Source of the DNA: an uncultured Gemmatimonadales bacterium
GTDB taxonomy: Bacteria > Gemmatimonadota > Gemmatimonadetes > Gemmatimonadales > Gemmatimonadaceae
Length of the DNA: 64,000 nt
NCBI GenBank assembly: GCA_963793305.1
Contig: CAWBZV010000004.1
Coordinates: 1 to 64,000 of the forward strand
Direction: 5' to 3'
Below the pieces are notes generated by a model that saw nothing but the letters and a program-made list of their open reading frames with translations, did no database searches and had not been told where the DNA came from. Positions 1 to 64,000 of this stretch are shown piece after piece. Position 1 is the first letter of the stretch, and every line of letters begins with the position of its first letter. The position numbers and the translations under genes were made by a program.

Positions 1-182
1 CAGAGGATTCTACTTGAGCCTACTATGACGTCTGTCGCATATCGTGCGAAGGTCGAAGAGCGAGAACAGATCAAAGCGCTTAGTGAGCTATTCAATTCGG
101 TGAGTGTTCTCGGCAAGTGGCCGAAAAACCGCCTATGTGGAAGTGCTATATCGGACTGACTCAGAATTGGGAACACGCGGGG

Positions 183-2669
183 TCACTGGTCCCCGCGCAC
201 CTGAAACCAGGGCGACGCTTCGAATTCCGCAGCCTTCTCCGCCCCATGCTGCTTATACCAGTTTCGCCAGGCAGCAGCATTCCCCGGCAACGAAACATCG
301 GTGATCTCCTGCAGCGCCATGAAAACCCAGTTGCGCATCTGTGAATTCAGATTTCGATCTTCGGCTAATTCGATAAGCTTTGGTACGAAGCGCATGCGTT
401 GTGTGCGGGTAAAGATGCCGCAGTCGGAGAGGTTACATCCAGCCCGATCGCGAACACTGTAATTAGAGTCATGCGTAAAAGACTGGAAGAGAACATCCAG
501 TGCGTCGTCAGTTTTGAAGAACCGCAGACCCTCCACCGACCACTGGCGAACTACAGGATCAGGATCGTTGAGCGCCCGGTCGCGAAGAACGGCGAATACG
601 TGCTCGCTATCAATCCCTCGCGCCCCTTCAATCCCGAGGAAATAGTACGCGTTGGGGCGATATTGCGTGTCCATTTCGATCCGCTTCATCAACAGACCAA
701 TGGCCGTCTGGTTGTGATGCCAACCTTCCATCGCCAGCCATAGGTCGGCATCGGCCTGTCGGACGCGGAGATCAGTCGAATAGGTTGCAAGAGCATCTAA
801 CTGCTTCATCCTGTCGGTGAGTCGAACCTCGCTGGTCCAACTCTCTACGTCATTTTCGAGCATCTGCAGGGCGCGATTGTCGTGTCCGATGCTGCGCGCC
901 AGAAGTTCCTCCGCCTGCTGCTGTGTGGGCAAGTTCCCAATGCGCGCAGCATCTCCGTCGGTCATCGGAGTGGTCGGGATGGAGACAGGGACCTCTACCT
1001 TGGGAGGCACGCGATGCACAGTCTTCACGCCAGAGAACACTCGAGCAAACATGAAGCCCGCGAATGCCAGCCAGATGACGAAGCCTGCGACTCCAACGGA
1101 CTTTTGCGCAGTCCGGAACTTCAGCGGAAGGGTTGTCGATGATGCTGCGCCGGCCAATCGGGCGCTCGACTGCGGAGGCGCACCATAGATCGATTGAAAT
1201 TCAACGCGCGTGTCCTGCTTGCGCCCCATGGCGCGCTCTACGGAAGCGACGATCCATCGCGCCTCTACCTGCGTCAGCGAACTGGCAGCGATCTTGATCT
1301 CACGGCCGTCGCTCCTCTGAATGCCGATCCCGTAGAGCATTTCGCCGGATGTATTGGCCTGTCCCTGGCTCAAAGGTGAGATCGAGGCTATCTCCGCGAA
1401 TGGGATCTGCTGCAAAGCCCCAAGCCCAAGAATGGCGCTTCGAACCTGAAGCATGCCTTCGCGGACGCGAATCAGGGCGCTTCCGAAGACAACTCTCAGA
1501 AGCATATAGCCGACCAGGATCTCGAAGATGGAAAACAGGATACGGAATAGCCACGGCGCTCCCTCGTGCGTCCAGAGGTAGTAGACGACCGCACTCCAAA
1601 TAATCGCAAACACTATCACGCCCAGCGCCTGTCTGTGATTTCGTAAAGGGGGGAAATAGAAGCTCGTCTCTCCCCCGTCTTCGCGGAAAACCACGTGCGT
1701 AGAAGCCGGGGCTGGTGCCGGAGATCCTGTTTGCAGTTGCGCGGCGGTGCTCGAAGTCGAACTCTCGAACGACATCGGCTGGCGATCCGTGAGTGGTGTG
1801 GCTCCGGTTCGAAACACCGGCAGCTCGTAGTTGTCGATGAAATCGACGCCGGGTACATCTGCCTTCGCGTGAAGCTGCCAGTAGACGCGATCGTTGGGGT
1901 TGCCCCCGTTTGTTTCGTACGCATCCGGCGGGATCGCGAAGTCAACCGGGATTTCGGCATCCGTGAAGCCACGCGTCACCGCTTCCGCCGGAATGTTCTT
2001 CTCATCCTGCCACAGGACCATTTCGTTGACGGTCTGGCCTTTGCCAGAGCCGGTGACGATGCGCCGCTTGCAGGAGAGGCGAAGATCGGTCCCGTGCGGG
2101 ATCGCGGTAGGAAGCTTCAGATGAATCACACCCTGCACGCGTCCGCCGGGACAGAAAGGCACGGTGCCGCACTGGAACGAGGTCTTGCCATAGCGCCAGA
2201 TGCGCAGCGTCCCTCGTATGGTAAGTGCGGTGATGATTAAACCAGCGAGGGGAAGAATAAGGGCGAGCAGCGCCTTCGGATCGCCATTCTTCAGCAGTTC
2301 CGGCAGAACACTGAATGCAACAAGTACGCTCATCAAATCCAGGAAACCGGTGAATACCCATGCGGTGATGTTCGCGCGCGGGTCCCTACCATTGGCTCTT
2401 CCCCCGGCCCAGTCCTTGCGCCATAGCCAGGGCTTGTCGGGGTTCGCGGCCTTTAGTGCGTCCTGCTGCTTGCTTATCCAAACTCCCACGATTGACAAGC
2501 TGATCAGGCCGAGTCCGATGCACGCAAAGAAGAGCCCGAAGACCACGCCGATCCAGCTTTGTGGCCCGCCTCGTGAAGCGGATGCAAAGGCGAAGAACAA
2601 CCCCATGCTCAGGAACGGCAAGCCAAACAGCGTCAGAAAGATCGCTCCAATAATGGAAGAGCTTCGCAT
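183..2669 (-). CDS. Multi-pass membrane protein with C-terminal HEAT-repeat-like domain
   Basis: 828-aa ORF with several hydrophobic segments; C-terminal repeats LNDPDPVVRQWSVEGL and THDSNYSVRDRA. Confidence 0.7.
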   Translation of the reverse strand: MRSSSIIGAIFLTLFGLPFLSMGLFFAFASASRGGPQSWIGVVFGLFFACIGLGLISLSIVGVWISKQQDALKAANPDKPWLWRKDWAGGRANGRDPRANITAWVFTGFLDLMSVLVAFSVLPELLKNGDPKALLALILPLAGLIITALTIRGTLRIWRYGKTSFQCGTVPFCPGGRVQGVIHLKLPTAIPHGTDLRLSCKRRIVTGSGKGQTVNEMVLWQDEKNIPAEAVTRGFTDAEIPVDFAIPPDAYETNGGNPNDRVYWQLHAKADVPGVDFIDNYELPVFRTGATPLTDRQPMSFESSTSSTAAQLQTGSPAPAPASTHVVFREDGGETSFYFPPLRNHRQALGVIVFAIIWSAVVYYLWTHEGAPWLFRILFSIFEILVGYMLLRVVFGSALIRVREGMLQVRSAILGLGALQQIPFAEIASISPLSQGQANTSGEMLYGIGIQRSDGREIKIAASSLTQVEARWIVASVERAMGRKQDTRVEFQSIYGAPPQSSARLAGAASSTTLPLKFRTAQKSVGVAGFVIWLAFAGFMFARVFSGVKTVHRVPPKVEVPVSIPTTPMTDGDAARIGNLPTQQQAEELLARSIGHDNRALQMLENDVESWTSEVRLTDRMKQLDALATYSTDLRVRQADADLWLAMEGWHHNQTAIGLLMKRIEMDTQYRPNAYYFLGIEGARGIDSEHVFAVLRDRALNDPDPVVRQWSVEGLRFFKTDDALDVLFQSFTHDSNYSVRDRAGCNLSDCGIFTRTQRMRFVPKLIELAEDRNLNSQMRNWVFMALQEITDVSLPGNAAAWRNWYKQHGAEKAAEFEASPWFQVRGDQ

Positions 2670-3439
2670 TTTGCCGAATTATATCCCGACGTCACACGAA
2701 CCTGGCCACCAATGAGGCGCAGTACCAATTTCATTCCGTCCGGGATTGCGTGCGTTCGTCTTCGTGGGCCGATTCCGGTCAGTTGACCGCCTACGCCGAA
2801 GTAGTCCCAAAAACGAATCACTTCCTGGTTGCCCACAAATCTGCTCGGACTCGAGTGACTTCATTATCTGGCCTACATGTGCAATCTTGACCGACATGAT
2901 CGTCGGATTCGTGATCGACGGTTGAAAGTGGGAACGTCGGCTCGTGTCTACCAATCCAGTCCACTTGGGCGAGAAACCGGCTTGGCGGTCACCTTATGTG
3001 GCGCAGCATAACAGCAGAGGCAATAACCCATTAGCCTCATGATCCACCGCAGTGGAGTGCGGCAATCATGAGAAAAACGTCTACGAACAAGGCAACGGGC
3101 AAGAAGAACCGCCCCAAAACCACGGCGCCGGCCTCACGAGCGAGCACCATCGAAAGAACCCGCTGCGAGAGCGACGCCGGTACCGCCTTGAAGCAGATCG
3201 GCTTCGTCCGCTTCGGGGACCGTTCGGAGCGTTTCCAGAACAGCTTGATCGGATCTTCAGACATGGTTCTTAGCACTCTCACTACCGCATGATCGATAAC
3301 GCAATCAGGCGCAAAAAAAATAGTTGAAAAATCTGAGTTTTTCAGGTTATGCTTCCGGCTGCCTTGGGTATCAATGTTCCCGAGTGCAAGACCACGCAGG
3401 ACCAAGACGAAGCAGTTCTCTTCTCGCCAGCTCGCGTAA

Positions 3440-4396
3440 ATGCACCACTGGGAGCTCATCGATATGGCTACAGGAAATGTTTTGCCCGGGACAGTTCGGG
3501 GTCGCGTTAGGACTCATTCTTTGCCGCCAGCCGGATTCGACCCGCGCACTGCACCGCCGCAGGAATTGCGTCGCTACGGCCTGCCGCAGCGACCCGATGC
3601 GTCCCTCCGCCCACAACTGGCGGACCTCTGGGACAAGATTTTCTCGCGCAAGCTCACCTACATCGTGCCCACGTTTCAACCCCTTGAGGAACTGCTGCCC
3701 GGCATAAAGTCCCGGGGCCCCTTGCGCCCGGAGATAACGACTGTCACCCACCCATTCTGGTCAGGCTGCGTCGTGCACGCCACTTCCGGTCAGGCGTTCA
3801 CCTGGGTGCTGGGTCAGTGGAATGTCCCGGATGTCCAGCCCCCCCCAACAACCACCGGCCAGGGCACATGGTACTCGTTCGCCTGGATCGGTATCGATGG
3901 AAACTCCGACGTCACCCAGATCGGCACGATTCAGTACGTAACGTCGGATGGGCACGGTAAGGTCAGCAGGAGCTGCTATGCCGTCTATGAATGGTTCCCA
4001 AACGACTGGACGGCGATCAATAACTTCCCGGTCAACTTCGGAGACACCTTGATCGGTTTGATTTGCCTCGAGTCCACGACCGACGCATGGGCGAACCTGG
4101 TGAACGTGACCACGGGTGTCCACGTGTCATTCTCTTTCTCCGCTCCAAGTCCCACTACGTCGCTGGAAAATCAGATCGAGTGGGTAATGGAACACCCGGG
4201 GGTGACCGGTGAGTCTGCGCAACTGCCAAACTTCGGCGAGATTTATTTCGATTCCGCCATGGGTGGCCGTGGTCTCGACTTTCTCGCCGACGCCGGTACC
4301 GACACGGTGATCAACATGGTGGAGAACAACGTAACGGTCGCGACCACAACCGTCGAGACACCGACGCTTATCAAAATCGCGTACACCGGCAATTGA
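3440..4396 (+). CDS. Glutamic peptidase family G1 (eqolisin/peptidase A4-like)
   Basis: Motifs WSG, AWIGIDG, QIGT, YEWFP, EWVMEHP, LPNFG. Confidence 0.85.
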   Translation: MHHWELIDMATGNVLPGTVRGRVRTHSLPPAGFDPRTAPPQELRRYGLPQRPDASLRPQLADLWDKIFSRKLTYIVPTFQPLEELLPGIKSRGPLRPEITTVTHPFWSGCVVHATSGQAFTWVLGQWNVPDVQPPPTTTGQGTWYSFAWIGIDGNSDVTQIGTIQYVTSDGHGKVSRSCYAVYEWFPNDWTAINNFPVNFGDTLIGLICLESTTDAWANLVNVTTGVHVSFSFSAPSPTTSLENQIEWVMEHPGVTGESAQLPNFGEIYFDSAMGGRGLDFLADAGTDTVINMVENNVTVATTTVETPTLIKIAYTGN

Positions 4397-4597
4397 CCAG
4401 CTGACAGTCTGACAGATTTCTAATGCTAGAGCGTCAGGATCTATCCAGTTTTCTCCGCCTAAAACGTGTCCGATGAACGCGTGGGCCTGTTCGCGACAAT
4501 TGAAAAAGGACAAGAATTTAGCAGCGGTCAATGGCCAACTTCACACAGCTCTTAGCTCCGCCTTGAGCGATTCTAACCATTTACACTCCGTACACCA

Positions 4598-5542
4598 ATG
4601 GCAACACGCACCAACCTCGATTTGGATACCCTGCGCACCCTCGCCGTAGCTCACGACCTCGGCGGCTTGGCGCAGGCGGCAAACCGCCTTGGCCGCACTC
4701 CTTCCGCCATCAGCCTTCAGATGAAACGACTGCAGGATGATCTCGGAACGGTACTTTTCCGCAAACGCGGCCGCGGTCTTGCTCTCACCGAGGCGGGAGA
4801 GGTTGCCCTCGTCCACGCTCGCCGCATTCTCGCGATGCATGACGAGCTGCTGGACACCATCCAGGAAGCTAACCTCGCCGGGAACATCCGGATCGGCTGC
4901 CCGCAGGACTTTGCCTCGATTCTGCCCTCGGTCCTATCGCAATCCGCTTCGTTGTACCCGCGCATGCAAGTTGAACTCCTCATTGAAGGCAACTCTGCCC
5001 TCGCCGAGGCGATTGAGAGATCGCGGATCGACCTCGCCGTCGTCATTGGCCACGAAGACCGCTCCGCCGCGCAAACGGTCGGCCAGTTGGAAATTGTTTG
5101 GATCGCTTCCTCCGCGTTCGTGCCGCCGCAGGGACAACCGATGCCGCTCGCTGTGCTTGGGCCGCAGTGCGCGTTCCGGAAATGCGCAATTCAACGTCTC
5201 GAAGAAACAGGCATGCCGTATCGCATCGCTGCCAGCAGCCCCAGCCTCGACGGTCTGTGGGCGGCGTTGCTTGGTGGCCTCGGTATCACTGCGCGCACCC
5301 GGCTCAATCTCTCCGAAGGCCTCCTGTCCGCCGGATCGCTCTTTGGTTTGCCCTCGCTGGGAAGCCTGCCTGTCACTCTGCATCGCAAGGCGGACTCCGG
5401 CGGGGGCGCCGCCGATCGCATGGCCGCGCTTCTCGTCGAGGCTCTGAAATTCATGCCCTTATCTCGACCGAAGGTAAAGGGTCTCCGCAACGGCCACAAT
5501 AGTCCTACCGTGATGGCTGCCGGCGGGCGTGGCAATGCATAA
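4598..5542 (+). CDS. LysR-family transcriptional regulator
   Basis: N-terminal HTH LDLDTLRTL...AANRLGRTPSAISLQMKRLQ followed by a substrate-binding domain. Confidence 0.9.
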   Translation: MATRTNLDLDTLRTLAVAHDLGGLAQAANRLGRTPSAISLQMKRLQDDLGTVLFRKRGRGLALTEAGEVALVHARRILAMHDELLDTIQEANLAGNIRIGCPQDFASILPSVLSQSASLYPRMQVELLIEGNSALAEAIERSRIDLAVVIGHEDRSAAQTVGQLEIVWIASSAFVPPQGQPMPLAVLGPQCAFRKCAIQRLEETGMPYRIAASSPSLDGLWAALLGGLGITARTRLNLSEGLLSAGSLFGLPSLGSLPVTLHRKADSGGGAADRMAALLVEALKFMPLSRPKVKGLRNGHNSPTVMAAGGRGNA

Positions 5543-5610
5543 GTCGCGCTCACGAGTGCGTTGAGAATAATCAAATTGTGCGTTGGCTGTTAGATTGTTA
5601 CATTGGCCGC

Positions 5611-6276
5611 ATGTCGATCAAGTATCTCCCGCTTCTCGCTATCCTGCTGATTGGCTCACTTGAGGCCTCCGCACAAACACCTCTAATCGTAGGCACATGG
5701 GTCCTCACGAGAGCTGAGAAATTACTCCCGGACGGCACGCGAGTGTCGGATTACGGCGACAACCCGCATGGACTTGTTATTTTCACCAGCGATGGTTATT
5801 ACTCTGTGCAGATCTACCGCGCCGACCGTCTGAAGTTCTCTTCCGGAGACAAACTCAAGGGAACTCCGGAAGAGTACAAGGAGGCGTCCCTCAGCACGAG
5901 CGTCCACTTTGGTCGCTACACTATCGATCCCGCCAAAGCCACGATCACCTTTCACATCGACCGGTCGTCGTTTCCCAATCAGGATGACACCACGCAGGTG
6001 CGCCCTTATGAGATCACGTGCGACGAACTCTCCTGGAAGGTCGCGCCCCGTCCCGACGGCTCCATCCCCATCACCGTTCTGCGTCGGGTTGGCGCCAAAG
6101 AACAGCCGGGAGTAAAAGGGCTAGGAATCACATCTGAGAACTTGAGAGAGACTGCTGCAGCTCAATCCCGAACTCGCCATGCGGCGAGAAAAGGAACGAA
6201 TGCAAAAAGCGGAGATTCAGAAGAAGAAAGATTCTCTTCATCTCTCTGTACTCAAGACATTGCTTGCAAACCGTAA
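5611..6276 (+). CDS. Secreted lipocalin-like domain protein
   Basis: Signal peptide; IVGTWVL, YGDNPHGLVIFTSDG, HFGRYTID motifs; the C-terminal tail may be readthrough. Confidence 0.7.
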   Translation: MSIKYLPLLAILLIGSLEASAQTPLIVGTWVLTRAEKLLPDGTRVSDYGDNPHGLVIFTSDGYYSVQIYRADRLKFSSGDKLKGTPEEYKEASLSTSVHFGRYTIDPAKATITFHIDRSSFPNQDDTTQVRPYEITCDELSWKVAPRPDGSIPITVLRRVGAKEQPGVKGLGITSENLRETAAAQSRTRHAARKGTNAKSGDSEEERFSSSLCTQDIACKP

Positions 6277-6333
6277 AGAACTCGCATGCTGGACGTGAAG
6301 GATGGTTCCCGTCGGCATCTCGCATCACAGGGT

Positions 6334-6483
6334 TGTCAGGAACAATAATGTTCAGTTCGGGACAATGATGTCCATTTTGGGATATTGTTGTCCGTCTCCA
6401 ACACGCCCCTCCGAGCCGCAGTAGGGGGAATATATATCCAGTAGGCGAAATAATTATTCAGTTCCAGCAACTTTATATTTCAG
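6334..6483. repeat. Two triplets of ~20-bp spaced repeats directly downstream of glmS (Tn7-like transposon-end candidates)
   Basis: GGAACAATAATGTTC / GGGACAATGATGTCC / GGGATATTGTTGTCC start at 6339, 6359, 6379; CAGT-initiated AT-rich units start at 6419, 6439, 6459. Confidence 0.55.
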
Positions 6484-6489
6484 CGGCGG

Positions 6490-8375
<1,886 letters not shown>

Positions 8376-8846
8376 GGAACGATTTTAAGCGACGGCGGAG
8401 GCGGCAGAATGAAACATTGCCGCAAAGATGAATGCAATCTGCAAGAGAGTGGATGAGGAGATGTCCAAGGCTCATGCCCCGCTCGAACAGCAAGCGGCCG
8501 GAAGCGCGATGGTCTTCGGGCATTGGTACCCAGGATTCAGGCCGAAAGCCGCGTGACACACCCGACTTCTTGCCGCACTCCTTGTGAAGCTTTAACTCAC
8601 GGACCGTACAGTCGCGTCGTGGGCCCAAAAGCGAAATAACAAGACCATCAATAACCAAGGCTCAACCAGTTAGCGCTTTCACATACGTTTAGGTTCGGCA
8701 AGCAGTCGAAACATCCATTCAAGCCCGATCCGTTTTACTTGGTGCAATCAAAGCGTTCCTGTGCATTTCATCTCCGCTCCAATTACTGTTGGAGTACGCA
8801 GCATTTGCACCCTTGCGGTTTCTGCCAGGAAGGAACCGCCTCAACT

Positions 8847-11800
8847 TTGGCACACGATGATTCCAATTCGACCCCAAGAACACGACGGCATCTGACGTCC
8901 CCTTTCCGGTTCGCCTTCTCGCTTACGTTTCTGCTGTCCTGGTCCGCGCTTGTTGCATGGCCGCTTGAGCCCACCACACCCTTGGCCGAGTACGGCCGCC
9001 AAGCCTGGGTCATGGAAAACGGCCTTCCGCAGAACACGGTACACGCGCTCGTACAGACCCGCGATGGTTTTCTATGGCTGGGAACGGAAGCGGGGTTGGT
9101 CCGATTTGACGGGAACACATTTTCGGTCTTCGACACCACTTCCAGCCCCGCGCTGCCGAGCGCCGACATTCGCTGTTTGTTAGCGACAGACGACGGCGCA
9201 CTGTGGGTCGGCACAAGTGAAGGCTTGGTCCGTTGGCAGGATGGAAGCGTCAAGGCCTTCAGCACGCGTAACGGACTACCCGGCGACTCAATCCTCGAAT
9301 TGGCGCAAACCCAGGATGGCGTGTTGTGGGTATGGACCGAAATGGGGCTGGCACGGCTGAATGGTGAAGGATTCACCGTTGTCGAAGAACGACCGTCAGC
9401 GGTGGTTACCGCAGTGACCGCATTCGGACAGAGCGGCTCCTGGGTCGAAGCAACGGGGTCGGCCGGAGCAAGCTTGAGTGGGCCCTGGGTGCAGGCCGTG
9501 GCGCAAGCGGGGCTGCCCAAAGAGCAGGTGGAGTTCCTGGCTGTGCTGCCCGGAGCGGAGACGGTCGCGGCGACCAACAGCACATTGATCGTGAATCGAG
9601 GCAGCACCATTCTGCAGCGGCTGACCGCGGGGAAGGAGCTGCCGGGGAGCCGGATTCAGGCAGTTTTTCGCGGATCGCGAAGGGTGTCTGTGGATCGGCA
9701 CCAACGGCGGGCTGGCTCGGCTGGGCTGCCGGCAAGCTGCAACTGCTGCCGGTCACCGATCCACTGGCGACCGCTTCGGTTCTGACGCTGATGGAGGACC
9801 GCGAAGGAAATCTCTGGGTGGGCACGGAGACCGGCGGACTGCATATTCTGCGCGACCAGCGGTTCCGGAACATCGGCTCGCGTGATGGCCTTTCTTCCGA
9901 CGCCACGACGACCGTGGTGGAAGACAGCGCGGGCACGCTTTGGGTGGGAACAGGCGGCAGCGGATTGAATGCCTTGCAGCGGACCGGAATCGGCAGCTCA
10001 AAGCCAAAACATACACCGTACGCGACGGACTGCTAAGCGATGTGATTCTGTCGCTTGGCCGCGGCTCCCAATGGCAATCTCTGGGTGGGCACGCCGGATG
10101 GGCTGAACCTGATTCGCCACGGCCAGGTAGACTCGTTTACCTCCGCCGACGGATTGCCCGACGACTTTGTCCGTTCGCTGCTGGTGGATGCGGACGGCTC
10201 GCTGTGGATCGGCACGCGGCGCGGCCTGACGCACTGGATAAACGCGCCCGCCGGACGCACATGGAGACTTTTACGCATGCAACGGGGCTGGGCAGCGACC
10301 TGGTGGGCGCGATGGCACGCGATTCGCGCGGAAGTTTGTGGGTGGCAACGCTGGCTGGACTATCGCGAACTCGATGAATGGCGGGATTACGAACTACACC
10401 ACGGCCAATGGACTTTCGAGCGACGTGGTGACGGCGCTGCTGCCACGCGGCCAGGGAACACTGCTGATCGGGACGCAGGATCATGGTTGGAATCTGTGGG
10501 ATGGCGAAAAGTTCTCCGCTGCCGAAAGACAGTCGCCTGAGCGAGACGAGCGATTCACGCCATTCTTGACGATAACGGCAATCATCTCTGGTTCGCGACC
10601 GGCAATGGCATTGCACGGTGCGATTGCACCATGACGGCCGACTGCTCGCATTGGATTGAATTTGGCCCCGCGGACGGACTGCGCAGCCGCGAGACGGCGA
10701 CCAACAGCCATCCCTCGGCGTGGCGCTCGCGCGACGGGCGACTGTGGTTTGCCACGCCCTAAGGGACTTGTGGAGGTGGACCCAGCGCATTTCCCCATCA
10801 ATACAATTCCGCCGCCGATTGCGCTGGAGCGCTTTGCCGTGGATGACGTCGACCAGCCACTGCATGGGCCAGACTCTTTGGTCAAGATTCCGGCTGGGCA
10901 TGTGCATTTCGCAGTTCGACTACGCAGGGCTGAGCTTTACCGCGCCGCAAAAGGTCCGCTACCGCTACATGCTCGAGGGCTTTGATCACCAGTGGACGGA
11001 TGCCGGCGCACGGCGCACCGCCTACTACACCAACATTCCGCCGGGACAGTACACCTTCCGCGTGCAGGCGGCCAATAACGATGGACTGTGGAACACGCAG
11101 GGCGCGGCGTTGCAGTTCGAACTGCAGCCGCATTTCTATCAGACAATCTGGTTCTACATCCTGCTCGCGATGCGATGGTCGCGGGCCTGGTGTGCTGCTG
11201 CTGCAAACAGCGTCTGCGCCGGGCCGAACGCGAATTCGGCGCCGTGCTGGGCGAACGCAACCGCATTGCGCGCGAAATTCACGACACGCTGGCGCAGGGC
11301 TACGTAGGCATCTCAGTGCAACTGGAGGTGCTGGCGGAACTGCTGCGCCTCAACAAGGTGGACGCAGCCGCAAGGCAACTGGACACGACACGCGGCCATG
11401 TGCGCGAGGGGCTGGCCGACGCGCGGCAGTCGATCTGGGCGCTGCGCTCGCAGGACTCCGGCGAGAAGACGCTGCCGGTGAACGTTGCGCCGCATGACCG
11501 AGAAGGCCGATGGGCACGGAATCGATGCCAGCCTTCAGCGTCTACGGCGCCTACCGCCCGCTGCCGCCGGGCACGGAACGCGAATTTCTGCGTGTGGCCC
11601 AGGAGGCCATCCATAATGTAAAGAAGCATGCGGGCGCAAAACACCTGTTCGTTCAATTGGAGTATGGTCAGGCCGAGGTTGCGCTGGAAGTGACGGGACG
11701 ATGGGCGCGGCTTTGCGGCGGGTGAAGATCTTAAACTCTCCGCCGGGCCACTATGGATTGACCGGCATGCGCGAACGGGCTGCGGCCATCGGCGGCACGC

Positions 11801-11877
11801 TTGAGGTCACGAGCGAGCCAGGCACGGGAACGACGGTGAGGCTGCGAGCGCCGGCGCCAAAAGAGCCGAAGGAGTAG
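8847..11877 (+). CDS. Sensor histidine kinase with beta-propeller (Reg_prop) repeats, Y_Y_Y and HisKA_3 domains; many frameshifts
   Basis: Repeated GLP..V..L..D..G.LWVGT motifs; YRYMLEGFD...[41 protein letters not shown]; pieces spread over several frames. Confidence 0.85.
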
Positions 11878-11879
11878 AC

Positions 11880-12530
11880 GTGGCACAAGAATCGATTCGG
11901 GTCCTGGTGGTGGAAGACCATCACGTGGTGCGTCAGGGGCTGGTGGCGCTGCTCAATGTGGTGGACGGCATCGAAGTGGTGGGCGAGGCCGCGGACGGCG
12001 TTGAAGCCATTACGCAGTTTCGCAAGCACCAGCCGAATATCACGCTGATCGACCTGCGCTTGCCGCGCATGGGCGGCGTGGACGTGATTCAGCGTATCCG
12101 CATGGAGACGCCGAATGCGCGGTTCATTGTGCTGACCACCTACGACGGCGATGAAGATATTTATCGCGCTCTGCAGGCCGGCGCGCGCGCGTATCTGCTG
12201 AAGGGCATGACCACTGAGGAATTGATTGCAACCATTCACACGGTGCATGCTGGAAGATCGCACATTCCGCCGGCAATTGCGCAACGACTGGCCGAGCGCA
12301 TGGGCACTGAAGAGCTGACGCCGCGCGAATTCGACGTGCTGGAGCAGATTGTTCACGGCAAGAGCAACAAGGAGATCGCGACTGAACTCGAAATCTCAGA
12401 GGCCACGGTGAAGACCCACATCAACAGCCTGCTGGGCAAACTGGGCGTTACTGATCGCACCCAGGCCGCTACCGCGGCAATCCAGCGCGGTATAGTTCCT
12501 CTCGAATCCCTCAGGAAAACAAAACCATGA
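11880..12530 (+). CDS. NarL/LuxR-family response regulator
   Basis: REC domain IRVLVVEDHHVVRQGL and LuxR HTH LTPREFDVL...GKSNKEIA. Confidence 0.95.
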   Translation: MAQESIRVLVVEDHHVVRQGLVALLNVVDGIEVVGEAADGVEAITQFRKHQPNITLIDLRLPRMGGVDVIQRIRMETPNARFIVLTTYDGDEDIYRALQAGARAYLLKGMTTEELIATIHTVHAGRSHIPPAIAQRLAERMGTEELTPREFDVLEQIVHGKSNKEIATELEISEATVKTHINSLLGKLGVTDRTQAATAAIQRGIVPLESLRKTKP

Positions 12531-12554
12531 AGAGAAAACATCCTTTGCACATTT

Positions 12555-13040
12555 TTGCTCCTGCTTTTCGTTCCTTTAGCGCGGTCTGAGAAGGCCGCCT
12601 GGCGACAGGCCACGGATGCCGAACTGGCGTCACTGCTCCCGGCCCGCGCTCAGGTGGTCAAGGAACACATCGAAACCGAGATGCGCACTGCCAGCGGCAT
12701 TGTGAACAGCCGCGGCCGCTATATCGCGGGCGTGGTGCTGATCACGGCCGGCTACTCTGCTGACGGAAAGTATTCGCATTATTTGGTCGTACAGGCTCCG
12801 GTTCGCATCGGCGGCATTGCCCTCAAGCCCGGCGATTATGTTTTCGGATGGGTGCGGGATGGCGATGCGCTCAAGGTGCACTTCAATGTCGCGTCCACCG
12901 GAGATCTGGTAGGCGAAACGGATGCTCGCCTCATTGCCGGTCATACTCGCGTCGAGAGCCTGCGCATTTGGCCGCCGGGCGATAAGGCGCTTATCCAAAT
13001 CGGCCGGTTTGGGATTCCCTACGAGATCGGAAAAGAGTAG
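12555..13040 (+). CDS. Hypothetical exported protein
   Basis: Operonic ORF with signal-like N-terminus; true start may be the ATG at 12527 with a frameshift. Confidence 0.6.
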   Translation: MLLLFVPLARSEKAAWRQATDAELASLLPARAQVVKEHIETEMRTASGIVNSRGRYIAGVVLITAGYSADGKYSHYLVVQAPVRIGGIALKPGDYVFGWVRDGDALKVHFNVASTGDLVGETDARLIAGHTRVESLRIWPPGDKALIQIGRFGIPYEIGKE

Positions 13041-13114
13041 ATCCACGGCGGAAGATCGAACGGTCTCAAGGTGCGCATGTCTCCGCACTGACTGCGCAAA
13101 CATGCGCATCAAGG

Positions 13115-13564
13115 TCAAGGCTTCGCCGCGTCCGGCGTGGCTGCGGATTTCCAGTTGATGACGTGATACACCGCCGGAGTGGAGCCGACATTCTTCAGCC
13201 CGTGCAGTTGGTTTGAACCGTTGAAGATCACCGATCCGGGACCCACGCGTTTCCACTGGCCGTTGGAGAGCGTCTCCACTGTTCCCTGCTGAATAATGAT
13301 CAGTTCTTCGTTGGGATGGCGATGCGGCGGGTGCGGCGATTCTCCCGGATTCAGGGTGGTCACGTGGAGCTCGAGGTTTTCGAGCGTGGCCGTTGGCGCT
13401 GAAAAGAACTGGCGCACAGAACCAACTTTGGTCTGCTTGACAGGGATGGTGTTCCAGTCAAAGACCGCCGAACCCATGACGGGTTTCTGGTCTGCAACGG
13501 CGAATACCCCGGCCGTGGCCATCACGGCGATCAATGCGACAAACAAATCTCTGCGTGTAATCAT
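13115..13564 (-). CDS. Cupin domain protein
   Basis: PHPPHRHPNEELIIIQQG...GSNQLHGLKNVG cupin motifs; signal peptide. Confidence 0.85.
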   Translation of the reverse strand: MITRRDLFVALIAVMATAGVFAVADQKPVMGSAVFDWNTIPVKQTKVGSVRQFFSAPTATLENLELHVTTLNPGESPHPPHRHPNEELIIIQQGTVETLSNGQWKRVGPGSVIFNGSNQLHGLKNVGSTPAVYHVINWKSAATPDAAKP

Positions 13565-13770
13565 TTTCCCTCGTCTTCGACGCATTAGCGGGTAGGACAG
13601 GACCGGAAGAAAGCGAAGAGGCGCCGGGTTCCGCTTCGCTGATACTTATAGTTGAAGCGCCTTCGCCACGCAAACTCGAACCACCCAGAAGTTTGCGCAG
13701 CGCATTTCCACGCCCGGCAGGGGAAAACATCGGCTGCGATACCATAGCATCCAATCAATGGAGTTCACGA

Positions 13771-14124
13771 ATGACCCCAACTGTGCTCCACCGGCCCACC
13801 GCAACTGCCTCAGCCGCCAAGCCCATCCGTCTTTCACGCGCACGCCGCAATGCCATTCTGAAAGCGCTCGCCGATCCGCGCCGATTCGAACTGCTTGAGC
13901 GCATCGCCACGGCCAGTTGTCCCCTGGGCTGTGCGCAGGCGCTGGCAGCCCTTCCCATCTCCGCCGCCACCCTTTCACACCACATCAAGGAGCTCGAAAC
14001 GGCCGGGCTCATACACGTCGAGCGGCAAGGCAAATTCCATTTCCTCACCCTCAAACCCGGCGTCCTGCTGGCCCTCGCCACCGCCCTCTCTACCCTCGAA
14101 AGCCCCACCTGCACAGGCCGCTGA
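13771..14124 (+). CDS. ArsR/SmtB-family regulator
   Basis: LKALADPRRFELL...ISAATLSHHIKELETAGLI. Confidence 0.85.
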   Translation: MTPTVLHRPTATASAAKPIRLSRARRNAILKALADPRRFELLERIATASCPLGCAQALAALPISAATLSHHIKELETAGLIHVERQGKFHFLTLKPGVLLALATALSTLESPTCTGR

Positions 14125-14172
14125 CACCGTCCCAAAAAGATTTCCACAATCATCCTGAATCCATCCGCTCTC

Positions 14173-14208
14173 TTCGATAATCAATTCGACAGTTATCGAA
14201 ATGTCGAA
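14173..14208. promoter_or_regulatory. Overlapping palindromes upstream of the SDR gene, candidate operator for the ArsR regulator
   Basis: TTCGATAA..TTATCGAA and TTCGA-N6-TCGAA (14185-14200). Confidence 0.5.
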
Positions 14209-14238
14209 ATAAAGACATCTCGATCGAGGAGCAGGATC

Positions 14239-14988
14239 ATGAGCAACCTTCAGGGAAAAGTCGCGCTGGTCACCGGCGCGTCCAAGGGCATTGGCGCAAG
14301 CATCGCCCGCGAACTGGCAGCGCGCGGCGCCGCCGTCGCAGTCAACTACTCCGGCAGCAAGGCAGCCGCGGACAGGGTCGTCGCCGAAATCAAGGCCTCT
14401 GGCGGCAAGGCCATCGCGATCCAGGCCAACCTCGGTGACCCGGATTCCATCGGTCCCCTCGTCGAGAAAACAGCCCGCGAACTCGGCCCCATCAACATCC
14501 TCGTCAATAACGCAGGAATCTACGAATTCGGCCCTCTCGAAGCTGTCACTCCCGAGCACTTCCACAAGCAATTCAATCTGAATGTGCTGGGCTTGCTCCT
14601 CACCACGCAGGCCGCACTGCGTCACTTCGATCCCAAGGGCGGCAGCATCGTCAACATCGGCTCCGTGGCAGCCGCAGGTCTCCCCACTGCCTCCGTCTAC
14701 AGCGCAACCAAGGGCGCAGTCGACTCTGTCACCGTGTCACTCTCAAGAGAACTCGGCCCGAAAAAGATTCGTGTCAACTCGCTCAATCCCGGCATGGTTG
14801 AGACTGAAGGAGTGCATGCGGCCGGCTTCATCGGCAGCGATTTCCAAAAACAGACAGAAGCAGAAACCCCCCTCGGCCGCATCGGTCAGCCCCAGGACAT
14901 CGCCTCAATCGCCGCTTTCCTGGCCTCCGACGACTCGGAGTGGCTGAGCGGACAAGCCATCCGCGCCTCCGGCGGCGCCCGCATCTGA
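14239..14988 (+). CDS. Short-chain dehydrogenase/reductase
   Basis: TGASKGIG, NNAG, YSATK motifs. Confidence 0.95.
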   Translation: MSNLQGKVALVTGASKGIGASIARELAARGAAVAVNYSGSKAAADRVVAEIKASGGKAIAIQANLGDPDSIGPLVEKTARELGPINILVNNAGIYEFGPLEAVTPEHFHKQFNLNVLGLLLTTQAALRHFDPKGGSIVNIGSVAAAGLPTASVYSATKGAVDSVTVSLSRELGPKKIRVNSLNPGMVETEGVHAAGFIGSDFQKQTEAETPLGRIGQPQDIASIAAFLASDDSEWLSGQAIRASGGARI

Positions 14989-15059
14989 ATCGCCTCCGCG
15001 TTAGCCGATTCGCGAGAGCTGTGAATTGATTAACGTGGGGCTTGCATTTCCATCGATTC

Positions 15060-16131
15060 TTACCGGCTCTCCGCATCCAGCAGTTGGCGCTTGCGCTCGA
15101 CGCCCCAGCGGTAGCCGGTGAGTGATCCGCTCACGCCCACCACGCGATGGCACGGCACCACCAGCGCCACACGATTGGTCGCACATGCGCGAGCCACGGC
15201 GCGGGTTGAGTTGGGATCGCCCAACTCCCGCGCTAACTGGCTGTAAGTCTTTGTCTCGCCGCGTGGAATCTGGCGCAGAGCCTGCCACACCCGCAGTTGG
15301 AAGACAGTTCCGCGCAAGTCCAACTCCGGCGTGGCCCGATTTCGGTCCAGGTCCGATCCATCACGCACACTCTCCAGCGCCGCGTCCACAAGTCGCGACA
15401 GCGACGGATCGCGGCGCAGCGTCGCCAGCGGGAACTCTTCGCGCAGGCTGGCTTCGGCCTCGGCGGATGTAGATCCGAGCGCCAGCCAGCAGAGGCCGCG
15501 CGCAGTGGCTCCCACCACCACCCATCCAAAAGGCGTGCGCGCCGTGGCCCAGCCAATCTGTTCGCCCTTGCCTCCCTTGGCAAACCGCGCTGGAGTCATG
15601 CCCAGTTGCGCGCCCTCATAGGCTCGGCTCGAAGAGCCGAACCCCGCGTTGTAAATAGCATCGGTCACGCTGTCTCCATTCTTCAGCGCGCCGCGCAGAC
15701 TGCCCGCGCGCAGCGCTCTCTGATATTGCAGAGGGCTCACACCCATGGCCTGCTTGAAGAGCCTCTGCACGGTGAAAGGACTGAGCCCTGTCACGCGGCC
15801 CAACTCGGCGAGCCGCACCGGCCGATCGACGTGAGCCTCGATAAATGCACGGATCCTGTCCAAGGGCCTGCCCTGCGCATTCGTGGGTCGGCACCGTTTG
15901 CACGGACGAAACCCTGCGGCCTGCGCTTCGTCTGTCGAGCGGAAGAAGCGCACATTGGCCTTGAGCGGCCGACGGCTCTTGCAGTCCGGACGGCAAAATA
16001 CGCCGGTCGTCGTCGACCGCGTAGAAAAAGGTTGCCGACGGATCGCGGCCCAAAACCTGCTGCCACGCTGCCCCGGAATCAACTGCACGACCGGCACTCT
16101 GAGCATTTGCGAATTGGAGTTTGCTCTTCAC
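15060..16131 (-). CDS. ada: Bifunctional regulator / O6-methylguanine-DNA methyltransferase Ada (frameshift near 16015)
   Basis: Ada Zn site TTGVFCRPDC..R, GFRPCKRC; AraC HTH; VPCHRVV active site. Confidence 0.9.
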
Positions 16132-16263
16132 GAAAACTATCGTCGCCGATCGCGACTTGGCGCGCCATCCGGTTCTTGCGCGTAATTCGGATTCTCGCAC
16201 GATTCTGTCAGGAATCTCGTCGCAGGCTTGCCATCCCGGGCCTGCGAACTTGGGAATGCCGGC

Positions 16264-16998
16264 TCACGCGCGTTCCCGCAGCACCGCCTCTGCGCGACTC
16301 AAATCCTCTTCGGTGTCCACGCCAATCGTGTCGCTGGGTGCCTCCGCCACATACACCGCGATCCCGTTCTCCAGCAGCCGCAATTGCTCCAGCCGTTCCA
16401 ACCGCTCCAATGGCGAAGGTGCGAGCGCCGCAAATCGTTCCAGCGCGCTCTTCCGGTACGCATAGATCCCCAGGTGCTTGCGGTAGCCAGTGAAACCCGT
16501 CGCGTCGCGATCAAACGGAATCGTGGCCCTGGAAAAATAGAGCGCACGGCCGTCCAAAGCTGTTACCACTTTTACAGCGTTGGGATTGGCAAACTCTTCC
16601 GGCGGGCAGCGCACGGCCAGCGTGGTTACTTCCACCTCCGGCCGGTCAAACAGCGCGAGCAGCGGACGAAAAAACTCTGGTGTCAAGGTCGGCTCGTCGC
16701 CCTGAATATTCACGTAAATATCGGCATCGATTGAGCCAGCCACCTCGCGCACACGGTCGGACCCGCTCGCGCAATCCACCGAAGTCATCGCCACCGGAAC
16801 GTTGCGCGCCCGGCACACGATCGCCACTTCTTCTGAATCCGTCGCCACCACTACCGGGTCCATCAGACCGCTGGATTCAACCGCGCGCCACACCCACTCC
16901 ACCATGGGCCGGCCGGCAATCTCGCGCAGCACCTTGCGGCTCATCCGTGTGGAGGCGAGCCGCGCCGGAATCACCCCGGCGATTCGAGTCTTGCTCAT
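16264..16998 (-). CDS. kdsB: 3-deoxy-manno-octulosonate cytidylyltransferase
   Basis: VIPARLASTR, VNIQGDEP, ALYFSRATIP, HLGIYAY, LEQLRLLENG. Confidence 0.95.
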   Translation of the reverse strand: MSKTRIAGVIPARLASTRMSRKVLREIAGRPMVEWVWRAVESSGLMDPVVVATDSEEVAIVCRARNVPVAMTSVDCASGSDRVREVAGSIDADIYVNIQGDEPTLTPEFFRPLLALFDRPEVEVTTLAVRCPPEEFANPNAVKVVTALDGRALYFSRATIPFDRDATGFTGYRKHLGIYAYRKSALERFAALAPSPLERLERLEQLRLLENGIAVYVAEAPSDTIGVDTEEDLSRAEAVLRERA

Positions 16999-17137
16999 GC
17001 AGGGCGAGTCTACAGGAGCAGGTGTGCCGCATTCACCAAGCCGCCACCCGCAGCAACGCCCGGCTGTCCAGGTTTGACCCCAAATCTAACCACCCGTATC
17101 ATCTAGATTGGCATCGTCACAATGCCGCGTCCCTCCC

Positions 17138-17214
17138 GGCGGAGTAGCTCAGATGGTTAGAGCGTGGGATTCATAACCCCAAGGTCGGCAGTTCGATCCT
17201 GCCCTCCGCCACCA
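17138..17214 (+). tRNA. tRNA-Met (CAT), elongator type, CCA encoded
   Basis: Cloverleaf GGCGGAG...CTCCGCC-ACCA, anticodon loop TTCATAA, GTTCGATCC T-arm. Confidence 0.9.
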
Positions 17215-17381
17215 GAATCAATAACTTAGGGCTTATCCACAAATTCCTGCCCCGGATTAACCCCGCATTTCGGCCACGCTGCATCGCATGCCAGTACAGG
17301 TGACCAGCAAGAGCAGCGTGTTTTCAGGTTGATGAAGCTGGTCCAGGATGACCCTGGCCTGTATCGTTCGCGCGGTTGTGG

Positions 17382-17635
17382 CTATTCGCTGAGGTTGACT
17401 TTCTTTAACATGTCCTTGAACCGAGGGTCGCCCCGGAGTGGGTCAAAGAGGGGTTCCGTCCTCATCATCGAGAAAAAAGTACAGCCCTCGTTCAGCGACC
17501 GATTCAAGTTTTCCAGGGCTTCATTGTTGCCTCCGGACAATACATAGATTCTGGCTATTTCCTTCCCGAGACACGGTGAGTCTGGAATGGCCTGAAGGAA
17601 TTTGATTCTCGTTTTCCAATAAGCCTTTCGTTCTG
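17382..17635 (-). pseudogene. C-terminal fragment of a TPR-type protein (TolB-like/kinase-TPR tail)
   Basis: EPLFDPLRGDPRFKDMLKKVNL tail; visibly lower GC than the sequence fused to it. Confidence 0.6.
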
Positions 17636-19181
17636 GCGTGGGCTTCGCGTCGGCCGGCGGGCTGCCCGGCATGCCGTTCTTTCCGGCGTTATCGGCGAGC
17701 TTTCCGAGACCGTCGTCGATCTGTTCGCGGAAATGATTGTGCATGTCCTCGAGATCCGAGAGCTGCACGTGGAGCTGAGTGCCCGGTGCGCAATCGTTCT
17801 GTTGGCCGGCGCTGACGAGCACCGTCACGGCGTCATTCCCGTCCGCTGCGTCGGCGATGCGCGTGAGCACGTCACCCGACGTCAACGAGCACTCGCTGCC
17901 ATCGGCAATCTGTTCGCTGAGCGTCGTCGATACGATGAACGTGCGAACCGCGGGCTTGAGCGCATCCGGCATGTGTTCGTCCGTCGGTGAGGCTGATGTG
18001 ATTCCTTGCGCTTGAGGCGGCGCCGGAGCGGGTTGAGCCTCTCCTTGCGGCTGCGCCGACTGAGCCGCCGCAGCGTCACGCTCGGCCTGCAGCTCCGCTT
18101 TCACTTGGTCGGCAATGGCTTGCTTGACCTCGGGGGTCAGAACGACCTGCTCGGCCGGCTGCGGTGCCGCAGACGATTGATCGTCGCTCGGCGGAGCGGC
18201 CGCCTGCGCGGCCGCGGCTTGAGCAGCCGCTTGCTGGTCGGCGGCGACGCGCGCGTCGTACGCCGCCTGCAGATTGGCGGCGATCAGGTAGTCCGTGAGC
18301 CAGAACGCGGGAGCCGCGTACACCGGATATGGAGCGAAGTAGTAGCCGTAGTAGCCATACCACCCGGCGTGGCGCCAACCCCAACCGTAGTAGACGGGTG
18401 CACGCCATGGGGCGTATGCGTATCCGTAGAAACGCGGGCCGTAGTAGTAGTGGGGGACGTAGCCATAGTAGTAGCGGCCGTGCCAGCCGTACCCGCGATA
18501 GACGCTCACGTAGGTCCGGCCGCCGTAGACGTAGGTCCGATTCATGTACGGATGACCGTCGCGCATGTACGGGCGCTCGACGTAGCCACGGCCGCCGCCA
18601 TAGCCGACCACGCGCGAGTGGTCCGGGCGCTCGCTCACGTAGGTCCGACTGCCGTTTCCGCCATGGTTGATAATCATCCCATGCGCGTGGATCGAGGTCA
18701 CCTGGCCGTTGGCGCCAAGATGGGCGGTCGACCCGCTCCGGGTCGTCACGCTCGTCATGTGACCGCTCCGGCCATACTCGACGCGAGAGCCGTCCGTGCG
18801 CGTGACGGTCCTGACACTCTCCGTCCGCCCCCCGCCTTCGTGCACGATGCCCGTCGTGTGCGACGTTGTCACGGTATGCGGGCTGGCGCCGCCGCCGCGC
18901 GTGGTCGTCACCGTCCGCGTGGTCGTCGCGCCGCGGGGTGCGTTGTGCGTACCGTTTGAGTTCGCGGCCGAGTGCTGCGGGGCACTGGCCCTGGGATTGG
19001 CATGCGAGGCATGGGCCGTGGTATGTGCGGCGTTGCCGTTGTTATGCGGTGCACCGCCGGCATTCTTATCTGGGACCGCCGTGTGGGCGGGCTCTTTGGC
19101 GAACGCCTTCTCCTGTTGGCCGGAGGCTAACGCCGGGATGACGAACAGTAGCGCAGCCGTGAAAAGCGCCCTGGAAAGCAT
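17636..19181 (-). CDS. Secreted Gly/Tyr/Arg-rich hypothetical protein, C-terminally fused to an unrelated fragment
   Basis: Signal peptide, low-complexity region, Tyr-rich YYGYVPHYYYGP...FWLTDYLIAANL block. Confidence 0.65.
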
Positions 19182-19455
19182 TGGGCCTGCCTCCTCGATC
19201 GGAGTCTGAAGGAAAGGGACAGACGGATCCGAGATCCGAATTGGCCCTACCTGTGGATGACGAGCGAGGTCCGGTTCGTGCCACGACTGGGCCGTGCGGG
19301 CAGGGACGCTAGCGGCGGTGGGTGGCGTATGCGGGGCTTGGGGTTGCCCCCGCGCTCGACCTGATCCAGAGAGCCTAGTCGACTCCCCCGGCTCGCGTGA
19401 TACGCCGGTCGTAGGTGGCGAGCGCGAGGCCGATACCCACCGCGGCGCCGCGCGC

Positions 19456-20064
19456 TTACTTCGAGCTCAAGTACCGCGACGGAATTGCGTTCCCCGGGGT
19501 CTCGTTGTCCCAATATACCGTGACGATGTACCAACGCTTGCCATCGTTGAACAACTGCGCGCTGGCGATGCCCCGCGACTTTGGCTTCGCGTCATCGGTC
19601 GCGTCCATTACGGCGTACGTGCTGAATCGCTGCGTGATCGCGTCGAACGTGTCGACGGAATGGCTGATCTCTTTCTCATAGAGCGCGTTCTTCGCCATAT
19701 ACGGACCGATCCATTGGACGAACTCCTGGGGAGTCCTCACCACGGTATGCGGAGTGCTGTCCGGGGCGGCGCGGCTGGTCTGGATCAGTCTCCCGCCCGG
19801 CACGAAGAGCGAGTAGAAGCGGTTCCAGTCGCGGTTGCCCGCGGGGCCCGAGATCACGTCGTAGTAGGCGTGCATGATCGCGTCCATCGAGCGGACATCG
19901 GCGGCCGCGGCCGGCGGTGCGTTCGACATGTCGGTCTGGGACATGGCGCTCTGCGCCTGGCACGGCGCCAGCGCAATGAGCGAAGCGGCGGTCGTCCATC
20001 GCAGGAGCCGAAGCGGCTCCTGGCGGGCAACGCGATTGCGCCTCGGATTGAGTTCAACCGTCAC
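19456..20064 (-). CDS. Secreted NTF2-like fold protein (paralog 1)
   Basis: YDVISGPAGNRDWNRFYSLF...QLFNDGKRWYIVTVYWD. Confidence 0.7.
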   Translation of the reverse strand: MTVELNPRRNRVARQEPLRLLRWTTAASLIALAPCQAQSAMSQTDMSNAPPAAAADVRSMDAIMHAYYDVISGPAGNRDWNRFYSLFVPGGRLIQTSRAAPDSTPHTVVRTPQEFVQWIGPYMAKNALYEKEISHSVDTFDAITQRFSTYAVMDATDDAKPKSRGIASAQLFNDGKRWYIVTVYWDNETPGNAIPSRYLSSK

Positions 20065-20319
20065 GGTCTTCCCCCTTTTTTGGCGTTGTTGCCGGTTGTC
20101 GTTTCGTAGAGCTCTACCGAAGCGCCCCGCTTAGCGGCGGGCATACCCGGCTCGATATCCGTCACATACGGCCAATGTAGAATTCGAACGGCGTGGGGAA
20201 AGAACGAGCCGGCCACATTAGAGGATTGTCATCTCTCTCTCATTGAGATGGAGCATGTAGGTTCTGGTGGTAGAAGATGACCGCGACTTAGGCGGTCTCG
20301 AGGCTTCATCTTATCGCCT

Positions 20320-20618
20320 GTCAGGCTGGCCGACGAACTGGCGTACGCCGCCAGGCCATCGAAGCCTCGGATCTCCCGGCGCCAATCCGCGAAGTCCAAC
20401 GGGGATACTCCATCGCCCTTGCGCACGCTGGTCACGGGGTTGACCACGGAGACCAGCTGGTCGGGCGCGGAATGGCAAGGGGCGCAGGAGTACGCCATTG
20501 ACCAGACTGTGTTGGCGCGGATCGCGATCATGAGCGTACCCGCGACGGCGAGCGCAAATCCGCGCGCGCGCAGGAGGCGACGGACGGCTAGCTGGGCATC
20601 CTTCAGGAGCGAGTCCAT
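20320..20618 (-). pseudogene. N-terminal fragment of an ADOP/MacB-type ABC permease
   Basis: MDSLLKDAQLAVRRLLRARGF...SPLDFADWR; broken and truncated. Confidence 0.65.
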
Positions 20619-20831
20619 AGGTGAGCGGATGCTCGTGCCTGGGACGCGTCGTCTCACAGCTGAACAGTCAATCGGGCTCGTTCGCCTCAGCCATGTCTCG
20701 TTGTAAACGGCGTCTTCGACAACATGATTCCCAGTTCGCAATTTCTACATGCTCAGCGAGCAAATTGCCGAATGCTCACTGCTGACGTATCTGGCGATTT
20801 CGACAGACCGCGTGTATTGTTTGCGCCCGTG

Positions 20832-21383
20832 ATGTTTACGCGCTGGGCTGTCGCCCTCTCGACGCTCGTTGCCCTGGTTCCCTGTCAGGGCCAAGACGCG
20901 CCGCCGCCTCCGGCCGCGGCCGCCAATGTCCAATCGATCGATGCTATCCTGCACGCCAAATACGACGTGATGTCCGGTCCAGCGGGACAGCGCGATTGGA
21001 ATCGATTTTACTCGCTGTTCGCGCCCGGAGGGAGGCTCATCCAGACGCGCCATCACGGCGCCGACAGCGCGTCGACCATCACGGTCACGACGCCCCAGGA
21101 GTTCGCGCAGCGCGCGGGCGAGTACTTATCGAAGAACGGATTTTACGAGCATTCGATCGCGCACACCGTCGACACGTATGGCGCGATCACGCAGATCTTC
21201 AGCACCTATGTGTCGTACCGCGATCCGAAGAATGCGACGCCATCCGCGCGCGGGATCGACAACTTTCAGCTCTTCAACGATGGCAAGCGGTGGTACATCG
21301 TCACGGTTTTCTGGGACGCGGAGACGCCGGCGAACCCGATTCCGGAAAGGTACCTGAACCCAAGCGCTGCTCGAAGTAAATAA
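20832..21383 (+). CDS. Secreted NTF2-like fold protein (paralog 2)
   Basis: YDVMSGPAGQRDWNRFYSLF...QLFNDGKRWYIVTVFWD. Confidence 0.7.
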   Translation: MFTRWAVALSTLVALVPCQGQDAPPPPAAAANVQSIDAILHAKYDVMSGPAGQRDWNRFYSLFAPGGRLIQTRHHGADSASTITVTTPQEFAQRAGEYLSKNGFYEHSIAHTVDTYGAITQIFSTYVSYRDPKNATPSARGIDNFQLFNDGKRWYIVTVFWDAETPANPIPERYLNPSAARSK

Positions 21384-21526
21384 GCCCGCGCTTCTTGCAT
21401 CGCGCACGAGATCTCTTACCGAGCGTGCCGCAGCGAGTTCAGCGTCAGCCGACCCGTGTAGCCGTGCGCGCCGTACCGCAGCAGCGTTTTGCTCATTGAC
21501 GTACCCTCTGAATCCAGAGGCTCTCA

Positions 21527-21937
21527 CTAGTCCCACAAGCGCTCGACGACCGCCGCCGCGGCGATCGCCGGATCCCGCGTCATGAGGGGCACGCCCAGCG
21601 TCGCAGCCGTCGCAGCGATCAATCGATCACCGCGCTCCGGTATCGCATACAGACTGTGCGAGTGCACCACCACTTCCGCCGTGAGATCCGTCACCAGGTA
21701 GTGCCCGGATCGCCTCAACGCCTCGACCCACACGTCGAACGGTCGATCGAGCGACGCACGCCCCGCATGCAACGCCTCTGCCACCTCGACGAGCACGATC
21801 GTCGGCACGTAGACCGCGCCCGCGCCGGCATCCGCTCGGTCGAACATCGCACGCGCGCGTCGTCCGAGCTTCGCTCTCCGCCCGCCAATCGCCCAGAGCA
21901 GGCTATGCGTATCAGCGACCGCGAGTTCAGGTGGCAA
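21527..21937 (-). CDS. vapC: PIN-domain toxin (VapC family)
   Basis: VADTHSLLW, PTIVLVEV, ERGDRLIAATA, LMTRD acidic PIN motifs. Confidence 0.85.
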   Translation of the reverse strand: MPPELAVADTHSLLWAIGGRRAKLGRRARAMFDRADAGAGAVYVPTIVLVEVAEALHAGRASLDRPFDVWVEALRRSGHYLVTDLTAEVVVHSHSLYAIPERGDRLIAATAATLGVPLMTRDPAIAAAAVVERLWD

Positions 21938-21961
21938 TCGGCATCTCCGAGCGATGCCGGC

Positions 21962-22297
21962 TCACAGCGACCCAAGTTTCGCGTCCACGCTCTGCGCGGC
22001 CGCGCGACGCGAGGCGGTCAAGAACGCCTCCGGATCGTCGTGTAGCACGCCGCTGCCGACCAGCCGAAATGGTGTCGACGACGCGTGTCCGCGCAACTGC
22101 GTCTCGAGTGCCACCACGCGGCGTCGCCACGCGCGCAGCCGTTTCTGACTGACGAGGACCACGTGTTCCGCGAAATCGCGGTGCGTGATCTCGACGAAAT
22201 CGACAGCGTCAGTCGCAACGTCCTGCAGCAGTTGCAGGAACGACTGACGCGCCTCGGACGCCGAAATCGCGATACGTTTTCTCGTGCGCTTCTTCAC
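21962..22297 (-). CDS. Phd/YefM-family antitoxin
   Basis: ISASEARQSFLQLLQDV...VEITHR...VLVS; lies directly upstream of the PIN toxin. Confidence 0.75.
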   Translation of the reverse strand: MKKRTRKRIAISASEARQSFLQLLQDVATDAVDFVEITHRDFAEHVVLVSQKRLRAWRRRVVALETQLRGHASSTPFRLVGSGVLHDDPEAFLTASRRAAAQSVDAKLGSL

Positions 22298-22314
22298 AGA
22301 TCCTCACCGGGCAG

Positions 22315-22338
22315 TATTGTACATTGACTTGTACAATA
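22315..22338. promoter_or_regulatory. Toxin-antitoxin operator candidate
   Basis: TATTGTACA-N6-TGTACAATA inverted repeat; two TGTACA palindromes 12 bp apart. Confidence 0.65.
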
Positions 22339-22425
22339 TGGCGATCGCCCACGACGCACGCAAGCACACCGTCGTGCCGGTGCTGCCAGCGTACACACTT
22401 TTCATGTTTTGCTTGCGAAAGCAAG

Positions 22426-22457
22426 CGGCGCCGCTTCTGTAAGCAGAAGCAGCGCCG
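22426..22457 (-). terminator. Hairpin downstream of tRNA-Gln fragment copy 1
   Basis: Minus strand CGGCGCTGCTTCTG-CTTA-CAGAAGCGGCGCCG. Confidence 0.6.
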
Positions 22458-22470
22458 TTGGTTATCCAAA

Positions 22471-22511
22471 TTGCCCCTCCTGGGCTCGAACCAGGACTCT
22501 CCGATCCAGAG
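22471..22511 (-). repeat. tRNA-Gln 3' fragment copy 1 (att core), 1-nt deletion
   Basis: Matches 44351-44392 except for one missing T. Confidence 0.95.
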
Positions 22512-22653
22512 CCAAGCTTGGGAGGCTCTGAACTCCGGCAACTTGCAGTCAGCAAGTTCGCGTCGTCGGCTGCCGGAGTCAATCTGGTCGTTTGCCGGAT
22601 CTTGCAGGGGCTAACTCTCACACACGCGTCGGGAGCATTCGGCAGATCCCGCA

Positions 22654-23181
22654 CTAATCGTGGCGGCCCAGACACGCGACTGGTGCCGCGCGTACCGCAG
22701 CGCCGGGCGCAATGTCGGGTGTGTCAAACCATTCCCACGCACGCCCGACGAGCGTATCCGGGTGCACCGACAGCCGAAGCGCATAGCCATGAAACCAGTG
22801 AACGGCCACATCGACCTCGATCGAGTCGCTTCCCGCCATGCTCCAATGAGCATGCGTTCTAGCAAACGACGAGAGATCACCACCTTTCATGTCCCAGTCC
22901 GGCGGATCCCATCGCCACGGCCGCCGCACGACAGAGTCCCGTAACTGAATGAACTGGAGCCGATTCCCCTGATCGTCTTTGGCGAAGCCTCCTGGCGAAA
23001 ATGTTAGACGATAGCAGCGCGTCGCATGAGCGAATCGAGTTGGCACGGGTGCGCCGTCCGGCATCGGCGCACGGCTTGCTTCTGTGGCCTCCGGCACGAC
23101 GACCAGGTACACAACGATCAACAGTCCGATCAGCGTGGACAGTATCGGGGCGATGCGCACGTCACCCTCCAGGCAGAGCAT
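22654..23181 (-). CDS. Hypothetical membrane-anchored protein
   Basis: ORF with N-terminal hydrophobic helix. Confidence 0.5.
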   Translation of the reverse strand: MLCLEGDVRIAPILSTLIGLLIVVYLVVVPEATEASRAPMPDGAPVPTRFAHATRCYRLTFSPGGFAKDDQGNRLQFIQLRDSVVRRPWRWDPPDWDMKGGDLSSFARTHAHWSMAGSDSIEVDVAVHWFHGYALRLSVHPDTLVGRAWEWFDTPDIAPGAAVRAAPVACLGRHD

Positions 23182-23298
23182 CTTCCACGCTGATGCCTTC
23201 GCATTGCGGCGTCATGAGACGAGCATGAAGTGTCGGTGACATCCGCCACCCGACGCAGTGGATCAGCAGTGGACACGAGGTTATGCTGCACGCAGACC

Positions 23299-23775
23299 AT
23301 GAACCCGCCTGGCCACCGGTGTTTGTCGAACGACGCGACGGGTTCCTGCGCGACCTGCGGCCAAACATTCACGTACAACCTAGTCCACAACGGCTTTAAC
23401 GAGTCCGCGTACGCGTATTGTGCGACGTGCGGATTGACCGCGATCCTAAGCGGGTGGGAGCCCGACATTCCAGTGGCCGCCGGATATCGCGGACATCAGC
23501 GCATCACCGCGAGTGTCGAACCGTATCTGGCCGATTGTCCGTGCGGTGGCCGTTTCACGGCGACAGCGGGCCCACGATGTCCGCATTGTCGAGCCGAATT
23601 GTCTGCCGAAGCCGTCCGCGAATTCATTGAGCGCAATGCGCCAGGCACGCCAATGGGATGGCGCTGGCAGCTCAACTGGTCCGGTCTGTACGCGATAGTC
23701 GTGGACGGTCGTGTTGTCTGGGACAACTGGCGTCATCGCCATGGCGGCGGCGATACGACGCCCGAGCGCATCTGA
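23299..23775 (+). CDS. Hypothetical Cys-rich (Zn-ribbon-like) protein
   Basis: CATC, CATC, CPC, CPHC motifs. Confidence 0.6.
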   Translation: MNPPGHRCLSNDATGSCATCGQTFTYNLVHNGFNESAYAYCATCGLTAILSGWEPDIPVAAGYRGHQRITASVEPYLADCPCGGRFTATAGPRCPHCRAELSAEAVREFIERNAPGTPMGWRWQLNWSGLYAIVVDGRVVWDNWRHRHGGGDTTPERI

Positions 23776-24023
23776 CTTGCGTCGCGTTGAGTCCGGCCGA
23801 GTTCATTACCACTGGTCCAGCCGGCACGTGTGATGCGCAGTCACGCATCCATCCTCTGGCGACCTTGTTATCAGAATCGCTCGATTCGCAATTACGGCAG
23901 TGGCCCGTGTCGGCGTCCCCACGACTTGAGCTGGCCTGTGCCTGCCGGCCAGGCTTCTATGGCTCGAAGGAGGTAGCCGGACGCGGCATCCTGCTCGTTC
24001 AGTGCCAGGCTCGCGACACTAGT

Positions 24024-24482
24024 TCAATAAAGCGATCTCTGGACGACCAGAAATGATCTCGCAGTAGACAGATCGGAATATGCATCGAGCCAAGCCTGTT
24101 CCTCACCGACGCACGCGTGCTGCACCTCGCTCACAGTCCTGGTGTGGTCTTCATCTGCCTTGACCTCCCACCAACGGTCATTCCCACCAGGAAGCAGATG
24201 ACCAATGCGGCATCGAACGAGACAGTCCGATTCGAGAGGCTTCTCGGTCAGTCGCCCGATGCCCCCGAGATCAGCAAGGACCGAGAAGTACACACCTAGG
24301 TTGACCGTGAATCGCCCTGACGAGCCCTCGTTCCACGAACTCGCCTGCACGTTAACGACCTGCACGCAGCGCTCGAGCGACCGGCGGAATGTGCGTTTGT
24401 CTTTCTTGTAGCCGTGTTGGCGCAACGGCTCCTTGAGCGCGTCACGGGTAATGCTGTCTATCAGCAGCCCCGCTGAGCTCAT
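24024..24482 (-). CDS. DUF4304-like protein
   Basis: LRQHGYKKDKRTFRR...VVNVQASSWN...FTVNLGVYF. Confidence 0.65.
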   Translation of the reverse strand: MSSAGLLIDSITRDALKEPLRQHGYKKDKRTFRRSLERCVQVVNVQASSWNEGSSGRFTVNLGVYFSVLADLGGIGRLTEKPLESDCLVRCRIGHLLPGGNDRWWEVKADEDHTRTVSEVQHACVGEEQAWLDAYSDLSTARSFLVVQRSLY

Positions 24483-24883
24483 GCGTGCGTCGGCCACACT
24501 CGGGCGAGCACACCGGCTAGGGCTCCGATAATAGCTCCGGTGGCGGTAACCAGCACCACTGTTATCGCGAGGACGCCGATGCTCGGGATCCCATTCGGGG
24601 CACGGCCCGGGCCAATCGCCCAAGACACCGCCCAGCCAATGGTCGCTTCTACAACGGCGATGATGGCGACTCCCAGTGACGCCGCACCGACGTTCACTCG
24701 CCGGCCGATCATGAACCCGAACGCCGCATAGATCAGCCAAGAGCCGACGGTCGCATAACTGTAACGGAATCCGATCGTTCGAGACGCGACCGAAGCCAGC
24801 AGGTCAAAGACGACTATGGCTAGCGCGCCCCACGAGACCAGTCTCCACACCACGTTCGGCACCCAGTTCTTGAGAAGAAGCAA
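24479..24883 (-). CDS. Small 4-TM membrane protein
   Basis: Hydrophobic ORF; 4-bp overlap with the downstream DUF4304 gene. Confidence 0.6.
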   Translation of the reverse strand: MLLLKNWVPNVVWRLVSWGALAIVVFDLLASVASRTIGFRYSYATVGSWLIYAAFGFMIGRRVNVGAASLGVAIIAVVEATIGWAVSWAIGPGRAPNGIPSIGVLAITVVLVTATGAIIGALAGVLARVWPTHA

Positions 24884-25011
24884 TCATGCGCGCCGGAGCT
24901 GTCGACCGCCAGGCCGTCTCGCGCCTCCCTGCTACCGTTTAGCGAAGCCGCGAAGGCCAGCCAGCTGTACTGCGGAGCAGTTCCGCCTCCTGTTACGGGA
25001 AGGGTCAACGA

Positions 25012-25523
25012 ATGCGCGTCAGTGACCTGTACGACCTGCTGGCAGCCTACCGCCTTCGTTGCCTTAGCCGGGAGCGTGCCACCTTTCGTTCGTTCAATCT
25101 CTGTCGCGCCGCGGTGCTATCGTATCTGCGGTTCGCCTTCCGCGACCAGCGAGCGCTATGGCGCGAGATCACTGAGCAGATTCGGCCGGCAGCGCTGTCG
25201 GACCGCATCCACGTTGCGGGATCGAAGACACCAGCCGCCGACCGCGTGATCCCACGCATCGATTGCCCTGTCAAGCACAGCATCCATGCACGCTCATGCG
25301 CACAAGTCATAGCGCGCGTGACAAACCGACAGCACGAGCCACGCGACTTGCGGCGCAGCTACGCCCGTCTGCTAGCGGACGCCGGCATTCCCGAGTATCG
25401 TCAGGCGGCTTATATGGCCACGGCGCCCGAACAATGACCTTGCACTACCAAGTTGGGGACATTGAGCCGTTCCTCCAACGGGATGCAGCGCAACTCCGCG
25501 AGTGGATAGCCCAGAGTGAATGA
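25012..25523 (+). pseudogene. Tyrosine recombinase/integrase remnant (internal deletion, frameshift near 25417)
   Basis: GSKT...RVIP, PRDLRRSYA, YM[G]HG..MTLHY when the two frames are joined; no first catalytic Arg box. Confidence 0.7.
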
Positions 25524-25615
25524 CACTGCGTCGTTGACACCTCTAGCACGCTTGGGTTGGCGGACCGAACCATCTTGGGCTGTTCGGGCATCGGCCTGGG
25601 GGGCCGTGGCGTTCG

Positions 25616-25969
25616 GTGTCTTTCAGTTTCTCGCGCTGCCGCTCGTCATCTCCACATGACGCAACGGGCTGGCGATTTCACCCCGAGACACTAGCAACGT
25701 TGAGCCTCACGGGAGCCCTCGCGTACGTCGCGTTTCGCAGATTGACTATTGGCCTCGTCGCGCTCGGGCTTTGGGGAGTCTGGCGGTTATTCGAGCTCAC
25801 CACCTTCATCGTACGTGTACTGACCGGTCACGTGGGTTCTGATGGTCCAGCGGCATTTGCGGCATTCCTCGTTTTCGATATTCCCTCGGTATTCTGGCTC
25901 ATTGGTGCCATTGCCGCGATCAAGACTTGGCGGCGACGAGCAACCGGCGGAGCGATTCGCGACGGGTAG
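25616..25969 (+). CDS. Small membrane protein, start uncertain
   Basis: Several hydrophobic helices. Confidence 0.45.
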   Translation: MSFSFSRCRSSSPHDATGWRFHPETLATLSLTGALAYVAFRRLTIGLVALGLWGVWRLFELTTFIVRVLTGHVGSDGPAAFAAFLVFDIPSVFWLIGAIAAIKTWRRRATGGAIRDG

Positions 25970-25994
25970 GGTCCTTCGTTGAGGTTATCGTCCG

Positions 25995-26531
25995 ATGCAC
26001 TTTCTCAGTCCGAGCGAATGCCGCGACTGGTGTGGGTCTCGGCGCATTCCGTTCGATGCGCATGGCACCCCGCTTCCGCCGAATCGGGAGCGGTTCTACG
26101 TGAGGGCCCCGATACCGAGGGACTTTACGCAACTACTGCCGTTCTGTCGCACGTTCGAGGGGTTGCTCCAACCTCGCCGGGCGTGTCTACTGTGGATCAC
26201 GGAATCCGATATTTGGGATTCGAACACGAATTGGCATCTCTACTATCGATTGCGGCAATCGTATGGAGATCAGCGCCAACTGTACCACGCGCCAGGCCAT
26301 CTCTTTCTCAACGACGAGGCGCCTGACATGGTCAGCTTCGTCCAACTCGCCGCGTTGTTTGGATTCGATGCCCATCTGATCCCCGACGTGACGGGCTACG
26401 GTCGGGCATTCGTCTCACATGACGAGTTCGTCGAATTCGCAGCGAACGAGGCGAATCCAGAGCTCGTGACGGAATTCGCGGCTACTGTCGGCGGATCAGT
26501 CATCACTGGACCGCTGCCTCCATTGAATTAG
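25995..26531 (+). CDS. Hypothetical protein
   Basis: 178-aa globular-looking ORF (LLWITESDIW, APGHLF, FVSHDEF). Confidence 0.65.
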   Translation: MHFLSPSECRDWCGSRRIPFDAHGTPLPPNRERFYVRAPIPRDFTQLLPFCRTFEGLLQPRRACLLWITESDIWDSNTNWHLYYRLRQSYGDQRQLYHAPGHLFLNDEAPDMVSFVQLAALFGFDAHLIPDVTGYGRAFVSHDEFVEFAANEANPELVTEFAATVGGSVITGPLPPLN

Positions 26532-26637
26532 CACGAACCTGCTGCCGTGCGGCCTCTCAGAGACTGAGGCCGATGCTTCGACGCCATGGGAAGTACGGTC
26601 GTGTGGCGATGTATCGTCATGAAGTGACATCACGATC

Positions 26638-27384
26638 TCAGAATAGGGAGACGAAGTACCAGTGCGGCAGCTGCGGTGAGATCTCCCGAATATCAGAGTG
26701 GAGGAGGACAGAAGTCGGCGGTGTGTCGCCGGCGACGTACACGTAACCCGAGGCATGGCCGAGCAGGCCGCGGAACGTGTAGAACAGCACGACGAGCGAA
26801 TCGCCGTAGCCACGTACCGCGATCGACCCATCGGATGACAGGCTGCGCCAACGCATCGGGAGCGCCACATCGCCGCCGCGGCCGGCGATCTCCCCCTTTT
26901 GGACCAGCGTGACAACTCGGTCGAACCCGTCACGGCGCGCGTACCAGACGGCCTGGAGGTTGATCGCGGTCCATGGCACGAGGAACCACAACGCATACCC
27001 GGCCGCGGACGCGACAACCGGCGCCAGCGCGCGCCATCGAACCGTTCGCCACAGGCGAACACCAACGGCAACAGCGAACCCTGCGCCAGCAGCCGCGCCG
27101 ATCCCGGAGACCTCCTCGATTCTGGCCGCGAGGAAGACCGTTCCCCAATCGATGATCTGCCATTGGAACGCCGTCGCCGTGAGTATCGCACCCATCAGCG
27201 CGATGACGCCGGTCGTGGCACTGCGCACTGTGCCTCGAGTCGAGCCGACGATCACGCCAGCTGTTGCCGCCAAAGCAAGGGCGGCGACGATATGCGCGTC
27301 GTCCATCACATGCGACCCCAGCGCCAAAAGCGCCGCGGCGGCGCATAGCGCCAGGGTCCGACTCATAACGACGAAGTACTTCAC
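26638..27384 (-). CDS. Hypothetical membrane protein
   Basis: Multiple TM segments and a soluble C-terminus. Confidence 0.6.
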   Translation of the reverse strand: MKYFVVMSRTLALCAAAALLALGSHVMDDAHIVAALALAATAGVIVGSTRGTVRSATTGVIALMGAILTATAFQWQIIDWGTVFLAARIEEVSGIGAAAGAGFAVAVGVRLWRTVRWRALAPVVASAAGYALWFLVPWTAINLQAVWYARRDGFDRVVTLVQKGEIAGRGGDVALPMRWRSLSSDGSIAVRGYGDSLVVLFYTFRGLLGHASGYVYVAGDTPPTSVLLHSDIREISPQLPHWYFVSLF

Positions 27385-27486
27385 GACACAAAGTATACAC
27401 TGGCATTATTCGGCTTGCCAGGTCATGAGCATCTTCGCCGCTGGCATTCCACGCCGACGCGCCAATTTACATCTCAGTTGCCAAGA

Positions 27487-28245
27487 CTAGGATTCCAGCA
27501 GCGCCCGTACCTTGTGAGCGTATCTGCGGCTCGACGTGACCACCATTCCTTTTGCCAGTACGATGTCGTACACCCCATCGAACATGGGACGAATCTCGCT
27601 GATGCAGGCACCGTTCACGATGGCCGATTTCCGCACGCGGATGAAGTGGTGTGGTGCCAGCTTCTCTTCCAGGTGTGCCAAGGTTTTCCGCAACAGGTGA
27701 CTGCCGTTTGCGGTGTGTATGCAGGCATAGTTTCCGGTGGCTTCGATCCACAAAACGTTGGAAACGGGAACAAAGAAAATCCGCTTCTTGTCATTCACCA
27801 CAAAGCGTTCCAACGGGCGGAGGCTGCGGAGGGATTGGAGCAGTGGTTCGAGACCTCGATTTGTCTCCCTGCGCTGTTCGAGGATTTCGCGTGCGTGCAT
27901 CAGCGCCTTGGCAAATCGCTCCTTATCATACGGCTTCAAGAGATAGTCAACGGCGTGCACTTCGAATGCACGAATGGCGTGCGCATCGTGAGCCGTGACA
28001 AAGATATATACGGGAGCGGGGCCGTTCACTGGCTCCACATTCTCGATGACTCCAAAACCATCCAGATCAGGCATCTGCACATCGAGAAACACGACGTTGG
28101 GATGAAGTTCGTTGATCTGCTCCACCGCGCTGATGCCGTTCGCCGCCTCGCCGATCACTTCAATGCCGTCGTGTTCGGCCAGATAGCGACGGATGCCGCG
28201 CCGGCCGATCGGTTCGTCATCGACGATGAGGACTCGCGTCGTCAT
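27487..28245 (-). CDS. LytTR-family response regulator
   Basis: VLIVDDEP, FLDVQMP, AFEVHAVDYLLKP, FIRVRKSAIVN. Confidence 0.95.
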   Translation of the reverse strand: MTTRVLIVDDEPIGRRGIRRYLAEHDGIEVIGEAANGISAVEQINELHPNVVFLDVQMPDLDGFGVIENVEPVNGPAPVYIFVTAHDAHAIRAFEVHAVDYLLKPYDKERFAKALMHAREILEQRRETNRGLEPLLQSLRSLRPLERFVVNDKKRIFFVPVSNVLWIEATGNYACIHTANGSHLLRKTLAHLEEKLAPHHFIRVRKSAIVNGACISEIRPMFDGVYDIVLAKGMVVTSSRRYAHKVRALLES

Positions 28246-29332
28246 GAGAACTCCTCAGTGGAAAGGTAATGATGGCCTCGCAGCCTCGACCGTCGCCCCC
28301 GGTCAGTGCCAGCGAGGACTCGTCCCCGTAGAGCTGTTTCAAGCGTGACTGGACATTGGTGAGTCCGACGCCGAATCGCAGGCGCGATCCCGGTGCCGGA
28401 CCCGGGCCATCATCGCGGACGCACAGCCAAACGCTGCCGTGGTGGAGTTTGGCCGATATCTCTATCCGACCTGCGGCGGAGTCGACGCTGATGCCGTGTT
28501 TGATGGCATTCTCAACCAGTGGCTGAAGCGCCAGACTCGGTACATAGACGTCGAGAAGGTCAGGTGGTACGTGCATGTGAACTTTCAAGCGGTCATGAAA
28601 GCGAGTCAGTTCGATCTCCAGATACTTGCCGACGAACTCGAGCTCGCTCCGCAAGGTGATCTCGTTCTCCCGCCGTTCGAGGGCCATGCGCAGCAAGTCG
28701 CCGAGGCTGACGAGCAGATGGCCCGCAGCATTGACGTCCTCCTGCATCAGGATTCCAATGGTATGAAGACTGTTGAACAAAAAGTGCGGATGTAATTGGC
28801 TCTTCAGGTTCTCCAGTTCGGCATGGGAGAGCTGCGTCTGCAGTTGCGCCGCTCGAGTTTGGCGCTCCATAGCAGCCTGGTAAAAGTGGATCGACTGATA
28901 CAGTCCCACGACTACCCAGTACGTCAGTATGCCAGTGACGCTCAACGTTAAAACACTGACTGCGAACGTCGGGAGAAGGCGCAGCACCACAGGATCAGTG
29001 AGGCGAAGCACTGACAGCACAAGTCCGCGGCTCAGCAGGTACTCGGTGACAGATGCCAGGGGAGCCATCACGAGCGACGTGACTGTGTGGATCGCTATAT
29101 GAGGTACAATCCTCGGCCCAGTCAACGGGAACCGTTTGGCCATCCCAATCACAAGCGGGGTGTACGCCGCCCATACGTACCAGTAGAGAAGTTCGACCGC
29201 GCTCACGAGCGCCCAGCTGACGTGGAGACCCCCTACCGTCAGCAGCGCGATCGTGCGTACAGCAAACAACAGCCCTACAATGGTCCACCCACACAGGACC
29301 AAAATCCATTTCATCCGTCCTACACCTGGCAT
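28217..29332 (-). CDS. LytS/YehU-family sensor histidine kinase
   Basis: [37 protein letters not shown]. Confidence 0.9.
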   Translation of the reverse strand: MPGVGRMKWILVLCGWTIVGLLFAVRTIALLTVGGLHVSWALVSAVELLYWYVWAAYTPLVIGMAKRFPLTGPRIVPHIAIHTVTSLVMAPLASVTEYLLSRGLVLSVLRLTDPVVLRLLPTFAVSVLTLSVTGILTYWVVVGLYQSIHFYQAAMERQTRAAQLQTQLSHAELENLKSQLHPHFLFNSLHTIGILMQEDVNAAGHLLVSLGDLLRMALERRENEITLRSELEFVGKYLEIELTRFHDRLKVHMHVPPDLLDVYVPSLALQPLVENAIKHGISVDSAAGRIEISAKLHHGSVWLCVRDDGPGPAPGSRLRFGVGLTNVQSRLKQLYGDESSLALTGGDGRGCEAIITFPLRSSHDDASPHRR

Positions 29333-29558
29333 GGCCTGTAACACTGTGGGTGTCGACCCTCCGGCACGGATCATAGCTGAAGCTTCCGTGGCAACAGTAC
29401 TTGACGGCCAACTCCGACCGCTTGTCTCACAGCGGACACCGCATGTCACTTTTCCTGCAAAGACTGGTTTGTCGCGATATATACTCCGCGAGCAGGAGCA
29501 TTGCCAAGACGTATCGGGGTTGGAACGACGCTGTAGCCCACAGGGCTTACAAGAGGAG

Positions 29559-30101
29559 ATGAAGCGAATGAAATCGACATTGGCGACTTACATGAATCTG
29601 CGCGGCCGCATGCTGGTCTCCACGGTGCTGGCGGTCATCGCAACGGCTACAGCCGGGGCGCAAAGTGCTCCTGCCGTCAGTCCGGCAGAAGCGCGAAAAG
29701 CGATTCAACTCGGTTACGCCGAGTGGACGAAAGCGCGAGTCGCGCTGGACATGAACACGATCGAGCGGATGCTGGCTCCGGATTTCTACTTCCAAACTCC
29801 CGAAAAAACGGTGACGCGGAAGGAGTTTATCGAAAGCGTGCCTTCACTCAGGATAACGCGATTTGACGGCAGCGTGCTCACGGTCGAACCCAAAGGCAAC
29901 GACTGGTCGGTAGTCGTATTTGAGAAGGGAGAGGTCGAGACCAAGGACAAGGATGGCAAACCGAGCAAGGTCTACATCGTGCTGGTTGCACGGGATGGCT
30001 GGAGAAAATCGAACGACAATCAATGGACCCTCCTATCCTCCGAGCCGCTGGATCAGCAACCGATGGCAAAGAACGAGATGCCGGCGATCGCAAACTGGTA
30101 A
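29559..30101 (+). CDS. Secreted NTF2-like (DUF4440-like) protein
   Basis: SD GAGGAG, signal-like segment, ERMLAPDF...TRKEFI. Confidence 0.65.
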   Translation: MKRMKSTLATYMNLRGRMLVSTVLAVIATATAGAQSAPAVSPAEARKAIQLGYAEWTKARVALDMNTIERMLAPDFYFQTPEKTVTRKEFIESVPSLRITRFDGSVLTVEPKGNDWSVVVFEKGEVETKDKDGKPSKVYIVLVARDGWRKSNDNQWTLLSSEPLDQQPMAKNEMPAIANW

Positions 30102-30225
30102 CCAGATGAGATCCTGTGATATTCGCTGACTGTACGCGCGTCACGCTCCGTCAGCTCGGCCGCGAGCTTCGGGGCGCCGGCGCGGGAAGAAGCATCGCCG
30201 TGCGTCCAACGGAGCGGCTAATCGC

Positions 30226-32745
30226 ATGACTGAGCATTTGTTCTCCGATCTGCGGTACGCGGTTCGCATCCTGCTGAGATCTCCGGGTTTTTCGTTCATT
30301 GTCATCGCCACCCTGGCGCTCGGCATCGGAGCCACAACGGCGATCTATAGCGTCATCGACGCCACGCTGCTGCACCCGTTGCCGTACCCACATCCCACCG
30401 AGCTCGTTCACGTCGAGGACGACCTTCGAGGTACGGGCGAGACGGACGTGGGCATCTCCATCCCCGAGTTCCGAGACCTCGAGAGCTCCGGGATCTTCCA
30501 GTCCGTGGCGCTTGCCAGCCCCGGCGCAAGCACGAACCTCACCGGCGGTCAGCAGCCCGAGCGTCTCAGCTTCAAGATTGTTACGCCAAATTACTTCTCG
30601 GCCCTCGGTGTCAGCGCCCAGTTGGGTCATGCATTCGATCCGCGCGATGCCACGCCCGGCTTCAACCTGCAGGTCGTGATCAGCGATGGGCTGTGGCGGA
30701 GGGAATTCGGCGCCGATCCAAACGTCATCGGGAAGACGCTGCGCCTGGACAACGACCCGTATCAGATCATCGGCGTCATGCCGCGCGGGTTTCGCGATCA
30801 GGGCGCGACCAGCGACGACCAGAATGTGGAGATGTGGTTGGGAGCGGGCTTTGCCGGCGAGCCGTTTCCGCCGCCGCAGCGCGCAATCCGTCTGGTAGGA
30901 GTCACCGCGCGCTTGAACACCGGTCTCTCGACGACGGCGGCGCAGGGGCGCCTCGATGCGCTAGTGGCATCGCTGAAAAACCAATATCCGGCCGACTATC
31001 CAACCAAGGTTGCCTGGACCGTGCAGTTGATTCCGCTCAGCGAGAGCGTGGTCGCCAACGTGCACCAATCGCTCATTCTCTTGTTCGGCGCGGTCGGCCT
31101 GGTCCTCCTCATCAGTTGTGTCAATGTCGCCAATCTGCTGCTGGCCAGGGCCAGCGCGCGTGGTCGTGAGGTCTCGGTTCGCCTGGCCTTGGGCGCGCAG
31201 CGCACGCGCCTCATCCGAGCGCTTCTGACCGAGATTCTCCTGCTGTTCCTGCTCGGCGGAATCGCCGGGTTTGCCATTCTCTTCGGCGGCCAGCGTGTCC
31301 TGCTCCGACTGGTCCCGGCGAGTCTCCCGCACTTGAACGACATCGGTGTGGGGTGGGGCGTGCTGGGATTCGCGGTGGTTGTCTCAGTCGCCGCCGGAAC
31401 GATCTGCGGGCTGGCGCCCGCCTGGCTCATGAGCCGTGCCGATTTGATCGGTACGCTTCGGCAGGAAAGCCGCGGCTCCAAGGGGTCCAAGGAACGCTCG
31501 CGCGCCCGGCAGATGCTGGTGATCGGTGAATTGGCGCTCTCTTTGGTGCTCATGGTGGCCGCGAGCTTGCTTTTGCACAGTTTTTGGGATCTGTTCAACG
31601 TGCGGCCCGGGTTCAATCCGAGCCGCGTGATGGTCGTGCAGAGTTGGGTGCCTCGGCCGAACGATTCCACGGCGGATCCCTATCACACCGCCACGCAGGA
31701 GGCGGTCTTGCTGCGCGAGATTCTGCGTCGCAGCCGAAATCTACCGGGCGTAGAAGAAGTGGCCATCGGCAGCGCGGGCGCCCTTCCGCTGGACCACAGC
31801 CGGGGCGATCTGGTGCAGCTGGTAATGATTCGCGAAGGCGTCGCGACGAAGGCCGGCGAGACTCCCGTGATCGGTGGCGCCCTCGTTTCGCCCGAATACT
31901 TCCATCTGTTGGGCATGTCGCCATTACGCGGACGTGGGTTCACCGATCAAGACCTCGAGCAGACGCCCGGGATTGCGGTCATCAATGAGGCCGCGGCTCG
32001 CACCTACTGGCCAGGCCAGGATCCGGTGGGCAAACGTGTCCACCTTCAGGACGGTGTGACCGTGAACTGGTCTGGCGCCTGGACCACGATCGTTGGTGTG
32101 ACTGGGGATGCTCGCACGGAATCCTTGGGCGAAGCGGCCGCTCCACGGATCTACCTCAGCCTGTACCAGCATGCCTTCCAAGCCAGCGTGAACCAGCCGG
32201 GCCTCCAAGGCCTGGCCGTCTTTCTTCGCGGACAACTCGATCCCCGCGCCATCCCCGCACAAGTTCGCCAGCAGATTCAGTCCGTCGACCCGGAACTGCC
32301 CGTTTTCGGTGCAGAGACCATGGATGACGTCGTCTCCGCCTCGCTCTCGGTCAGGCGATTCTCGATGGAAATGGTGGCCTTCTTTGCGGCCACGGCCTTG
32401 CTGCTCGCCGGACTTGGCATCTACGGAACCATCTCGTTTGTGGTGAACGAACAACGACATGAGTTCGCCATTCGCCTCGCGCTGGGGGGGCAGCGACGCG
32501 ATATCCTCACGATGGTCCTACGGCGGGGACTCAGTCTGGCCGCCGCTGGCGCCGCGATAGGCTTGGTTGGCGCGCTCATCGTCTCCCGCCTCATGGCCGG
32601 ACTCCTCTACGGTGTGTCGCCGACCGATCTCCCCACCTTCGCTGCCGTCACCCTCGCACTGACTGCTGTCGCGCTGGCCGCCAGTTATGTCCCGGCGCTC
32701 CGCGCCATGCACCTCGATCCCATCACCGTTCTCCAATCGGAATGA
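30226..32745 (+). CDS. ADOP-family duplicated ABC permease (MacB_PCD/FtsX x2)
   Basis: DLRYAVRILLRSPGF, ISCVNVANLLLARA, EFAIRLALG. Confidence 0.9.
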   Translation: MTEHLFSDLRYAVRILLRSPGFSFIVIATLALGIGATTAIYSVIDATLLHPLPYPHPTELVHVEDDLRGTGETDVGISIPEFRDLESSGIFQSVALASPGASTNLTGGQQPERLSFKIVTPNYFSALGVSAQLGHAFDPRDATPGFNLQVVISDGLWRREFGADPNVIGKTLRLDNDPYQIIGVMPRGFRDQGATSDDQNVEMWLGAGFAGEPFPPPQRAIRLVGVTARLNTGLSTTAAQGRLDALVASLKNQYPADYPTKVAWTVQLIPLSESVVANVHQSLILLFGAVGLVLLISCVNVANLLLARASARGREVSVRLALGAQRTRLIRALLTEILLLFLLGGIAGFAILFGGQRVLLRLVPASLPHLNDIGVGWGVLGFAVVVSVAAGTICGLAPAWLMSRADLIGTLRQESRGSKGSKERSRARQMLVIGELALSLVLMVAASLLLHSFWDLFNVRPGFNPSRVMVVQSWVPRPNDSTADPYHTATQEAVLLREILRRSRNLPGVEEVAIGSAGALPLDHSRGDLVQLVMIREGVATKAGETPVIGGALVSPEYFHLLGMSPLRGRGFTDQDLEQTPGIAVINEAAARTYWPGQDPVGKRVHLQDGVTVNWSGAWTTIVGVTGDARTESLGEAAAPRIYLSLYQHAFQASVNQPGLQGLAVFLRGQLDPRAIPAQVRQQIQSVDPELPVFGAETMDDVVSASLSVRRFSMEMVAFFAATALLLAGLGIYGTISFVVNEQRHEFAIRLALGGQRRDILTMVLRRGLSLAAAGAAIGLVGALIVSRLMAGLLYGVSPTDLPTFAAVTLALTAVALAASYVPALRAMHLDPITVLQSE

Positions 32746-32937
32746 ACTCAACGATAGGCGCCCGGCACCGGACGCCTGTCGTGTTCCCGCCGATAAGAAC
32801 TCAGGCTTACGAGCACCCGGACGGGGATGGGGCCAAGATGGTCACGGATGCGCGCGCTCTGCTGGGATCGTAGGACGCATCGTTCTTCGCGGCCACCCCT
32901 TGCATGCCGCGAACGCTTGCGTTAAATACTGAGCCAT

Positions 32938-33303
32938 ATGGTTCAGTATATGACGACCCGACTTGATACTTCGTTCGCCGCGCTCTCGGACGCCACGCGG
33001 CGTGGCGTTCTGGAGCAGCTCGGACGAGCCGACGCTTCGATCACGGACCTTGCCGAGAAGTTCCACATGACGCTCACGGGCATGAAGAAGCACGTCGGCG
33101 TTCTGGAGCAGTCGGGGTTCGTCACCACGAAGAAGATCGGGCGCGTGCGGACGTGCCAGCTGGGCCCGCGCCGATTGGAGGAAGAGACGGCGTGGCTCGA
33201 GAGGTACCGCCAGCGCTGGGACGAACGCTTCGACGAGTTGGACAAGGTTGTCGAGGAACTGACACGAAAGGAGAAGAGCGATGAACGCAAAAATCGAAAG
33301 TAA
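32938..33303 (+). CDS. ArsR-family regulator
   Basis: FAALSDATRRGVL...MKKHVGVLEQSG. Confidence 0.9.
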   Translation: MVQYMTTRLDTSFAALSDATRRGVLEQLGRADASITDLAEKFHMTLTGMKKHVGVLEQSGFVTTKKIGRVRTCQLGPRRLEEETAWLERYRQRWDERFDELDKVVEELTRKEKSDERKNRK

Positions 33304-33796
33304 GCCCGGCCCCGTGAAGAACCGCACGACGGTGGAACGGAAGTCGGACCGCGAGGTGGTTGTCACGCGGACCATCAACGGCCCGGCGCGCATCGTGTTC
33401 GAGGCATTTACCAACGCCGAGCTGCTCAAGCGTTGGTGGGTGCCCAAGTCGGTGGGAATGACCCTGCTGTCCTGCGAGGTGGATGCTCGTGTCGGAGGCA
33501 AGTACCGATTGGTATTCGATCACGACCCCGAGCCTGCCGCGTTTTTCGGCACGTATGTCGAAGTGAAGCCGTATTCGCGCCTCGCGTGGACCAATGACGA
33601 AGGTGGCGAGGGCGGGCCTGTCACCACGGTGACCTTCGAGGAACAGGGCGGCAAGACGCTGGTGGTCCTGCGCGAGAGCCATCCTTCGAAGGAAGCGCTC
33701 GACGCTGCCGGCACCGGAGCAGCCGATGCAATGGTCGAGACGTTCGATCAGCTGGACGAGCTTCTCGTCGCCCTGGGTGAGAGCTCGGGACAGTAA
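33281..33796 (+). CDS. SRPBCC/AHSA1-like protein
   Basis: VVTRTINGPARIVFEAFT...LKRWW...DARVGGKYR; typical pairing with ArsR. Confidence 0.85.
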   Translation: MNAKIESKPGPVKNRTTVERKSDREVVVTRTINGPARIVFEAFTNAELLKRWWVPKSVGMTLLSCEVDARVGGKYRLVFDHDPEPAAFFGTYVEVKPYSRLAWTNDEGGEGGPVTTVTFEEQGGKTLVVLRESHPSKEALDAAGTGAADAMVETFDQLDELLVALGESSGQ

Positions 33797-33897
33797 CAGC
33801 GACGTGGATCTCGCGGTCGGTCGTCCGATAGTCCCGGCTCACACTGGCCGGGGCTATCGGGTCCTACGGTACGTCGTACGTCCCTATCAAAACGGAC

Positions 33898-36381
33898 ATG
33901 CGCCCGAAAATCGACATGCTCACAAGCGACCTCCGGTTCGCGTTTCGCTCGCTGTCGCGCGCAAAGGGTCTCGCGATCACGGTGATCCTCACGCTCGCAC
34001 TCGGGATCGGCGCGAACGCCGCCATCTTCACCATCGTCCGCGGCGTGCTCCTCCGTCCGCTCGTCAATCGCGACGAGGGCACACTGATCTATGTGCGCCA
34101 AAGCCAGACAGGAATCGGAAGCGAAAACGCGCAGTTCTCGGTTCCCGAGCTCCAGGACATCGAGTCTGGCGTCCATTCCATAAGCCAATTCGGCGATTTC
34201 TCGACGATTGCCTTTTCGGTCGTAGGCCTCGGCGCCCCGCGTGAGGTGCGCGCAGGTGTCGTGGGCGGCTCGTATTTCGATGTGATGGGGTTGCATCCGG
34301 TCCTCGGGCGGTTGATCGGCCCACGCGATGACGGGCCGAGCGCGCCTGGCGTCGTCGTGCTCACCTATCGGTTCTGGTCGACGACGCTCCATAGCGATTC
34401 GTCGGTCCTCGGCAAGACCGTCCGCCTCGGCAGCGGCTCCCTGGGTGCGCGGACGGCGACGATCATCGGCGTGCTCGAACCGTCGATCCCGTATCCCACT
34501 GAGACCGAGTTGATCGCCAACATCGTCACGAGCCCGCACCATCTGTCGGCGACGATGGTCACCGGCCGCGTGCACCGCATGACCGAGCTGTTCGGTCGGC
34601 TCGCTCCCGGCGCCACGCTCGACCAAGCGCGCGCCGAGTTGCAGGCGGTGTACGCCCGGATGACGAACGACCATCGTGAGGCTTACCCGAAAGAGGCCGC
34701 GTCAGCGATCAGCGCCGTTCGGCTGCGCGAGCAGATCACGTCCCAAGCGAGACCCATTCTGCTCATTCTGCTCGCCGCGTCGGGGCTCATCTATATCATC
34801 GCCTGCTCGAACGTCGCCAACCTGATCCTCGCCCGTTCCATTCGCCGTGAGAGCGAGCTCGCCGTGCGCGCCGCACTCGGCGCGAGCGTCGGGGCGCTGC
34901 GCCGTACACTGCTCGTCGAGAGCGTGCTCCTCGCCAGCGCCGGCGCGCTCCTCGGCGTGCTGAGCGCGGATCCCATGGTCGCGATTCTGGCGCGCTACGC
35001 ATCCCGCTTCACGGTACGCGCGGTCGATCTCACCGTCGACTCCAGCATGCTGTGGGTCGGCGCCGGGCTCGCGATCGTCGCCGCCGTCCTGCTGGCGTTC
35101 GTCCCGCGCCTGCCCTCGTCGCGCGCCTCGCAGAGCATCGCGATCGCCGGTGGCGGCGTGCGCATGACGAGTAGTACGAACCGCCGTCTCCAACTGTTCG
35201 CCGTCACGCAGATCGCGGCCTCGTTCGTGTTGCTCGCGGGCGCGACTACACTCCTCAAGACCCTCCTCGATCTGCAACGCTCTCATCCGACGTTCGACAC
35301 GCACCACGTGCTCGCCATCGATGTCCCGGTCGACGCCTACGGCAAGACGCAAGCGCAGATCCTGGACTTCTATAAAGAAGCGGAGCGCCGCGTGGCGCAG
35401 CTCCCCGGCGTCGCGGCGGTCGCCGTGGGCGACGTCGTGCCCTGGCGCGACAACGACTTCTTCTTCGGGATGGAGTTCGCCGGCGAAGGGCACCTGCAGG
35501 CCTCGGGCGACAGCCCGCGCGCGGAGTATCGCGCTGTCTCGTCCGGATATTTCGCCACGCTCGGCGTTCCGATTATCGAGGGACGCGACTTCAATGGTAT
35601 GGATCGCGACACCGTCGAGTCCGTGGTGATCATCAGCAAGAGCGTGGCCGACCGGGTGTTCCCCGGTCAGGACCCGATCAATCACCATGTGTGGTGGACC
35701 GATCCGGTGAGCCAATTCGGCGGTGCGGGTATGCAGCCGAAACACCGCCGCATCGTCGGCGTCGTCGCGGACATTGACGATGCGCATATTCTTCCCGAGC
35801 CAACTCTGGCGATCTATGAGCCGATCACGCAGGTCGGCCTATTCGGAGGCCGCTTGTTCGTACACGCCAGCGGCAATCCGTACGCGCTCGTCGCGCCGAT
35901 CACCCGGTCCATCCGTGCCATGTCCGCCGATCAGCCGATCGAGCACGCGGCCACGCTCGAGGACGTGAAGGCCGAGGTGCTGACGCCGGACCGCTTGAAC
36001 TCTCTCGTGTTCGGCGGATTCGCGATCGTCGCGCTGGCGATTGCCGTGGTCGGTGTCGCCGGTGTCCTCGCGTTCTCCGTCAGCGCGCGCACGCGGGAGT
36101 TCGGCATCCGACTGGCCATTGGCTCGCAGTCGAGCCGACTGCTCGTGGGCGTCATGCGCGAGGCCGCGGTGATGGCCACCGCCGGAATCGTCGCCGGCGT
36201 CGCATGCGGTTACGTCCTGGCGCGACTCCTGGGCAACGGGTTGCTCGACATCAAAGCGCCGAGTGCGCTTCCGACGGTCGCCTCGGCGCTCGTCCTCCTC
36301 GTGGCGGCGATCGCTGCCTCGGCCCTTCCGGCCATGCGGGTCGCACGCATCAATGTGCTGCAGGCTTTGCGGGCCGAGTAG
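33898..36381 (+). CDS. ADOP-family duplicated ABC permease
   Basis: DLRFAFRSL, IACSNVANLILAR, RTREFGIRLAIG, LQALRAE. Confidence 0.9.
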   Translation: MRPKIDMLTSDLRFAFRSLSRAKGLAITVILTLALGIGANAAIFTIVRGVLLRPLVNRDEGTLIYVRQSQTGIGSENAQFSVPELQDIESGVHSISQFGDFSTIAFSVVGLGAPREVRAGVVGGSYFDVMGLHPVLGRLIGPRDDGPSAPGVVVLTYRFWSTTLHSDSSVLGKTVRLGSGSLGARTATIIGVLEPSIPYPTETELIANIVTSPHHLSATMVTGRVHRMTELFGRLAPGATLDQARAELQAVYARMTNDHREAYPKEAASAISAVRLREQITSQARPILLILLAASGLIYIIACSNVANLILARSIRRESELAVRAALGASVGALRRTLLVESVLLASAGALLGVLSADPMVAILARYASRFTVRAVDLTVDSSMLWVGAGLAIVAAVLLAFVPRLPSSRASQSIAIAGGGVRMTSSTNRRLQLFAVTQIAASFVLLAGATTLLKTLLDLQRSHPTFDTHHVLAIDVPVDAYGKTQAQILDFYKEAERRVAQLPGVAAVAVGDVVPWRDNDFFFGMEFAGEGHLQASGDSPRAEYRAVSSGYFATLGVPIIEGRDFNGMDRDTVESVVIISKSVADRVFPGQDPINHHVWWTDPVSQFGGAGMQPKHRRIVGVVADIDDAHILPEPTLAIYEPITQVGLFGGRLFVHASGNPYALVAPITRSIRAMSADQPIEHAATLEDVKAEVLTPDRLNSLVFGGFAIVALAIAVVGVAGVLAFSVSARTREFGIRLAIGSQSSRLLVGVMREAAVMATAGIVAGVACGYVLARLLGNGLLDIKAPSALPTVASALVLLVAAIAASALPAMRVARINVLQALRAE

Positions 36382-36390
36382 TTATCTGAG

Positions 36391-36432
36391 TTGCCCCTCC
36401 TGGGCTCGAACCAGGACTCTTCTGATCCAGAG
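36391..36432 (-). repeat. tRNA-Gln 3' fragment copy 2 (att core), 1 substitution
   Basis: 41/42 match to 44351-44392. Confidence 0.95.
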
Positions 36433-38243
36433 CCACGCTGGGAAGGGCTTGAACTCCGGTAACTTGCAGTCAAACCGCAAGTTCGCGTCGTCGGATGCCG
36501 GAGTCAACGAACTATTCTGCCGGATCGTGCCGGGTCTAGCTCACACAGGAACTCACACACGCTGTGGGTTGTTCAGGCACGAGGCGACCATGTGATCCAG
36601 CGCGGATAGCGTGCCGCCGGATGACCACCCCGAGCCGAATACCGAGGTTTGGAAGCTATCAACTAGTTCAGCAGAAACTTTTTGACAAACATCACAGTGG
36701 AATAGAAACGATAGTCGCTATTCGATGTCTTGCTGATACCATGCCCTTCGCCGGCCATTACGAAATACCAGACTGGGATTCCGTTTTTCCGCACGGCATT
36801 CACAATCTGGTCGGATTCGGCACGCGGAACGATCGGATCGTTCTCGCCCTGAATGACGAACAGCGGTTTCGTGATTGAACTCGCGTTATTCACCGGCGCG
36901 AGTCTTTCGAGGAATTCACGTATCTGTGGATCGCGCTCGTCTCCATACTCTACGCGACGAAGATCGCGGCGATACTCGGCCGTACGCTCCAGAAACGTGA
37001 CCAGATTCGAAGGACCATAGATATCTACGGCGGCGCGGATGCGCTCTGGATACTTCATGGCCGTGACCAACGCCACGTTGCCGCCATAGCTGGCGCCGGT
37101 CACCATCACCCGGTCAGGATCGAGATCTGGTTGCGTCCTAATCCAATCGAGAAGCGCACCGATATCCTTGTAGGCGTTCTCTCGGAGCAGCCCGTTGTCC
37201 AAGGTCAGAAACGTCTTTCCGAAGCCCGATGAGCCACGGATGTTCGGGAACAGCAACGCAACTCCGAGCTCATTCATGTAGTAGTTCTGCTCGCCGAGGA
37301 AGTATGGCTGAAATTGGTCCTCTGGCCCGCCATGAATGTCGATGATGACGGGACGCTTTCCCGTGAATTTGGCTGGCGGGTGATACAGGATGCCCGACAG
37401 AGCCAGGCCGTCAAAACTCTTCCAGTGAATCACGCTTGGCTCGACGAACGCCGAGGTATTGAGGCCGCCAAGCTCGCTAAAGGTCCACCGCCCGACTCGG
37501 CCTGTCTTAGTGTCGAGCGAATAAGCGTCATCCGGCCAACGCCACGAGTCCAAGCTGAAGCCGAGGTAGCGACTGTTTCGGTGCCAATGGAGATCGATCA
37601 CATAGCCGGGCGGGAAGCCAGGAAGCGGTTTTTCACGCCCGGAGATGGCGTCGAGCACATGGAGGATGGTATTGCCATCCTCATCGCTGGTCACGGCCAT
37701 CTGCTTACCATCCGGAGACAGTTGCGCCTCAAAAATGTCCCAGGGGATGTGCTCAGTCAGGAACGTATAGCGATGTGTAGAGATGTCGATCCGCGCCAGT
37801 CGCCGGAACTCGGAATCGCGGTCGGTGATGGCAAAGATGCTCTTGCCGTCCTTGCTGAAGTAGGAGGCCCCATACGCGACCGCGGTTGGCCCCGACTTTG
37901 GCGTGATGAGCATTTTCTCGCCGGTAGAGACATTAATGAGCCAGAGGTAGCTCTCGTTGGCGGAAATCTCTTGAAGGGTAAGGATCTTCGAATCATCGGG
38001 TGACCAGTCGAGAGGACTCCATCCTCCACCCTCTAGCTTCACCAGCAGCCGGTTGGTCGTTGGATCGAGCGGATTTTCGACATAGAAGTCGACATCGGTA
38101 CCATTTCGCCGGTTCGAACCGTAGGCGATTCGGTCGCCACGGTTGGACCAGACGCCGGGTCCATTCTTCGACTTGCCATCGGTGAGCAGCGTGACCCGAC
38201 CGTCCACGAAGTCGTAGCGGTAGTTCTGTGTCGTGCGTGGGAG
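36433..38243. mobile_element. Island C (~1.8 kb) between att copies 2 and 3
   Basis: Bounded by tRNA-Gln fragments. Confidence 0.75.
36663..38240 (-). pseudogene. S9 family serine peptidase, 5'-truncated at the att site
   Basis: IHGGPE, GASYGG, QGENDP, EGHG; the ORF N-terminus runs into att sequence and has no signal peptide. Confidence 0.8.
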
Positions 38244-38285
38244 TTGCCCCTCCTGGGCTCGAACCAGGACTCTCCTGATCCAGAG
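38244..38285 (-). repeat. tRNA-Gln 3' fragment copy 3 (att core)
   Basis: 42/42 match to 44351-44392. Confidence 0.95.
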
Positions 38286-38805
38286 CCGAGATTGGAGTGC
38301 CCCGAACTCCGGCAAGTTGCACTCAAACCACAAGTTGCGTGTCTCGGTTTGCCGGAGTTCCCGCACCACATGCCGGTGTTTGCCGGCGCAACGTACACAG
38401 AAACGTACACACTGAAGGCCTAAGCGCCGGATGCCACCATAGCGCCATTATTGTCTGAACTACGCCGCGAGCCGTGACTCCAGCCAGCGGTTGAGTGATT
38501 GCTGGCTCTGGTGGCGCGCGAGGCACAGAGTCCGGATCAGCGCCGTCGCGTACTGGTTCCCGCAGAGCTCTCTGGCCCGGGCCACCCAAGACTCGCCGAG
38601 GGACCCTTACGGCGCGTGAAGACGAGGACGGCGCCATCGCCTTTTGTGCCCAATGATGCGAAAATGCCCACTCGGTGCGGGTGGGCAAGGGACCGGCGGC
38701 TGCCAGCACACCCCGCGGGACCGCGTAGATCTGGGTCTTGTCGTGCGCGCCGCAGCGGCACGTATCGCCGGCCGGCAGCGCGCTTGTTCGCGATGCGGCC
38801 GCCGG

Positions 38806-40714
38806 CTACTTGGCCGGCGTTTTCAGGTACTTGTCGAACCACCCCAGCATACGCGGCCCCAGGTCTCGCGCGTGCGCCGGGATCCGGAAGCCATGTCCCT
38901 CGTCGGCGTACACGACGAGCTCGAGACGTCACGCCATTGCGCTGAAGCCCGCGCCAGAACTCGAACGACTGCGGCGCGGGACACTCGGCATCGCGCTCAC
39001 CGACGATGACCAAGGTCGGCGTACGCGCCTGTCGGATGAAGTTGATCGGCGAGCTCTTGGCGTACACCGCCGGGTCATCGTAGACCGTGGCGCCGAAATA
39101 TGGCTGCATCCACTCGTTAATGCCGTTCTCGCCCGCGTAACTCAACCAGTCGGAGAGGCCAGCAACGGCCACGACGGCTTTGAAGCGCTTGGTCTGGGTG
39201 ACCGCCCACATTCCCATGAATCCGCCGTAGCTCGCTCCCCAGAGTCCTATGCGCATGCTGTCGACGGAGTATCGGTGCACTATCGTGTCGATACCCGCCA
39301 TAATGTCGCGGAGATCGCCATATCCGAAGTCCTTCACATTGGCTTTCGCGAAGGCTTCGCCCTGCCCGTAGCTCCCGCGCGGATTCGGCATGAACACGAA
39401 GTAGCCGGCGCGGGACATCTGAGAGGTCGGATTGCGCTCCGACATCCATTCGGCCGACTGCGCCGCCGCCGGACCGCCGTGAACCTGCACGATCATGGGA
39501 TACCTGGTTCCCGGGCGGAAATCCGCCGGGAATAGCAGCCACCCCTGGACCGTGAATGCGTCGCTCTTCCACTCGACACTCTCCGCCCGGCCGTACGCTG
39601 GCGTGACCGTCGCGTTGACGTGGGTCACCGGCTCGAGCTTCTCTGGCGGCCCGGCCCAGACCTCCGGCGGCTCGCCGAAGGACTCACGCACCACGGCTAC
39701 CGCCTGGCCATCACGAGAGGCCGAGAGTGAAGGCACGAACCCTCCGCTGGTCACATGCGCATTCACGCGGGCGAGGATGCGCGAGGCGCCGGTGCGCGTA
39801 TCGAGGGTGGAGAATATGGACGCACCGCTCGCCCAAGCCGAGACAATGAGCTGATGCGGCGCACTCGTCCACGCCAGATCTGACGGGCTAGTCGTCGTCG
39901 TCGGAGTCAAATCTTTCGGCGTGCCGCCGGTGGCCGGTACGACCCAAACGTCGCCGCCGGTCGACCCCTGATCGCTCATGATACCGCCAATGTAGGCGAT
40001 CTCCGAGCCGTCCGGGGACCAGCGTGGCACAGCGATTTGCGTGGCCGGCTGCGCGATCTCTGTCAGCGCCCCCGAGTCGGCCGGCACCGCGTAGAGGCGT
40101 GCAGTCCACCAGTTGTTATTCCCCGAACCGTTCGCGGCGCTGACCACGAGTCGCCGCGAGTCGGGCGACCAATCGTACTCGTAAACATAGAGGTCCGCCG
40201 GAGTCACGACGCGGAGACGGCCTGCCGATAGATCGATGACGGCCAGATGCTGGCGGTCGACTATGTCGCCGATCACGCCGGTGTCGCGCGGCGTGGCCTC
40301 CGTCGGGTCGCCCGTGATCTCCTCCGGCCGCGCGTAGAGCACAGCCACGCTCTTGCCATCCGGCGCGAACCGGATGCCCTGGATGGAGCCGGGGATGGTG
40401 GCAACGACGCGCGACTTACCATCCGCGACGGTCGCCAACGTCACCGTGCCATTCGCGCTCAGAAAGGCGAGAGCGCGACTGTCCGGAGACCAGGCCACTT
40501 CGGACGCGTCGCCGAAGGTGCGAACGGCGGTGTGGGATGACTTGCGGTCGACGACAACGAGGGCCGGGGCGGCGCCGGCGGTGTCCGCCGGACTCGGGCC
40601 GATCCAGGCGACCAGTTGCCCGTCGGGTGAGATCGACACGTTGGAGAATCGGCGCGCCGCGTGAGACGGCGGCGGAAGCAGCGCAATGGCGGCGCAAAGA
40701 TGAAGAATAGTCAT
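38806..40714 (-). CDS. S9 family peptidase (acylaminoacyl/dipeptidyl peptidase-like; frameshift near 38925)
   Basis: Signal peptide, WSPD repeats, VHGGP, GASYGG, GERD, YADEGHGF in the shifted frame. Confidence 0.9.
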
Positions 40715-40811
40715 GTCCGGGGCACCAATGTACCGGAGCCCTGTTGAATCGATCCAATGAATTGTCTACACTGCGCTCATGGCGAAATTCGATGACGGGG
40801 CTGTGGGACCC

Positions 40812-41705
40812 ATGCATATCGAGGTGCGGGATCTGCGCCTGATTGTCGCCATCGCGCACTCCGGCAGCGTCACGGCGGCCGCCGACGCGCTTCATCTCAC
40901 GCAGTCGACGCTGAGCCATCATCTCGCCGATTTGGAACGGCGCATCGGCAGCCGGCTCTTCCATCGAACCGGTCACCGCCTGTCCATCACACCTCTCGGG
41001 AACCGGTTCCGAGCGAATGCTGAACCGCTGCTGGACGACGTCCGCGCATTCGAGCAAGCGCTCCGGAACAGGATCGACCAGCCCGTGGGAGTGGTGCGGT
41101 TCGCCACGGAATGCAATACAACGTATCCATGGTTTGGCCGGCTCGCCATCGCATTCCGACGCGAGTGGCCACAGGTGGAATTGACGCTGGTAACCGCGGC
41201 CACGGCGCAGCCGCTGGTGGAGCTGGAGCGCGGAACAGTCGACATTGCGATCACCACGCGTCGGGTTCGCCAGCGGCACTTCAAGGTTGCCACCCTGTTT
41301 TCGGACGAGCTCGTCGCGCTCGTTCCCCCGGACCATGCCTGGGGACGCAAGAAACGCGTCGAGCTTGAGGCATTTCGCGACGTGCATCTCTTGACCTTTG
41401 CAAGAGATCCCTTGCATTCCGACTTCGTCCGCGACGTGTTAGTGCCAGCGGGAGTCCTGCCGACCAAAACCTCAGGGACACAACAGACTGAGAGTCTCTT
41501 CGAGTTTTCGAAAGCCGGGATCGGAGTTGCGGTCGTGACGCGGTGGATTGCGAAGCATGTGCTCGAAAGCGGTGAGTTGGTCGCCGTGCGAATTGGCCGC
41601 GCTGGGCTCCATCGCACCTGGCGCGCCGTGTGGCTGCCGAGTTATCCGACTCCGGAATGGTTGGAAACCTTCGCCCGGCTTCTCTGTCTCGAGAATCGGC
41701 AGTAA
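40812..41705 (+). CDS. LysR-family regulator (MetR-like)
   Basis: GSVTAAADALHLTQSTLSHHLADLE, TECNTTYPW. Confidence 0.9.
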   Translation: MHIEVRDLRLIVAIAHSGSVTAAADALHLTQSTLSHHLADLERRIGSRLFHRTGHRLSITPLGNRFRANAEPLLDDVRAFEQALRNRIDQPVGVVRFATECNTTYPWFGRLAIAFRREWPQVELTLVTAATAQPLVELERGTVDIAITTRRVRQRHFKVATLFSDELVALVPPDHAWGRKKRVELEAFRDVHLLTFARDPLHSDFVRDVLVPAGVLPTKTSGTQQTESLFEFSKAGIGVAVVTRWIAKHVLESGELVAVRIGRAGLHRTWRAVWLPSYPTPEWLETFARLLCLENRQ

Positions 41706-41926
41706 GACGCGGCGCTCGGACACCGCACAAAGACCGGTCAGCCTCGCTCACACCGATCGCGCCCACCGGCGCACCGAATGCAACGAGGGCGGACCAGACT
41801 CGCACCGCGTTTGACGCCATGCGGTCGATCCGGATGTCGAGATCACCCGTAGCACGGGGAGTGCCGCGTTCCAGAAAAAGTATAGCTCACGCAGTTGGGT
41901 CAGGCGTGAACCACAACAAAAACAAC

Positions 41927-41958
41927 GGCGCCGCCTGAGACTAAGCCCAAGCAGCGCC
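41927..41958 (-). terminator. Hairpin downstream of tRNA-Gln fragment copy 4
   Basis: Minus strand GGCGCTGCTTGGG-CTTAGT-CTCAGGCGGCGCC then GTTGTTTTTG. Confidence 0.65.
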
Positions 41959-41968
41959 ATACGTTGAG

Positions 41969-42012
41969 TTGCCCCTCCTGGGCTCGAACCAGGACTCTCC
42001 TGATCCAGAGTC
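41969..42012 (-). repeat. tRNA-Gln 3' fragment copy 4 (att core)
   Basis: 44/44 match to 44351-44394. Confidence 0.95.
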
Positions 42013-42188
42013 CGACCAAGGGGACGCTCGCACCGGGTAACCAGTCCGGTATGGATGCCAATCGAGCATCGGCGCCCACTCGCGCTGTCGGAATCGATCG
42101 CGAATGTCCGGAGAAACTACGCCGAAACTACAGCCCGCGCAGAGCTCCGCGGTGTGAGCAACTGCGAGATACCGGCCTTCGCCCCGAA

Positions 42189-42485
42189 TCAGACCTCTTC
42201 GAGCGCTTCAAGAGAGTACTGGACCACGGTTTCGATGATGCCGCGAATCCCAGTCACACAGCCCTTGAATTCGATCGATTGCAGTACCGGCTGGCCATAT
42301 GAACGGAGCACGTCGCTGATGAGCGCGTGAATGAATGACTGTGTGGCAAGTGAAACACCGGTAAAGTCGAGGACAACGCGCTCGCGACGCTTCAGCGCGG
42401 GCACGATCTTCGTTTTTCGGACACGAGCAGCCGCGTCCTTGTCCTCAGCGAAATCCCCCGTGACACCACTAATCTTGATTATCAT
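42189..42485 (-). CDS. STAS-like DUF4325 protein
   Basis: VVLDFTGVSLATQSFIHALI motif. Confidence 0.8.
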   Translation of the reverse strand: MIIKISGVTGDFAEDKDAAARVRKTKIVPALKRRERVVLDFTGVSLATQSFIHALISDVLRSYGQPVLQSIEFKGCVTGIRGIIETVVQYSLEALEEV

Positions 42486-43453
42486 TTTGTGAACCTGATC
42501 TGTTGACGATACCTTTTTTTCTTCCCCGCCTTCACGTCAATCGAGTAAGCAGAGCGAATTGCCTCAAGAAGGTCTGAAAACTCCGCACCGGACTCGACTC
42601 GGATGTCGATCCCAACCAGAGTCCCCGGCCATTCAGGCGAAATGACGAAACGATGCTTGTCGTCACGAGGGTCCGCATGAAGTTCGGGTTCAGAAGCGCT
42701 CGGACGTTTTAATAGTTTGAACAAACTCTTACCGCTATACAGAACGAAATAGTTCCGCGACAGCGCCGCGATACTCTTTGTGAAGAACAGACCGGCACCA
42801 GCGTTGAACTCATTGCCGCCAAGACGGCTGGTGACACCTGTGACACCGGGTTGAAGAGCCAAACGGATGGCCGCCTCATCGCTGCGTACAGTGTGGCTCT
42901 GTTGCATCGATTGCCTGATCCCGACACCCGCGTCTGCTATGCCAATCGAAATGCGGTCAGTTTTCTTGAAGTACTGAGCGCAAACGAACGCTCCAACCGG
43001 CGAACTTGAATGTTCAAGAGCATTGCGTACCATTTCGCTGAAAACGTAGCGGATGGGATCGGCAACAGCTTTGGGCGCGTGCAGAAGGGGAACTAGATTC
43101 GTAATCGCGTCTCGAAGGTCCCGCGTATTCCGAATCTGAGTCAGCGGGATAAAGCGACCGCTCTCGTCGTGTTCGGTGATCGTCCGCGCAGGATCAACCT
43201 TCAGATGCTTGAACAATCCCATCCGAATCAAGTAAGTCAACGATCCAATTTGGCTTACGGCTCCGCGAGTACGCGCTCGTCGATGCGCGGCTAGGGCACC
43301 GGCGCAGGCAGTCATAGCCAAAACAGCCGGATGGACAGATACCCACTTCTTATGCATGCCAAACACGAGTTCATCGGCGGGCATTGGCTCATATGTCGCC
43401 AAGAACCCGTCGATGTTCTGCAAGTGGGCGCTGTTCGGCAGAAATATCTTCAC
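42482..43453 (-). CDS. Histidine kinase-like (GHKL) ATPase without HisKA domain
   Basis: SEMVRNALEHS, IADAGVGI, NAGAGLF, WPGTLV. Confidence 0.8.
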   Translation of the reverse strand: MKIFLPNSAHLQNIDGFLATYEPMPADELVFGMHKKWVSVHPAVLAMTACAGALAAHRRARTRGAVSQIGSLTYLIRMGLFKHLKVDPARTITEHDESGRFIPLTQIRNTRDLRDAITNLVPLLHAPKAVADPIRYVFSEMVRNALEHSSSPVGAFVCAQYFKKTDRISIGIADAGVGIRQSMQQSHTVRSDEAAIRLALQPGVTGVTSRLGGNEFNAGAGLFFTKSIAALSRNYFVLYSGKSLFKLLKRPSASEPELHADPRDDKHRFVISPEWPGTLVGIDIRVESGAEFSDLLEAIRSAYSIDVKAGKKKRYRQQIRFTK

Positions 43454-43586
43454 GGTAGAAAGAAATCCTGTCTCATTATCTCGAACCTTCGGGCCGCGTC
43501 CCTGAAAGATATCGGGTGGCAATAGATAATCCGCGAATAGGCTGCGCCCGGCCCTGGGGGCGGAGACCAAAGCCAAGGTCGAGCCG

Positions 43587-43790
43587 TTGAAAGGCGGACT
43601 CTGGCACCCGTACCGCCGCAAGTGGGCAACCGAACGTCGACATCTACAGACCGTCGACGTGATGAAAGCAGGAGGGTGGACCGACCGAACGACGATGGAG
43701 ACATGCTATCAGCAAGCAACCGAAGCCGGCGTGATCGCCGCAATGTCGTCCCCAGTCAAGCTCCGGGATCACGGGATCAGCCCCACGTAG
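43587..43790 (+). pseudogene. C-terminal fragment of a tyrosine integrase
   Basis: WHPYRRKWAT (HxxR), AGGW, CYQQ catalytic-end motifs; upstream portion absent. Confidence 0.7.
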
Positions 43791-43836
43791 GTAGGTGAAA
43801 CGGCGGCCCGGTTGGGCTCTGGACCGGTGGTGTTCC

Positions 43837-44331
43837 ATGCACCATATCATTAGGAATGTTGAGGCGAATCGAGCGGTGACTATTCGGTACAGACTGACGC
43901 TGCCAAGAGTACTGATACTCGGAGCCGCACTGACCATCGTGGTTGTTGCGCTGGTCGATGGGTGGCGAGCAGCAGCTCGAGTCACCGCTTGGGTTTGCGC
44001 GCTCGCCTTAATGGCGACGGCATTCGCGATGGTCGCGATATTGGCGCGCGCGAAGCAGCGTAAGGGTGCTTACCCTCCGGGCGGGATTACGGCCACGACG
44101 TTCCTGGTCTGGGGATGCATGTTCGCTACAATGGTGCTGGTGGAAGTCGGCCGTGCAGATGGTTTCCCATTCGTTGTACCTGTGTCTGCCGGCCTCGGTT
44201 GCTTTGCGGTGGGCTTCGGGCTTCGCGGGATGGCCATCGCACGGCGTCGCGCCAGGGAGCGGAAAGAGATCAGAAACTCCGTCGACACTCCGACAGCGGG
44301 AGCGGAAAAGCAAAGGCCCCGCACCGACTAA
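43837..44331 (+). CDS. Small 4-TM membrane protein
   Basis: Hydrophobic ORF; start uncertain. Confidence 0.55.
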   Translation: MHHIIRNVEANRAVTIRYRLTLPRVLILGAALTIVVVALVDGWRAAARVTAWVCALALMATAFAMVAILARAKQRKGAYPPGGITATTFLVWGCMFATMVLVEVGRADGFPFVVPVSAGLGCFAVGFGLRGMAIARRRARERKEIRNSVDTPTAGAEKQRPRTD

Positions 44332-44346
44332 GCGATGCAGGGCCTT
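44313..44346 (-). terminator. Terminator downstream of the intact tRNA-Gln
   Basis: Minus strand AAGGCCCTGCA...CTTAG...TGCGGGGCCTT then TGCTTTT. Confidence 0.65.
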
Positions 44347-44350
44347 CGAG

Positions 44351-44423
44351 TTGCCCCTCCTGGGCTCGAACCAGGACTCTCCTGATCCAGAGTCAGGCGT
44401 GTTGCCAGTTACACCAAGGGGCA
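44351..44423 (-). tRNA. tRNA-Gln (CTG), CCA not encoded
   Basis: TGCCCCT/AGGGGCA acceptor stem, anticodon arm CCTGA-CTCTGGA-TCAGG, T-arm CCTGG-TTCGAGC-CCAGG. Confidence 0.95.
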
Positions 44424-44440
44424 GGGAGAGACCGGGAAAG

Positions 44441-46609
44441 TTATTGGGTCACCCCGGACGACGGTAGAGTGAGGCCGAGGTTGGCGGCCGTGAAGGCGAT
44501 CAGGTCGGCCGTATTCGCGATTCGCTTGTCCGTCGGCAGATAGCCGTGGCTCCCCTCGGTCTCGACGTGGATCAGTACTGGGTGGTCGCAGTGCTGTACT
44601 GACTGCATCGCCGCCGTGAACTTGTAGCTGTGGCTCGGCACGACACGATCGTCGTGGTCGGCCGTCGTCACGAAAGTGGCAGGGTAGCACACGCCCGAGT
44701 GGATGTTCTGCACCGGGGAGTACTTGATCAGATAGCGGAACGCGGTCGAATCGGTGGCCGAGCCGTATTCGCCGGTCCAGGCAGCACCGCCGGTGAAGCG
44801 GTCGTAGCGCAGCATGTCCATGACCCCGACGGCCGGCAATGCGACCGCGTACAAATCAGGGCGCTCCTCCTCGACCGCGCCCACTAACAGGCCGCCGTTC
44901 GAGCCACCCTGAATCACCATCTTCGCGGGAGACGAGTACTTCTCGCGCTCCAAGTACTCGGCCGCCGCGATGAAGTCGTCGAACACGTTCTGCTTCTTCT
45001 CTCGCATGCCAGCGTGATGCCACGCTTCGCCGTACTCGGCGCCGCCGCGTAGGTTGGCCGTGGCGTAGACGCCGCCGAGCTCGAGCCAGAGAGGGATGGT
45101 TGGGCTGAACGTCGGCACGAGGTTGATGTCGAACCCGCCGTAGGCGTAGAGCATCGTCGGGTGCGACCCGTCGAGCTTCAAGCCCTTCTTGGCCGTGATG
45201 AACATCGGCACCTTCGTGCCGTCCTTCGACGTATAGAACACTTCCTGCGTCTGATACTGACTGACGTCGAACGGCAGCGTTGGCGGATCGAACGGGTGCC
45301 GCTCGCCCGTCTTGATGTCGTAGCGGAAGATCGTCTCGGGATACAGTGGTGACGTGAACGAGTACAGCAGTTCAGAGTTATCTTCTCGCGACGACAGGCC
45401 TGCGACCGAACCGAGTCCCGGCAGGGCGATCGAGCCGAGCGGAGCCCCGGTCAAGGACACCATGCGCAGCGTGCTCTTGACGTCGACGAGCTCGAGGAGC
45501 GTAATGCGCCCGCCGCTGACAACGGCGTTCTCGATCTCGTGCGCACCCTCGGGCACGATCGTCCGCCAATGCGACGCGTCCGGATGGGCGACATCGACCG
45601 CGATCACGCGACGCTTGGGAGCGTCCTTGTCCGTCATGACGTACGCGGTGGTGCCGACGACATCCATGGGCGTGTAGAGACCGTCGGCCGCGTCCGTGAT
45701 CGAGACCAAGGGAGCGTCCACCTTCGGATGCATCGGGTCGCCGAGCGAGGCGATCGCGAGCGTGTTGTGCGGCTCGGCGCCAGGACTCGTTAATACGAAC
45801 AGATAGCGCCCATCCTCGCTCACGCCGCCTGAGACGAACCACGTGGGACGCGCGGGCAACGCGAAGATCTTGATGTCTGCTGACTGCGGCGTGCCAACCT
45901 TATGGTAGTAGAGCGTCTGATTCGAGAGCGACGCGCTCAATTTCTCGGCGGCCGAGCGTTCGGGGAACCGAGAGTAGAAGAAGCCGGCGCCGTCGGCGGT
46001 CCACGAGAGACCGGAGAACCGCACCCAGGTCACGGTGTCCGTCAGATCGTGGCCGGTCGCGACCTCGCGAACGTGCACGTCGCGCCAATCCGCGCCGCCC
46101 TCGGAGAGACCGTAGGCGACATAGCGGCCATCAGGCGACGCGGACCACTCGGCCAGCGAGATCGAACCATCGGGCGAGAGCTGGTTCGGATCGATCAGGA
46201 CTGCAGGCGTGCCGGTCGCGCCGTGGCGGACGTAGAGAACGGCCTGGCGTTGCAGGCCGCTGTTCTTCTGGTAGAACCAGACTTGGCCGTGCATCTCGCG
46301 CTGCGGCAGGCTCACCTTGGGATAGTTCCATAGCGCGGTCAGACGCTGCTTGAGCACGTCGCGGCCGGCGATCTTCGAGAGATAGTCGGCGGTGAGCGCG
46401 TTCTCGGACGTGACCCAGCTGTGGATCCCCGGCGCGTTCAGATCTTCCATCCAACGGTACGGCGCCGGCACCGCCGTGCCGAAGAGCGTGTCGACCGTCG
46501 CATCGGTGGAGGCGGACGGATAGGACAAGCTTTGGGCGCCCGCTGCGCTCGCGCCTACGAACGCGGCCGCGATCAGCCTGCGACACGAAGAGCCGACGAT
46601 GAGCCTCAC
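44441..46609 (-). CDS. Prolyl oligopeptidase (S9A)
   Basis: [40 protein letters not shown] before GTG. Confidence 0.95.
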
Positions 46610-46620
46610 GGTATGCCTCC

Positions 46621-47091
46621 TTAGAGCCAGCGCGGCACGCGGTCGCGATACCGCCGATACTCGCGGCCGAATGCCCGCTCGAGATACGCCTCCTCCCGAG
46701 CAATCACACGCCGGCGAACGATACCAAGAACCCCGATGAGCATCAACAACGGCCAGATCGCATTCGCCACCACCGCGACGCCCGCGCTCAGGATCGCCAG
46801 CCCCACATACATGGGGTTCCGTGTCCATCGATACGGCCCACGGACAACGAGCGCTGTCGTCGGCCGGTCCGGCCGGATGCTCGACCCCGAGCGCCGCACC
46901 ATGACGATGGCGCTCGCGCACAGCACGAGCCCGACTGTAATGAGCGCCAACCCAGGGACGAGCCAGAAGCCCGGCGCCGCCTGGCGCGGGAACAGGGGGC
47001 CACCGATCACGGCCTCGATCGCGAACCCAACCGCGAGCCCCCCGAGGTAATACAACGGTGGTGGAACACGAACCCCCGCCGTCTGCTCCAT
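46621..47091 (-). CDS. Isoprenylcysteine carboxylmethyltransferase-family membrane protein
   Basis: GPYRWTRNPMYVG, EEAYLERAFGREYRRY...VPRWL. Confidence 0.9.
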   Translation of the reverse strand: MEQTAGVRVPPPLYYLGGLAVGFAIEAVIGGPLFPRQAAPGFWLVPGLALITVGLVLCASAIVMVRRSGSSIRPDRPTTALVVRGPYRWTRNPMYVGLAILSAGVAVVANAIWPLLMLIGVLGIVRRRVIAREEAYLERAFGREYRRYRDRVPRWL

Positions 47092-47149
47092 GTTAGACGA
47101 AGATAAGCCGCCAGCACGTGACGCGCTGCTACTTTTTGGAGTGCGTTCA

Positions 47150-48374
47150 ATGCAATGGCTCGCCGCGGTGTGTGTGCTGACCGCGTGTCATGATACACCC
47201 GTGGCGTTTGGGACGCACGCGGACTCGCTCTTTACCGCGCTCGCCGAGCGATACACGAATGTCGAGCGCACGCCGCGGTTCGCGGCCGCGCGCACCAAGC
47301 TCATTCACCACGCGCTCTCGCCCTCGCGTGTGTTCGATGATACCACCGTGTGGAATGGCGAGGATCCGCCAGCGGTGCGCGTGCTCATCGTGCACGGCGC
47401 GTTCGAGAGCGGCAAGTATCGACTGTTCGATGATCCCACGGCCGGCGTGCCGACGCACGTGGGCGAGACGCAGCAAGTGATTCGCCTCGAACAAACCGGG
47501 AAAGGCGAATACGAGTGGACGACGCGAGCGGTGGGCGCGGTCGGCTCCATCACCGGCGACGATCTCGCGCGAGTGCTCTCGACCCTCCTCTCCGCCAGCG
47601 CCATTCATACCGACGCGGACTTGCGGGCCGAGTATCGCTTGGCGTTTCCGAAAACAACCGCGGCGCTCGGGCAGCTGTTCTCTCTCGATACGTTGAGAAC
47701 GCAAGCCAATGGCACGATCACGCTCGTGGCCGTCTCGCATCCCGACGCCATGGCTAGCCGCTATCCCGCGTTCGCGAAGTATCTCAAGAAGTACGTCGAA
47801 CCCACGCGATTTCACTCGACGCTGCGCGACAAGAGCGGCGCGACGTGGCTCGATGTGAAATGGAACAATGGCGCGCTGACCATTGCGTGTCGCGGCACGC
47901 GCGATGGACACCTCGCGCCACTGTTCGGCGGGACGGGCGTCATGCCCGATACCCTCCTGCTCGAGACCGACATCTTCACGAAGGTCGCGATCTTCTCCGC
48001 CGGCATCAGCGCGCTCGTGTCGGAACGTCACGATGATCCATGCGCCACACGAGCGCGGATGGGACTTCGAGTTTCGTCGCGAGCCGAAATTTCATATTCC
48101 CCTGGCCATGGGAACATTCATGCGCGGCTCGCTCCGACGGCCCTTCGAGGGACGCGGCTCGGGGATCCAGCTCGTCGTGCACGACAGCGCGGGCGCCCAG
48201 TCGCTCCTCTCGCGCGACGGACACTTCGCCGTCAAAGAGAGCACGGTGATGAAATGGTTCGGCGGATTCGGGAAGGCGGCCGTCGGCGACTTCGCTGGAC
48301 AGTCGGAGGCCGAGGAGAACCGGTTTGACGCCGAGGTGTTTACGGCCCTGCGATTGGACCTGGGCGGGCAGTAA
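47150..48374 (+). CDS. Hypothetical lipoprotein (frameshift near 48025)
   Basis: LTAC lipobox; continuation in a second frame. Confidence 0.6.
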
Positions 48375-48380
48375 AACACA

Positions 48381-48407
48381 AACGCCCCGGTTCTAGAACC
48401 GAGGCGT
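48381..48407 (-). terminator. Terminator downstream of tRNA-Ala
   Basis: Minus strand ACGCCTCGGTTCTAGAACCGGGGCGT then TTGTGTTTT. Confidence 0.65.
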
Positions 48408-48488
48408 CTTATAGAGGCTTGCCACGCGCGCCGTCATTGGAACTCTCCGTCCTACCGAACGGCGGCGGGCAAAATTGTCAAAAACCAG

Positions 48489-48561
48489 TGGAGCTGAGGG
48501 GAGTCGAACCCCTGACCTCTGCAGTGCGATTGCAGCGCTCTCCCAACTGAGCTACAGCCCC
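48489..48561 (-). tRNA. tRNA-Ala (CGC)
   Basis: GGGGCTG...CAGCTCC-A with G3:U70; anticodon arm CTGCA-ATCGCAC-TGCAG. Confidence 0.95.
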
Positions 48562-48699
48562 GAAGCGCGGTGCGCGCCGCAATCAAACGTAGAGACGTGC
48601 CACCTGATGTCAAGGTAACAGCCTTTACAACGTGACGCGAGGTCACCCGCGTCAACAGCCCGATAACTATTCAGTTACGACTGCGTAGCCGAACAACGA

Positions 48700-49098
48700 T
48701 CACGCTGCTCCGTCGGACGGCGAACTGTCGCTATGAGCAATCCGGGAAACCCGGCTCCGATCTTCGACCGTCGTCTCCGTCATGACGCCCGCCTCGCGAC
48801 GCCGCGTCCGTGCGCCAGCGCTCCGCGCGCCGCCACCCTCACGGCCGATCGCCGCCATGTGCTCGCGATCGCGACTCACGGTCTCGCCACCCTTGCGTCC
48901 GGCCACCCGCGCCTCGTCGGCCGTCCACTCGTGAGCCGTGCCTTTCGCATGCGCCGCACGCCCGCCCTTACTGGCGATCTCGCGCTGGCGATCACGATCC
49001 ATCGAGGCGAATCCGCGATTGCTGGTGCCGCTGCGCTTCGCCGATCCGTTTGCACGACCGTTGTCGTGCTCAACCTCGCGACTGCTCTGCTCCGGCAT
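48700..49098 (-). CDS. KGG-repeat stress-induced protein
   Basis: RGFASMDRDRQREIASKGG, AGRKGG, IGREGG. Confidence 0.85.
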   Translation of the reverse strand: MPEQSSREVEHDNGRANGSAKRSGTSNRGFASMDRDRQREIASKGGRAAHAKGTAHEWTADEARVAGRKGGETVSRDREHMAAIGREGGGARSAGARTRRREAGVMTETTVEDRSRVSRIAHSDSSPSDGAA

Positions 49099-49313
49099 TC
49101 AGACCTCCCTCCCGCTTTTCCGTATCCGATTATATACCCACCGCGCTCTGCCGCAAAACAAGTACCATATGCGCCGCGCTCACCATTTTCTAAACTAAGA
49201 TCCCTCACGGCCGTGCTCCCTTCAAGCCCGGCCCCTAAACAACAAGCAACAACCAGGCCCAAGTTCCGAAGTCTAGGCAGGGAAAGGCCTTTCGATACCC
49301 GTATATTTCATAG

Positions 49314-50348
49314 ATGTCACTCTCGTTGCGCTTCTTAGGGACCGCGGCGTCCCGCCCGACCGTCGAGCGCAACGTGTCCTCGATCGCGGTCATTCGGGAA
49401 GGCGAGACCTTCCTGGTTGACTGCGGCGAAGGGACCCAGCGCCAGATGATGCGGTACGGGATCAGTTTCAACGTGCGCGATATCTACTTCACGCACTATC
49501 ACGCCGACCACGTGCTGGGGGTCATTGGCTTGCTTCGGACCTTGCAGCTTCAGGGACGCGAAGAGCCCATCCATCTGTGGGGACCAGAAGGACTTGCGCG
49601 ACTGGTGCAGTTGGCGGGAGCGCTCGGGGGGGAGCGCTGGGGGTTCGCGGTCGAGCATACCGAATTGGCGGCGGGTGCCTCGGTCAAGCGCAATGGCTAC
49701 GAGATCACTTCGTTCCCAATAAGCCATCGCGGGGCGAAGTCGTTCGGCTACGCGCTCGTCGAGGAGACGCGACTCGGACGGTTCAACCCGGATCTCGCGG
49801 TCGCCCTCGGCGTGCCCGAGGGACCCCTGTGGGGGCGGCTGCACCGTGGACAGACCGTGACGCTGGACGACGGACGGACGATCGACGGCTCGACGCTCGT
49901 GGGGCCGACTCGCCCGGGACGGCGCATCGTGATCACGGGGGACACCCGGCCGGCCGAGACGACCGTTATCGCCGCGACCGGCGCCGACCTACTCGTACAC
50001 GAGGCGACGTTCGCCGACGAAGAGGCCAAGCGGGCAGCCGAAACGGGCCATTCCACGGCCCGCGAGGCGGCGACCGTGGCGGCCGCCGCCAAGGTCCGGC
50101 GCCTGATTCTCACCCACTTCTCAGCGCGCTACACCCGCGACCATGCCGACCTGGAACGCGAGGCGCGCGAAGTGTTTCCAGCTACCTGGTGCGCGCGCGA
50201 CGGCTTGGAAGTCGAGGTGCCGTACGCGAACGAGTCAGAGCTGGCTACGCTGACCCAGGCGGAGTACGCGGCCCCCAACCAGCCGGCCGAATCGGCATCG
50301 ACCTCCGGAACAGGCGCCTCAGGGTCGGATCATCCAGGGCATCCATGA
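49314..50348 (+). CDS. rnz: Ribonuclease Z
   Basis: FLGTAASRP, DCGEGTQRQ, THYHADH, GDTRP, HEATF, GHST, LTHFSARY. Confidence 0.95.
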   Translation: MSLSLRFLGTAASRPTVERNVSSIAVIREGETFLVDCGEGTQRQMMRYGISFNVRDIYFTHYHADHVLGVIGLLRTLQLQGREEPIHLWGPEGLARLVQLAGALGGERWGFAVEHTELAAGASVKRNGYEITSFPISHRGAKSFGYALVEETRLGRFNPDLAVALGVPEGPLWGRLHRGQTVTLDDGRTIDGSTLVGPTRPGRRIVITGDTRPAETTVIAATGADLLVHEATFADEEAKRAAETGHSTAREAATVAAAAKVRRLILTHFSARYTRDHADLEREAREVFPATWCARDGLEVEVPYANESELATLTQAEYAAPNQPAESASTSGTGASGSDHPGHP

Positions 50349-50532
50349 CCGTACTGGCGGGCAACCGGGCGGTCACGTTGCGCGCCTCGGGCCCGTGCGA
50401 GAGGAACCACGCGTAGCGATCGAGATGGCTGGAGCCCGGATACCGAAACACGACCATCGCATTGCTCGCGCCGGGTAGTTGGACGGCCACGTCCCAGCTC
50501 GTGCCGTCGCCAGACGTAAAAGTGCGCTTCAC
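50245..50532 (-). CDS. Hypothetical protein
   Basis: Operonic with DUF2203; ends LRRLFRRSMPI. Confidence 0.55.
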   Translation of the reverse strand: MKRTFTSGDGTSWDVAVQLPGASNAMVVFRYPGSSHLDRYAWFLSHGPEARNVTARLPASTVMDALDDPTLRRLFRRSMPIRPAGWGPRTPPGSA

Positions 50533-50943
50533 TTAGGCCACAAGCTCCTCGAGGGGACGCCGCCCCACAAAGCCGGCGTCGATCTCGTGCCAGAATTGAA
50601 CGCTGGGCTCCCCGAGCCGCCAGCACAGATACACTGGCCGCCCATCCCGCTCGGCCGGAAAATCCACCAGTCCCGTCTCGTAATCTTTGAGCTCGACCCC
50701 GAGTGCGGCGAGCTCGCGGACGAACCGATCGACTTCGGCGGCGATCGCCCCCGCTTCGCGCTCGAGCTCCGCCGCGCGCGGGTCGGGCGCATGGCTCGTC
50801 ACCGAGGCCGTCACCAGCTCGAACTCGCGAATGCGCTCGCGCCAACGGCCAACCGACACCACGATGTCCTCGACGATCCGGCGCACGAGCGGCAGCATCT
50901 GCGTCGCTTGCGCTGGCGTGAAGAGCTTCGCTTCGACGGGCAT
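50533..50943 (-). CDS. DUF2203 family protein
   Basis: FTPAQATQMLPLV, GLVDFP...VYLCWRLGE...WHEIDAGFVGRRPL. Confidence 0.85.
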   Translation of the reverse strand: MPVEAKLFTPAQATQMLPLVRRIVEDIVVSVGRWRERIREFELVTASVTSHAPDPRAAELEREAGAIAAEVDRFVRELAALGVELKDYETGLVDFPAERDGRPVYLCWRLGEPSVQFWHEIDAGFVGRRPLEELVA

Positions 50944-50974
50944 AATCGAATCGTGCGGTTCGTCAGCCGGACGG

Positions 50975-51481
50975 TCAAGACCGACGGCCGTTCGACTCCG
51001 CCTCGCGCTCCTCCAGCCGGCGACGGCGGCGGTCCTGCGCCGCGGCATACCGGCGCAACTCATCCGGCGTCTCCGGAACGAGACGCGGGACTTCGACCGG
51101 GCGACCGTTTCGATCCACCGCGACCATCGTGAGATAGCACGAGTTCGTGTGCCGGCGGCGGCCCGAGATCAGATCCTCGGCCTCGACCCGCACGCCGACT
51201 TCCATAGAGGTCCGGCCGACGTAGTTCACGCTCGCCTTCATGATCACGAGATCGCCGACGTGGATCGGCTCGCGGAAGTCGACGCGGTCGACCGACGCCG
51301 TGACACAGGGCATCCGCGCGTGGCGGAACGCCGCGATGCCGGCGGCCGTGTCCATCATCGCCAGAACGACGCCTCCGAACACGTGGCCCAGGACATTCGC
51401 GTCCTGGGGCATCATGAGACGCGACGTCTCGCCTTGCGATTCTCTCACGGGCTTTGCCGCCAGGCCGGGGTCAATGCTCAC
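50975..51481 (-). CDS. Acyl-CoA thioesterase (hotdog fold)
   Basis: PQDANVLGHVFGG, VTASVDRVDF, VGRTSMEVGV. Confidence 0.9.
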   Translation of the reverse strand: MSIDPGLAAKPVRESQGETSRLMMPQDANVLGHVFGGVVLAMMDTAAGIAAFRHARMPCVTASVDRVDFREPIHVGDLVIMKASVNYVGRTSMEVGVRVEAEDLISGRRRHTNSCYLTMVAVDRNGRPVEVPRLVPETPDELRRYAAAQDRRRRRLEEREAESNGRRS

Positions 51482-52787
51482 GATGGGCCGGCTTGGCCGG
51501 TTTGCCCGGCGTGAACCGACGCGACCGCGGTGCAACGCGACTCGGGGGGACAACGCGCCGGAAACCACGCGGCGGCCGCTCAATAACCGCCGCGAAGCGA
51601 GCGGCGCTGTGCTCATGTGGGCGCCCATCGAACCGCACGCTCCGAGCGTCGTCCGAGTAGAGCGCCGATTCGTCGAAGGCGCGCACCAAGGCCCGACGGG
51701 TGTCGGCGTCGGCCGACGTGTCGAGCCAGAAAACCCGATGGGCCGGCGACGGCACACGCGCCACAGGCCACTCGTGCCGCGTGCTGTCGCGGAGCGCGAG
51801 CTGCACGTCGTCCTCGTTCGTGTCGTACCGGGCGACGATGTCGATCTTGCCATGCCGCCACACGACCGCCGTCGAATCGGCATTTGGCAGCGTTGGTCGG
51901 ACTTCGCGCCACCATGCCGGCAGCGGTCCCGCCACCGGAATGGACCCGAGCGAGAGATACCGCCCGCTCCCCGTCGCCCCATGCCCGGGCACGATGAACG
52001 TCACCCCGAGCGCGCGATCACGATCGCCGAGCGTAAAGCTCAACGGATCAAACAAGAACGCCCCGCCAGTGAGCGCCCTCGACCCACGCCGCTCGGACTC
52101 GTCACCGGCCTCTCCAATCGAGCGCGCCGAATCCTTCATCGCGGCAAACCGCCGCTCGCCGGCCGCGAGCATCCGTTCTGCGCCGGGGACGCCGAGCACC
52201 GAGCGGAGCGTCGCCGCGCTCTTTGACACGCCAACAGAGCGGAGGTCGAGCACCCCGTGCCGAACGGTCTCACCGGTCCCCGCCTCGCCTTTCAGCGCCC
52301 CATGGTACTGAAATGAAAGGAATGGCCCGTGGAGGTCGAGCACGTCGACCTCGCCAGTCACGGTACTGGCCGGATCGTCGGCCGCGTCCTCGTCCGGCTC
52401 GAGCGGCGAGTCGTCGGGATGCCGCACCGCATACCGGGCGGCGGCCCGACCGACCGTGGTATCCTCGAACACGGCCACGGAGTCGCCTTTGATGAGATCC
52501 CGCCGATAGATCCGTTGTCCGACAAACACGGCATTGGAGTACGACCGGTCGTCGTCCGCGACATAGATCTCATAGAACCGCCCGCCATACCGCGCGAGCG
52601 TCAACGGCGCGCCGCGCACGTGCACGCCATCCCGCCCCGTCTTGACCCAAAACGTCGAGTCGCCCGCGCCGAGCAAAAACTCGGCCGCCGGCGGGGTGAT
52701 CGCTTTTCGGCGCACGACACGTGTCGCCGAGTGCGCACTGCACCCGACGATCAATCCCAACGTTCCCACGGTCAGTACGTGACGCAT
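51471..52787 (-). CDS. Hypothetical lipoprotein
   Basis: IVGC lipobox-like N-terminus; long ORF. Confidence 0.6.
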   Translation of the reverse strand: MRHVLTVGTLGLIVGCSAHSATRVVRRKAITPPAAEFLLGAGDSTFWVKTGRDGVHVRGAPLTLARYGGRFYEIYVADDDRSYSNAVFVGQRIYRRDLIKGDSVAVFEDTTVGRAAARYAVRHPDDSPLEPDEDAADDPASTVTGEVDVLDLHGPFLSFQYHGALKGEAGTGETVRHGVLDLRSVGVSKSAATLRSVLGVPGAERMLAAGERRFAAMKDSARSIGEAGDESERRGSRALTGGAFLFDPLSFTLGDRDRALGVTFIVPGHGATGSGRYLSLGSIPVAGPLPAWWREVRPTLPNADSTAVVWRHGKIDIVARYDTNEDDVQLALRDSTRHEWPVARVPSPAHRVFWLDTSADADTRRALVRAFDESALYSDDARSVRFDGRPHEHSAARFAAVIERPPRGFRRVVPPSRVAPRSRRFTPGKPAKPAHREH

Positions 52788-52826
52788 CGCCGAAAGATAC
52801 AGTCCTAGGAGATATTACACGACGCA

Positions 52827-53947
52827 TGATGATGACACGCGCCCTTCCACTTCTGTTGGCCTGCACGCTCACCGCTGCAGCGCAAACTCCCAACCCCCCA
52901 GTGGTCCGGGGGATCTACGTCAACCGGTTCGCGGCCCAAAGCCCGCGCAAAATGCGATCGTTGATCGCACTGGCTGACTCGACCGAGATCAACGGCTTCG
53001 TCATTGATATTAAGGACGAGTTCGGGATCAACTATGCATCGACGGATACGTTGGTCCGGCGCAACGCGGGTCGCGCCGGCGTAATCCCCGAACTCGCACA
53101 GCTGATCGACACGCTCAAGGCACATCACATCGTGCCGATCGCACGGATCGTAGTATTCAAAGATTCGGTCACGGCGCGGTTGAACCCCAGTTGGCGCATT
53201 CTCAAGTCCGACGGCACGTCGTGGCACGACAAGAAGGGGATGACATGGGTCAATCCCTATAATCACGACTTGTGGGAATACGACCTCCGTGTCGCCGACG
53301 AAGCCGCGGCGGCCGGATTCGAGGAAGTGCAGTTCGACTACATTCGCTTTCCCGAGCCGTACAAGAGCCTGCCGACGCAGGTGTTCCCTGGCGCGGGTGA
53401 TCGCGCGAAACCCGTCGTGCTCGCCGAGTTCTTGAGCGCTGCTCGGGCGCGCCTCGCGAAGAAGGGCGTCCGTACGACCGCCGACATCTTTGGTCTCGTC
53501 ACGAGCGTGCCCGGCGCCCTCGAAGTCGGACAACAGTGGGAAGATCTCGCGCAGTCAGCCAACGTCATCCTGCCAATGGTCTATCCGTCGCATTACCCGC
53601 ACGGGTCGTTTGGCCTCGACCGTCCGAACGCCGAGCCGTACAAGACCATCTTCGCGGCCATCTCCGCGGCGCATAAGCGCGATGAGAAACTCGGCCTCAC
53701 CGGCGATCACGTTCGCCCGTGGCTTCAAGCGTTCACGCTCGGCAGCCCCGCATACGGCGCGGCCGAGCTTCGGGAGCAGAAGAAGGCCGTGTATGACGCG
53801 GGGTATCAGGGTTGGGTACTATGGAACCCTGGGTCGCGCTATGACGCGGTGGCCGCCGGACTGGATAAGAAGCCAGCGCAGCCGAGTGGCGGCCAATCGC
53901 TCGCGGCTAAGAAATCTCCTGTCCCGACCACTGCTCGACAACCTTAG
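52827..53947 (+). CDS. Putative glycoside hydrolase (DUF4015)
   Basis: VRGIYV, VIDIKD, IARIVVFKD, QFDYIRFP, PMVYPSHY, RPWLQAF. Confidence 0.85.
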
Positions 53948-54785
53948 CCATCTCAGCGTGATCGGCCTCAGCTCCTAAGAGGTTGTGCGCGATTCGTAGG
54001 AGCTCGGCTGTGAGTTGGAGTACTGGCGCTGGAGTGCGTTGATCGCGGATAAACTGCGCCGCGATCCCCACATCCTTGTCGAGCAACGCCAGCCGAAACG
54101 TCCGCGGAAACTTCCGCGTGACCACGCGCTGTGGGATCAAGTTCATTGACGCATTCGACCGGCCGCTCGATGCGTTGATCACGTCGAGCGCCACCGTCGG
54201 CGACACACCCGCGCTCTTGAGCGCCGCCAGGCCCTCGGCCGCCGACCAGAGATGCACGGCGAGCAGCGCGTTGTTCACGGCTTTGACCGCATCGCCACTG
54301 CCGATCGGTCCGCAAAGCACGATCTTCTGACCGACCGCGTCGAGCACCCCTCGCACCCGCTCGAGCACGCGCCCGTCACCGCCAACCATGATGGTGAGCG
54401 TGCCCGCCTCTGCCCCCGCGACGCCCCCACTCACCGGAGCATCGAGATACGACACGCCGACCGTGGCAAGCCGCGCCGCTATCCGGCGACTGCCCGCCGG
54501 GTCGCCCGACGTGAAATCCACCCACACGGCACCCTTCTGGAGCGCCGGCAGTGCTTGGTCGAGCAGTCCCTCGACATCGGGCGATGTCGGCAGGCACGAC
54601 GAGACGATCTCGGCGCCGCGGACCGCGTCGGCGACGGTCTGTGCGGCGGTGACGTCGTGCTCGGCCGCGAAAGTCGCGGCTTTGGCGGCCGTGCGGTTCC
54701 ATACCGTGAGCTCGCACGTGCGCGCGAGCCGCGCGGCCATCGGCGTACCAATGTCGCCAAGGCCGAGAAAAGCGAGACGGGGCAT
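53907..54785 (-). CDS. NAD(P)-dependent beta-hydroxyacid dehydrogenase (3-hydroxyisobutyrate dehydrogenase family)
   Basis: GLGDIG, LDAPVSGG, KAVNN, LLDKD. Confidence 0.9.
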   Translation of the reverse strand: MPRLAFLGLGDIGTPMAARLARTCELTVWNRTAAKAATFAAEHDVTAAQTVADAVRGAEIVSSCLPTSPDVEGLLDQALPALQKGAVWVDFTSGDPAGSRRIAARLATVGVSYLDAPVSGGVAGAEAGTLTIMVGGDGRVLERVRGVLDAVGQKIVLCGPIGSGDAVKAVNNALLAVHLWSAAEGLAALKSAGVSPTVALDVINASSGRSNASMNLIPQRVVTRKFPRTFRLALLDKDVGIAAQFIRDQRTPAPVLQLTAELLRIAHNLLGAEADHAEMAKVVEQWSGQEIS

Positions 54786-54824
54786 GTGGCGGAAATTAAC
54801 CGGGCATGCGTAAACTCAAGGGCT

Positions 54825-55200
54825 ATGGCGCCCCTGGATCCATGTCCGAGCTCGCCGAACTGCGTGTCGACCCAAGCTTCGGTGGACGATCGCCAGCATC
54901 ACATGCCGGCGATCCCGTTCACGATTCCGACCCAGGCGGTGGTGCACGCGATCATGGACGTGATCGCCGAGTATCCGCGGACCCGCATCGTGTCGCGGGA
55001 CACGCACTACGTGCACGCCGAGTTCAAGAGCCGGCTGTTCCGGTTCGTCGACGACGTTCGAGCTCGTGGTCGACCCCGTCGCGCACCTCGTCCACTTTCG
55101 CTCGGCGTCCCGCGTCGGGCATAGCGACTTGGGCGTCAATCGTCGGCGGATGGAGGAGCTGAGCCGAACCCTCCACGCGAGAATCGCACCCCGTGGTTAG
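54825..55200 (+). CDS. DUF1499 protein (frameshift near 55058)
   Basis: CPSSPNCVS, FRFVDDV, RSASRVGHSDLGVNRRR. Confidence 0.85.
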
Positions 55201-56344
55201 CGAGCTTGCCTTAGCGATCGCTGTTCTGGCCCAGCCCACCTCCATGGCCAGGCTGCTCAACGGCATCGACAGCGTCGCGGTCAGCCACGGATTCTCCGGC
55301 GTCATCATGGTCGGGGAAACGGACGGGGATATGGATTTCGCCCGTTCCTATGGTGTGGGCAATCGCGTCGACACAAAATTCGTGACGGCATCCGTAGCCC
55401 AGACGTTCACGGCCGTCGCTGTCCTCATGCTCGTACAGGACGGTAAGATCGCGCTCGACGCGCCGCTCTCGCGCTATCTGCCGGACAGTGTCTATCCGCA
55501 CGACCGCGCCGATCGCATCACGATCCGTCAGCTGCTCACACACACCGCGGGCCTTGGGCCCGGCGCCGTCAGACTGCCGCAGTTTCGTGCTGCGCCGCAA
55601 TCATTCACGAGCCTCGATCAGATCATCGCGCTGATTCGCGCGCAGCCGTTGGCCGGTGACACCGGGCATTTCTCCTACAGCGGCGCCGACTGTGATCTGC
55701 TCGGCGCCGTGATCGAGCACGTCTCCGGGCAGCCCTTCCCGGATTTCGTCCGCGATCGGGTCTTCACACGGGCGGGCATGACCAACTCGAGCTTCGACAT
55801 TGCGAACCGGCCCTCGAATCTCGCCCGCGTGAACGAGGCGATGCTGCCCCGCATCGGCCTGCCCGAGGCCGTCGCCTATACCAACGCGAGAGACCTATAT
55901 CTCTTCGCCGGAACGCTCCTCAGGCGTCCCCTCCCCGGTCTCTTTACCGATACCGTCACGACGGGCCAGGAAGGCCCGAATCACGCCTACGGGTATGGGT
56001 TCTTCGTCGGGAAGATCGGCCGCAATCGTATCGTCAACCACGGCGGCACGGGGCCGGGTATCGACAACGCGTTCGACATCTATCCCGACCTGGACCTCTT
56101 CGTGATCATCCTGTCGAACCAGGACCCGCCCGCCGCTCAAAATATTCGGCAGTATCTGCGCGACGGGATCGCGCCGCTCCGCGGCACGTCGAGCAGCACA
56201 CTACGCTGCTCGACTGGTCGGTTCGCCTCCGGGGGGCAAACCCCAACTACGCCCCCCGGAGCCCCCATTACAACATCACAGATAACTCAACCACGGGCTC
56301 CGGCGGGTGGCCTTGAGGCGCGCGTACCACTGGCACACGGGTAG
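55193..56344 (+). CDS. Serine hydrolase / beta-lactamase class C-like protein
   Basis: ITIRQLLTHTAG, FSYS, YGYGF, NHGG; SxxK reads SVAQ; 3' end uncertain. Confidence 0.8.
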   Translation: MVSELALAIAVLAQPTSMARLLNGIDSVAVSHGFSGVIMVGETDGDMDFARSYGVGNRVDTKFVTASVAQTFTAVAVLMLVQDGKIALDAPLSRYLPDSVYPHDRADRITIRQLLTHTAGLGPGAVRLPQFRAAPQSFTSLDQIIALIRAQPLAGDTGHFSYSGADCDLLGAVIEHVSGQPFPDFVRDRVFTRAGMTNSSFDIANRPSNLARVNEAMLPRIGLPEAVAYTNARDLYLFAGTLLRRPLPGLFTDTVTTGQEGPNHAYGYGFFVGKIGRNRIVNHGGTGPGIDNAFDIYPDLDLFVIILSNQDPPAAQNIRQYLRDGIAPLRGTSSSTLRCSTGRFASGGQTPTTPPGAPITTSQITQPRAPAGGLEARVPLAHG

Positions 56345-57391
56345 CAGGATCGCGATGACGATAATCCAGACGAGATAGAGCAGCCCGAGACTCCACGTGT
56401 AGCCCTGCGGTGGCTCGGGGTTCCACATCGGGTGGTTCGTGAAGAGCCACGGGTCGACGGCCCCGGTCCGAATCAGCGACACGACGCAGGCCGCGGCGTG
56501 AATCAGCGGGATGTGCAGGACATAGAAGAAGAGCGGCACGCGACCGAATGTGTCGAGCACTCGCGGCCCCTTCACGAAGGGCAGCACGAGGATCGTCGGC
56601 CCGAGCGTCATGAGGAGGTAGTCTAGCGACGCCGGATACTTCGTCGTATTCAGAAACCGGATGACAAACGGTACCTGCGCGGGCAAGGCATGCCACGGCC
56701 GCGGATCGCCGTAGCCGTCGATCCCGCGCAGTATGAGAAAGAGCACCGTCGCACCGAGGCCGATCGCGATGCACAGGTCGCGACGTTGCACGATGGCGCC
56801 GAAGGCGTAGCCGGCCGCCATGACCGCGACCCAAGGGACGATCACGTAAAGCACCGCGAGAATTCCGACGGCGCCGCCGTAGTAGAGAATCTGCGCGAGC
56901 CACGAGACGCCTTCGTGCGCCGAAGGCAGCAGGTTATGACCCGCGATGATGGCGAGCGCCCCGACGGCGATCGCGGGCAGCGGCAGCCAGATGATCCCAG
57001 CGAGCAGCACCATGCACCAGCCCAGTGCCCAGATCACGCCGGCCAGGAGATAATGGCTGTAGTCGAAGTTGAACGTCCACGCGAAACGCAGGACGGTCAA
57101 CTCCAGCAGCACGAGAAACAACCCGCGCGTGACGAGAAACCGGGACATCTCGCGCTTGTCGCCGCGGCGCTGCAGACGCAAGTAGGCGCCGGTGCCGGCG
57201 AGAAAAAAGAATGCCGGCGCACAGAAGTGCGTGACCCAACGCGTGAAGAATATGCCTGGCGTAGGACCACCCGGCGGCAAACCCGAATACACGCGGACGT
57301 GGTCGAGCGCCATCAGCACCATGACGGCGCCACGGACAATGTCGATCGACGCGATGCGGTCGGAAGGGCCAAGCCGCGGGGCGGCAGTCAT
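56276..57391 (-). CDS. DUF1624 / HGSNAT-like membrane protein
   Basis: SIDIVRGAVMVLMALDHVR, TRWVTHFCAPAF, KYPASL. Confidence 0.85.
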   Translation of the reverse strand: MTAAPRLGPSDRIASIDIVRGAVMVLMALDHVRVYSGLPPGGPTPGIFFTRWVTHFCAPAFFFLAGTGAYLRLQRRGDKREMSRFLVTRGLFLVLLELTVLRFAWTFNFDYSHYLLAGVIWALGWCMVLLAGIIWLPLPAIAVGALAIIAGHNLLPSAHEGVSWLAQILYYGGAVGILAVLYVIVPWVAVMAAGYAFGAIVQRRDLCIAIGLGATVLFLILRGIDGYGDPRPWHALPAQVPFVIRFLNTTKYPASLDYLLMTLGPTILVLPFVKGPRVLDTFGRVPLFFYVLHIPLIHAAACVVSLIRTGAVDPWLFTNHPMWNPEPPQGYTWSLGLLYLVWIIVIAILLPVCQWYARLKATRRSPWLSYL

Positions 57392-57434
57392 ACCGGCGAC
57401 GCTACACGGTCAGGCCTCGGCGGGCAAGCGCGAG

Positions 57435-58187
57435 TCAGGGAACGGCGTGCGGGCTGCCGTGAGCGGTCGACCGCAGGAGCGCCTGGAGCGCGGCACGACG
57501 GCGACGGCTCACGGGCACCGTCGTGCCATTGCGCAGCACCGCCACCGTGCGCCCGTCCGCCAACGCACGGATCTCCCGAATCCGGTCGAGCCGCACGAGC
57601 GCGGCCCTGTGCACCCGGACGAACTGCGCCTTGCCGAGCCGGCGCCAGAGCGAGGCGAGGGACTCGCGGATCAGGCGATGCGTGCCGCCGGCGTGAATGC
57701 GCGAGTAATAGTCCTCGGCCTCGATCCAATCGATCTCCGTCGCCGGGACCACGAGCGAACCGCTCGGCGTCCCGACAACGAGCGCGCCGAGCCGCGCGGA
57801 TTGCCCGACGATGTCGCCGACCCGCACGCGCTCACGCACGCGCGCCATAGCGGCCGCGAACCGCGCGGCGACGAGCGGCTTGACGAGATAGTCGAGCGCC
57901 TGGGCCTCGAACGCCTTGACCGCGAAGGCATTGTAGGCGGTGACGAACACGACGATCGGCATGCGGTCGACGCCGCGCTCGCGGATCACGCCGAAGGCGT
58001 CGAGCTCCGGCATCTGCACGTCGAGGAATACGAGATCTGGGGCCAGCGTCTCCAATGCATCCAGCGCGGCCTTCCCATCGCGACACTCCCCGACAACCAC
58101 GACATCGCTCTCGCGCGCGAGCAACTGACGAACACCGCGGCGCGCGAGCGGCTCGTCGTCGACGATGAGCGCGCAGATCTCACGCAT
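57435..58187 (-). CDS. LytTR-family response regulator
   Basis: IVDDEPLAR, FLDVQMP, FVRVHRAALV. Confidence 0.9.
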   Translation of the reverse strand: MREICALIVDDEPLARRGVRQLLARESDVVVVGECRDGKAALDALETLAPDLVFLDVQMPELDAFGVIRERGVDRMPIVVFVTAYNAFAVKAFEAQALDYLVKPLVAARFAAAMARVRERVRVGDIVGQSARLGALVVGTPSGSLVVPATEIDWIEAEDYYSRIHAGGTHRLIRESLASLWRRLGKAQFVRVHRAALVRLDRIREIRALADGRTVAVLRNGTTVPVSRRRRAALQALLRSTAHGSPHAVP

Positions 58188-59187
58188 GGTATGGAAGCCT
58201 CACCGTTGCGACCGTCCCGCCACCCGGCGGTGAGGTCAAGTCCAATCTCGCACGGCCGCCATGCAACGTCGCGAGCCGCGCGCGGATATTCGCGAGCCCG
58301 ACGCCCGACGCGTTCACCTCGGCGAGGCCCGGCCCGTCGTCCGAAACGACAAGGACGAGATCGTCGCCGTCGCGTCGGGCCGAGATGCGAACGTGGCCGG
58401 ACTCGGTGCGCTTGGCGATGCCGTGGCGGACGGCATTCTCGACCAGCTGCTGCAGCACCAGCGCCGGGACGGCGGCGCCGAGTGTGTCGGGGGCGATATC
58501 AAGCGTCGGCCGCAACCGATCGGAAAACCGAATCTGCTCGACCACGAGATACCGGTTGAGAAACGCCAATTCCTCGGCCAGCGTGATCTCGTGCTTGGCA
58601 TCCGGTTTGAGCAACTCGTGCAGCATTATGCCCAACTCCTCGATCACGCGCGAGGCCGTCTCGGTATCCCGGTCGCGCACGAGCACGCCGACCGCGTTCA
58701 GACTATTGAAGAGAAAATGCGGGTTGAGCTGCCCGCGCAATGCCGTCAGTCTCGCCTCGCGCGACTCGAAGAAATAGAAGACGGCCCGCTCGGCTCCGAC
58801 GACCGCGAAGTAGACCGCGACGCCGAACGGGAGCGTGATGAAGAACCAGCTGACGAGAAACTGCTCGGTGATGGCTCCGTCGGCTCCCGGTATCAACAGG
58901 CGCCGGAGCACGGCCCCGGAGCCCGCCCATGCGGCACACGAGACGAGCGAGGCGACCACGTGCAGCGCGACGTGGCCGCGCAATGGATAGCGCCGCGCCA
59001 AGCGCCAGATCACTGGCGTCAGCGCGCCGTACAGGAGCCAGTCGCCGCCTTGCCAGAGCAGGCTCCGCGCATCGGCCGGCTCGTGGTACAGCCGCGACTG
59101 GGCGTACGCGTTGAGAACAGCCAGGATCGCTGGCCCAACCCACGCCAGCGAGATGATCGCCCAGAGCGGCGGCGATCGACGGTTCAG
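58180..59187 (-). CDS. LytS-family sensor kinase
   Basis: [32 protein letters not shown]; start uncertain. Confidence 0.9.
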
Positions 59188-61094
59188 ACGCCGACGGTCT
59201 CGCGCCGCTCCGGCTGTGGCGGCGTCTGAGGGGTGGCCGCGGACGCGAGCGGCGAGAGCCCGACGATGCCCTGCTCCAGCCACCGGTGCTCGCCCTTGAG
59301 GACTTGCTGCGCGAGCCGATAGATGGCGGGATCGTCCTTGCCGAACAGCGCCCGGAAATGCTCGCGCACGCGATCGCGAGCCGTGCGGCAAAAGACGTCA
59401 GCCAGTACCAGCGCCTCCTTCTGCCCGTTCGCCGCGAGCATATACGCCCGAGAGCACGCGGCCGACATCGCGAAGAGCTCGGCGCCAATGTCCACCGCCC
59501 GAAACAACACCATCTGCCGTTTCTCGAGCTTCGGCCCGAACCGCACCATCGCATGGAAGATCGACCGCCCGAGACACCGCGTGGCCCGCTCGGCGAACCG
59601 GAGATGCCGCGCCAGCGGCCCAAACTGGGTATACGCCGCCACTTGACCACGGCCGAACCAGCGGGCCGCATACCAGGCAGGATAGAACTTGGCGATGCGC
59701 CCCACGGCTGCCCAACGCGCTTTCGCCGATGACTTCGGGTCGATCAGCGCAAACGCCGTCTTGAAGTGATGATCGACCGCCTCGCGCGCGATGAACAATC
59801 GCATGATCTCCGACGAGCCCTCGAAGATCAGGTTGATCCGAAAATCGCGCATCGCCCGCTCGACGGCGATCGGCGGCTCGCCGCGACTCTTGAGCGAGTC
59901 CGCGGTCTCATATCCACGCCCGCCGCGGACCTGCAGCGCGTCGTCGACAATGCGCCACCCGGCCTCGGTGTTGTACATCTTCGCGATCGCCGCCTCGAGG
60001 CGGATATCATATCCGCCGCGCTCATAGAGCGCCGTCGAGAGCTCGGCGATCGCCTCCATCGCGAACGTGTTCGCGGCCATGAGCGAAAGCTTGCGCGCCA
60101 CCGCCTCGTGCTTGCCGATCGGCTGGCCCCACTGCACCCGCTCGTTCGACCACCGCCGCGTGACCTCGATCATGGCCTTGGTGGCGCCCACCGCGCTGGC
60201 CGGAAGGGTCAGTCTCCCGGTATTCAACGTGGTCAACGCCAGCTTGAGTCCCTTGCCTTCGCCCCACAGGATATTCTCGCGGGGCACCCGCACGTTATTG
60301 AATCGGATCAGACCATTCTCGATCGCCTTGAGCCCCATGAACCGGAGCCGGTGCACGATCTCGACGCCAGGCCAGGAGGCTTCGACGATGAAGGCCGTAA
60401 TTTGTCTTTTTGGCTTTCCGGCGACCATCACATCCGGCGTGCGCGCCATGACGACATACAACTCGGCGCGCGTGCCATTCGTGCACCAGAGCTTGTCGCC
60501 GTTCAGTATGAAGGCCGCGCCGCCATCGACCGGCGTGGCGCTCGTCGTCATGTTCGCCGGATCGGAGCCGGCGTTAACCTCGGTCAGGGCGAACGCGGAG
60601 ATCGCCCCCTTCGCCAGGCGCGGGAAATATTTTCGCTTTTGTTCGTCTGTGCCGAACAGCTTGAGCGGCTGCGGGACGCCGATCGACTGGGAGGCCGAGA
60701 GCAATGCGGTGAGCGAGCCGTCTTTCGAGGTCACCATTTCCATGGCCCGCACATACGTCATCTGCGAAAGCCCGAGCCCACCGTACTCTTTCGGGATCTT
60801 GATCCCGAACGCGCCCATATCGCGCAGCTCCTGCACGATCGCCTCGGGAATCTCGCCGGTGCGATCGATCGCATCCGAATCGACGCGCGTCAGAAATTCT
60901 TTGAGCCGCGCCAGGAACGGCGCGGCGCGCACCGCGTCTTCCGGATCTTCTTTCGGGTGCGGGTGGATGAGATCGAGCCGGAACCGTCCCAGGAAGAGCT
61001 CGCGAACGAAGCTCGGGTGCGTCCACTCGGTCTCGCGCGCCGCTTCGGCAACGTCGCGGGCTTCTTGCTCGGAGACGGCAGTATGGTCGGTCAC
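59184..61094 (-). CDS. Acyl-CoA dehydrogenase (long/very-long-chain family)
   Basis: [37 protein letters not shown]. Confidence 0.95.
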
Positions 61095-61107
61095 CAAGAT
61101 CCTCCAG

Positions 61108-61785
61108 TTACTTGAATCTAACGACCGCGAGCCCCGCGCCGATGACGGCAATGAGCGCGAACGAGAACCACTGGATCGCGTAGCTCATGTGCGGACCCTC
61201 GTCGACCGACGGTTGCCCGAAACGCACCGGGTGCGCCGGTGAGACGGCCGTATCCCCTTCGAGCATGACGTTGTATGGCCGCACGGGATAACCGGCCCAT
61301 GCGGCGACCGCCTCGGGGCTGACCCAACGCAGGCGGTCCGGCCGGTTGCCGGTGACAGCCGGGCCGGGGCCGGCCCAGAGCGTCTGGACCCGGCCCGTGC
61401 CGGATAACGAGTCCGGCTCTCGCCACTGCGCATGGTCGATCGTCGCGCCATCGGGCGAGTACACCCAGCCGCGATCGACCAGCACCGCCGTATCGTTGCC
61501 GGCCATCCGGAGGGGCGTGATCACGTCGACTCCGGGCGCGCCGTTGCGTTCCCGATACGCGAGCACGGCCTCGTGCGCATAATCATACCGCCCGTTGAGC
61601 CGCACGCGCCGAAACCGCGCCTCGCTCGTGTCCCGCGGCAGCGCCGTGACATCGACGGGAACGCCATACAGGCGCGCGACGAGCTCGGCGTTCCGCCGTT
61701 TTCGTTCGCCGAGGCGGTGGAGTTGCCACACGCCGAGGCGCACGCAGACGGCGGCGAATACCGCGGCGCACGCGATAAAGACCAC
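61108..61785 (-). CDS. SURF1 family protein
   Basis: [30 protein letters not shown]. Confidence 0.9.
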
Positions 61786-61796
61786 CTGCCTAGTAT

Positions 61797-62585
61797 TTAG
61801 AATAGCGACATCTGCTCGCCGAGCTGCTCAGGGTCCACTGAGTGCAGCCCCAGCGCGTGTTGCATCGCTCGTGCGGACGCGGGCGAGTGGCCGGCGAAAT
61901 GGTTATTGAAATACCCGTAGACGTTCCGCGCACGGGATAAGGCATTGGCCCACGCTTCGATCTCGCGCGAGCGATCGATTTGTACGCGCGAGTAGTCGAT
62001 GATCTCCCGGTCGGGCCCCATCCAGCGAACGTACATGAAATCCGCCGTGGGCCGTTCGACCAGCGAGAGCATGGTCTTCCGCGGAATCCACCGCGCGTCC
62101 GTGAGCGCCAGCGCGACGTGATGCTCGGCGAGCAACGCCAGCACGCCGTCATAGATCCATCCCCGATGCCGAAACTCGATCGCGACCTGGAGATCGTTCG
62201 GCAACATCGGAAGAAACGACGCCAGCGCGGGGAGCTCTGACGGCTCGAAGTCCGGCGCGAGTTGCACGAGCACCGGTCCCAGCTTCGGCCCAAGCTCGCG
62301 CACCCGGTCGAAGAACTGGACGATGAGATCGCCCGAGTCGCGCAGCCGGCGGTCGTGCGTAATCTCCTGCGGCATCTTGAGCGCAAACGCAAACCCCGCC
62401 GGACTCCGTTCGGCCCACGCCCGCACGGTCTTGGCAGGCGGGATCGCGTAGAACGTCGAGTCGACCTCGACGGTGTCGAACGCCCGACCATAGATGCTCA
62501 GATAATCCGCCGCGCGCGTTCCGGGCGGATAGAACGGTCCGACCCAGGCGTCGTAGTTCCACCCCTGAGTGCCGATGCGCACCAT
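61797..62585 (-). CDS. DUF72 family protein
   Basis: IGTQGWNY, VEVDSTFYAIP, IEFRH, YFNNH. Confidence 0.9.
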   Translation of the reverse strand: MVRIGTQGWNYDAWVGPFYPPGTRAADYLSIYGRAFDTVEVDSTFYAIPPAKTVRAWAERSPAGFAFALKMPQEITHDRRLRDSGDLIVQFFDRVRELGPKLGPVLVQLAPDFEPSELPALASFLPMLPNDLQVAIEFRHRGWIYDGVLALLAEHHVALALTDARWIPRKTMLSLVERPTADFMYVRWMGPDREIIDYSRVQIDRSREIEAWANALSRARNVYGYFNNHFAGHSPASARAMQHALGLHSVDPEQLGEQMSLF

Positions 62586-62612
62586 GCTTGGAACTTACAC
62601 GGATTCGCTACC

Positions 62613-64000
62613 TCAGTCTTCCCAGCCTTGCATGTACCACTGCGCGCCGCGCGTGTAGTCGACGTAGAGCACGAACGTGGCGCCGCGGCTGGTGCAGCGC
62701 CAATAGTCGCGACAGTAGGTGTCATCCCACCAATCGCCCGCGAGACGCTCCGGGCCGATCGTGCGGTCGATGGGGATGCGGCGCGTGCGCCAGTGGAATG
62801 CGACGGGGTGGTCGTCGGTGCATTCGACGTCGACGGTCTCCGGCGCCACCAGAAATCGCCTCGCGGTGTCTACCGTGGCGACGGGAGAGGGCTCGGCCGC
62901 GTCCTCGACCCAGGCGCCGCTCTTTTCTGGGCAATGGCGATCGCGCGCGACCGCGCGGACGACGGTGTTGGGGCCGAGCTCGGCGCGAAGGCGGTCGAAG
63001 GCGGCGTCGAGACCGGACGGGTCGCGCCAGGCCGTGTCGAACAGGTTGCCTTGATCGCCAGAGAGCGGCGCGGTCGCGGTGACCGCGACGGTGACGCCCG
63101 CCGCGGGCGCGGGGAGCGTGGCGCGTTCGAGCAGTGTCCGACAGCGCTCGAACATCGGCGCGACTCGCGCGAGCGGGCGAGGCATGCGAGCCTCACGCGT
63201 CACCGTGCGATTGTCGTCCAAGCGCAACGTGATGGCGACGACGGCCGCGGCGCGACCGTCGGCCACGAGCCGCGTGACGAGCCGATCGAGCGCCGCGCGT
63301 ACCAGAAACAGCACGGGCTCGAGCGTCGTCACGCTCGTCGGGAGCTCGGCGGTCACGACGCGCCGGGCTTCGATGCGCGCGAGCGCGGGCCGGCGGCGGT
63401 CGTCGCCGTGCGCGAGCCGCCAAGCGGCGAGGCCGGCGTCACCCCACCGGCGCTCCACGTCGGTCGCCGAGAGCGCCGCGAATGCACCGACGGTCCGGAG
63501 GCCCAAGGCGTGGAGCGCCTCGCGGATCTCGTCTTCGATCGGGATGAGCGTGAGCGGCGCGGTCGCCAGGTACGCCGCATCGCTTCCCGGTGGGATGACG
63601 CACACCGGCTTGTCACCCCACGTCGCGGCCCGCGCGGCCACGCACGAATCCGCGATCGCTACGCGCACATCCGGATGCCAGTGCCCGGCGATCCGCGTGA
63701 GTGTTTTGACGAGCCCGCGCTCGCCACCCACGTGATCGAGCCCACCAGCGCCGACCCACCAGACGCCGGGCGCGCCGCCCAGTGGCGTCACCTGCGGGCT
63801 GGCTTCCAAGAGTGCGGCGGTCGTATCGATGACTGCGCGCGTGATCACGACGTCATCCCACTCTTGGGACTCGAGGTCGGCGCAATGTGCGGTTGCCTCC
63901 GTGAGGGTCATCCCCACCCGGACTCGCCGCCGGCCCGCTGCACGGGAGACGGTTTTGATGCGCGAGGTCGGGTCGGTGAGCGCGAGGAGGCGATCATCCC
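62613..64000 (-). CDS. imuB: ImuB-like Y-family DNA polymerase, 5'-truncated by the window edge
   Basis: GMTLTEATAHC, LGLRTVG, C-terminal GPERLAGDWW...RDYW...WYMQGWED. Confidence 0.8.
   Translation of the reverse strand, partial: DDRLLALTDPTSRIKTVSRAAGRRRVRVGMTLTEATAHCADLESQEWDDVVITRAVIDTTAALLEASPQVTPLGGAPGVWWVGAGGLDHVGGERGLVKTLTRIAGHWHPDVRVAIADSCVAARAATWGDKPVCVIPPGSDAAYLATAPLTLIPIEDEIREALHALGLRTVGAFAALSATDVERRWGDAGLAAWRLAHGDDRRRPALARIEARRVVTAELPTSVTTLEPVLFLVRAALDRLVTRLVADGRAAAVVAITLRLDDNRTVTREARMPRPLARVAPMFERCRTLLERATLPAPAAGVTVAVTATAPLSGDQGNLFDTAWRDPSGLDAAFDRLRAELGPNTVVRAVARDRHCPEKSGAWVEDAAEPSPVATVDTARRFLVAPETVDVECTDDHPVAFHWRTRRIPIDRTIGPERLAGDWWDDTYCRDYWRCTSRGATFVLYVDYTRGAQWYMQGWED

Follow-up and report, generated by a model that had tools for sequence, protein, structure and literature searches.

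The window, by which we mean the whole 64,000-nt stretch of DNA analysed here, contains one intact tRNA-Gln(CTG) gene (44350..44423, minus strand), identified by ARAGORN, which serves as attB/attL with the anticodon loop as crossover region. BLASTN of this gene against the genome located four partial copies on the same strand. Copy 1 (41968..42012) reproduces tRNA positions 30-74 perfectly (45/45) and copy 2 (38243..38285) positions 32-74 (43/43); in copy 3 (36390..36432; BLASTN match 36390-36438) a single G>A change is present, whereas copy 4 (22471..22512; BLASTN match 22471-22520) has a 1-nt deletion. Three of the copies begin at the anticodon loop and the one nearest the tRNA begins 2 nt earlier. 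Spacings between successive tRNA/att copies are 2382, 3725, 1853 and about 13920 nt, and the expectation that one exact 42-mer would arise by chance in the window is about 7e-21.

These results confirm what a sequence-only reading had proposed, namely that the intact gene and four 3'-half copies bound units of 2.4, 3.7, 1.9 and 13.9 kb, the two proximal copies being perfect and the two distal ones having one change each. The array does not end at the fourth copy, the last one listed in that reading, and continues to a degenerate fifth one (19343..19371, minus strand) that forms its distal boundary. The score of this relic was reached by 1/300 shuffles and 5/343 genome windows, and synteny with the congener G062 is resumed at most 10 nt from it.

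The G>A change in copy 3 is a natural allele: the intact tRNA-Gln genes compared (n=35) have C27/G43 in 27 cases and T27/A43 in 8, so the change is weak evidence for age. The deletion in copy 4 could be a read error, since the assembly shows other single-base differences from all four sequencing runs. An age gradient based on these two changes was considered and set aside as weak.

Unit 1, adjacent to the tRNA, keeps both arms. It brought a terminator-like hairpin (44311..44348, minus strand; z -4.3, 0/200 shuffles) and has an A-type P' arm with paired arm-type repeats spaced 11 bp (44271..44293, minus strand); an arm of this type also precedes intact integrases. The P arm, also of A type, occupies 42013..42135 (minus strand), with paired repeats at 42111-42134. 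The cargo consists of an ORF of 178 aa without a Pfam family (43795..44331, plus strand) and, at 42189..43621 on the minus strand, an HATPase-like gene (below the Pfam cut-off) and a DUF4325 STAS-like gene. Convergent with the tRNA lies the 3' stub of a family-A tyrosine integrase (43530..43790, plus strand), corresponding to profile positions 337-409 of about 414. The stub matches the intact tRNA-Pro integrase of the same genome at 53%, and the intact tRNA-Gln-att integrase of G002 at 47% over 70 aa (E 9e-19). None of the four runs examined (X1, X3, X6 and X12) covered unit 1, which suggests that it may be absent from them; its only source is therefore this assembly.

Unit 2 (38286..41967, both strands) includes a terminator, a single degenerate P' site, a LysR gene (40779-41705, plus strand), an S9 peptidase gene (38537-40714, minus strand) and an H-type P arm with a hairpin at 38304-38361 and arm repeats at 38391-38413. 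It matches the congener G062 at 97%. The peptidase gene has one extra base at 38923, missing in 4/4 runs. In unit 3 (36433..38242, minus strand) a 15-nt left-end stump is fused to a 5'-truncated S9 peptidase gene (36663-38228), followed by an H-type P arm with arm repeats at 36540-36560 (minus strand). This unit begins with a deletion into the peptidase gene, and a contig of run X1 has 622 more letters at its left end than the window. Mis-assembly of the array is unlikely, because X1 contigs span units 2 and 3, breaking at the repeats, and the junction leading into unit 2 is also present in G062, at 97%.

Unit 4 (22513..36389) is composite, its left end being deleted up to the stop codon of an ABC permease. 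It holds two ABC permeases, an ArsR-like and AHSA1 pair, a LytTR two-component pair, small hypothetical genes, DUF4304 and an H-type P arm (22513-22630); 8.9 kb of it is syntenic at 95% in G062 and 1 kb at 96.7% in L138. An internally deleted and frameshifted remnant of a second-family tyrosine integrase (25018..25520, plus strand) was found by tblastn with a 374-aa recombinase-like ORF adjoining tRNA-Gln in G081 (E 5e-12); the remnant has no Pfam match of its own. Beyond copy 4, a probable unit 5 (19372..22470) has a terminator, a single P' site, a PIN toxin gene with a partner ORF and an inverted pair of paralogous genes.

The sequence-only reading had stated that the array has no intact integrase, phage, conjugation or replication gene. 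None is intact on the contig: PF00589 has eight matches in the genome and none on contig C4, and phage, conjugation and replication families were not found among the 41 window ORFs scanned. Hence the window array lacks the combination of an intact integrase with structural, conjugation or replication genes that would mark an intact prophage, ICE or satellite. Two broken integrases, which that reading had not mentioned, do lie inside the array, at 43560-43778 and 25018-25419, within the stub and remnant intervals given above. By profiles of families A/H, B and C no cognate helper integrase was detected in this genome (92% complete), and its two intact family-A integrases are located at tRNA-Pro and tRNA-Ala, with other arms.

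G204, G220 and G002 do have intact integrases next to tRNA-Gln or to an att copy of it. The parents found in relatives are islands of at least 8 kb, carrying either an integrase, an excisionase-like gene and defence cargo, or a primase; these primase-bearing, satellite-like units occur in G035 and G039 only. A 14.3-kb element of G259 combines an H-like P arm with an HTH_17 gene and an integrase that has suffered an internal deletion. Units 1 and 4 are tied to parents by integrase stubs, and units 2 and 3 by arm type only. No conjugation module was seen in the parent islands. In the viral collection, the H-clade integrase matched 2 distant loci only and the arm pattern 2 loci without a tRNA half, so that this search yielded no parent among phages. 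A gene of 650 bp common to many of the relatives' units was considered as a recombinase and rejected, since it encodes a Ser/Thr kinase domain.

Comparison with tRNA-Gln loci of other genomes, a step that the sequence-only reading had proposed, showed that similar arrays, with up to 16 copies each, are common in Gemmatimonadales and differ in content between congeners. Because the arrays were gathered by means of the P-arm pattern and came from short contigs, the sample is biased towards kept P arms and small units; of 50 loci first retrieved, 32 lacked a tRNA-Gln half and were excluded as matches due to chance. Within this sample, units are small (median 2.7 kb). Among 83 non-redundant complete units, a full-length integrase was present in 0/73 units of up to 7.5 kb, with a 3' stub in 14/73; the five full-length integrases all lie in tRNA-adjacent units of at least 7.7 kb. 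No trace of an integrase was seen in 13/23 tRNA-adjacent units.

The two arms are unequally retained. In four whole arrays, subject to the same bias, the P arm is kept in 24/26 units and the paired P' arm, scored by regular expression, in 6/26. The window array shows the same asymmetry, with a P arm in 4/4 units and a paired P' arm in 1/4, while core repeats are kept at all its junctions. The "well-kept att arms" noted earlier thus describe the P side only. In the array of G151, copies show an age gradient, T-loop insertions being present in 1/8 proximal vs 8/8 distal copies.

Cassette-like turnover, as had been suggested, was borne out. Proximal units differ from the window in 2/2 congeners, and near-identical integrase-less units recur beside different neighbours; one unit of 2.6 kb recurs at 99.2-99.5% identity in three arrays, where its neighbours differ. 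No inversion of order was found between genomes. Pairwise arm identities by BLASTN are 82-84%. Where the next unit differs, arm differences exceed cargo differences in 7/13 pairs, and where it is the same, in 0/6; the other 6/13 show no arm excess, and 3/7 positives share one unit (5/11 independent groups). These mosaic arms point to homologous recombination between repeats. Neither an excised form nor a helper-plus-passenger circle was seen in the runs, which were available as contigs. A joint at the tRNA in run X1 (44402>38235), with 32 letters on its short side, is uninterpretable and was not read as a circle.

Taken together, the results favour, with a probability of roughly 0.6, polar accretion followed by decay to cis-mobilizable elements (CIMEs), which would travel piggy-back on integrase elements as these arrive, recombination reshuffling them further. 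The sequence-only reading had foreseen both a lambda-type crossover in the anticodon loop and polar growth from the tRNA, and the anatomy and the comparison of genomes show them: lambda-type tyrosine-integrase elements of several families insert serially at the tRNA-Gln(CTG) anticodon loop, each newcomer restoring the tRNA and displacing older elements outwards. Parent islands then drop the integrase by deletion, often leaving a 3' stub and often losing the P' arm, and so become CIMEs, the state in which units are observed. An intact newcomer may excise using its own P' arm and the far P arm of a passenger, so that the block moves; the helper would later excise alone, the passenger remaining beside the tRNA. 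This piggy-back step would account for the retention of P arms alongside the loss of P' arms. In no array examined did an intact cognate helper immediately precede passengers that share its arm type; the contigs of G204 and G220 end before possible passengers, and G062, G120 and G035 have intact helpers with arms of other types. Finally, homologous recombination, presumably RecA-type, between repeats of roughly 175 bp (P arm plus tRNA half) would delete or swap units, as the mosaic arms indicate.

The units could instead be a graveyard, each autonomous on arrival, decayed in place and now immobile, any sharing being due to descent, chromosomal recombination or repeat-mediated deletion. The integrase stubs and deletion scars agree with this, as do the conserved unit order and G062, which retains the cargo of units 2 and 4 in that order without an att copy between them; mosaic arms are compatible with deletion by homologous recombination. 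However, the tRNA-adjacent units, which are the youngest, mostly lack any integrase trace, units are closer than core DNA (97% vs 88% for window/G062; 99.2% vs 93% for G048/G152), and one-sided retention of the P arm is left unexplained. We consider this account unlikely. The decayed-islands alternative of the sequence-only reading was right about the origin of the units, but turnover among them continues, the likeliest routes being movement in cis and homologous recombination.

That reading had itself preferred an integron-like system, in which each minimal cassette would leave as a single circle and insert again through an integrase acting in trans. Integrons are polar arrays of small cargo units, newest first, with toxin-antitoxin and regulatory cargo, in which attC-bounded cassettes lie behind a resident intI beside attI. 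The window array resembles them in polarity, unit size, order of arrival and type of cargo; the number of copies per array, the occurrence of one unit at rank 1 and at rank 3, and the two arms of window unit 1 would also fit. In contrast, there is no resident intI beside an attI, the only integrase sequences in the array being stubs of lambda-type families. On the anatomy of the sequence no attC or IntI feature was seen; the boundaries are lambda-type att junctions, tRNA halves with arm-type repeats, and the arm holds an imperfect hairpin, which by analogy might have a role like that of lambda sib/tI. The units are multi-gene, on both strands, with promoters and terminators, and not single promoterless one-way genes. 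Mobilisation in trans fares no better, given the missing resident cognate integrase, the stubs and deletion scars, and breakpoints often inside the arm and not at the 7-bp overlap; the 20/26 units without a paired P' arm fall short of what integration of a stand-alone lambda-type circle requires. Both labels are unsupported, and this explanation appears distinctly improbable. Recombinase-free exchange, with the repeats as mere homology anchors and units coming and going by double crossover of incoming DNA, is the least probable account: it would suit the mosaic arms, the G048/G152 identity that starts at the tRNA and stops 53 nt before the core inside the arm, and the presence of DprA, but the left anchor can be as small as 43-74 bp, a search of this genome (92% complete) for ComEC (PF03772) gave no match, and the conserved arm-type repeats and fixed core spacing suggest recognition by a protein.

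Accretion and decay of this kind have precedents. CIMEs (PMC5704250) are elements that shed integration genes and retain att sites; a newcomer inserts at the end of the target, and tandems can move together. Shared with the present array are site-specific insertion at a common target, att repeats at both ends and an origin from integrase-bearing elements, as seen from the stubs of units 1 and 4 and from the parents found in G002, G204, G220 and G259, whereas the units here are much smaller, more numerous and mostly left with only the distal arm, and the parents here show no conjugation module. At Dehalococcoides ssrA (PMC3146451), islands lie in tandem behind a single stable-RNA gene, with 3' repeats between them; 15 islands without an integration module are proposed to be cis-mobilizable, and inter-island recombination was noted. 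That system uses a serine recombinase and a 20-bp repeat, and 16 islands retain a six-gene integration module, whereas the arrays described here go back to tyrosine integrases, of which hardly any is intact, and their repeat is 43 bp long and flanked by arms. Prochlorococcus tycheposon islands (10.1101/2020.12.28.424599) grow in a polar manner from a tRNA, with partial tRNA copies, fragmented integrases and newcomers displacing older elements; the window shares this layout, to which the comparison is confined, but its units lack integrases and keep long arms. The additive flexible islands of Alteromonas (PMC4898812) are similar, with tRNA hotspots, cassettes marked by tRNA repeats and near-identical cassettes across species; here, att anatomy and parent integrases are resolved.

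Arrays of this kind are already known; what is new and open to test is the asymmetry between the arms and their mosaic make-up. In a search of openly accessible papers on Gemmatimonadota tRNA integrase islands, judged by title and abstract start, no such arrays came up.

The array bears on how integrase-less islands arrive, persist and spread. Such arrays offer many natural replicates together with named parent integrases, and a sharp prediction: the far arm of a passenger should be required and the near arm dispensable. A soil phylum that is abundant but largely uncultured may, as these arrays show, gather single regulatory and metabolic genes in this way. More speculatively, Gemmatimonadales might share a lineage-wide pool of 1-7 kb cassettes at tRNA-Gln that need only one arm, the P arm being selected either as a handle by which any cognate integrase element passing through collects a cassette and delivers it to a different species, or because an integrase acts on P-arm-only sites in trans. 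If true, this would be an integron-like economy of gene capture that uses lambda att sites and does without a resident recombinase.

The tRNA-Gln(CTG) gene (44350-44423, minus strand) has its 3' half repeated four times in direct orientation (att copies 1-4), at 41968-42012, 38243-38285, 36390-36432 and 22471-22512, delimiting units 1 to 4 of 2382, 3725, 1853 and about 13920 nt, from the tRNA outwards. Copies 1 and 2 match the tRNA exactly; a G>A change distinguishes copy 3, and copy 4 is one nucleotide short. The integrase domain PF00589 matched nowhere on this contig and at 8 places elsewhere in the genome, and for 41 ORFs of the window Pfam returned cargo families only (LysR, S9 peptidases, ABC permeases, a LytTR pair, DUF4325, DUF4304 and PIN). 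Because of these results the sequence-only reading was right in describing a tRNA-Gln with four 3' copies, in its coordinates, spacings and copy changes, and in finding no intact integrase or phage, conjugation or replication gene.

The sequence-only reading did not include a degenerate att copy 5 (19343-19371), the end of the array, or the deleted left ends of units 3 and 4. Between copies 4 and 5 are a further terminator, one arm site and a PIN toxin pair. The score of copy 5 is modest by itself, being equalled in 1 of 300 shuffles and 5 of 343 genome windows; synteny with the congener G062 restarts no more than 10 nt away. Unit 4 has lost its left end up to the stop codon of an ABC permease. 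Unit 3 starts with a 15-nt left-end stump fused into the interior of a peptidase gene; this left end is whole in G062, and a contig of sequencing run X1 has 622 additional letters there.

Two inverted paralogous genes without a Pfam family (19456-20064 and 20724-21383, 72-76% DNA identity) have more relatives in both congeners, G062 and G120. The window has one extra base relative to sequencing runs at each of positions 38923 and 41704, possibly read errors; the first, missing from 4 of 4 runs, garbles the 3' part of the unit-2 peptidase, which has a 76% identical chromosomal paralogue (G000:C2:534325-536191).

The junctions read P (far) arm, anticodon loop, tRNA 3' half, terminator and then, where kept, paired P' (near) arm repeats, with the integrase on the opposite strand ending at P', which is the layout expected of a lambda-type att site and was found intact in relatives. 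The arms ahead of copies 2-4 are homologous (82-84%) and form type H, in which 18-19 nt separate an inverted repeat from the core; that ahead of copy 1 is a separate type, A.

The tRNA half was matched at least twice in about 30 of 150 family genomes (G134 included), the largest arrays having 16 copies over 63 kb (G151) and 7 copies (G010), and at least 134 stretches were obtained from metagenomes. Among the metagenome matches listed, none of 72 loci with long flanks held a full-length integrase and 6 held stubs. The 83 non-redundant complete units (87 minus 4 duplicates) had a median size of 2.7 kb, in a sample where short contigs and the arm-pattern search favour small units with P arms. Units of up to 7.5 kb carried no full-length integrase (0/73) and a 3' stub in 14 cases; the full-length integrases, 5 in all, were each in a tRNA-adjacent unit of 7.7-37 kb. 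No integrase trace was present in 13 of 23 tRNA-adjacent units.

Remnants of two integrase families, both absent from the earlier description, were identified in the window. Unit 1 retains the 3' end, 73 codons long, of a tyrosine-integrase gene (43560-43778, plus strand). Its identity is 53% to the intact tRNA-Pro integrase of the same genome and 47% (70 aa) to another intact integrase, which adjoins a tRNA-Gln att copy in G002. Unit 4, at 25018-25419, has an internally deleted remnant of the second family, which matches an ORF adjoining tRNA-Gln in G081 (E 5e-12). Stubs behind H-type P' arms reach at most 85% over 68 aa to full-length database integrases. A 14.3-kb element in G259 combines an internally deleted integrase of this clade with an HTH_17 gene, restriction-modification cargo and an H-like arm. 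Relatives of P0124, an H-clade integrase, occur in 17 of 301 genomes searched, at 20 loci; three adjoin tRNA-Gln, two of them with a full-length gene. Within the extent of their contigs, the parent elements showed no phage or conjugation family. Homologous integrases and same-arm loci bear the names Gemmatimonadaceae or Gemmatimonadales, which places the host in the Gemmatimonadota. The parent elements carry defence cargo; that of the arrays is different, much of it being similar to common chromosomal families (kinases, permeases, peptidases). Satellite-like tRNA-Gln islands of 8-15 kb in G035 and G039 bear a primase-polymerase and carry the integrase at their distal end.

Units accrete, decay and turn over. 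The first units of both congeners are unlike the window's. In G062, unit 2 recurs at 97% identity and an 8.9-kb part of unit 4 at 95%; their order is unchanged and the intervening att copies are gone. Identity upstream of the tRNA is lower, 88%. Unit-2 pieces about 99% identical occur in three further soil runs (three studies), where coverage of the upstream gene is minimal. One integrase-less unit of 2.6 kb recurs at 99.2-99.5% identity in G151 (third in rank), locus L124 (first) and locus L148, with a different next unit in each. T-loop insertions, 20-45 nt tandem mini-hairpins which we take to be REP-like, occur in 32 of 214 att copies and in none of 35 intact tRNAs; one sequence recurs in many copies. 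They build up distally, in G151 from 1 of 8 proximal to 8 of 8 distal copies (for example G151:C5:2468359-2520606). No order inversion was found between arrays, and loss alone could therefore explain the shared-unit patterns. That the arrays are simply a graveyard of islands is doubtful in our estimate.

The P arm was kept in 24 of 26 units of four whole arrays (two units being common to G048 and G152) and the paired P' arm in 6; the window has them in 4 of 4 and 1 of 4. For a circle on its own, P and P' would both be necessary; a passenger (integrase-less unit) excised with an upstream helper (intact integrase element) would need its P arm only. Passenger and helper would leave the chromosome jointly via the passenger's P arm and, after transfer, the helper would excise by itself, the passenger staying at the tRNA. 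We infer such piggy-back mobilisation and, together with recombination, give it a probability of about 0.6. Mobilisation of cassettes in trans, as proposed from the sequence alone, is clearly unlikely, since no cognate integrase was found in the window's genome (92% complete).

Occurrences of the same unit with different successors formed 13 pairs, of which 7 (5 of 11 independent groups) showed a larger difference in the arm than in the neighbouring cargo; 0 of 6 pairs with the same successor did so. G048 and G152, whose two units differ by only 0.5%, have 1 difference in 130 nt at the first junction and 9 at the second, all within the last 53 nt. Such intra-arm crossovers point to homologous recombination or conversion between repeats, beyond exchange at the 7-bp overlap alone. 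Recombination as the only process is highly improbable. The window's genome, 92% complete, encodes DprA, and a search for ComEC gave nothing.

The tRNA-Gln array is of a kind already known, here in a miniaturised, one-armed form. PMC5704250 sets out accretion of cis-mobilizable elements (CIMEs, which have lost integration genes and retained att sites), PMC3146451 tandem islands at ssrA, of which 15 lack an integration module, and the tycheposon preprint islands growing polarly with partial tRNAs and fragmented integrases. PMC4898812 describes additive tRNA-anchored cassettes near-identical between species, PMC5812530 recombining tandem SXT arrays, and 10.64898/2026.01.13.699239 a mobility elusive for most islands. 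Supplements and closed papers aside, no account of such arrays in Gemmatimonadota was found.

At least 14 tRNA genes of the window's genome have 3' copies downstream. The pattern is therefore general in this genome, and the tRNA-Gln array is its longest example. A tRNA-Ile array (G000:C2:464597-481873) holds two near-identical tRNA-Pro-type att copies with arms, distant from the tRNA-Pro gene. The 5'-terminal 44 nt of tRNA-Ser(CGA) occur twice, at G000:C14:225588 and 231031, as an island boundary of the 5'-fragment type; on C6, the integrase adjoining tRNA-Ser(CGA) has an internal TGA. The 7 tRNA-Gln copies of G010:C137 have a different, conserved upstream site of ~30 bp and no long arm, with toxin-antitoxin genes, one IS21 and no integrase found in the array. 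A single 28-nt tRNA-Gln 3' end, followed by left-end-like sequence, lies on another contig of the window's genome (G000:C18:15434-15461).
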